From: an uncultured Gammaproteobacteria bacterium
GTDB lineage: Bacteria; Patescibacteriota; Patescibacteriia; UBA9934
DNA length: 28,550 bases
Reading direction: 5' to 3'
Assembly (NCBI GenBank): GCA_964415145.1
Contig: CAYPYH010000002.1
Span: 1 to 28,550 of the forward strand
Shown here: piece by piece, positions 1 to 28,550 of the stretch
Layout of the letters: every line of letters starts with the position of its first letter
Position numbering within the stretch: position 1 is the first letter of the stretch
Position numbers and translations under genes: made by a program
Notes under the pieces: generated by a model
What the model was told of the DNA's origin: nothing
The model's input: only the letters and a program-made list of their open reading frames with translations
Database searches by the model: none

Positions 1-142
1 TCGCCAGATCGGCCGGCTCGCCAGCGTCAGCAGCGGAGTGGTCCTGTGCGAGCGTGGGTGTGAACGCCACGCCGCCCTCGCGTGAGAACACGGGAACGGT
101 AAAGTGCTTGCCGCGATAGGATTCTTTTTGCTCGTGGTACAT
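1..142 (-). CDS. Partial hypothetical protein (5' end only; runs off the window), GC-rich
   Basis: ATG at 142 overlaps the TAA of the oxidoreductase (TAATG). GGAGG lies 4 nt upstream (147-151). The frame is open to base 1: MYHEQKESYRGKHFTVPVFSREGGVAFTPTLAQDHSAADAGEPADLA. Confidence 0.7.
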   Translation of the reverse strand, partial: MYHEQKESYRGKHFTVPVFSREGGVAFTPTLAQDHSAADAGEPADLA

Positions 143-1155
143 TATTCCTCCAATGTCTGCTTGCGCAGACGGTTGAGTCGAGACATGCACAGTACGTTAT
201 TGTACGCGGCATGGAAGTCGCTGAGGGGTTCGTCTCCCTCTTTGATCGAGCGCAACATGTCGCGCAGCTGTGCTTCGTAGGGGCTGCGGGCCACAAAGGG
301 ATGCAATTTGCCGTTTACGAAAAGTTGTCCCTCGCCCTTGGGACCAAGGGTCTCAATGCACTCAATAGTTCGATGTGAGGTGCGCATGGTGACTCGGCGC
401 GTTTGGCGCTTGATCACCGACACCTTGATACTGACGTCGGTTTTTTTATTGTCCCACTCGAGAGCGTACTGAAGGTCCACTTCTTCGTCGCGCTGACCAT
501 ACAGATCATTACGAATCTGCATGCGCGGGCGCTTCATGTGGTGTGCCGATACATTACTGATCCAGTAGGCGAGATCAATACAGTGTGTGCCAAGCGTGCT
601 CATGGCCCACCAGTCGGACGACTGTGAATTCATGCGCCATTCTTGCAAGGGCGCGATGTAGCTCCAATCGATCTCGATTGATTCGAGGCGCTCATTGAAC
701 CTGGGGTAGAGTGCTGCGCCCCGCATGTGCATGTGTGCGTCGTGATGGCGCAAGTGGTATCCCACGGCGAAATTGCCAGAGAATGATGCGTACGCCTTGG
801 AGAGCTTGTTGAACTCGCGCATATTTAGCGCTGCGGGCTTTTCCACGAGCACATGTTTTCCCGCCTTCATAAGCGAGATTGCGTGTGCCACGTGGTCGCG
901 GTCACGACTGGCTACGATCACGAAGTCGATCTCCGGATCGGCGGCGAGGCTCTGCACGTCGCCGTATAGGCGAGGAATGCCAAACTCATCGCACAATGCT
1001 TCGCCACGACCTTGGGTCTGACTCATTGCCGCAACAAGCTGGAGTTCGTCGATGCGCTTTATGGCAGGAATATGCCAATTGCGCACCACGTCGCCCGTGC
1101 CAATGACGGCCACGCGAAGCGGGGCGGTAGCCCTGTGAACAGCTCGGGAATTCAT
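142..1155 (-). CDS. Gfo/Idh/MocA family NAD(P)-dependent oxidoreductase
   Basis: Rossmann start VAVIGTGDVV, HVLVEKP motif, and GTHCID catalytic region. ATG 1155 (preceded by GGAAG) is preferred over TTG 1167. Confidence 0.88.
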   Translation of the reverse strand: MNSRAVHRATAPLRVAVIGTGDVVRNWHIPAIKRIDELQLVAAMSQTQGRGEALCDEFGIPRLYGDVQSLAADPEIDFVIVASRDRDHVAHAISLMKAGKHVLVEKPAALNMREFNKLSKAYASFSGNFAVGYHLRHHDAHMHMRGAALYPRFNERLESIEIDWSYIAPLQEWRMNSQSSDWWAMSTLGTHCIDLAYWISNVSAHHMKRPRMQIRNDLYGQRDEEVDLQYALEWDNKKTDVSIKVSVIKRQTRRVTMRTSHRTIECIETLGPKGEGQLFVNGKLHPFVARSPYEAQLRDMLRSIKEGDEPLSDFHAAYNNVLCMSRLNRLRKQTLEE

Positions 1156-1274
1156 GGGAACTTCCAATTGTGAAAGGACTTATGGAGGAACAGGGTCAAG
1201 ATACTCCCGTCTGTCAATTTTGTGTCAAATTCAAGTACATTTTGTAATACTTTATTCTATAAATAGTAATAATA

Positions 1275-1303
1275 TTGACTTTTGATGGGGAAAATGGTAG
1301 TTT
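1275..1303 (+). promoter_or_regulatory. Sigma70-type promoter for the TrmB-like gene
   Basis: TTGACT(1275-1280)-N17-TAGTTT(1298-1303) in an AT-rich intergenic region. Confidence 0.55.
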
Positions 1304-1327
1304 CAAACTTGTAATAATAAAGTACAT

Positions 1328-2056
1328 ATGAATACTTCAGAACTCACGCGTGCGGGACTTACCCTTCAAGAATCCGGGGTTTATAAAGCATTATTGCGTT
1401 TGAAAAAAGGAACGGTTTCGGATATCGCGCGCGTAAGTGGGCTCCATCGCCCAACGATCTACAAAGCTTTAGGTACACTTGTAGAAAAGCAATTACTTAG
1501 TGCCACGCTGCGTGGAAAACAAAAACTGTATATTGCGGAATCGCCTGAGCGATTGAAGGCATTATTTGAGCAATACGCACAAGGATTTTTAAATACCGTA
1601 ACTGAATTGCAAACAGATTTTGATCGCTCGAGTGAAAAACCTCAAATTAAATTCGTGGAAGGAATTGAGGGTATGCGGTCCGTATTAAAAGATAAAATGT
1701 ACCACCTCAAAAAAGGAAGTACATTTTATCGTTACGATGCATATGACGGAACGGTGCAGTATCAATCATTTCTTCCAAAAGATTATTCAGCTGTGCGGGA
1801 TGAAAAGGAATGGGAGCAGTTTGTAATTACGAACGCTACGCTACGAGGAAAGGAGTACAAAAAGCGTCTTAACTGTGCGTCTAAAGTATTCCCGCCCGAG
1901 TTTGATGCTTTTGAATATAATATCGGTCAAACGATTTACGGAAATACAGTAATCTTCGATGACTTTGATCAAAAAACGTCACTCGTGATTGAAAATCCTC
2001 GGTTTGCCGCATTCCAGAAAAAGATTTTTGAAATGCTTTACAGTAAACTTGGGTGA
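1328..2056 (+). CDS. TrmB-like winged-HTH transcriptional regulator
   Basis: N-terminal GLT..ESGVYKALL..GTVSDIARVSGLHRPTIYKAL..LVEKQL HTH, followed by a TrmB-type C-terminal domain. Confidence 0.82.
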   Translation: MNTSELTRAGLTLQESGVYKALLRLKKGTVSDIARVSGLHRPTIYKALGTLVEKQLLSATLRGKQKLYIAESPERLKALFEQYAQGFLNTVTELQTDFDRSSEKPQIKFVEGIEGMRSVLKDKMYHLKKGSTFYRYDAYDGTVQYQSFLPKDYSAVRDEKEWEQFVITNATLRGKEYKKRLNCASKVFPPEFDAFEYNIGQTIYGNTVIFDDFDQKTSLVIENPRFAAFQKKIFEMLYSKLG

Positions 2057-2820
2057 GTGAAGAAAACGGTTGGAGGACCGTCCGCTGTGTCTGTTGCGAC
2101 CGTATAGTCATGAAGCGAATTCATGTACAGTTCATAGTCATAGCGATGGTCTGCGCCATGTTTGGTATCGCCCGTATCTTGTACGATAAATTCCTGTTCT
2201 GAATCGTCATAGCCTTTAATGGTAGTCGCGTGATACGAAGACGCGGTTGGAATGAAGGGGATATTTTTATTTTTTAAATCAAAGCCGCGGTGAATGGCGA
2301 TCACGGGGCGACCTGCGTCTAGCTCTGCTTTGATCGCCTCGATGGTGGGATTGCGCACGAGCGTTGCTTCAAAAGAAGAATTTGTTTGCATGATCGCGAG
2401 CATGCGCTCTGCGTCCGAATTCGCATCTTCTCCATATTGTGCATTTTGCCAATCAAAAAGAATCTGCATGCTTGCTTTTGCCTCTTCTTTACTTACACTT
2501 GAAAGTCCTGCATAGAATTTTTCAACCATGGTGATTGCGGCTTCTTCGCATCCATTTTTCCAAGAACCGACCCACACACCATCGGGCGTTTCGGCGATAT
2601 AGGGCACCGAAAGATTTGCAGACGCATAGGCGGGTTTTTCTGATGCAGGGGTAACGATTTCTGCAATAGATTCAGTGACCGTGTCTATGAAGGTGGGATT
2701 TACACCTTCGGTTTCCGTTGGATTTGGTGCATGGCGATTGGCACGAATGGATGCAAAAACAATGCCTCCGCTTAAGACGAAGAAGAGTATGAGAAGGGCG
2801 GTTTTTTGTTTCATGATCAT
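2038..2820 (-). CDS. Exported C39-like (papain-fold) peptidase domain protein
   Basis: N-terminal TM/signal. LSVPYI..NGCEEAA (Cys), ELDAGRPVI, YHATTIKGYD (His/Asp) and DTG motifs typical of Peptidase_C39-like proteins. Confidence 0.75.
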   Translation of the reverse strand: MIMKQKTALLILFFVLSGGIVFASIRANRHAPNPTETEGVNPTFIDTVTESIAEIVTPASEKPAYASANLSVPYIAETPDGVWVGSWKNGCEEAAITMVEKFYAGLSSVSKEEAKASMQILFDWQNAQYGEDANSDAERMLAIMQTNSSFEATLVRNPTIEAIKAELDAGRPVIAIHRGFDLKNKNIPFIPTASSYHATTIKGYDDSEQEFIVQDTGDTKHGADHRYDYELYMNSLHDYTVATDTADGPPTVFFTHPSLL

Positions 2821-2845
2821 ATGGAATCATTCTATCACTAGAATC

Positions 2846-2868
2846 AAAAAACCGCCCCTAAGGGGCGG
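2846..2868 (-). terminator. Intrinsic terminator
   Basis: CCGCCCC-TAA-GGGGCGG stem (2852-2868) followed by a U-run on the minus strand, just after the 2879 stop. Confidence 0.7.
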
Positions 2869-2878
2869 CGATTATGAA

Positions 2879-3403
2879 TTAAGGTTGCACAACCTCGGTA
2901 TCGAGGTTGAAGTCAGGGTTGCCGTCTCGCCCAAGTCCTTTGTGACCAAATGCACCACGGGGTCCGTCATGATGTTCGCCTCGCGGGCCGCCAATGTGAT
3001 CTTTCATCTCTTCCATGTGGGCTTTTATCGCTTCATGTCGCGCATCTTCATCGAGTGAAGAGAGGCTTTCAAAGAATGCTTTTTCATCTATATCTTTTGC
3101 ACTAATTGCATCCGCTTGCGCCTGTGTGAGTTTTCCGTCCACTACAGCTTTCGCAAGCATTTCTTGTTTATGTGTTTCATGGAGTGCGCGTTGTTCCTCG
3201 ATTTGCTCATCTATCACTTGTTGTACGTCGGATTCACTTAAGTTGAATCGTTCGGCGATCGCTTCTACTAGGCCGGACAGATGCCCTTGCTCAAAGGAAG
3301 GTTGGGCTGCAAGTGTTGTACTGGCACCGATCGCCACCACTCCAAGGCCCGCAATAAGAGTGGACGCTGCAAGTAATCGTCGTGAGTATCTTATTTTTTT
3401 CAT
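2879..3403 (-). CDS. Secreted helical hypothetical protein with His/Gly/Arg-rich C-terminus
   Basis: Signal peptide MKKIRYSRRLLAASTLIAGLGVVAIGASTTLAA, LVEAIAERFNL..DV and AV.DGKLTQAQADAI motifs. ATG 3403 is preferred over TTG 3439. Confidence 0.75.
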   Translation of the reverse strand: MKKIRYSRRLLAASTLIAGLGVVAIGASTTLAAQPSFEQGHLSGLVEAIAERFNLSESDVQQVIDEQIEEQRALHETHKQEMLAKAVVDGKLTQAQADAISAKDIDEKAFFESLSSLDEDARHEAIKAHMEEMKDHIGGPRGEHHDGPRGAFGHKGLGRDGNPDFNLDTEVVQP

Positions 3404-3550
3404 GTATGAATGGTTAGATGGATTAGAAGTTCTAAGCAATAAAGGTGAGTCTAAAAAGGTGATATTGAGAGTCGCGTTTCTCCAAATAACCCTTCATAAA
3501 GACTCTGCGCCACGGAACACATTTAGGGGCGCTTCCCACATTGCATCGTT

Positions 3551-3584
3551 ACCGTAGCAAAGGTCCCATGAAGTAATTATGAAG
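3551..3584 (-). promoter_or_regulatory. Candidate OmpR-family direct-repeat box plus -10 (copy 2)
   Basis: Minus strand CTTCAT-N5-CTTCAT-N11-TACGGT, the same geometry as the site upstream of the response regulator. Confidence 0.45.
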
Positions 3585-4629
3585 CCCTGTGGATAGGTAG
3601 AGAAATGGTAACAATAGTGCCTTTTTCTGGTTCACTTTGCATGGCTACGTGTCCACCAAGTGCGCTTACAATGGATTCCACAATGGAAAGTCCAAGCCCG
3701 CTACCACCACTTTGGCGCGAGCGACTTTTGTCACTGCGATAAAAGCGTTTGAATACACTTTTGATTTCTTCTTTTGCAATGCCGATTCCGGTGTCCGCAA
3801 TACGAATTTTAACCTGCGTGTCGTGTGTATTGAGCGTGATGTTCACGCTTCCATTTTCTTTATTATACAAAATGGCGTTTTGGATTACATTCGTGAATGC
3901 GTGAGCGACAAGTTCCGCACGTGGCGCCATTATGAATAATGGTTCTTGCGTGTGTGACTGTAGAGTGAGGGTGATATGTGCTTTTTGAGCAATAGGGGAA
4001 ATCCGTTCAACGGTATTCGAGAGTACATCGGTTAGATTTACAGGTATCCACGTTTCATTTGTGGGCAATGTGTCGCGGTGTAATTGAGAAACCGTTAATA
4101 AATCTTGCACAAGATTCCGCATACGCGCCACTTCTTCTAAGTGACTTTCTATTTGCTGGCGCATTTCAGATGATGGGGCAGAGTCGCGTTCATTTTCTAA
4201 ATTTGTTTGCAAAATCGCAAGTGGCGTGCGCAATTCATGCGAAGCATCGCTCAAGAAGCGTCTTTGTTTATGATAAGCCTTGCGAATGGGCTGCAAGGTG
4301 GAGCCGGCAAACCAATAACTTAAAATACCGGTAAGAAGGAGGAGGGTAAGATTTACGGTAAGCACGGTTTCTACTAAATCTTGCCGAACCTCAATAGCAT
4401 TTGGAGGAGGGGGAATACGGTCTGGATGTTCTTGGGTGGCGTGCTGAAAGCGTTCGTATCGGTCGGTGATTCGTTGTGAGAATACGAAACGTGTAATGCT
4501 TCCAGAAAAAAGAAGAATGAGCGCTACAATTACAACGTATATGCTTGTAAGGATAACGCGCGATTGCTTAAAGTATAAATCAAATGACTCGGTATCCTTT
4601 GCCCCAAACAGTTTGAATGCGTTTTGCAT
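3577..4629 (-). CDS. Two-component sensor histidine kinase (HisKA + HATPase_c)
   Basis: Two TM segments, H-box FLSDASHELRTPL, N-box NVIQNAILYN, G1 IADTGIGI, F-box FKRFYR, G2 GSGLGLSIV. Confidence 0.95.
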   Translation of the reverse strand: MQNAFKLFGAKDTESFDLYFKQSRVILTSIYVVIVALILLFSGSITRFVFSQRITDRYERFQHATQEHPDRIPPPPNAIEVRQDLVETVLTVNLTLLLLTGILSYWFAGSTLQPIRKAYHKQRRFLSDASHELRTPLAILQTNLENERDSAPSSEMRQQIESHLEEVARMRNLVQDLLTVSQLHRDTLPTNETWIPVNLTDVLSNTVERISPIAQKAHITLTLQSHTQEPLFIMAPRAELVAHAFTNVIQNAILYNKENGSVNITLNTHDTQVKIRIADTGIGIAKEEIKSVFKRFYRSDKSRSRQSGGSGLGLSIVESIVSALGGHVAMQSEPEKGTIVTISLPIHRAS

Positions 4630-5242
4630 ATTCTTTCGGTAGTTTCTTACGAAGATTTTTCAGGTGGACATCGACAACATTACTAAAGGAATCATGGAAT
4701 CGGTCCCATACATGGGTAAGAATATCTTCGCGGGTGACGACGGCACCCTTATTGCGTAAGAAATATTCCAGTAATCCGTATTCGCGCAAGGTGAGTTCGA
4801 CGGGCTTTTTGCTGATGGTGACGATTTGTGAACGAGTGTCGAGTTGTAGATCTTTGAGCGTCAAAATATCGCCGGATAATTGAGGGACGCGGCGCATGAG
4901 CGTGCGTATGCGCGCCACAAGTTCTTCGAATGAAAAAGGTTTCACGAGATAATCGTCGGCGCCACTATCCAAGCCTTCCACGGTGTCTTCTACAGTGTCG
5001 CGTGCGGTCAAGAATAAGATGGGCGTATGAATACCGTGTGCGCGTAGATTGCGACAAACCGTTACGCCGTCGCGTATGGGTAGCATGCGGTCCAAAATGA
5101 TGACATCGTATTCATTCATGCGCGCCAAATTTTCTCCTTCTTCACCGTCGTAGGCAAAATCAACCGCATACCCGCGGTTTTGAAGGCCTGTTACCAGGCC
5201 TTTGTTTAGCTTTACTTCATCTTCAACAATGAGGATCTTCAT
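4580..5242 (-). CDS. OmpR/PhoB-family response regulator
   Basis: MKILIVEDE, IILDRMLP (phospho-Asp), LFLTARD, GADDYLVKPF, and winged helix NVVDVHLKNLRKKL..TVWGKGY. Confidence 0.96.
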   Translation of the reverse strand: MKILIVEDEVKLNKGLVTGLQNRGYAVDFAYDGEEGENLARMNEYDVIILDRMLPIRDGVTVCRNLRAHGIHTPILFLTARDTVEDTVEGLDSGADDYLVKPFSFEELVARIRTLMRRVPQLSGDILTLKDLQLDTRSQIVTISKKPVELTLREYGLLEYFLRNKGAVVTREDILTHVWDRFHDSFSNVVDVHLKNLRKKLPKEYAKRIQTVWGKGYRVI

Positions 5243-5249
5243 ACCTAGC

Positions 5250-5285
5250 ACCTTACTTCATTATATGTGAAGAGAATATGAAGAG
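5250..5285 (-). promoter_or_regulatory. Candidate OmpR-family direct-repeat box plus -10 (copy 1)
   Basis: Minus strand CTTCAT-N5-CTTCAC-N11-TAAGGT-N7-ATG. A TATAAT (5260-5265) also lies in the spacer. Confidence 0.5.
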
Positions 5286-5286
5286 G

Positions 5287-5709
5287 TTATTTGAGGACGA
5301 TCAAGAATGCGCCAAGAGCAACAAGTGCGGCGCCCGTAAGAGAGCGTGCGCTGAGTGATTCACCCAAGAATAGCGCCGCTAATAAAACAACGAATACCAG
5401 ACTTGTACGGTCTATTGCGGCTACGCGTGTGGCGTCGCCTGTTTTGAGGGCTACAAAGTAAAAGAGCCATGAAAGGGCGCCGCTGACCGAGGCAAGTAAT
5501 AAGAAGGTCCAATCTTTTTGATTAAGATCTGAAAAAGAAAATCCTTTCCATGCACCACTCATGGCGGTGATAGAAATAAGAAAGAAAGCCATAATTGTGC
5601 CGCGTAGTGTTGTGGCGAGTGTTGGATCAATATCTTTCAATCCCATCTTTCCAAAAATGGCGACACCTGCGGCGGTAATAGATGAAAGCGCAGCGAAAAT
5701 AATCCACAT
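5287..5709 (-). CDS. EamA/DMT family transporter (single domain)
   Basis: AIFGKMGLKDIDPTLATTLR, SGALSWLFYFVALKTG.A.RVAAIDRTSLVFVVLLAALFLGE; about 5 TM segments. Confidence 0.9.
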   Translation of the reverse strand: MWIIFAALSSITAAGVAIFGKMGLKDIDPTLATTLRGTIMAFFLISITAMSGAWKGFSFSDLNQKDWTFLLLASVSGALSWLFYFVALKTGDATRVAAIDRTSLVFVVLLAALFLGESLSARSLTGAALVALGAFLIVLK

Positions 5710-5723
5710 ATACAGTAAGTGTA

Positions 5724-6302
5724 TCAGTATGGCGCCTTAGTAGTCGATTTAAGAGCTGCGGTGAGCGTATTGCAAAGAGTCTTTGCGAGGGATCCGTAAA
5801 AAACTATTGCGACAGCAAAAAGATACATAACACATAAGGCACCCATAATGCCACCTCGTGTATTTCCTGGAGCAATGGGTTCAATGGCGAGTACGATTAT
5901 TCCTATAAAAAGTGTGAGCGTGGGGAGCGTGAGATAGAGACCAAGAATCCGCAAGAGGCTTTGGGGTTTTGTATTTGTTTTGCGTAGCGTGCGTGTCCCG
6001 TGTGATATGAGTTGGAAGAGGAGGCTGACAATAAGATGTGCGCGCAGCATGGTGGACCAAAAAAGTGGGTCATTTGAGGTAATACTTACAGCGTCTAGGC
6101 CTAAGAGGGTAAAAATTTGTTGATACAAACCTTGGTCGAATGATGCATGTGAGAAGAGGACGGTTACCCAGACAAAGAGCAGGAGTACACTGATCCCTTG
6201 AACAAAGATGGCCGGAGTAAATTGAGTGAATGCAAAATAGTCGATGAGAAATATAAGAAGAGAACGTAGAATTTGGGATATGCGCACAGAGATATATTTC
6301 AT
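5724..6302 (-). CDS. Hypothetical multi-pass membrane protein
   Basis: About 192-aa ORF with 4-5 hydrophobic segments and no recognisable family motif. ATG 6302 is preferred over TTG 6320. Confidence 0.65.
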   Translation of the reverse strand: MKYISVRISQILRSLLIFLIDYFAFTQFTPAIFVQGISVLLLFVWVTVLFSHASFDQGLYQQIFTLLGLDAVSITSNDPLFWSTMLRAHLIVSLLFQLISHGTRTLRKTNTKPQSLLRILGLYLTLPTLTLFIGIIVLAIEPIAPGNTRGGIMGALCVMYLFAVAIVFYGSLAKTLCNTLTAALKSTTKAPY

Positions 6303-6377
6303 AATGGGTGGATAATTCAAAGTGTATCAGATTGTAGAAAGATAGGCGTACTGTATAATGAGTGCATCTATTGCTGT

Positions 6378-9300
6378 ATGCAACTAACATTACAAACGTG
6401 GGGACAGAAGGTGTTGATGGGATGCATATTGGCAGGGGCGCTTGCGCTGGGTTTTATGTGGTGGTCCGGGTCTGCGCACGCAGCTTTTATTCAGTCTGCG
6501 ACAGGAACAAAAACAAGTAATCAAGCGACTCCTGCGAGCGTGAGTGCAACACTTGCTACCTCGCCAGTCGCGGGGCAGTTATTGATTGCGATGGTGGGTG
6601 CAAATGGAAATGCGACTATCACGGGGCCCGCGGGATGGTCTACGGCAATCAATCAAAGCGGAACTCCTTCACAGGCGATTTTTTACAAAATCGCCGCAGG
6701 AACGGAATTGACGGTCACAAGTACGGTAAATGCAAATCCGGGGTCCATTGGAATACAGGTTTTTGTATACAGTGGGAATACGACTTCTTTCGCAGAAGTT
6801 TCGTCGGCGACAGGGACGAGTGCTGCGCCAAATGGTGGCTCTGTCACCACCACAGATGCGAATGAATTAGTATTTAGCGCATTTACATTGAATACGAATG
6901 TAACAACAGCCAATACGTCGTGGAATGATGGGGGAGAGGGATTTGCGGAGCGTGCAGATGTGCAAACGGGAGGAGCAGCGGCGCGTAGAGCGGGGTATAC
7001 ATCGGGTGATAATCTTACAAATAGTGCTGGAAGTCACGGTGTGACTACGGCTACGAGCGCTTCAAGTACTTGGCGCGGGCAAACCGTACGTTTCCGCACG
7101 AAGACTTCGGTTGCCGATGTCACTTCGTCATTGGAAAATGGAACATATGGTGCGGGTCAGGTTGTGCCTATTCAAATTACATTCTCGCGTGCCGTTACGG
7201 TAAATACAATCGGGGGAACGCCAGAGCTTGGCTTGAATAATGGAGCGCATCCTAGGTATTCGAGTGGGTCGGGTACGAATACGCTTACATTTAACTACAC
7301 AATAGGCAGCGGTGGAGACATTGTAGATTTAGATTATGCGGCAATAGACGCATTGAGCTTGGCTAGGGGAACAATATTGGACGATGTGAATAGCGCGGCA
7401 GTGCTTACACTTCCAGTTCCTAGCATGGTGGGTTCTTTAGGATTCAATAAGGATATTGCTATTCATACAGGGACCCCAACATTTTCGCTTCAATACTATG
7501 CAGATAGTGATCTTACCGTTTCCCTGGGAGATCATCCGCACTTAGCGGTGGGCACATATTATATTGCTGTTATTGCAGATGAGGTATTGGAAGGTGCTCC
7601 TACTATCTCGATTCACGCAGCTGGCACAGAGAATGACGTGACGGACGGGGCGACGGTTTTGGTCTATGGAAATACGTATCGCTATGCGCGCACGGTTGTA
7701 TATGATGCAGCGGCGAATGGAGAGGTTGCCTCGGAAGTTCATATTACGGGAACTGATGCTGCGGGGAATGAATCAATAAATGCGCATCCGTCCAATATGA
7801 CAACGGTCGTTGCGTATATTGACACGGTGGCGCCTGCGGCGCCCGTCATTGAATCTATTTCTTCGAATAACTATGTGAGCGCCACAGAAAAATCAAATAT
7901 TATCGTAACGGGTACCGCTGAGGCGGACAGTCTTGTGTCGGTTACGCTTTCTGATGGGACGAATAGTCGCACACAAACACAGCAGCTCAGCGGTGGGTCA
8001 ACAATATTTTCAGTTGGTATAGATGGGTTGCTAGCGACACCTGCGGCATTAGAAGATGGAACACTTACGCCGTCAGTTACTGCCACGGATATTGCGACAA
8101 ATGTGAGTTTGGCGGATACCGCTCCGGTGGCGATTCAAGATAGTATTGCACCATCTTTAGGGTCTGTAAGTATTGCGTCAAACAATGTAAATCCCGCATA
8201 TGCAAAAGCGGGGGACATTGTGACGCTCACATTTACGTCTAGCGAAGATTTGAGTACGCCCTCGGTGACGTTTAATGGTGCGCCGGTAAGTGTGTCTGGA
8301 AGTGGAACAAGTTGGACTGCTTCACGCACCATGACATTGGCGGATGCGGAAGGCGCTATGTCTGTTTCTATTAGTTATAACGATCTCGCACAAAATCCTG
8401 GGGCGCCTATTACGAATACAATGGATGGCTCTTCTGTGACATTTGAAATGACGCCACCTATATTGAGCGAAATATCCCCAGTAGCGACCCCTGCAAATGA
8501 TAGTACGCCGCAATATACATTTTCTAGCAGCGAAGCGGGCGCGATTACATATGGAGGATCTTGTATGAGCGCAGCAAGCAGTGCTTTTGTGGGACCTAAT
8601 ATTATTACATTTAACGAATTGGCTGACGGAGTGTATTTGGATTGCACAGTACGAGTGACAGACTTGGCGGGAAATATAAGCGCCGTATTGAATGTTTCTT
8701 CTTTTACGGTAGATACATCGGCGGCGGCAGTGCTAGATATTCATTCGGAAAATACAGATGGCGTGTATCATGAGAGCGATATTATTACGATACACGTAGA
8801 GTTTGATGAAACGGTATATGCTTCTGGTGCACCTTTTATTGCGCTTAATGCGAGCGGGTCTGCAGTGGCGACGTATTTTAATGGATCTGGAACCGATTTC
8901 TTGATCTTTCACTATACAGTTGCTTTGGGAGATGTTGTGGCTGATCTAGACTATACTTCGACCACGGCGCTTTCTTTGAACGGAGGAGCGATTACGGATG
9001 CCGCTGGTAGTCCAGCTAATACTGTTTTTCCTGCGATCGGAGCACCTGGATCTTTAGGTCAGAATAGTACTATCGAAATCGATGCGAGCATTCCAGACAC
9101 AAATGCTCCTGTGGTAACGAGTGTTTCTTCAATGAATGCGGACGGCTTGTACGGAGTTGAGGACACGGTTACGGTTATTGTGCAGTTTGATGAAGTAGTG
9201 GAAGTTACAGGGACCCCGCAATTGAATTTAGCTATTGGTGGAGGGAGATATGTTGATTATGTGAGCGGATCTGGATCGGGATCGCTCTTGTTTACATTCA

Positions 9301-10892
9301 CAGTCGAGGTAGGGGACGATACGGCAGATTTAAGTTATGTAGACGAAAATGCATTGGTATTAAATGGGGGATCTATTGTGGACATGAGTGCTAATGTGGC
9401 AGTTATTACACTTCCTGCTTTAGGGTCAATGAGTTCACTGGGGGGACATACGGATATTCGTATTCACACGAGTATTCCTGCGCTTGCTGAGGTAACTCCA
9501 ATTGGTACATATACATTAAATGCAAACCCGACATATGTATTTAGTACAGACGAAGAGGGAAGTATTGTATATGGGGGAGATTGTTCGAGCACTACTGCCT
9601 ATGCAGCTGTGGGGAATAATTCTATTCAATTTAATGCACTTACCGAAGGAGCACATACAAATTGTACGATTACGGTCACGGATTATGCGGGAAATATAAG
9701 TGCGACGCTTGCTATTTCTTCATTTGAAATCAATATTACCGAGCCGGCGATGGTTCAGGTAATTCCTGCGGCACATGGTATTACTCGCGAATCTAGTCGA
9801 TCGGTTTATATTCTCTTTTCAGAGCCAATGGATCCAACTACATTTGCTATTGCAGACGATAATTCTAATTTATACGAAGCGCCGGTATGGAGCGATGATT
9901 ATCGTTCGGTTACGATTGCGCATGCAAAATGGACTGCGGCACTCATTGCAGTGAGTGTGGACGCAGAAAATACATTTGGTGTGAGCTTGAGCGCTCCTGC
10001 GGCATGGTCTTTTACCTTGGAAGGTGCTCGTAGTAATCAGCTTTCGAGCACTTGCGCATTTCAGTCACTTAGTAGTCCATGGCAGCAAAATAATTCTTTG
10101 GAATTTGCGTGGATTGCAGACGCACCCGAAATGAACCATACGGATCTTTTATACTCGCTAGATAATCGCGCTACATGGACCACAATGGCGTCCGTACCCA
10201 ATCCTGCACGTGCCTTTGTTTGGAATCTGTATGGACTTTTTCCAGAAGGAACCAATATTTATATACAAATGTTCTGTGGCGCGGAGGATGGTTCGGTTCT
10301 TGGAGGTGATGAAGAATTATTTATTGTTCCAGGAGAGGATGGTGCGTTGATAGAATCTCCTGGTGAAGATCAGTCTAGCGAGGGTCAACCTGTGGAACCG
10401 GAAGTGCTAAGTCCATTTGTATTTAACCCCGAAGAAGAGCGGCGCGGAGTTTTGGATATCAATGAAGATAAATCATCAGTAGAGGGTGTGCGCGCAAGTG
10501 GCTGCGGGGGTGCGAACTTAATCAAAAGCTCTACCGAGCCAACCATTTACTTCTGTGGTCGAGACGGACTACGTCACCCATTTCCAGACGTCAACACATA
10601 TCGTGGGTGGTATAGAAATTTCCTTCGTATACGTGTGGTGGATAGCGATGTGCTGAATGGTATTCGACTTGGTTCAAACGTGACCCATAGACCCGGAGTG
10701 TATTTGGTAAAATTCCCTTTGAGTGAAAAGGTATATGCGGTGTCTAAAGGGGGCGTATTGCACTGGGTGACCACAGAGGAAATGGCGACTCAATTGTACG
10801 GAGAGAAATGGAACTCTTTCGTGGTAGATATAGACCAAGTACTGTACTCGAATTACAAGATAGGAGAACCGATTAGTTCTGACGCGCCATAA
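6378..10892 (+). CDS. Large secreted Ig-like repeat surface protein/adhesin with a shared C-terminal domain
   Basis: Signal/TM ending AHA. Three SGSGT..L.F.YTV..GD..DLDY repeats, two TD.AGN repeats, and an SbsA/Big_5-like FSEPMD domain. TATAAT at 6354-6359 supports ATG 6378 rather than 6273. Confidence 0.85.
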   Translation: MQLTLQTWGQKVLMGCILAGALALGFMWWSGSAHAAFIQSATGTKTSNQATPASVSATLATSPVAGQLLIAMVGANGNATITGPAGWSTAINQSGTPSQAIFYKIAAGTELTVTSTVNANPGSIGIQVFVYSGNTTSFAEVSSATGTSAAPNGGSVTTTDANELVFSAFTLNTNVTTANTSWNDGGEGFAERADVQTGGAAARRAGYTSGDNLTNSAGSHGVTTATSASSTWRGQTVRFRTKTSVADVTSSLENGTYGAGQVVPIQITFSRAVTVNTIGGTPELGLNNGAHPRYSSGSGTNTLTFNYTIGSGGDIVDLDYAAIDALSLARGTILDDVNSAAVLTLPVPSMVGSLGFNKDIAIHTGTPTFSLQYYADSDLTVSLGDHPHLAVGTYYIAVIADEVLEGAPTISIHAAGTENDVTDGATVLVYGNTYRYARTVVYDAAANGEVASEVHITGTDAAGNESINAHPSNMTTVVAYIDTVAPAAPVIESISSNNYVSATEKSNIIVTGTAEADSLVSVTLSDGTNSRTQTQQLSGGSTIFSVGIDGLLATPAALEDGTLTPSVTATDIATNVSLADTAPVAIQDSIAPSLGSVSIASNNVNPAYAKAGDIVTLTFTSSEDLSTPSVTFNGAPVSVSGSGTSWTASRTMTLADAEGAMSVSISYNDLAQNPGAPITNTMDGSSVTFEMTPPILSEISPVATPANDSTPQYTFSSSEAGAITYGGSCMSAASSAFVGPNIITFNELADGVYLDCTVRVTDLAGNISAVLNVSSFTVDTSAAAVLDIHSENTDGVYHESDIITIHVEFDETVYASGAPFIALNASGSAVATYFNGSGTDFLIFHYTVALGDVVADLDYTSTTALSLNGGAITDAAGSPANTVFPAIGAPGSLGQNSTIEIDASIPDTNAPVVTSVSSMNADGLYGVEDTVTVIVQFDEVVEVTGTPQLNLAIGGGRYVDYVSGSGSGSLLFTFTVEVGDDTADLSYVDENALVLNGGSIVDMSANVAVITLPALGSMSSLGGHTDIRIHTSIPALAEVTPIGTYTLNANPTYVFSTDEEGSIVYGGDCSSTTAYAAVGNNSIQFNALTEGAHTNCTITVTDYAGNISATLAISSFEINITEPAMVQVIPAAHGITRESSRSVYILFSEPMDPTTFAIADDNSNLYEAPVWSDDYRSVTIAHAKWTAALIAVSVDAENTFGVSLSAPAAWSFTLEGARSNQLSSTCAFQSLSSPWQQNNSLEFAWIADAPEMNHTDLLYSLDNRATWTTMASVPNPARAFVWNLYGLFPEGTNIYIQMFCGAEDGSVLGGDEELFIVPGEDGALIESPGEDQSSEGQPVEPEVLSPFVFNPEEERRGVLDINEDKSSVEGVRASGCGGANLIKSSTEPTIYFCGRDGLRHPFPDVNTYRGWYRNFLRIRVVDSDVLNGIRLGSNVTHRPGVYLVKFPLSEKVYAVSKGGVLHWVTTEEMATQLYGEKWNSFVVDIDQVLYSNYKIGEPISSDAP

Positions 10893-12168
10893 AATCCACC
10901 ACGGCCTGGTCTAAGATAGCATCTTTCTTTTGGAGGGGCTTGAGTAGGACCAGGCCTTTGAGTGTTGTGCAGCGACTTAATGCTACATAGAGTTGACCAT
11001 GTGCAAAGGCGCCCCAGCCCATGTCGACCAAGACGCGGTCGAATGTTTTTCCTTGAGCTTTGTGAATGGTGACGGCCCATGCGAGCGTAATTGGATACTG
11101 TGTATACGAACCCATGACATGTTGTACGAGATTTCCGGCCGAGTCTTGAAAATATTGAAACAGTTCCCATTTGTATTGTTGTACCGAAACCACTTTGCCG
11201 TCTTCAAGTTCAATATCGAGCGTAGGGATTTTTGAAAGTCCTTTTGTGTGAATGCGTGTCACGGTCCCGAGTGTTCCGTTCACCCAGCGCTTTTCGGCGT
11301 CATTAATCGTAAACATAATGCGCGCACCTTCTTTAATAGAAATGAGTGCTTCGGACGGCATACGACGGTCGGGTAATTCGCCCGACGCATATGCTTTTAG
11401 CTTCCATGCTTTTCCAGAGAGGCGGCGTAATTCATTGTCATTGCGCTGTTGGGCGATTTTATTCGTTGTGGTCAGATGAATAAAATCGGGCTCTTCGCGC
11501 GGATCAAAGTACGGGTCGTGGCGTTCATTCCATGCGTCGATTGAGTCCTGGGTGAGTGTGCGCGTGCGTACTTTTTCTAAAAGATCTACAAAAGCTTTTT
11601 CTTTTTGACGGTGTACTGTTTTTAATTCAATCATGCGCATGCCGATATGTTGCATGACGTTCGCTGAAAAGAAATACGGAGAAGAAAATTCGGTCGTAAA
11701 GCGATCCGTTTCTTCGCTTGTTACAATAGGAGGAAGTTGGAAGAGGTCGCCAATAAAGATCATTTGTACGCCTCCAAATGGGTCATGTGGGCGTCCGCGG
11801 TTTAAGCGAAGTGCGCGGTCTACACAGTCCAATAAATCCGCGCGCACCATTGAAATTTCATCAATCACAATTGTTTCAATCGCCTTGAACATAGGGATCG
11901 AGTCGGCAGAGGCTTTACGCACCATGCTTTCGTGAATAGATGGGTGAAACCCAAAAAAGGAGTGAATGGTTTGTCCGCGTACATTTAAAGCGGCAACTCC
12001 GGTGGGAGCTAATACGACATGTCGCTTTTTTGTTTTCTCTCGGAAGTATTGAAAAAGGGTCGATTTTCCTGTTCCTGCGCGCCCAGTGATAAATATATTA
12101 TTGTCCGTTTCGTTCATGGCCGTGAATGCGTCTTTGAATTCCTTTCCAATCTTAATTTCTTGTTTCAT
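10873..12168 (-). CDS. PIF1/RecD-like SF1B DNA helicase
   Basis: Walker A ITGRAGTGKST, APTGVAA, TIHSFF, IDEISMV, GDLFQLPP, NGTLG and QYPITLAWAVTIHKAQGKTFD..GQLYVALSR. Likely start MKQEIKIGK at 12168, with TACAAT 10 nt upstream. Confidence 0.92.
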   Translation of the reverse strand: MKQEIKIGKEFKDAFTAMNETDNNIFITGRAGTGKSTLFQYFREKTKKRHVVLAPTGVAALNVRGQTIHSFFGFHPSIHESMVRKASADSIPMFKAIETIVIDEISMVRADLLDCVDRALRLNRGRPHDPFGGVQMIFIGDLFQLPPIVTSEETDRFTTEFSSPYFFSANVMQHIGMRMIELKTVHRQKEKAFVDLLEKVRTRTLTQDSIDAWNERHDPYFDPREEPDFIHLTTTNKIAQQRNDNELRRLSGKAWKLKAYASGELPDRRMPSEALISIKEGARIMFTINDAEKRWVNGTLGTVTRIHTKGLSKIPTLDIELEDGKVVSVQQYKWELFQYFQDSAGNLVQHVMGSYTQYPITLAWAVTIHKAQGKTFDRVLVDMGWGAFAHGQLYVALSRCTTLKGLVLLKPLQKKDAILDQAVVDFMARQN

Positions 12169-12264
12169 ACCGATGGCTATTGTATCAGACTTTGCGATAA
12201 TGACTGACCTGTGACGGCTTGACAGATGGGGTATTTTGAGGTATCGGTATGAATAGGAGCGATC

Positions 12265-12912
12265 ATGAACAGACTTCAGTTCTTTACAGGGATTCCGGCG
12301 ATGCCTCAGTGGCAGCGCCAACGGATTCATTGGGCATACGACGATGCCAAGAAATGGCACGCGGATCAGATGCGCGACGGAGGCGAGCGGTACTTCGAGC
12401 ATGTGCGTCGGGCAGCTCAGGTTCTGATCGACCTGGGGTATGTCGGGTACGAACTGATCGTTGTGCTGATCCTGCACGATCTGCTCGAAGATACCAACTA
12501 TGCGCCGTCGAAGCTGGAGCAGACCTTTGGTCCCGAGATCGCGCGCAAGGTCCTGACCCTGTCCAAGACCTACGGATTGGAAGACCCGCTTACGGGATTC
12601 CTGGTACGACTTCCGAAGCGTTCCAAGGGAGACTACTTCGAGGGCATCCGTGGTGGTGGTAGGGATGTCGTGCTCGCCAAAGGGGCGGATCGTTACGACA
12701 ACCTGACCGATCTGATCGATCCGCCCGAAGGGTCCGAGTGGTACTCCTCGCACCGTAGAGCGAAGAAAGTGGAAGAGACGCGCGAATGGATCATTCCCCT
12801 GGTCGGACAGCATGACCAGCGCTTAGCTCAGATGCTGCGCCATCGCTGTGATCTGATCGGGGCGAGAGTCGGAATGACCATCGAATTGACTTCGGACACG
12901 AATCCCGATTAG
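12265..12912 (+). CDS. Stand-alone RelA/SpoT-type HD domain protein (small alarmone hydrolase/Mesh1-like), GC-rich
   Basis: AKKWH..QMRDGGERYFEHV, ILHDLLEDT, V..LSK and KGADRYDNL motifs. AGGAG at 12255-12259. Confidence 0.8.
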   Translation: MNRLQFFTGIPAMPQWQRQRIHWAYDDAKKWHADQMRDGGERYFEHVRRAAQVLIDLGYVGYELIVVLILHDLLEDTNYAPSKLEQTFGPEIARKVLTLSKTYGLEDPLTGFLVRLPKRSKGDYFEGIRGGGRDVVLAKGADRYDNLTDLIDPPEGSEWYSSHRRAKKVEETREWIIPLVGQHDQRLAQMLRHRCDLIGARVGMTIELTSDTNPD

Positions 12913-12959
12913 CGCCTTGTTCTGCATCACATTCTTACCGGGCATCTGCTCGGTTCTTT

Positions 12960-13400
12960 TTATTCTAATCGAAGCGCTTTTGCGGGCGCAGCTATTGCCT
13001 GCGGATTTGTTTTCCACGCGTCAGAGATATCCGCATATAGTTCTAGCTCATTTTCGTCTGGATCAAGAATGTAAATCCCGTGGGTGATTGTGTGGTCCGT
13101 TGCACCAAGAATACGCACTCCTTTTTCGACAAGTTCCTTATAGACATCGCGTAATGCTTGCGCGCCATCACCAATTTTAAATCCTATATGGTAGAGTCCT
13201 GGTTCTGGGTGATGTACTTCGCGCAAAGATCCACCTATTTCAATAAGTAGTAATTCATGATGTGTTCTGCCAGAAGAAAACATAGCGCCACCACGAAAAT
13301 CAGCAACTTGCGTAAAGCCAAGTACGTCGCGATAAAATGCGGCAGAAATTTCTACACTTCTTACGTACAGTACGATATGTCCCAGTTCTTTAATTTGCAT
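12960..13400 (-). CDS. VOC/glyoxalase family protein (catechol dioxygenase-like)
   Basis: LGHIVLYV..SAAFYRDVLGF, HHELLL, GLYHIGF, IYILDPDENELELY. ATG 13400 is preferred. Confidence 0.88.
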   Translation of the reverse strand: MQIKELGHIVLYVRSVEISAAFYRDVLGFTQVADFRGGAMFSSGRTHHELLLIEIGGSLREVHHPEPGLYHIGFKIGDGAQALRDVYKELVEKGVRILGATDHTITHGIYILDPDENELELYADISDAWKTNPQAIAAPAKALRLE

Positions 13401-13797
13401 AGAGATTAATACAGTCATTCCATTGCTGTGTTGTGACCGGCTGCACAGAGAGGCGTGAGTTTTTTATAAGAACCATGTCTGCGAGCGCCTTAATTTTTTT
13501 AATGTCTTGAAGCGAAACCGGATTTTTGAGCGCTTTTACCGGTACAATGTCTACCGTGCTCCAATCGCCGTCCGTGGCTGTTGGATCTGTATAAGATTCT
13601 TTCGCAATTTTTACAATCCCTTGAATCGCTTTTTCTTTTCCTGAGTAATAGAAAAAAGCTAAATCACCTTTCTTCATGTTACGTAGATTATTGCGTGCTT
13701 GAAAATTGCGCACGCCGGTCCAAGACGTTTGTGTATCTTTCAAAAGGTCTTCCCAACTATACGTGCCTGGTTCTGTTTTTATAAGCCAATACTGCAT
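13390..13797 (-). CDS. EVE domain protein
   Basis: YWLIKTEP..YSWEDL...WTGVRNFQARNNLR.MKKGDLAFFY..RLSVQPV. Confidence 0.93.
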   Translation of the reverse strand: MQYWLIKTEPGTYSWEDLLKDTQTSWTGVRNFQARNNLRNMKKGDLAFFYYSGKEKAIQGIVKIAKESYTDPTATDGDWSTVDIVPVKALKNPVSLQDIKKIKALADMVLIKNSRLSVQPVTTQQWNDCINLYAN

Positions 13798-13809
13798 AGC
13801 GTAAGATGT

Positions 13810-14166
13810 CTACTTTAGGAAATAGCTAATGATTAATACTTCAACAAGAATCACAAGAGCGAGTCCAAATTGAAAAGAAGTTTTAGATGTTTTGTGATGA
13901 AGGAGATACATGGACAAGAGCGCGCCACCCGCACCACCTGCAAATGCAGCTAGGTAGAGTATGTATTCTGGAATGCGTCGCTCCTGTTGAATAGCGAGCA
14001 TTTTGTCGACGCCGTACAAGATAAATGTAGAGCCGTTCAAGCTTGCGATTAAAAGTAGTTGCCAGGGTGTTTCAAATTTCCACACGAGGAATCCAAATGA
14101 ACAGATAATAAGTACTGCCCAAAGAATCAGTGCGCGTGTATAAACAGAAAGTGGCTTACGACGCAT
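13810..14166 (-). CDS. DUF1294 family membrane protein
   Basis: FILYGVDK..A....RRIPE..L..AAFAGGA.GALL.M....HKT.K..F. Confidence 0.88.
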   Translation of the reverse strand: MRRKPLSVYTRALILWAVLIICSFGFLVWKFETPWQLLLIASLNGSTFILYGVDKMLAIQQERRIPEYILYLAAFAGGAGGALLSMYLLHHKTSKTSFQFGLALVILVEVLIISYFLK

Positions 14167-14175
14167 AAGGATTTA

Positions 14176-14748
14176 TTATCTTCGAGCCAAGGCGTCGTCA
14201 ATCGCTCTTAGGATTTCGCTACGGTGTTCTTTCATGGTGATTGAATGGGGAATGAATGTTGCAAAATCGTAGGTAGAGCTGAGTTTCTGCATAAGAGACG
14301 CAACTTTATTGTTTGAAAGTTTATCTACTTTGTTTACGATGATGATAAGTGGAATTCCAAGGGAACGTAAGAATTCAAACATTTCTATATCGAGTTCTCC
14401 TGGTCCGACCATGGCGTCAATGATTACCAAAACAAGAGATAGTTGTTCGGTGCTAGAAATATAGTCAGTAATAAGATCGGCGAATTGGCCACGTTTTGCT
14501 TTAATGCGCGTAAATCCGTATCCTGGAAGATCAACCATGTAGTACTTGTGGTCGATATCATATAAATTCACGGTTTCCGTTCTCCCGGCTTTTGAACTGG
14601 TATGCGCGAGATTTTTCTTGCCCGTCAGGTGATTTACAAGAGATGATTTTCCAACATTAGAACGACCAATAATCGCCACATGTGGGCGGCCATTATTGGG
14701 GAGTTCCTCAAGACGTGTAGTGCTTTGGATGAATTCTGCAGATTTCAT
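14176..14748 (-). CDS. engB: Ribosome biogenesis GTPase YihA/YsxC (EngB)
   Basis: G1 GRSNVGKSSLVN, GRT, VDLPGYG, NKVDK. Confidence 0.95.
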   Translation of the reverse strand: MKSAEFIQSTTRLEELPNNGRPHVAIIGRSNVGKSSLVNHLTGKKNLAHTSSKAGRTETVNLYDIDHKYYMVDLPGYGFTRIKAKRGQFADLITDYISSTEQLSLVLVIIDAMVGPGELDIEMFEFLRSLGIPLIIIVNKVDKLSNNKVASLMQKLSSTYDFATFIPHSITMKEHRSEILRAIDDALARR

Positions 14749-14782
14749 AAATTGGATTTGGCTTTAGGTTAGCATGGTTTGT

Positions 14783-14815
14783 AAAAAAAGTCCCCAGCAC
14801 GCATGGGTGTGGGGA
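14783..14815 (-). terminator. Intrinsic terminator of the NT5C gene
   Basis: TCCCCA-g-CAC-loop-GTG-TGGGGA stem (14791-14815) with an A7 run at 14783-14789, which is a U-tail on the minus strand. Confidence 0.65.
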
Positions 14816-14828
14816 GGTAATCACTAAG

Positions 14829-15431
14829 CTATTGCTCGAGGAGGGGAATGACCACGCGCTTCCAGTCCCTCCAGTTGTTCATGCGGTCTTGGAAGGAGTC
14901 GGCAGCGGCCTGGTTCCATTCGTGCATGAAGAGCACCTGGCTCCACCGAGGCTCGAGGCCCTTGGGGGCCTTCGCGGCATGCGGATTGTCGTCGATCAGC
15001 ACATCACCGTCGACTCGGAACTTCTCGCTCGCGATGATCGTGCGGTTGAGCCAGCTTTTCCCAAGGTTCCATTCCACCCACTGGAGCTTCTCGCTCGCAC
15101 AGGTGGGGCTCTTGTGCAGAGGCGCGGTCAAAAGCGCAACGTCGTATCCGCGCTTGAGCATGCCTTCCAGTGCGCTGAGTGCACCCGGGATTATGGGAAG
15201 ATTGGCGAAGAACCCAGGGCCACAGGTGAGCGCCTGAACTTGATCGGCCACTGCGTCGCCATGAGCGACACGGTAAGACTCGACAATGCTCCAAGACTCC
15301 ATCTGACTCATTGGCAAGTGGAGCTCTGGAGGGAGGACTTCCAGGGTGCGCGCATAGAATGCTCGCTTGTAGTTTGCAAGAACATCGTCCATGTCGACCA
15401 GGATTCGGCGAGGGGATCTTTGAGGACTCAT
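14829..15431 (-). CDS. 5'(3')-deoxyribonucleotidase, NT5C/HAD family, GC-rich
   Basis: ILVDMDDVLA (DxD), GFFANLPIIPGA, ASEK..WV...LG, DVLIDDNP, and W...LF...WN. GGAG 6 nt upstream. Confidence 0.88.
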   Translation of the reverse strand: MSPQRSPRRILVDMDDVLANYKRAFYARTLEVLPPELHLPMSQMESWSIVESYRVAHGDAVADQVQALTCGPGFFANLPIIPGALSALEGMLKRGYDVALLTAPLHKSPTCASEKLQWVEWNLGKSWLNRTIIASEKFRVDGDVLIDDNPHAAKAPKGLEPRWSQVLFMHEWNQAAADSFQDRMNNWRDWKRVVIPLLEQ

Positions 15432-15524
15432 GAGTTACTCCGGGGGAAAGGGAAGACTCGCATGTAAGCAATATTCTTGGATTATGTCAATCCCTCAGCT
15501 CTCGTTTAATAATCTTGCCAATAT

Positions 15525-15555
15525 AAAATACCCAGTCGCAATGACTGGATATTTT
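15525..15555 (-). terminator. Terminator downstream of tRNA-Trp
   Basis: Minus strand AAATATCCAGTC-ATTGC-GACTGGGTATTT. The single non-Watson-Crick pair is G-U on this strand. Confidence 0.6.
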
Positions 15556-15556
15556 A

Positions 15557-15630
15557 TGGCAGGGGCGGCCAGAATCGAACTGACAACATAGGTTTTGGAG
15601 ACCCGTGTGATACCACTTCACCACGCCCCT
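15557..15630 (-). tRNA. trnW: tRNA-Trp (anticodon CCA), CCA end encoded
   Basis: Cloverleaf AGGGGCG/CGCCCCT, D-stem GTGA/TCAC, loop CTCCAAA, T-arm GTCAG-TTCGATT-CTGGC, and G-CCA end; 74 nt. Confidence 0.96.
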
Positions 15631-15651
15631 ATGCGTGTAATTTGTGCCGAT

Positions 15652-15680
15652 AATGTACCACTTAAAAAGAAAGGGGTCAA
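15652..15680 (-). promoter_or_regulatory. Sigma70 promoter of tRNA-Trp
   Basis: TTGACC(15680-15675)-N17-TACATT(15657-15652). Confidence 0.6.
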
Positions 15681-15720
15681 TATGTTATAATCACATAGCG
15701 TTACAGCGCCATTTTGTATT

Positions 15721-18700
15721 ATGCCGCACAAAAAGATCATCTACAGTATTTTAGGGTGTTTTGTAGTAGGAATTATTTCCGTAACTTTTGTTCGTGCATT
15801 TATTGCGACAGATTTTAGTTTTACGGGTACTGGACATACATCAGCCTTTGCGGGAGACTCAAATATTCTTTTGGCGGATTTTACGGGACCATCGCCAGCC
15901 ACGGATACGATATTGCTAGACGGTGCGGCGGCAGATCCGGTTGCGGGAGATCCATTAAGTTCTTTTGCGGCAAGTATTGTTTTTTTAGATACAGACGGTG
16001 CGGCTGGTTTTGGGGGAGGGGAGCCAGTGATTAGTTCGGCTAATGCTGCACTTACGTCTGCGGACACGGTGCTTACGTCGAGCACGATTACTGTTTTGAA
16101 TGCTTTTCCGACCATTGAATCGGGGCAGACTCTGTATGGATTCGTTGATACAGATACCGACACGATTCTTGACGGTAATGAAGATATTGTTCACCAGGTG
16201 ATTAGCGGAAATGCGGAAACATTAACGAGTGGAGATGCTCTGCGCATTGTAGCCCCAAGCGATGACATGTTTTATGTTGCAGATTCTGGAACGTCAACGT
16301 ACGACGCGCTTACACCAAATGCGATTTTGCATTATCTGGGGCCCAGTGAAAATCCATACGCGGTTGTACAGGCAGGTACTTTAAATTTCCATCCGGCTAC
16401 ATTAGCGGACAATATTTGCGTGGAGGATTCAGATTCATCGGGCACTATTAGTAGTGGTGATGATTTTTGGCGCGATCTTAACGGCACGGACTGCACTTCT
16501 TTTGATACAGGAATTGACGTTATTGTTAATGGTGAAGCGGGTATTATGGATTTAATTTTTTATGAATTAAACGGATATGAGCCGAGTTCGGGATATGGTC
16601 CTGTAACACCCGGATACATTGATGGTAATGGAAATGGGCTATATGACTGCACGCGTACTTCGTGCGAGGCGTTTGTGGTGGCTGCTGGTAATGTAGGGGT
16701 AGATGGAGTATTTACTGGGGGATTAGTGGCTAATCCTTCACCGGTTCTTGTGGACGGTGTTGGAGCCATTGCTACAGATTGGGTTGATGACCCAACGCTC
16801 ATGAACGCCTATGATTTATCTACAGTGACCATTGGGGGTGAAACGCGTTTTGCGTATGTGGATTCAGACGCGGACACTATATATGACAGTGCTGAAGACA
16901 TGGTGGAATTGGTAAAATCGGGGAATGCGGAAACATTTTCTACAGGGGATCTTTTCTTAAATATGACCAATGCGGGTTGGTTTGCAGACATAAACAACAA
17001 TGATACATATTCTGTAGTGACCGATATTATGATCGGTTCCTTGGATGCAAATTTGAATGCGGGCGCGCTTAATGGGACGGGTGTAGATGAAGTCGTGATT
17101 CCGTCTAATAATGCAACAGATCTTTCAACATTCGATGTGGACGATGTGTATTTTGATGCAGATGCTAATGTGGCGTATACCGATGGTGAAGATATCGTGG
17201 CCGATGTCGATGCATCCGGTTATTTCAATGCGGACGATCTGATGAGTATTTCTTTTAGCAATACGGTGTCCGATTACCCACTTGAAAATGCAGACTTAGA
17301 GCATTTATATGTGTATAAAAAGGCAGGGGCAGATTGTGCCGGATCGGGTACAGACTCTTTGCTGGGAGATTTAGCTGCGAGTCCATTCTTTAGTACAGCG
17401 ATCACGATTACCGATTCCTTGTTCACTGCGCAGACTTCTTATTGTGTGTATGCAGATATTGCAGCAGGAGCACGCGCTGGAAGATACGTATCGCTTGCTA
17501 TTCCACAAAATGGAGCAACGTTTTTGGGGGCGGTAGATTCTCCTTCGGATGCATTATTTAGTATGGGAAATAGCAGTTCGTACACGAGTGTCTCGCGTCT
17601 TATGTCTGCCACTATGGTTCCTGGCGACGTTGCTGCTAATGCGACAACGACATATACGACCGTGTTTACCACTTCAGCCGACATTACAACAGGGGACGAC
17701 ATTAATATCGTGTTCCCTTCGGCATACGATGTTACTGGCGCAAGCGTTGTATGTACGGATGATGGAGGGGCTTCCGCAGGAACATCGTCAATTAACGGGC
17801 AAATTGTTTCGCGTAATCTTTCTGCAGATATCGCGGCGGGATCATTGGTTTCATGCGTGGTTTCTGGCGTGGTGAATCCAGAAACGGCTGGTGCATATAG
17901 TGCGTTTATTGTGAGTACGGTGCGCCAGGCGATCTACGACAGCATACGTGCAGATGTTGATCTTACATTCTCAGCGGTTACCATTACGGCGTCCACCATA
18001 CGGCATAATCGTCAGCAAATAGTAGACCCTATTGTGGCGCCCGTTGTAACGATTACAACTCCGGCTAATGGAGTATTTATTCAAGGAGCGGTTATGATTA
18101 CGTGGGAGACGACAGGTACTTCACCAGGATTTGCTAATATCACATACACGGCGAATGGGATTGATTATGCGATCGCGCGCAATATTAGTGACTCGGGTCA
18201 TTATCTTTGGAGTATTCCAAGTCGTCTCATAGGGCAGGCGGTCGACATTGAAGTTGCACTTACTGATCTTTCCAGCGTTCAAACAGATGATTTGGTTTCG
18301 GTGCTCATTGGGGAAGATGGGATAGAGGAAGAAATTATTTCTGAAGAGGATCTAGATTCGAAGTGGTATATGCCAGATATTGGAACCAGATTGGTGAAGA
18401 TTCCTGAATCTCCAATTGTCTATTATGTAGGGTATGACCATCGTTTACTACGACCATTCCTGACAGAAGATATTTTCTTTTCATGGCGTTCGAATTTTGA
18501 CAAAGTTCGTACCCCAGAGCCGGTGGAATTAGCGCAATTTCCAATGGGGGCACCAATGCCTCCCATGCCGGGCACCTACTTCATAAAGTCGCCAACAAGT
18601 CCTAAGGTATATGTATTGGAACCTATTAAAACAAATAAAACGCAACCGATTTTACACTGGATTGCGTCGGAAGAAGTAGCGGAGCTGTATTTTGGGGGCA

Positions 18701-18810
18701 ACTGGAGCGCGCGCGTGCTCGATGTTCCTGCCGAAGTAATTGATCTTTCACCAAAGGGATATGATTTACTTGGCACCGAAGAGGAACCGTGGTTCATTGC
18801 GATTTACTAG
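15721..18810 (+). CDS. Large acidic secreted surface protein with Dx[DN]xDG-like Ca-binding motifs and the shared C-terminal domain
   Basis: N-terminal signal/TM and at least 8 Dx[DN]x[DNS]-type loops (e.g. DSDSSGTISSGDD, DGNGNGLYD, DVDASGYFNADD). Extended -10 TGtTATAAT at 15683-15691. Confidence 0.85.
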   Translation: MPHKKIIYSILGCFVVGIISVTFVRAFIATDFSFTGTGHTSAFAGDSNILLADFTGPSPATDTILLDGAAADPVAGDPLSSFAASIVFLDTDGAAGFGGGEPVISSANAALTSADTVLTSSTITVLNAFPTIESGQTLYGFVDTDTDTILDGNEDIVHQVISGNAETLTSGDALRIVAPSDDMFYVADSGTSTYDALTPNAILHYLGPSENPYAVVQAGTLNFHPATLADNICVEDSDSSGTISSGDDFWRDLNGTDCTSFDTGIDVIVNGEAGIMDLIFYELNGYEPSSGYGPVTPGYIDGNGNGLYDCTRTSCEAFVVAAGNVGVDGVFTGGLVANPSPVLVDGVGAIATDWVDDPTLMNAYDLSTVTIGGETRFAYVDSDADTIYDSAEDMVELVKSGNAETFSTGDLFLNMTNAGWFADINNNDTYSVVTDIMIGSLDANLNAGALNGTGVDEVVIPSNNATDLSTFDVDDVYFDADANVAYTDGEDIVADVDASGYFNADDLMSISFSNTVSDYPLENADLEHLYVYKKAGADCAGSGTDSLLGDLAASPFFSTAITITDSLFTAQTSYCVYADIAAGARAGRYVSLAIPQNGATFLGAVDSPSDALFSMGNSSSYTSVSRLMSATMVPGDVAANATTTYTTVFTTSADITTGDDINIVFPSAYDVTGASVVCTDDGGASAGTSSINGQIVSRNLSADIAAGSLVSCVVSGVVNPETAGAYSAFIVSTVRQAIYDSIRADVDLTFSAVTITASTIRHNRQQIVDPIVAPVVTITTPANGVFIQGAVMITWETTGTSPGFANITYTANGIDYAIARNISDSGHYLWSIPSRLIGQAVDIEVALTDLSSVQTDDLVSVLIGEDGIEEEIISEEDLDSKWYMPDIGTRLVKIPESPIVYYVGYDHRLLRPFLTEDIFFSWRSNFDKVRTPEPVELAQFPMGAPMPPMPGTYFIKSPTSPKVYVLEPIKTNKTQPILHWIASEEVAELYFGGNWSARVLDVPAEVIDLSPKGYDLLGTEEEPWFIAIY

Positions 18811-18823
18811 AAGAGGAAATAAT

Positions 18824-18865
18824 AAAAAGGGCCCGCCTTCGGCTGTAATGCCTTAGGCGGGCTTT
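18824..18865. terminator. Bidirectional hairpin terminator between convergent genes
   Basis: AAAGGGCCCGCCT...AGGCGGGCTTT inverted repeat with an inner GGC/GCC pair. Confidence 0.65.
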
Positions 18866-18873
18866 CGCGTGTC

Positions 18874-20664
18874 TTAGAGCGAGATCAGGCTCGGAAAGTG
18901 ACCTTCGTGGTCACGTTCGACCGTCGTCACGTCGCCATTTGTCCAGTGGACTTCGAGCGAGGTGACATGGGGAGGAATGGACTTTACCGGAGGACTGAAT
19001 CCAGCGGTACCGCCACTCGAGCTGATCACGGTCGCCTGGCGCGTCTCGCCAGCGATCATCAGGACCATGCTTCCGTAGGCACCATAGGGACCATTGCGGA
19101 ATGCCACCTCCTGCGTCCCTGCGGCACAAGTGCCGTTGATCAGGGCGCGCATGTCGGTCAGACCGACCGGAAGTGGAACAAGATCCACGCAGGAATCACC
19201 ATTGATGTCGACGGGTCCGATCAGACCACGTTCCTGCACATTGGCGTCCAGTGCGTCGTCGTGCACTCGTTCCCAGGTCTCGCCGTTGTCGGAGAACCGG
19301 TAGAGGTGCAGCTGTTGCGGCCACTGGGTCCAGGGTACGGCATGCTCGAGGTCGCGAACTTCCTCGTAAGCGTGTTCGTATCCTTCAATGTACACCACGT
19401 AGTCTTCGAAGGCATTGACCGCCCAACTCACATTGTGGCGAGTGGGCCCCGCAAGGGTCTGCATGCTTTCAGGAAGCATCCATGAGCTTCCGAAACAGGC
19501 GACGCTTTCGGTGGGTCCAGCAACGCGGCTTGCGGTGCAGACATCGTCGGAACCTACGTCGCTCGAAGCGACTTCCAGGACGCCGTCCTTGTTCGAGTCG
19601 AAAAGCGTGAAGCCCATGGGACTTCCACCAAGACCAGGGCAGGAGACCTGCGTCCAGTTCATGATGTCGCCTCGCCAGCACGAGGTGCCCCCGTTCTCGG
19701 GGTCATTGCGCTCAGAGCCGTCATAGGCGACCAAGAACAGGTTCTGTGTTCCGTCCTCACGCGGAGCGGTGAACACACCCGCATTGGTGTCGATGTCGGG
19801 CGGGAGCCAGTCTGGCTCGTACACCAGTCGTTCGTTCTCCCAAGTGAAGACGGTGGGCGGACATGCGTAGCCACCAAACACCACTTCGGGCACCAGGTCA
19901 CGATTGAGGTCCGCGAACTGCACGTTCATGGGGATGCAGGGCAGTGGGATCGCATCGCTCAGACCAACGTCTTCGGTCTTATCGACCCAGTGTGGGAACA
20001 TGTCCTCTTCGTCCCACTCTTGCGAGTAGAAGTAGAGCTTGAGACCGGCACGAATCTTGTCGGGGTACAAGCCCGCGACCATGCTCATGTAGTTCTCGTC
20101 CATGCCCTCGATGCTCACGATCAGTAGGTCGGGCTTGTCGTCGCCGTTGATGTACTCGAGGGCGAGTGCGGTGACCTGATCGGGCACATGCGGAAGGTTG
20201 AGCTCAGCGGGGCAGGAGTCGTAGACGCCGTCGTCGTTGACACACAGGTAGGCCGGATTCGCACCACCACTTTGCGTGAGCATCGTGGCGGGGAATTCCG
20301 TGAACACCATGCCGTCGCGCTTGCCGCCGGCCAGATTGCCAAGGGCGGCTTGCATCCAGGGCTCGGCGTCGGGAGTCTGCTGTCCCTCTTCGAGGGGTGG
20401 CATCTCGGGAATCGAGTAGCCGTCGGCCACGCGTCGATCGATGGCGCAATTGCTCCATTCGCCTGGGGCTGCCGGACAAGGGAACGTGTACGCGCGTTCG
20501 CGCGGGAGCACTTCGGGATTTTCGACTTCGTGGGGCAGAAAGTCTGGAACGAAGTCGTGCACATTGATCGTGCCCGACGTCGTGTTCTGGTCACTGTCCG
20601 GATTCGAGCAGGCGCTCAGCACGAGGCTGAACAGTAGGGCGATCAGAAGGAACGGGTTTCGCAT
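18874..20664 (-). CDS. FG-GAP/VCBS-repeat lipoprotein with ASPIC/UnbV-like C-terminus (CRTAC1-like), GC-rich
   Basis: Lipobox MRNPFLLIALLFSLVLSA-C. Repeats INGDDKPDL, DLNRDLVPEV, DSNKDGVLEV and DINGDSCVDL. C-terminal G..V.....Q....SSSGG...LEVHWTNG. GGAGG 5 nt before ATG 20664. Confidence 0.78.
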   Translation of the reverse strand: MRNPFLLIALLFSLVLSACSNPDSDQNTTSGTINVHDFVPDFLPHEVENPEVLPRERAYTFPCPAAPGEWSNCAIDRRVADGYSIPEMPPLEEGQQTPDAEPWMQAALGNLAGGKRDGMVFTEFPATMLTQSGGANPAYLCVNDDGVYDSCPAELNLPHVPDQVTALALEYINGDDKPDLLIVSIEGMDENYMSMVAGLYPDKIRAGLKLYFYSQEWDEEDMFPHWVDKTEDVGLSDAIPLPCIPMNVQFADLNRDLVPEVVFGGYACPPTVFTWENERLVYEPDWLPPDIDTNAGVFTAPREDGTQNLFLVAYDGSERNDPENGGTSCWRGDIMNWTQVSCPGLGGSPMGFTLFDSNKDGVLEVASSDVGSDDVCTASRVAGPTESVACFGSSWMLPESMQTLAGPTRHNVSWAVNAFEDYVVYIEGYEHAYEEVRDLEHAVPWTQWPQQLHLYRFSDNGETWERVHDDALDANVQERGLIGPVDINGDSCVDLVPLPVGLTDMRALINGTCAAGTQEVAFRNGPYGAYGSMVLMIAGETRQATVISSSGGTAGFSPPVKSIPPHVTSLEVHWTNGDVTTVERDHEGHFPSLISL

Positions 20665-20730
20665 GGGGCCCTCCAAGGGCGGGAATGGATCTGTTTGGGG
20701 AAGGACAAAGAGGGTTCTTGCGAACAGCCT

Positions 20731-20759
20731 AAACTATACCATTTTTCCACTTTTGTCAA
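20731..20759 (-). promoter_or_regulatory. Sigma70 promoter of the FG-GAP lipoprotein
   Basis: TTGACA-N17-TAGTTT (or N15-TATAGT with TGn). Confidence 0.6.
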
Positions 20760-20782
20760 TAGAGGGGTCTTTTTATTGAAAT

Positions 20783-20846
20783 AAAAAAAAGAGGCTGACC
20801 ACACGCTTGTACGCGTGGGTCAGCAGGGTCGCGCAGCGCGCGACCC
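20783..20846 (-). terminator. Double-hairpin terminator of the CotH-like gene
   Basis: Directly after the TAA: GGGTCGCGC-gct-GCGCGACCC, then GCTGACC-CACGC-loop-GCGTG-t-GGTCAGC, then a U8 run. Confidence 0.75.
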
Positions 20847-22343
20847 TTAGGGGGCTTGGATCACGATGTTGGTGTCGCCCGTGTCCACGACCAGATCGCT
20901 GTCGAGCACGAGGTCCGTGTCGAAGTCCATGCCCGTGTCGCCGTCGCCGAGTACCCACGGCGCTCGGTATTGCTCCAGCTCCTCGCGGGCATTCGCTGCA
21001 CGCGTGGAGTAGAATTCGTACAAGATGTCGTAGCGCTCGTCGTCAGGTGTTCGCCATGCGCCGTCGCCACCGTCATTCCCCCACGGGTACACGATGGCCT
21101 GGAGCTCGTCGCGCAACGGGGCGATGATCGTGTTCGCGGCGTCGAGCGCCTCGAGCTCACTGATCAGTTCCTCACATCGCGCCACGGTCTGCGCCCAGCA
21201 CGACTCGTCGTACTGGCAGCCCATCGACATTGCGTTGTCGCCGTAGAGCGGGACGTAGGTGTAGGCGCCGTCCCACGCGACTCCGCCCGAGATGTCGGTG
21301 GAGTACGGGTGGTAGCGGAACTTCCCGTCCTGCCCTTCGGTCAGCAGGATGTTGTTCATGTTGTGCAGCGCGTCGTCACCGATCCACAGCAGCCACTCGC
21401 TGCACTGGAAAGTGCGATAGGCGGGCCAGTCGAAGTAGGGCGCGGTCGCCTCCTCGAATTCCTGGCTGCCCATGCTGGCGGTCACGACGTCGGCGAACTC
21501 GTAGAGTCGCGTCTCGTCGCATTCGCTGAGCTCGCACTGCGAAGCGAAGCTGTTCGCCGCCTCGTTGGTGATGTCGGCCCAGACCGCTTCCCAGATGTTG
21601 TTGCAGCCTCCGCCGAAGTAGTCTGCACGGTCGCCCTTGCAGAAGTCCTTCTTGTACTTCTCGATCCCGATGTAGGGGAGGAGGAGATCGGAGTTCTGCC
21701 AACCACTACCTCCCACGAGGATGTAGGTGGTCTTGGGAACCTGGTAGCCGAAGGCATCGTAGACCATGAGCGCCGAGCGTTCACCCAGCATCGACCCCAC
21801 CTGGCCATTGTTGAGGCGCAGGCGGGAGAATCCACCCAGGAGCTGATCCTCGGTGACTTCGTCCACCTTCAGGTTGAAGTTGGGGATGGTGTCGGTGGCC
21901 CACGGGTAGCCGCTGGACTGTCCGGCCAGCTTGGCCTCGATCTGACCGTAGTCCGTGCTGCGCCCATCGGGGAGCTGCGCGTACAGGTGGTCGATCAGGA
22001 TGGTCGGGGTCTCGTCGTTCACGGTGTAGACGGGGCCGAACCACTCCCCGTTCTGCCAGTCCTCGTTCATGGTCTCGATGGTCTCCGGGGAGGCGTCGAT
22101 CCACAGCACGAGGCCGGGGGTCTCGAACAGGTCGAAGTCCAGGTCCGCCACGGCCGTGTTCGGGGTGATCGGAGCGTGGTACTCCATGTCCGTCTCGCCC
22201 GGGTCGGCGTCCGTGTCGTCCTCCACAGTGTACACATTGGTGACGGTGTCACCTTCGTGCGTGTGGAAGTGTTCGTTCGTCACTTCCGTGGTGCATCCAC
22301 CGGCCAGAAGGAGACCTGTCAGCATCAGTCGAATTCGGTTCAC
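20847..22343 (-). CDS. CotH-like kinase domain lipoprotein, GC-rich
   Basis: Lipobox (V/M)NRIRLMLTGLLLAGG-C. GQSS....PNFNLK, RLRLNN...LGERSA, VPKTTY, IGDDALHNMNN and PYSTD match the CotH kinase layout. GGAGG 4 nt before GTG 22343; the track start at 22367 is an alternative. Confidence 0.72.
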   Translation of the reverse strand: MNRIRLMLTGLLLAGGCTTEVTNEHFHTHEGDTVTNVYTVEDDTDADPGETDMEYHAPITPNTAVADLDFDLFETPGLVLWIDASPETIETMNEDWQNGEWFGPVYTVNDETPTILIDHLYAQLPDGRSTDYGQIEAKLAGQSSGYPWATDTIPNFNLKVDEVTEDQLLGGFSRLRLNNGQVGSMLGERSALMVYDAFGYQVPKTTYILVGGSGWQNSDLLLPYIGIEKYKKDFCKGDRADYFGGGCNNIWEAVWADITNEAANSFASQCELSECDETRLYEFADVVTASMGSQEFEEATAPYFDWPAYRTFQCSEWLLWIGDDALHNMNNILLTEGQDGKFRYHPYSTDISGGVAWDGAYTYVPLYGDNAMSMGCQYDESCWAQTVARCEELISELEALDAANTIIAPLRDELQAIVYPWGNDGGDGAWRTPDDERYDILYEFYSTRAANAREELEQYRAPWVLGDGDTGMDFDTDLVLDSDLVVDTGDTNIVIQAP

Positions 22344-22372
22344 TTGCCCTCCAAGTTGATTGGGCATGGGCG

Positions 22373-22401
22373 AAGCTACCGTATTTATTGTGTTTTGTCA
22401 A
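22373..22401 (-). promoter_or_regulatory. Sigma70 promoter of the CotH-like gene
   Basis: TTGACA(22401-22396)-N17-TAGCTT(22378-22373). Confidence 0.65.
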
Positions 22402-22402
22402 T

Positions 22403-22434
22403 AGAAAGAGCCCGGCATATGCCGGGCTCTTTCT
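22403..22434. terminator. Perfect 32-bp palindrome; likely terminator of the 396-aa gene
   Basis: AGAAAGAGCCCGGCAT|ATGCCGGGCTCTTTCT, 2 nt after the stop at 22437. Confidence 0.7.
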
Positions 22435-22436
22435 CA

Positions 22437-23627
22437 TTAGTTCTCTGTTTCATCTTCGTCGTCTCCGTGGTCCGCTTCATCTTCCATTTCTGATTCGTCT
22501 TCTGTTTCATCATCCTGCGAATCCTCTTGTTCGTCTTCAGCTCTTTCATCATTTGAATCATCGTCCGACTCATCTTCGTCCTCATCTTCTACCTCACTGT
22601 CATCCGATAGAATGTCCTCAGGACGACCTTCTATATATTGCCCTGCGCGTGACTGATCCGCAAACCATTTTGCGTCATGAGCGGCTTCTGAGGCAGCGTC
22701 ATATTCGCTAGCAGCAAGATGTGCTTTTGCCTGTGCAAGAAGATCCTTTGCCTGCGCGAGGATTTCACGTGCCTGGGTGACGTCTCGTTCGTCCGCTGCA
22801 CGTTGTGTGATCTTTTCTTCTGCGCGTGCAATGTGTTCTGAAGCATTGTCTATACGGTGCTGTGCACGTAGTGCAGGGGTGCGACCTTCATTGTCGTGGA
22901 GCTCTATCTCTATTTCCACTTCAACTTCTGCACCTTTTAGCTTAAGCTCTCGCACGAGCGCCTCAAGATCGGTTGCCGTTAGGTCTTCTAGCGAGCGAAT
23001 ACGGATATGGATTTTTGTTTCCATATCGTCAATATCTTCTGCGGCATCGTCTAGAATATCTTCCTCATCGTTAGATTCAAGAAGATCATCCACTTCAATG
23101 GCGTCCCCGTCATCTGAAATACGGAAAATATCGCCGCTCTTGTCTTTAAGAATCATTCCAGGGGGCAATGTGTCAGCAGTAAGAGGTTCACCTACCGTAT
23201 AGTGACTAAAGAATCCCTCAGGGAGATCGTCTACTTTTTGTGCCCAATCTGGTCCGAAGAATTTTATTGCAATTTCCTCAGTGGGGATTTCACGTAGTAC
23301 ATCGCCTGGACTGATTACATATGTAGCAGGGGCGGATGCGAGTTTTACCAAGCGAACACCGGAGCGATATTTGACTACACCTCCAAATGGAATTGTAGCT
23401 AGGTCGGTGCAGGAAATCGTTTGAACGCTGTCAAAAGTATTGCGCCAGGTATTGAATATTTTTTCATTTGGGAACGAGTATCGCTTCCCGTCTTGTGAAA
23501 TATAGTAGACGGTAGAAATATCAGGACAGCGCACAAGATCTCCATTGGTGGCTGCATGAGCAACCTGCGCCGCGTACAGGTGAGGCGTAAGGAGCATGAC
23601 TGCGGCAAATAATGAGAGTTTTTTCAT
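22437..23627 (-). CDS. Secreted protein: shared two-repeat domain (N-terminal), helical region and very acidic tail
   Basis: Signal peptide MKKLSLFAAVMLLTPHLYAAQVAHA, DGKRYSFPNEKIFNTW..FFGPDW domain, and a D/E-rich last ~55 aa. TATAAT 8 nt before the ATG. Confidence 0.85.
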   Translation of the reverse strand: MKKLSLFAAVMLLTPHLYAAQVAHAATNGDLVRCPDISTVYYISQDGKRYSFPNEKIFNTWRNTFDSVQTISCTDLATIPFGGVVKYRSGVRLVKLASAPATYVISPGDVLREIPTEEIAIKFFGPDWAQKVDDLPEGFFSHYTVGEPLTADTLPPGMILKDKSGDIFRISDDGDAIEVDDLLESNDEEDILDDAAEDIDDMETKIHIRIRSLEDLTATDLEALVRELKLKGAEVEVEIEIELHDNEGRTPALRAQHRIDNASEHIARAEEKITQRAADERDVTQAREILAQAKDLLAQAKAHLAASEYDAASEAAHDAKWFADQSRAGQYIEGRPEDILSDDSEVEDEDEDESDDDSNDERAEDEQEDSQDDETEDESEMEDEADHGDDEDETEN

Positions 23628-23642
23628 ATGGTGAGATTATAA

Positions 23643-23680
23643 CAAAAAAACAAAATCAGGCACCAGATGATGCCCGATTT
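23643..23680 (-). terminator. Intrinsic terminator with no obvious annotated gene upstream
   Basis: Minus strand AAATCGGGCA-TCATCTGG-TGCCTGATTT followed by TGTTTTTTT. The G-U pair forms only on the minus strand. Confidence 0.55.
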
Positions 23681-23918
23681 ACTGTGGATGCATGCATATA
23701 TTTATGCAAGACGGGCACGTAGTGTGAGGCGACGAGGACGTAAAAGACGTACGCGTGTTTTGGTCATGTATTTGCAGGTGACCGAATAGTGGCGCTGCAT
23801 GAGCTTTGACATAGATTATGATTAAATAATAAAAGTGAACTGCGGGGCGCAATGCGTGGAAAGGGGATCCACGCAATATTTATGTGTGATGAACCATTTA
23901 AAGAACGAATTTTTTTGT

Positions 23919-24000
23919 CCCGGGAAAGAGTCGGATCCCGTCGACTCTTTCCCGGGGGAAAGCTGGGGATCGGGGCCTAGTTCAGCTTACCCCCGAAGGG
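23919..24000. repeat. GC-rich multi-hairpin element downstream of lexA
   Basis: Perfect 15-bp stem 23919-23933/23942-23956. Second stem GGGGG-A-AAGCTG...CAGCTT-A-CCCCC, 23954-23994. Confidence 0.6.
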
Positions 24001-24001
24001 T

Positions 24002-24631
24002 TTAACGCACGGCGAATTTACGAATGACTGCCCGCACAATGCCTTGAATATTTACGTCACCTTTTACAATGATCGGGTCCATGGTGCTATTTGCGGGCTG
24101 AAGGCGAATATAATTTGCTTCGCGGTAAAAGCGCTTGAGGGTGGCATAGGCATTGTCGAGGAGTGCAACGACGATGTCACCGTTTTTAGGAGAGGGGTTT
24201 CTTTCGATCACGACATAATCGCCGTCGAAAATTCCGTCCTCAATCATGGAGCGACCTTTCACTTTAAGTACATAGGAATTTTCTGCGTGAATGACGAAAT
24301 CGGCGGGAATTGCCATTGCTTCATTTTCCTCAATCGCTTCGATTGGTTCACCTGCGGTAATGATGCCTGCGAGCGGCAACATGAGACTCATGTTAGAAAA
24401 TTGTTCTGGTTCAACAAGTTCGATCGAGCGTGCAGCGCCATCTTCACCCGTATTGATAATCCCTTTTTCGCAAAGCGTTTGAATGTGTTTATGAATCGTT
24501 GAAACGGATGCAAGACCAAGCCCTTTCGCAATCTCGCGATAAGAAGGTGTGTAGCCATGTGCTTGCACGAAGCCCTCAATAAATTTGAGTACTTCTTTTT
24601 GCTTCTTAGTGATGGGAGGGAGTTTATTCAT
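24002..24631 (-). CDS. lexA: SOS repressor LexA
   Basis: wHTH T.KQKEVL.FI....GYTPSYREIA..LGLASVSTIHKHI..L..KG, cleavage site TAGEP, catalytic KGRSMI and ATLKRF. The start is ATG 24631, not 24745. Confidence 0.96.
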   Translation of the reverse strand: MNKLPPITKKQKEVLKFIEGFVQAHGYTPSYREIAKGLGLASVSTIHKHIQTLCEKGIINTGEDGAARSIELVEPEQFSNMSLMLPLAGIITAGEPIEAIEENEAMAIPADFVIHAENSYVLKVKGRSMIEDGIFDGDYVVIERNPSPKNGDIVVALLDNAYATLKRFYREANYIRLQPANSTMDPIIVKGDVNIQGIVRAVIRKFAVR

Positions 24632-24634
24632 AGT

Positions 24635-24679
24635 GTTCGCTGTCTGTTCATAGTATAGACGAACAAAAAGAGAACGCAA
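24635..24679 (-). promoter_or_regulatory. lexA promoter with candidate LexA operators
   Basis: TTGCGT-N16-TATACT on the minus strand. Plus-strand GTTC-N7-GTTC (24635-24649) and GAAC-N7-GAAC (24661-24675) flank the -10. Confidence 0.6.
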
Positions 24680-24778
24680 GAGCCCCGTGTGTGGATAACT
24701 AAAAACCAGCTTGCTATGACTATCTAAAATGCGTGCACCTTTCAAAATGATTCAATTTTTGGTAACTTGGGGCTTGTT

Positions 24779-25813
24779 ATGCAGAAGTCGGTACGTATTC
24801 CTTTGAATGGTGAGAGTAATCGGCTTTGTGATATTTTGGCTGAAATGCTCGTGGAGGAATTTACGCGTCGTGACGCGTCTACACGTTGCCGGTTGCGTGT
24901 ATTTGGGGGCGAAGGAATGATTATGGTAGCCGGTCGTATTCAATCAACGGCAGAATTAGATGTAAGTACGCTCGTATCAAAAGCATATATTGAGCTCACA
25001 GGAAAATCAGATATCGAACCATTCGTACATATTGAGCAAACGGGCAAAGAGGCATTTGATCGCTCGACATGGGTGAATAAGGAGGTGGGTGTTGCGTATG
25101 GATTTGCAACCAAAGAAACGGTCGAGCAATTACCTTTGCCTCTTGTGCTTGCAAGGCGCATTGAACAGCGTATACGAGATGCGCGTATGACCGACCCATT
25201 GTGCACATGGCTTGGGGCGGACGGAGCAATCGTGGTAACCACAAATAAAAAACAATGTACTGCCGTACAAATTGAAGTGGAGTATCCAGAGGCAATGTTA
25301 ATAGGCGACGTAAAGCAGGTTATTTTTGAACGGATCATTCAGCCGTTATTAATTGAGACAGATCAGACACGTGTGGAGATTGTTGGACGTTTGCCTGCAC
25401 AGTCAGGATTTATGTATGCACCGGGCGCTACTGGAATTGTAAGCGAATCCATGACCTATGCAGGACTTATTCCAAATGCAAGTACCTCTTTTGTTGGAAA
25501 AGATATTTACGCGCCGGCACGATTAGCTGTATATGAAGCACGCCGTCTCGCAAAAGAATTGTTGGCAAAATCTGATGCGCCCAATGTACTCGTGCAACTT
25601 CCGTATACAGAAGAGCGAATCGGTGTGGATCATACGTATGCGATTTCGGGTGCCGGCGAAGATCTTTCTTATTTAGCTCAAGCAAATCCAAAGCGCGCGG
25701 AAGATTTTGTGCAGCGATTCGATCTTGCAAAAGCGCCACTTCGTTTGCTTGCAGAACACAATCAGTTCATTCCAGAGCTTGCACCTTGGGAGATGACGGG
25801 CGACGCGCTATAA
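24779..25813 (+). CDS. Degenerate S-adenosylmethionine synthetase (MetK)-like protein
   Basis: Collinear with MetK: LCD.....L, YGFATKET..LPLP..LA.RI, II.P.L, SFVGKD, A.Y.AR..AK and terminal PWE. Most catalytic motifs are substituted. Confidence 0.8.
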   Translation: MQKSVRIPLNGESNRLCDILAEMLVEEFTRRDASTRCRLRVFGGEGMIMVAGRIQSTAELDVSTLVSKAYIELTGKSDIEPFVHIEQTGKEAFDRSTWVNKEVGVAYGFATKETVEQLPLPLVLARRIEQRIRDARMTDPLCTWLGADGAIVVTTNKKQCTAVQIEVEYPEAMLIGDVKQVIFERIIQPLLIETDQTRVEIVGRLPAQSGFMYAPGATGIVSESMTYAGLIPNASTSFVGKDIYAPARLAVYEARRLAKELLAKSDAPNVLVQLPYTEERIGVDHTYAISGAGEDLSYLAQANPKRAEDFVQRFDLAKAPLRLLAEHNQFIPELAPWEMTGDAL

Positions 25814-25820
25814 TGCATAC

Positions 25821-26504
25821 ATGAAGAAATCCCTTCCTTCATCGCTCTTCATCGCATTCTTAGCGATTGTGTTTACAGGTATTACCGCGTGGGTTGTATT
25901 TGCAACAAAACCAGAATTGTTTGAACGGGTGAGTGATGATGGATTATTCGCCATTTCAGGAACATCCAATAATGCAAAGTCTTTGTATATCGCTTCGCAT
26001 CAATCATCGAGTGGATTTACGGTGTATACCGTGACTCCCGAAGCGCTTGCAAGGCAGGCGGATTTACAGATTGTGTATGCAGGAGAGGAGCAATTATTCG
26101 TACTCGACGATGTCCGTGAGGCATGGCGACCTATTGATTCCACGGTGCAAAGTATGGGGCATGCGGTATTCGCAATAGGACTTCCGCAAAAAATAGAATT
26201 ACCAGATTATACGGCGTGGATGGATGAATTGCTAGCGGCGCCACCCGAACATGCGGTTGCATACGAACAATTCTTTGTGTATCAGGTGGCGGAAACAATC
26301 CCTTCGTATCTTGTGGAAGATTCAATGCGTCAGCAAAGTTGTAAAGATTTGTTTTTCGATTCAAAACATGCGGAAGAAAAGCGGGAAGTAAAAGAAATTC
26401 GTATGCCGGTTGATGGGGTGAATCGATTGGTACAACTTACGCTTGTGACGAAATGGTTTATCAACAGGGGAAGTGAAACGTGCGCCTTCGTAACTCAAAA
26501 ATAA
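25821..26504 (+). CDS. Hypothetical membrane-anchored protein
   Basis: N-terminal TM helix, 227-aa ORF, and TATAAT 6 nt before the ATG. No family recognised. Confidence 0.7.
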   Translation: MKKSLPSSLFIAFLAIVFTGITAWVVFATKPELFERVSDDGLFAISGTSNNAKSLYIASHQSSSGFTVYTVTPEALARQADLQIVYAGEEQLFVLDDVREAWRPIDSTVQSMGHAVFAIGLPQKIELPDYTAWMDELLAAPPEHAVAYEQFFVYQVAETIPSYLVEDSMRQQSCKDLFFDSKHAEEKREVKEIRMPVDGVNRLVQLTLVTKWFINRGSETCAFVTQK

Positions 26505-26523
26505 TCTGGTATACTGTTCGCGT

Positions 26524-26838
26524 ATGAATCAATGTCAAACCTGTTCCTTTGTTGCAAAGAATAAAGCGGGCCTTTCGGCTCACACGCGTGGTCACGCCAA
26601 GCGACAAGAAGAAGCGGATCCAGCTCCCATTTTGCCAGAAGTTCCAGCAATGGGCGCTACCGACGACTGTCCGCATTGTAGTTTGCTTCCAGCAGGAAGT
26701 GTGAACGTAGTAAGTATGTTCATTGTTGTGGTGTTTTGTTTAACCGCGGTCATGTTTATAGCGATGTATAAAATGGATCAACAGCAAGCGGCAATTCAAA
26801 GTCTTCAGGCTCAAGTCGCGTCATATGAAGCTAAATAA
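26524..26838 (+). CDS. Small bitopic membrane protein with N-terminal C2H2 zinc finger and C-terminal coiled coil
   Basis: CQTC-SFVAKNKAGLSA-H-TRG-H, then CPHC, a TM helix, and QQQAAIQSLQAQV. TATACT 8 nt before the ATG. Confidence 0.75.
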   Translation: MNQCQTCSFVAKNKAGLSAHTRGHAKRQEEADPAPILPEVPAMGATDDCPHCSLLPAGSVNVVSMFIVVVFCLTAVMFIAMYKMDQQQAAIQSLQAQVASYEAK

Positions 26839-27454
26839 GATTATAGGTGCCACCTCAATCGCCCTTGTGCTTACAGGGGCTGGTTGTTTTGGGTTGACAA
26901 AAGAAGAAACGGCGCGTACCAATACACCAGCGCCCAAGCCAGACGCTTATAATCCAATAACGATTCCAGAAAAAGAGACTATGCAATATTCAGCACCAAC
27001 CGTACTTGCGGCCGAAGTGATTAACAATAAGCAAGTGCGCCTACAGACAACAAAAGGAGAAATTGTATTCGACCTATATGCGGATACGGCGCCACTCACT
27101 GTTTCAAATTTCGTAAACCTTGCGCAAGGTGGATATTATGATGGACTTACATTCCACCGTCGCGAAGAAGGATTTGTGATTCAAGGTGGAGATCCTCGTG
27201 GAAACGGAACGGGCGGGCCTGGATATAAGTTCGCGGACGAATTAAAAGACAATCGCACCTATGTACGCGGCACAGTAGCAATGGCAAATAGTGGTCCAAA
27301 TACCAATGGCTCACAGTTCTTCATTATGCTTGACGACGTACCACTTCCTCACCTTTACACGATTTTTGGAATGGTAACCGAAGGGCTCGATGTCGTAGAT
27401 CAGATCAAAGTGGGAGACGCCATGACCACGGTTACTGTTGAAGACAAGAAATAA
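26825..27454 (+). CDS. Cyclophilin-type peptidyl-prolyl isomerase lipoprotein
   Basis: Lipobox LTGAG-C, APLTVSNF..LA..GYYDGLTFHR, FVIQGGDP.GNGTGGPGY, GTVAMANSGPNTNGSQFFI. Confidence 0.95.
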   Translation: MKLNKIIGATSIALVLTGAGCFGLTKEETARTNTPAPKPDAYNPITIPEKETMQYSAPTVLAAEVINNKQVRLQTTKGEIVFDLYADTAPLTVSNFVNLAQGGYYDGLTFHRREEGFVIQGGDPRGNGTGGPGYKFADELKDNRTYVRGTVAMANSGPNTNGSQFFIMLDDVPLPHLYTIFGMVTEGLDVVDQIKVGDAMTTVTVEDKK

Positions 27455-27468
27455 GGTATAATAGGGAC

Positions 27469-28550
27469 ATGAAGTCCCCGCACACCATTACGCAGTCCAG
27501 CTTCTATAAGTACTTCCGCTGTCCTATGTGGCTGGTGCATGAAGCAAAAGACGGATCGGCAACACCCGATTCGTTTTTGCATTTATTGCAAAAGGAAGGG
27601 ATGCTAAAAGAAAAGCAGGATTTATTGTTGAAGGACCGTGAAGTATTTGATGTGAAGGCGGAAGAATTAGAAGACGCCGCGCGCGAGACCTTGGAATTTA
27701 TGGCGCGCGGCGTGGAACGTATTCGCGGTGGCGTACTCATGCACGGTCGGTATATCGCGCGACCGGATTTACTTGAAAAAGTAGAAGGGAAGTCGAAACT
27801 CGGTAATTTTTATTATGTTGCATGTGATTTTAAGCGTTCTGAGCGTCTGAAGGACGAATACACCATGGAAGGTGTGTTCTATGCCGAGCTTTTAAAAACG
27901 GTACAGGATGTACGGCCCACGAAAGGGTATGTGATGCACCCAAGTGGTGCGGTTTCTTCTTTTTTAATCGACGAATACCGCACAACCTATCACGTAAACC
28001 TCGAACGCATTGAAAAATTACTCGATGCCGAAACGCAAGATGTTTTTTTAACGTCCGCGTGCAAACAATCTCCATGGTTTCATCGCTGTGTGGCGGACGC
28101 GCATGAATGTCGAGATCTTTCTTTGATTAATCGTATTTGGCGTAGTGAGGTAGAGGCATTAAAATCTGCCGGCATTTTAACGATTGATGATTTGGCAAAA
28201 ACAGATCTAGGTATACTTGGAAAAATTCCCGATCTCACCATGGACCGTGTGCAGTATTTAAAGAAACAAACCGAATCACTCGTAAGTGGAAAAGTAATTT
28301 CACTTGGGTTTATCGAATTGAAACAGGAGAAGAACGCATACGTCCTTGATATCGAAAGTGACCCCATGCGCAATATTCATTATTTATTTGGCGTTCTCAA
28401 AATTGAAGATGGGGAACAGAGTTATCATGCATTCGTAGCAGACGGTGAAGTGATGGACGAAAAAGCGATTTGGTTTAAAGTTTGCGCATTCTTGAATGAA
28501 CATAAGGCGTGGCCTATTTATCATTATGGTTGGTTCGAGGTGGATGTATT
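27469..28550 (+). CDS. TM0106-family RecB-like nuclease (partial; runs off the window)
   Basis: My translation from ATG 27469 is open to the window end. Motifs FRCP, ARPDLL, CDFKRS, C..S.W...C, LDIESDP, YLFG and IYHYG. TATAAT 6 nt before the ATG. Confidence 0.85.
   Translation, partial: MKSPHTITQSSFYKYFRCPMWLVHEAKDGSATPDSFLHLLQKEGMLKEKQDLLLKDREVFDVKAEELEDAARETLEFMARGVERIRGGVLMHGRYIARPDLLEKVEGKSKLGNFYYVACDFKRSERLKDEYTMEGVFYAELLKTVQDVRPTKGYVMHPSGAVSSFLIDEYRTTYHVNLERIEKLLDAETQDVFLTSACKQSPWFHRCVADAHECRDLSLINRIWRSEVEALKSAGILTIDDLAKTDLGILGKIPDLTMDRVQYLKKQTESLVSGKVISLGFIELKQEKNAYVLDIESDPMRNIHYLFGVLKIEDGEQSYHAFVADGEVMDEKAIWFKVCAFLNEHKAWPIYHYGWFEVDV

Follow-up and report, generated by a model that had tools for sequence, protein, structure and literature searches.

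GC-rich, moron-like accessory gene units, probably acquired horizontally, between the native genes of a Patescibacteria chromosome

Phage morons, a concept of Juhala and Hendrix, are extra genes found between resident genes, each with its own promoter and terminator and a deviating GC content, and they are defined in prophage or phage genomes. Integron arrays include chromosomal ones with near-identical attC repeats as well as integrase-less CALIN clusters, and promoter propagation describes "putative mobile promoters" upstream of non-homologous genes. Closest to the organism studied here are the MAGs of aquifer Patescibacteria, in which genes transferred one by one and small genomic islands have been described. 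In that study, ≤13% of genome length was ascribed to horizontal gene transfer, and 83% of the single-gene transfers were from Patescibacteria to Patescibacteria (PMC12455944).

The DNA analyzed here, termed the window, is a stretch of 28,550 nucleotides at the start of contig CAYPYH010000002.1 (assembly GCA_964415145.1). The genome is Uhrbacteria-like (Patescibacteria, groundwater-type) and 0.87 Mb in size, with 95.6% completeness and a coding share of 92%. A preliminary description of the window had pointed to five GC-richer blocks, and both sliding GC and a two-state HMM bear this out, with 57–63% GC in the blocks and ~45% in their surroundings. More specifically, GC was 52–60% at 1–1200, 58% at 12200–12900, 57–61% at 14790–15450, 58–64% at 18830–20750 and 60–66% at 20780–22400, compared with 39–50% in the remaining window, and the HMM borders fell at 1–1148, 12295–12872, 14792–15353 and 18829–22381. 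The G+C counts given earlier for single 60-nt lines (42 at 21421–21480, 41 at 14941–15000, 34 at 12481–12540 and 26 at 1621–1680) are exact. The units are atypical at all codon positions, as expected of horizontally transferred genes, with a GC of 0.56–0.63 in unit genes versus 0.41–0.48 in native genes and a GC3 of 0.67–0.86 versus 0.31–0.49. The block borders in the window match the positions of promoters, starts, stops and terminators (Table 1), and the neighbors of the units are cellular genes (two-component system, PIF1 helicase, EngB, LexA, tRNA).

Table 1. Features of the five GC-rich units in the window and of adjoining native elements, in order of position.
Feature	Coordinates	Strand	Details
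Unit 1, second GC-rich gene (5' part)	1–141	−	runs off contig end; GC of 1–300 = 0.60
Unit 1 gene, Gfo/Idh/MocA-family NAD-dependent oxidoreductase, 341 aa	142–1167	−	PF01408, E = 5e-25
Unit 1, two TTGACA boxes	1212–1228	−	1212–1217 and 1223–1228 (reverse complement); SD = GGAAG
Unit 2 promoter region and SD	12219–12264	+	TTGACA at 12219–12224; SD = AGGAG
Unit 2 gene, stand-alone HD_4 domain protein, 215 aa	12265–12912	+	PF13328, E = 3e-9
Unit 2 terminator	12937–12964	+	7-bp stem + TCTTTTTATT; −11.0 kcal/mol, z = −2.5
Unit 3 terminator	14778–14828	−	hairpin + U7; −14.8 kcal/mol, z = −2.6
Unit 3 gene, NT5C-type 5'(3')-deoxyribonucleotidase, 200 aa	14829–15431	−	PF06941, E = 2e-16
Unit 3 leader	15432–15490	−	GGAG; TTGACA (reverse complement 15485–15490), 59 nt before start
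Native tRNA-Trp(CCA)	15557–15630	−	126 nt from unit 3; sole tRNA adjoining any unit
Unit 4 terminator	18823–18873	−	−24.0 kcal/mol, z = −4.2
Unit 4 gene, FG-GAP/ASPIC-like lipoprotein, 600 aa	18874–20676	−	PF13517; lipobox LSAC
Unit 4 leader and promoter	20677–20762	−	Shine-Dalgarno TTGGAGGGC; promoter CTATTGACAAAA...TGGTATAGT
Unit 5 terminator	20783–20846	−	double hairpin, then U8; −41.4 kcal/mol, z = −7.7
Unit 5 gene, CotH-like lipoprotein	20847–22367	−	PF08757, weak in window protein, present in homologues
Unit 5 promoter	22368–22404	−	CTATTGACAAAA; abuts terminator hairpin of upstream native gene
Terminator of native gene 22437–23627	22403–22434	−	14-bp hairpin, −28.5 kcal/mol; directly upstream of unit 5 promoter

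Unit 1 is an oxidoreductase operon, unit 2 encodes a small HD hydrolase, unit 3 a deoxynucleotidase, and units 4 and 5 a surface lipoprotein each. Unit 1 had been taken for a single gene, which it is not, as it includes a second GC-rich gene whose ATG overlaps the stop codon of the oxidoreductase gene (GC 0.56, GC3 0.67) in a TAATG at 140–144. The top named homologue of the oxidoreductase is 34% identical (Asanoa, Actinomycetota), and just two real matches, at 36% and 32%, were found in 150 genomes of the order. The HD domain of unit 2 is of the (p)ppGpp-hydrolase type, and the protein may be a small alarmone hydrolase; same-size orthologues occur in three of the 150 genomes at 34–39% identity, and the other matches in the order hit the native RelA/SpoT-type protein (~500 aa) in its HD domain. 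The unit 3 gene (GC 0.59, GC3 0.72) is present in two of these genomes at 35–39% identity, and nucleotidases of Microbacterium jumbo phages are 28–33% identical to its product. For unit 4 (GC 0.60, GC3 0.73), a search of 5.8 billion proteins returned two homologues in all, with 54% and 42% identity, and genomes of the order (150), the phylum (350) and Myxococcota (301) gave no match. Unit 5 (GC 0.63, GC3 0.86), whose true start is likely the GTG at 22343 directly after TTGGAGGGC, is found in 10 of the 150 genomes of the order and in none of five in the genus.

The units are built from a canonical strong promoter, a GC-rich leader with a strong Shine-Dalgarno sequence (SD), a coding sequence (CDS) of ~60% GC and an intrinsic terminator. 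The preliminary description proved right on the signals upstream of the genes: a perfect TTGACA lies 34–83 nt from the start of every unit, CTATTGACAAAA is identical in units 4 (20751–20762) and 5 (22393–22404), and the SDs, as read from the sequence, are GGAAG for the oxidoreductase of unit 1, AGGAG for unit 2, GGAG for unit 3 and GGAGGG for units 4 and 5. The two boxes of unit 1 sit in a spacer of 37–42% GC that is common to the divergent TrmB gene. Judged by its motif, the unit promoter appears to be the order's own canonical promoter, ATTGACAAAA-N5-TTTTT-TGnTAnnnT. The core of this promoter occurs in 94 of 150 related genomes of the order, the promoter also precedes the unit 5 homologues in relatives, and the promoters of GC-rich genes are embedded in host-like spacer of 46% GC, so the idea that they were imported with the foreign DNA from an unrelated donor has to be given up. 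Folding revealed a hairpin and U-tract at the end of all four complete units (units 2 to 5; z-scores −7.7 to −2.5); strong hairpin ends had been proposed before, correctly in kind, for three units rather than four. These 3' hairpins bear no relation to each other, and that of unit 4 also serves a convergent native gene ending at 18810. Genome-wide, with crude ORF calls as gene calls, TTGACA was found upstream of 34/108 GC-rich versus 29/683 native genes (odds ratio 10, p = 1e-15), and terminators were found after 43/107 versus 139/679 (odds ratio 2.6, p = 2e-5).

The window showed neither integrase nor transposase nor target duplication, and no attC was recognized by eye, in agreement with what had been reported, and no rve or DDE transposase was found in the genome. 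PF00589 is represented by one gene in the genome, split over two contig ends, with scores of 114 and 113 bits for XerC and XerD versus 92 for the integron integrase, all falling short of the cut-offs, as the gene is present in fragments. By these scores, the sole tyrosine recombinase of the genome would be XerC/D-like. The longest flanking repeats at the unit borders measure 6–8 nt, equal to shuffled controls, and in the window the borders have in common just their promoter and terminator grammar, with no recombination site. A classical genomic island was rejected, with no integrase in the window, no border repeats and a tRNA near unit 3 alone. The same applies to a pdif-type Xer module, as no direct or inverted border repeats rose above chance in a comparison that a degenerate dif site could escape. 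The units are predicted, by sequence motif and folding, to have their own promoter and their own terminator as morons do; a phage moron in the strict sense was rejected, as the neighbors are cellular and no relatives were found in viral contigs. Since the genome encodes ComEC, DprA and two PilB/PilT-type pilus ATPases, natural transformation, already named as a possible route, has the genes it needs and is the likeliest one.

The pattern is not peculiar to the window in which it was noticed: GC-rich segments (n = 92) make up 11.8% of the genome, the pattern recurs across the order, and it has been outlined for Patescibacteria (PMC12455944). Gene GC is bimodal, with a mean of 45.6% (GC3 0.42) for native genes and 60.8% (GC3 0.75) for island genes, and GC at the three codon positions of the latter fits a source genome of 57–68% GC. 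In tetranucleotide composition, the split halves of the islands correlate at r = 0.967, compared with 0.60 between islands and native DNA, and this common signature fits a source or gene pool of ~60–65% GC. GC-rich genes also have wider median gaps than native ones, both upstream (105 versus 27 nt) and downstream (101 versus 20 nt). Of 20 GC-rich genes sampled outside the window, 14 have no Pfam family, which is unusual for genes of well-studied phyla. Contig C54 has a GC-rich gene homologous, at 46% identity, to a ~1400-aa protein that is order-wide, a similarity that suggests CPR ancestry for some islands.

Searches of five congeneric species recovered none of the unit genes, and these are patchily distributed at the level of the order (0, 2, 2, 3 and 10 of 150 genomes). 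In a quick tree built for unit 5 alone, with SH-aLRT support only, the window copy shares a 99%-supported clade with a Myxococcota subclade and with copies from f2, another family of the order. Copies of its own family, f1, lie outside this clade, a placement incongruent with taxonomy. The unit 5 homologue is a GC-rich island also in four moderate-GC relatives. No donor was identified, the nearest homologues of the units being 34–54% identical and unit 4 having no match in 500 Patescibacteria and 301 Myxococcota genomes. The best homologues are far too distant to demonstrate a recent transfer, yet the GC looks unameliorated. The island signature correlates with Myxococcota MAG loci at r = 0.89, with a Rhodococcus replicon at 0.87 and with two GC-rich genomes of the same order at 0.73–0.79; because it is closer to the former two, a donor inside the order is unsupported. 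Most likely, the proximate donors are other members of a Patescibacteria gene-exchange network that carry GC-rich genes, and Myxococcota- or Actinomycetota-like bacteria are probably among the ultimate sources.

As a whole, we consider it rather likely that the five blocks are accessory genes gained by horizontal transfer, forming moron-like units, whose DNA arrived by natural transformation and was integrated by illegitimate or short-homology recombination. This is a known gene-gain route of these bacteria, not a new cassette machine, and the reading is in line with the atypical composition, the patchy distribution, the unit 5 tree, the enrichment of promoters and terminators, the window's lack of mobile-element genes and the competence genes encoded by the genome. 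Going by gene content, DNA would enter by natural transformation (ComEC/DprA/type IV pilus). Integration would take place in intergenic spacers, presumably the sole sites where a 92%-coding genome tolerates insertion, and just those insertions that have, or land behind, a canonical promoter would be kept and expressed. Of the repeated acquisition of complete units put forward in the preliminary description, the foreign genes and their autonomous promoter-gene-terminator arrangement between native genes stand, but the promoters are lineage-native.

It is unlikely, if still worth serious consideration, that the blocks are long-standing residents, i.e. old, fast-evolving accessory genes of the Patescibacteria pangenome and not recent imports, with a high GC upheld by, for example, re-exchange within the group, GC-biased gene conversion or mRNA selection. 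The unit 5 family would fit such a history, as its copies in five moderate-GC genomes are just 35–47% identical to one another and yet all GC-rich (GC3 0.67–0.94), and so would the wholly lineage-typical promoters and leaders, the sampled GC-rich genes, most of them lacking a Pfam family, and the one GC-rich gene that is a diverged copy of an order-wide protein. Long residence is hard to reconcile with the failure to find any of the five units in the five congeners and with a codon-position GC that resembles equilibrium with a ~62% GC genome, as opposed to a shift at synonymous sites only; furthermore, we know of no process that holds GC3 at 0.75–0.9 in a genome with a GC3 of 0.42. An artefact, in which a co-assembled high-GC organism supplied the blocks by chimeric joining or contaminated the bin, has a next to negligible probability, even though the fragmented metagenome bin consists of 113 contigs, with overlaps of 55 nt between contigs and strain-level variation at their ends, and some short contigs are GC-rich throughout. 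Within one contig, the window blocks are each flanked on both sides by native DNA, their borders coincide with promoter, start, stop and terminator, and they carry promoters of the type native to the host lineage. That ninety chimeras should all be precise and gene-sized is not credible, the islands are not enriched at contig ends (22/226 versus 11.8% expected, p = 0.41), and independently assembled genomes of relatives contain the same pattern.

A dedicated cassette mechanism would capture CDSs between promoter and terminator modules in a site-specific or module-guided manner (integron-like, Xer-module-like or new). Contig C48 argues for it: its tandem array comprises three GC-rich genes without homology to each other, the core GTATTGACAAAACCGCGTTTTT stands unchanged before every one of them, and a ~110-nt two-hairpin element (copies 81–92% identical) comes after each. 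The constant part spans stop codon to −10 box. Promoter modules of 60–80 nt with 81–90% identity also precede unrelated genes on C37, C48, C73 and C108, a terminator family is common to C33, C85 and C95, and upstream-region similarities comprise 14/41 pairs among GC-rich genes versus ~1.5 expected. We nevertheless hold such a mechanism to be very unlikely, as no integron integrase was found beside the XerC/D-like recombinase, no attC-type R''/R' cores were seen by eye, in the C48 repeat included, and the C48 element is confined to its array. The cassette-like route of the preliminary description finds no support in the window, where the units share just 12 nt (units 4 and 5) or a 22-nt motif with two genome copies, their two borders share nothing beyond chance, and they lie on both strands (unit 2 forward, the others reverse). 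Some small probability of a cassette-like mechanism is left by the C48 array with its repeated terminator-promoter modules. In a related scenario, to which we give a small chance, foreign CDSs would be captured into ready-made expression slots by recombination between promoter/terminator modules, with no dedicated integrase, a new 5'UTR-plus-CDS being placed exactly between canonical promoter and hairpin terminator. The C48 array suggests such capture because of the extent of its constant part, and since ~90 islets share one oligonucleotide signature (r = 0.97), they might all stem from one habitual source of DNA, which could be the host of the episymbiont.

The preferred reading, horizontal acquisition of moron-like units, agrees in many respects with the aquifer MAG study, which concerns the same phylum at a similar scale (≤13% there, 11.8% here), and likewise involves single genes rather than large islands, old and diverged transfers, donors mostly within Patescibacteria and competence as the proposed route (PMC12455944). 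Autonomous promoter-gene-terminator units are described here and not there, the word "promoter" being absent from that text, and the canonical-promoter enrichment, the common GC-rich signature and the repeated promoter/terminator modules are reported here alone. Like morons, the units are extra genes with their own promoter and terminator and a GC unlike their surroundings; unlike morons, they lie in a cellular chromosome, away from any phage genes, and their promoter is the host lineage's canonical type. With integron cassettes they share gene-sized units of unrelated function and, in the C48 array, genes in one orientation with a repeated structured element right after each stop. They differ from integron arrays in having no IntI integrase, no attC core motifs recognized by eye and a promoter for each unit, and in the window they occupy both strands without a shared 3' element. 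As in promoter propagation, near-identical promoter segments of 30–80 nt precede unrelated genes within one genome, but here these segments go with genes of foreign composition and, in one array, also with a terminator element that is repeated.

The five GC-rich units of the window, which forms the opening 28,550 bases of contig C2, are clearly set off from the native genes around them. Sliding GC gave 57-63% for the five blocks versus about 45% in the flanking DNA, in agreement with the preliminary description, whose four 60-nt G+C counts proved exact on recount. The GC3 of the unit genes lies between 0.67 and 0.86, compared with 0.31-0.49 for native genes, indicating that the blocks are protein-coding. 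The second gene of unit 1 overlaps the oxidoreductase stop codon and leaves the contig at its end. The native genes (TrmB, a two-component system, PIF1 helicase, EVE, EngB, LexA, cyclophilin, a degenerate MetK-like gene, and large exported proteins without a Pfam family) make up a set typical for Patescibacteria, whose tiny, streamlined genomes have few visible mobile elements. Named relatives with one gene in common bear the titles Candidatus Uhrbacteria or Patescibacteria group bacterium.

Location of the unit genes and of the further features discussed (C-numbers are contigs of the same genome)
Feature	Location	Strand
Unit 1: Gfo/Idh/MocA oxidoreductase (coordinates) and start of a second gene	C2 142-1167	-
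Unit 2: stand-alone HD_4 hydrolase	C2 12265-12912	+
Unit 3: NT5C deoxynucleotidase	C2 14829-15431	-
Unit 4: FG-GAP/ASPIC-like lipoprotein	C2 18874-20676	-
Unit 5: CotH-like lipoprotein	C2 20847-22367	-
Leaders complementary to the SD, window	C2 20677-20730; C2 22344-22380	
Palindrome TTGGCTAATATTAGCTAA	C5 10340-10357; C21 6696-6713; C61 4361-4378; C19 2708-2725; C55 632-649	
Tandem array of three genes (locus L131)	C48 2470-4900	-
Promoter modules	C48 4812-4888; C37 1883-1966; C108 400-474 and 874-926; C73 1481-1520	
Terminator-like hairpin	C33 4144-4197; C85 2360-2421; C95 706-768	
Intercistronic hairpin	C13 3768-3829; C13 4619-4681	
XerC/D-like gene, two parts	C64 4086-4913; C24 11492-11806	
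GC-rich 750-aa gene	C54 1557-3809	
Native ~1400-aa protein	C7 7965-12236	
Islets with metabolic or named genes	C67 329-3810; C44 2939-6458	
Islet gene with MopE-type motif	C51 3091-4464	

A perfect TTGACA box was found 34-83 nt upstream in 5/5 units, each of which also has a Shine-Dalgarno (SD) site, as had been proposed. The hairpin ends, previously counted at three, are indeed present, and the count itself had to be revised: each of the four complete units is closed by a hairpin with a U-tract, which folds better than shuffled controls. Units 4 and 5 have CTATTGACAAAA in common, plus the ribosome-binding context TTGGAGGGC, and in both the SD lies inside a GCCC...GGAGGGC hairpin. Here, as at several promoters genome-wide, canonical-promoter leaders often open with CCTCC or CCCTCCGCAAA, complementary to the GGAGG SD; leaders of this type may exert translational control via SD sequestration.

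The canonical promoter follows the consensus ATTGACAAAA-N5-TTTTT-TGnTAnnnT, and CTATTGACAAAA, which occurs seven times in the genome, gives the aligned pattern CTATTGACAAAA-N5-aTTTTTaTGgTAnnnT. The same promoter grammar is found upstream of unit 5 homologues in relatives, GC-rich relatives included, and the 30-nt core has matches at 85-97% identity in 94/150 genomes of the order. In relatives, GC jumps after the promoter in 7/33 occurrences versus 5.9% of background windows; of the 11 copies that match best, five or six show such a jump. This predicted promoter is lineage-native, not foreign, which speaks against the idea that an unrelated donor supplied the units ready for expression. Since the grammar recurs across the order and tends to precede GC jumps, the units are better described as foreign bodies behind a lineage-native promoter. 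Closely upstream of several promoters lies an 18-nt perfect or near-perfect palindrome that may be an operator site; as a border element it was rejected, having no tie to island borders.

Across the metagenome-type genome (873,900 bp; 113 contigs; completeness 95.6%; mean GC 47.6%), the distribution of gene GC is bimodal, and a two-state HMM delineated 92 GC-rich segments that total 102.7 kb (11.8% of genome length), with 61.0% GC versus 45.8% for the remainder. According to gene statistics resting on our own crude ORF calls, the median gaps next to GC-rich genes are 105 nt upstream and 101 nt downstream, compared with 27 nt and 20 nt next to native ones. TTGACA without mismatch precedes 34/108 of the GC-rich versus 29/683 of the native genes (odds ratio 10, p = 1e-15); where the gap is at least 60 nt, TTGACA-N16-18-TAnnnT precedes 22/81 versus 15/251 (odds ratio 5.9), and a hairpin-plus-T4 terminator follows 43/107 versus 139/679 (odds ratio 2.6). 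Promoters were scored with explicit patterns, the -10 rule of a generic scan having missed those of the units. Spacers upstream of GC-rich genes have 46% GC and native spacers 44%. GC-rich units are a real, ordinary feature of Patescibacteria genomes.

Other origins of the pattern were rejected. RNA genes behind the GC-rich segments were limited to RNase P RNA and tRNAs, with no rRNA, and almost no paralogy was found among GC-rich genes. Contig ends were discarded as a mark of strain-variable islands because islands are not enriched there in the whole genome. At many contig ends the overlap is exactly 55 nt (100% identity), a reflection of the assembly k-mer; other overlaps of 60-230 nt at 85-98% identity are a sign of more than one strain in the bin.

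With regard to gene content, 14/20 GC-rich genes sampled elsewhere in the genome have no Pfam family. A crude lipobox pattern marked signal peptides in 7/106 GC-rich versus 1/674 native genes, and on this basis predicted classical lipoproteins are enriched among the imports and almost confined to them. Metabolic or otherwise named islet genes encode an NAD synthase (CN_hydrolase + NAD_synthase), a nicotinate phosphoribosyltransferase, a MoxR-type AAA ATPase and an SPFH protein, and a further islet protein has a MopE-type metal-binding motif.

The five unit genes are foreign to the host lineage. No match to any of them was found in five further species of the genus (0/5). Across the order (150 genomes), two matches of unit 1 are real (32-36% identity); unit 2 has three same-size orthologues (34-39%), unit 3 two matches (35-39%) and unit 5 ten. 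Unit 4 has none there, nor in 350 genomes of the phylum, 5 named Myxococcota or 301 Myxococcota genomes. Among 5.8 billion proteins, the best match of unit 1 is 34% identical (Asanoa, Actinomycetota) and that of unit 5 54%; unit 4 has two homologues only, the better at 54%. No relatives of units 3, 4 and 5 were found in viral contigs, and unit 1 shows at most 27% identity to anything on plasmids. The unit 5 family is common to Uhrbacteria-like genomes and Myxococcota (Polyangiaceae, Sorangium). In a quick tree the window copy clusters with another family of the order and a Myxococcota subclade, apart from the copies of its own family, and the homologue likewise forms a GC-rich island in four relatives of moderate GC. 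The units may be recent imports, or else residents whose high GC has been maintained.

In island genes, codon-position GC is consistent with a 57-68% GC source, by regression coefficients that reportedly go back to Lawrence and Ochman 1997. The islands are strikingly uniform: random halves of them correlate at r = 0.967 in tetranucleotide usage, compared with 0.60 between islands and native DNA. The islands correlate at 0.89 with Myxococcota MAG loci, 0.87 with a Rhodococcus replicon, 0.72-0.74 with alpha- and betaproteobacterial replicons, and 0.73-0.79 with two GC-rich genomes from within the order, whose mutual correlation is 0.92. GC within the order ranges from 41 to 64%. Some islands are of Patescibacteria ancestry, since one GC-rich 750-aa gene is 42-46% identical to the C-terminal half of an order-wide ~1400-aa protein that also has a native copy here. 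Most of the family's genomes have a conserved copy of this native protein, and neither it nor the GC-rich gene product has a Pfam family.

As the preliminary description had stated, the units lack traces of an insertion enzyme. No transposases of the two commonest families were found in the window or genome, and target duplications and border repeats at the window's units did not exceed chance. A tRNA adjoins one window unit only. The sole tyrosine recombinase of the genome is XerC/D-like; its gene is split over two contig ends, with GC-rich segments within about 1 kb on both sides. A 22-nt motif common to units 1 and 2, with two genomic copies only, was rejected as a recombination site, the chance of a match of such quality between two of 228 TTGACA sites being roughly 0.2. 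No empty site was found, because even within the genus the best-conserved gene is only about 68% identical and synteny is absent. More specifically, a same-genus genome had only the PIF1 helicase in common near the locus, the tRNA-Trp surroundings in eight relatives showed no synteny, and a flank protein query against metagenome contigs gave no match; the helicase itself occurs at four metagenome loci (59-76% identity) with other neighbours.

The genome has the competence genes ComEC, DprA and two PilB/PilT-type ATPases. Read most economically, natural transformation would bring DNA in, this DNA would recombine into intergenic spacers, and selection would keep insertions having or gaining a canonical promoter. 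Alternatively, genes could move by a dedicated cassette mechanism, for which several repeated modules speak. In a tandem array of three non-homologous GC-rich genes on contig C48, an identical core GTATTGACAAAACCGCGTTTTT precedes each gene, and a ~110-nt two-hairpin element (copies 81-92% identical, with a compensatory G-C to A-T change in one stem) runs from each stop codon on. The constant part thus extends from stop codon to -10 box, and the variable part is exactly 5'UTR plus coding sequence. On four contigs, 60-80-nt promoter modules, 81-90% identical (GCTTrTATTGGC..AAACGCGGTTTTGTATTGACAAAACCGCGTTTTTATGnTATA), lie upstream of unrelated GC-rich genes; their -35 box sits within a hairpin whose stem sequence co-varies among copies. 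A terminator-like hairpin follows unrelated GC-rich genes at three loci, with 45 nt at 100% identity between two of them, and a 63-nt intercistronic hairpin occurs twice (92% identity) within a single GC-rich operon, each time directly before the SD site of a different, unrelated gene. Similar upstream regions were found in 14/41 pairs among GC-rich genes versus about 1.5 expected. However, the C48 element was not found in the genome outside its array and the window's five units have no such repeat elements in common, which makes a cassette mechanism very unlikely. The repeated promoter and terminator modules are nevertheless a side lead worth a closer look.

For the question of how Patescibacteria gain functions, this genome offers a clear case with numbers attached: probable imports of gene size make up an eighth of the DNA, each coupled to a terminator and to a promoter of the strongest type in the lineage, with no insertion enzyme in sight. 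The canonical promoter may serve genetic work in Patescibacteria, and the common island composition could be used to seek the DNA source, perhaps the host of the presumed episymbiont. The general phenomenon of gene import in Patescibacteria is already published. A survey of aquifer Patescibacteria attributed as much as 13% of genome length to HGT, and assigned 83% of the transfers of single genes to exchange within the phylum (PMC12455944). These figures fit a GC-rich accessory gene pool circulating within Patescibacteria.

Follow-up and report, generated by a model that had tools for sequence, protein, structure and literature searches.

The closest structural neighbours of the module described here are the wall-binding domains of phage lysins and the repeats of the type VII/ESX secretion component EccB. 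PlyCB (4f87), the wall-binding subunit of the streptococcal phage lysin PlyC, forms a ring of eight monomers (PMC4769845) and binds the polyrhamnose wall polysaccharide (bioRxiv 10.1101/2021.03.19.436156). LysIME-EF1 (6ist) is a two-component endolysin produced from a single gene, and its C-terminal domain is the wall-binding domain (PMC7098653), which has also been deposited as a separate 70-residue chain. This domain and that of Lys170 (7d55) are phage-encoded, single-unit and found only at the C-terminus. EccB (PF05108; 3x3m, 4kk7, 5ebc and 7nps) is composed of an N-terminal transmembrane helix, a central β-sheet core and the four repeats R1–R4, and is encoded in the ESX locus. The repeats of EccB1 have earlier been likened to PlyCB (PMC4769845).

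The window, that is, the whole 28,550-nucleotide stretch of DNA analysed here, contains the three open reading frames described in the earlier note (Table 1), each encoding a protein with an N-terminal hydrophobic, signal-like segment as judged by eye. The longest reading frame of P0001 begins at TTG 6273, whereas the signal-like segment follows ATG 6378 and ends in AHA at about position 6482. The passenger region of P0001 contains Big_13 Ig-like repeats in the Pfam scan. P0002 begins with a hydrophobic signal or anchor segment and shows a weak match to Big_7 at residues 774–831. P0003 consists of a signal peptide, the module and a long acidic, helical tail, for which the Pfam/NCBIfam scan found no family match. 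Acidic linkers adjoin the module, and are visible in all three proteins. The W-rich Ig-like domain that P0001 and P0002 were said to share in front of the module is not supported: BLASTP found nothing, and 220 of 1000 shuffles attained the best local alignment score.

Table 1. Genes and module units of the three module-bearing proteins in the window
Feature	Coordinates	Strand	Remarks
P0001 gene, 1504-aa exported protein	6378..10892	+	likely start ATG 6378
P0001 module unit A	10494..10682	+	residues 1408-1470
P0001 module unit B	10683..10889	+	residues 1471-1539, C-terminus
P0002 gene, 1029-aa exported protein	15721..18810	+	
P0002 module unit A	18373..18558	+	residues 885-946
P0002 module unit B	18559..18807	+	residues 947-1029
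P0003 gene, 396-aa exported protein	22437..23627	-	
P0003 module unit A	23370..23558	-	residues 24-86; copy used for the structure model
P0003 module unit B	23178..23369	-	residues 87-150

The end segments of the three proteins are homologous. Pairwise BLASTP aligned them far beyond chance, with E values of 4e-15 (30% identity over 115 aa), 7e-26 (31% over 130 aa) and 1e-19 (34% over 113 aa), and the positions proposed by eye fall on the aligned segments (10515, 18388 and 23540 correspond to residue 1415 of P0001, residue 890 of P0002 and residue 30 of P0003, respectively). A profile built from the three copies matched 10497–10886, 18373–18801 and 23148–23558 with E values of 1e-66 to 1e-70. 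The module comprises 125–130 residues, arranged as a tandem pair of units of some 60 residues each, and the resemblance of its two halves, noticed in the sequence, was borne out by hhalign (probability 90.7%, E 1.3e-6). Two positions are conserved in both units (module numbering): a basic residue in strand 1 (R/K10 and K72) and a tyrosine in strand 2 (Y18 and Y80). Unit B of P0002 contains an insertion of 6 residues and ends in a short tail, and this tail is also present in the C21 fragment of the same genome.

Neither Pfam nor NCBIfam has a family for the module: scans of the three proteins and nine module copies, up to E 10, returned none for it. The matches to NdhS and Spin/Ssty were weak and confined to a single copy each, and we regard them as noise. 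The sequence-profile matches to the PDB were spurious, as they aligned the antibody framework motif AVYYC with the VYY strand of the module. The literature yielded no prior description of a module of this kind, in searches that combined CPR/Patescibacteria with wall-binding domains or EccB. Among the names returned, module-bearing source proteins were called only "hypothetical protein".

The structure model of the P0003 copy is confident (pLDDT 92.8, pTM 0.81) and shows two units and no core domain. Each unit is predicted to fold as β-β-β-α-β-α(-β), with two short helices and a small sheet of roughly four or five strands, and halves 1 and 2 agree in predicted fold and in structural neighbours. 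The closest neighbours of the model are EccB repeats (7nps and 7np7, in which EccB lies within the ESX complex) and the phage-lysin wall-binding domains. As each half is similar to an EccB repeat or a PlyCB-like unit, the fold has precedents.

The module units have the EccB-type repeat fold (a unit of roughly 55 aa with a four-stranded sheet and two helices), but they share it without a sequence match: PF05108 was not listed in the hmmscan of all nine module copies (E<=10), and PF05108 matched nothing in the six-frame translation of the entire genome (E<=1). The architecture of EccB is also lacking, as the module has two units instead of four repeats, and neither the β-sheet core nor a transmembrane helix of its own. 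Furthermore, the module is a mobile end piece on many proteins, whereas EccB is part of one machine. The neighbours of the three module genes in the window are unrelated housekeeping and surface genes, with no ESX genes nearby. The likeness to PlyCB is a weak structural match (12% identity), and PlyCB is a single unit in an octameric ring, in contrast to the two-unit module. The LysIME-EF1 and Lys170 domains have no detectable sequence similarity to it.

The nearest neighbours (EccB in the ESX complex, the PlyCB ring and LysIME-EF1) all belong to oligomers, and the EccB repeats pack in pairs within the ESX complex. These features raise the alternative that the modules attach to each other or to an S-layer lattice and thus dock their cargo on a proteinaceous layer, an explanation that we consider rather unlikely. 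The occurrence of the module at both ends of some proteins, together with the secreted proteins that consist of the module alone (150–190 aa, in clusters of 77 and 126 members), would suit such an assembly, and the conserved acidic protein described below could itself be the layer. However, wall-binding domains are classically found fused to wall-active enzymes, as the module is (M23, S11 and PGRP), and PlyCB and the enterococcal wall-binding domains bind the wall although they are oligomeric. As these proteins do both, assembly and wall binding are compatible.

The earlier note had counted three carriers, which is correct for the window; the genome as a whole, however, holds 9–11. A profile search of this 874-kb genome (completeness 95.6%) detected nine full modules and two proteins with single units, so that six to eight carriers lie elsewhere in the genome, and carriers account for about 1% of its genes. 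Their partners are an M23 peptidase, an S8 subtilase, a cupredoxin, a 1384-aa acidic protein and large Ig-rich proteins, while a second M23 peptidase carries single units. The carrier with single units on contig C3 (L017) has an N-terminal domain that may be a wall hydrolase and for which no sequence relative was found in the PDB. The PBP transpeptidase family has four matches in the genome, which also encodes an LCP ligase; these point to peptidoglycan and wall-attached polymers. SLH had no match in the genome and LysM was found in one protein only, which makes the module the commonest candidate wall anchor that this genome has.

When 1.84 billion representative proteins were searched, 6,722 clusters matched the module, of which 2,476 reached E<=1e-30. 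Among the best 149 representatives, the module lies directly after the signal peptide in 98, at the C-terminus in 37 and at both ends in 6, and a strongly hydrophobic N-terminal segment is present in 118. The partners outside this genome include M23 and trypsin-like proteases, GH10, PG_binding_1, cohesin and fn3/Big domains, as well as peptidase S11, LysM, PGRP, a serine protease and peptidase M1. All of the partner domains that could be identified are extracytoplasmic and none is cytoplasmic, in agreement with the view that this is a portable terminal module on otherwise unrelated exported proteins. Wall hydrolases are a minority of the carriers, with M23 and S11 clusters and a PGRP-type protein among them.

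Full modules occur mostly in the class of Patescibacteria to which the window belongs (Uhrbacteria, Falkowbacteria and Parcubacteria in the record titles). Relatives titled "uncultured Gammaproteobacteria", "Acutalibacteraceae" and "Binatia" come from genomes of 1.0–1.6 Mb with 6–13 module copies; we read these as mislabelled small genomes, and do not take the titles as a sign of a wide taxonomic range. Across many genera, the mean column identity of the module is 46%. A very acidic protein of 1200–1400 aa with an N-terminal module is conserved across the class, and its copy in this genome lies at C7:8082-12233.

The earlier note had called the module a candidate for surface anchoring or sorting. 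Its terminal position on diverse exported cargo, and the one sortase encoded in the genome, might suggest a secretion or sorting signal that a dedicated machine for export or attachment reads, as with the T9SS CTD or sortase signals. We regard this as very improbable. The T9SS CTD is a strictly C-terminal tag, whereas two thirds of the module copies are N-terminal, right after the signal peptide, and others occupy the C-terminus or both ends. The module is a well-folded two-unit domain of 125 aa behind an ordinary Sec signal peptide, its conserved columns include no LPXTG-like motif, and no conserved partner gene was found beside the three module genes in the window.

Surface anchoring, by contrast, fits the fold neighbours (the phage-lysin wall-binding domains and EccB repeats) and the fusions to M23, S11 and PGRP-type enzymes, and we infer that the module is probably a non-covalent cell-wall anchor and not a sorting tag. 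None of the outcomes that would have refuted the earlier note's proposal was observed: the copies align significantly, hit no characterised family and have extracytoplasmic partners. The carriers are exported by Sec, to judge from their N-terminal signal peptides, and the module would then attach, by non-covalent binding, to an envelope polymer of the same cell. This polymer may be peptidoglycan or, more likely in view of the lineage restriction of the module, a wall-attached glycopolymer. Bound in this way, an enzyme or large Ig-rich protein that carries the module would stay at the surface of the cell. Within this class of Patescibacteria, the module would then do what SLH, LysM, CW_binding and SH3b do in other monoderm bacteria. 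Like SLH, LysM, CW_binding_1/2, SH3b, PG_binding_1 and WxL, it is terminal, occurs on many unrelated exported proteins and has several carriers per genome, but those domains differ from it in fold and repeat length, and none of their Pfam models matched the module in the scans of the three proteins and the nine module copies. As with the PlyCB-like and enterococcal endolysin domains, some copies are joined to peptidoglycan hydrolases (M23 here; M23, S11 and PGRP-type elsewhere).

The wall that is bound could instead be that of another cell. Patescibacteria have small genomes typical of a host-dependent lifestyle and are generally regarded as living on other microbes, to which they attach, and the size of the present genome, at near completeness, is in keeping with this. 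An adhesin that binds the wall or capsule of a host or partner cell would also be in line with PlyCB and the phage domains, which recognise the walls of other cells, and with the hydrolase partners (M23, S8 and GH10), which could act on a host envelope. Nevertheless, we consider this improbable. With the module straight after the signal peptide in two thirds of the proteins and the long Ig-rich part distal to it, the layout is that of a base anchor and not of a tip adhesin; partners of a housekeeping type, such as the cupredoxin and the S11 carboxypeptidase, work on the envelope of the producing cell; and the module is well conserved across genera, while host-recognition domains usually diversify.

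Extending the cell-wall anchor reading, we tentatively suggest that the module is a class-specific envelope anchor for a class-specific wall glycopolymer, with the conserved acidic protein as the S-layer protein, and that it takes the place that SLH has in other bacteria. From there, the same anchor would have passed to enzymes of the wall, proteases, redox proteins and adhesins.

A large part of bacterial diversity belongs to the Patescibacteria, and to our knowledge almost nothing is known about the construction and decoration of their surface, through which they meet host cells. No Pfam or NCBIfam model covers the module, yet it occurs in thousands of metagenome protein clusters. Giving it a name would at once single out the surface proteome of an entire class and would point to a candidate S-layer protein, and a fusion of the module to GFP would provide a small, well-folded probe to label or capture these uncultured cells. 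Finally, the fold link to the EccB repeats offers a context for the origin of a poorly understood component of the ESX system.

The end segments of three exported proteins encoded in the window (P0001, P0002 and P0003, of 1504, 1029 and 396 aa) are homologous, as the earlier note had judged by eye: pairwise BLASTP gave E 4e-15 with 30% identity over 115 aa for the first pair, E 7e-26 with 31% over 130 aa for the second and E 1e-19 with 34% over 113 aa for the third. Its description of the segment as two similar halves also held, the first half matching the second with an hhalign probability of 90.7% (E 1.3e-6) and the predicted order of secondary-structure elements being identical in both. Outside this module, P0001, P0002 and P0003 proved mutually unrelated, as proposed, with Big_13 repeats, a weak Big_7 match and an acidic helical tail, respectively. 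The Ig-like domain thought to precede the module in both P0001 and P0002 was not borne out: BLASTP returned no match, and the best local score was reached by 220 of 1000 shuffles.

Features of the window, and proteins bearing the module or its single units on other contigs (C) of the same genome
Feature	Location	Strand	Remarks
P0001 gene, exported protein	6273/6378-10892	+	passenger with Big_13 repeats (Pfam)
Module in P0001	10497-10886	+	profile of the three copies
P0002 gene, exported protein	15721-18810	+	weak Big_7 match (Pfam)
Module in P0002	18373-18801	+	profile of the three copies
Two lipoprotein-like genes, downstream of P0003 gene	18874-22367	-	Cys after hydrophobic leader
P0003 gene, exported protein	22437-23627	-	acidic helical tail
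Module in P0003	23148-23558	-	profile of the three copies
MetK-like ORF	24767-25813	+	weak matches to three S-adenosylmethionine synthetase domains
M23 peptidase	C13		module C-terminal
Cupredoxin	C5		module N-terminal
1384-aa protein (L014, identical to P0032)	G000:C7:8082-12233		module N-terminal
S8 subtilase	C7		module C-terminal
309-aa protein without assigned function	C27		module C-terminal
Contig-end fragment similar to end of P0002	C21		module C-terminal
453-aa protein (L017)	C3:15906-17264		three single units
Second M23 peptidase (L018)	C18:10272-12056		single units

In the genome as a whole (an 873,900-base assembly, 95.6% complete), the module profile matched 11 places, comprising nine full modules and two single-unit proteins; partner domains were assigned with Pfam. 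In the single-unit proteins, the units stand singly, two or three in tandem, rather than as a fused pair, and follow the M23 domain in one and an N-terminal domain without a family in the other. Such arrays are the form of most matches outside the class. The module itself hit no Pfam or NCBIfam model, even at E 10, in agreement with the earlier note, which could assign no named family, and our literature searches turned up no prior description.

When 1.84 billion representative proteins were searched with a nine-copy profile, 6,722 clusters matched at E<=1e-3, a number that fell to 4,592 with a threshold of E<=1e-10 and to 2,476 with E<=1e-30. Among the 149 best representatives, the module lies within 80 residues of the N-terminus, directly after the signal segment, in 98, within 30 residues of the C-terminus in 37, at both termini in six and internally in just a handful. 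The N-terminal segment is strongly hydrophobic in 118, and several of the remainder are truncated. In 87 of the 149, the Pfam partners were Ig-like, fn3, M23, trypsin-like protease, GH10, ice-binding-like, PG_binding_1, cohesin and cupredoxin domains; ESM Atlas and AlphaFold DB neighbours added peptidase S11, LysM, a PGRP-type protein, a serine protease and peptidase M1. No cytoplasmic domain was seen among these partners. We lean towards reading the module as an anchor that attaches non-covalently to a wall polymer, thereby keeping Sec-exported proteins at the surface. That it is instead a sorting signal is very improbable, given its occurrence at either end of proteins.

Titles on the best 80 of 549 genomic relatives name Candidatus Uhrbacteria, Falkowbacteria, Parcubacteria and 'Patescibacteria group'. 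Relatives titled as other phyla come from 1.0-1.6 Mb genomes with 6-13 module copies each, and were taken to be mislabelled. For many relatives (loci L020, L024, L028, L030 and others), the record title has the form 'uncultured Gammaproteobacteria bacterium isolate binchicken_...'; the two such genomes examined, of 1.0 and 1.5 Mb, carry 6 and 13 copies, and it looks as if these titles give Patescibacteria genomes a placeholder taxonomy or a wrong one. Across 300 other genomes from the phylum, sampled evenly, the profile matched 15 of 16 from the same order or class, several with 7-13 matches and E down to 1e-64, as compared to 38 of 284 outside the class. Since the latter matches are mostly partial (profile positions 8-90 only, E 1e-6 to 1e-13) and often form tandem arrays, the fused two-unit module looks like an innovation of the class, built from a single repeat of wider distribution. 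Genes with the module are often close neighbours, as on contig 11 of genome G258 and contig 3 of G004, and the three copies in the window, which lie within 13 kb, fit this pattern.

The AlphaFold2 model of P0003 residues 24-160 (alignment of 84 rows; pLDDT 92.8, pTM 0.81) predicts three strands, helix, strand, helix and strand, with the pattern present twice; the second unit (B), modelled by itself, reached a pLDDT of 80.3. Foldseek found nothing in the PDB at E<=1e-3. Above that threshold, the top rows were EccB1, EccB3 or EccB5 of type VII secretion throughout, the best being 7nps (E 3.4e-3) and 5ebc aligning with probability 1.0 and an rmsd of 2.2 A over 61 columns; the phage endolysin LysIME-EF1 came next. 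VIA, an independent aligner run against 48,161 chains, returned the identical six entries for units A and B. The EccB profile PF05108 has a sub-threshold match in the control genome Bacteroides thetaiotaomicron. A fold neighbour of the module, the C-terminal domain (3kk7) of a MACPF protein, comes from this species as well, and the two may point to a broader superfamily with this small fold. Homologues for which source names were retrieved are called 'hypothetical protein'. The structural neighbours are oligomeric and proteins of 150-190 aa with a signal peptide and the module alone exist, both of which speak for a protein-protein assembly module, a reading that we nevertheless hold to be unlikely.

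The 1384-aa protein is very acidic (D+E 17.4%, K+R 3.3%), and its full-length relatives, which measure 1200-1400 aa, are 25-44% identical to it; the best-scoring module of many genomes in the class sits on a protein of this size. It resembles S-layer proteins with an N-terminal anchor in composition and layout, and this analogy makes it a candidate for either an S-layer protein or a major protein of the surface.

The three module genes of the window lie among unrelated neighbours (a two-component system, a PIF1-like helicase, an EngB-like GTPase, LexA and the MetK-like gene), except for the lipoprotein-like pair, one weakly CotH-like and the other with FG-GAP repeats. No biogenesis partner gene stands out beside them. 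The weakness of the MetK-like ORF's matches to all three synthetase domains (E 1e-6 to 3e-10) suggests that this copy is divergent. The G+C content at 20-22 kb is 61%, versus about 46% elsewhere.

The genome has four penicillin-binding-protein transpeptidase family matches, one sortase, an LCP-family ligase and a dTDP-sugar isomerase, so that a cell wall bearing attached polymers is plausible. As an anchor, the module would attach non-covalently to such a polymer after Sec export, and the protein would thereby be retained at the cell surface. Because the full module is restricted to one class, and because it occasionally co-occurs with PG_binding_1 or LysM, a lineage-specific wall glycopolymer is at least as likely a ligand as peptidoglycan itself. 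A role as an adhesin for host surfaces appears improbable. SLH has no match in the genome and LysM occurs in one protein only; among candidate wall anchors in this genome the module is the most frequent, and its fold belongs to a known kind, as its role probably does.
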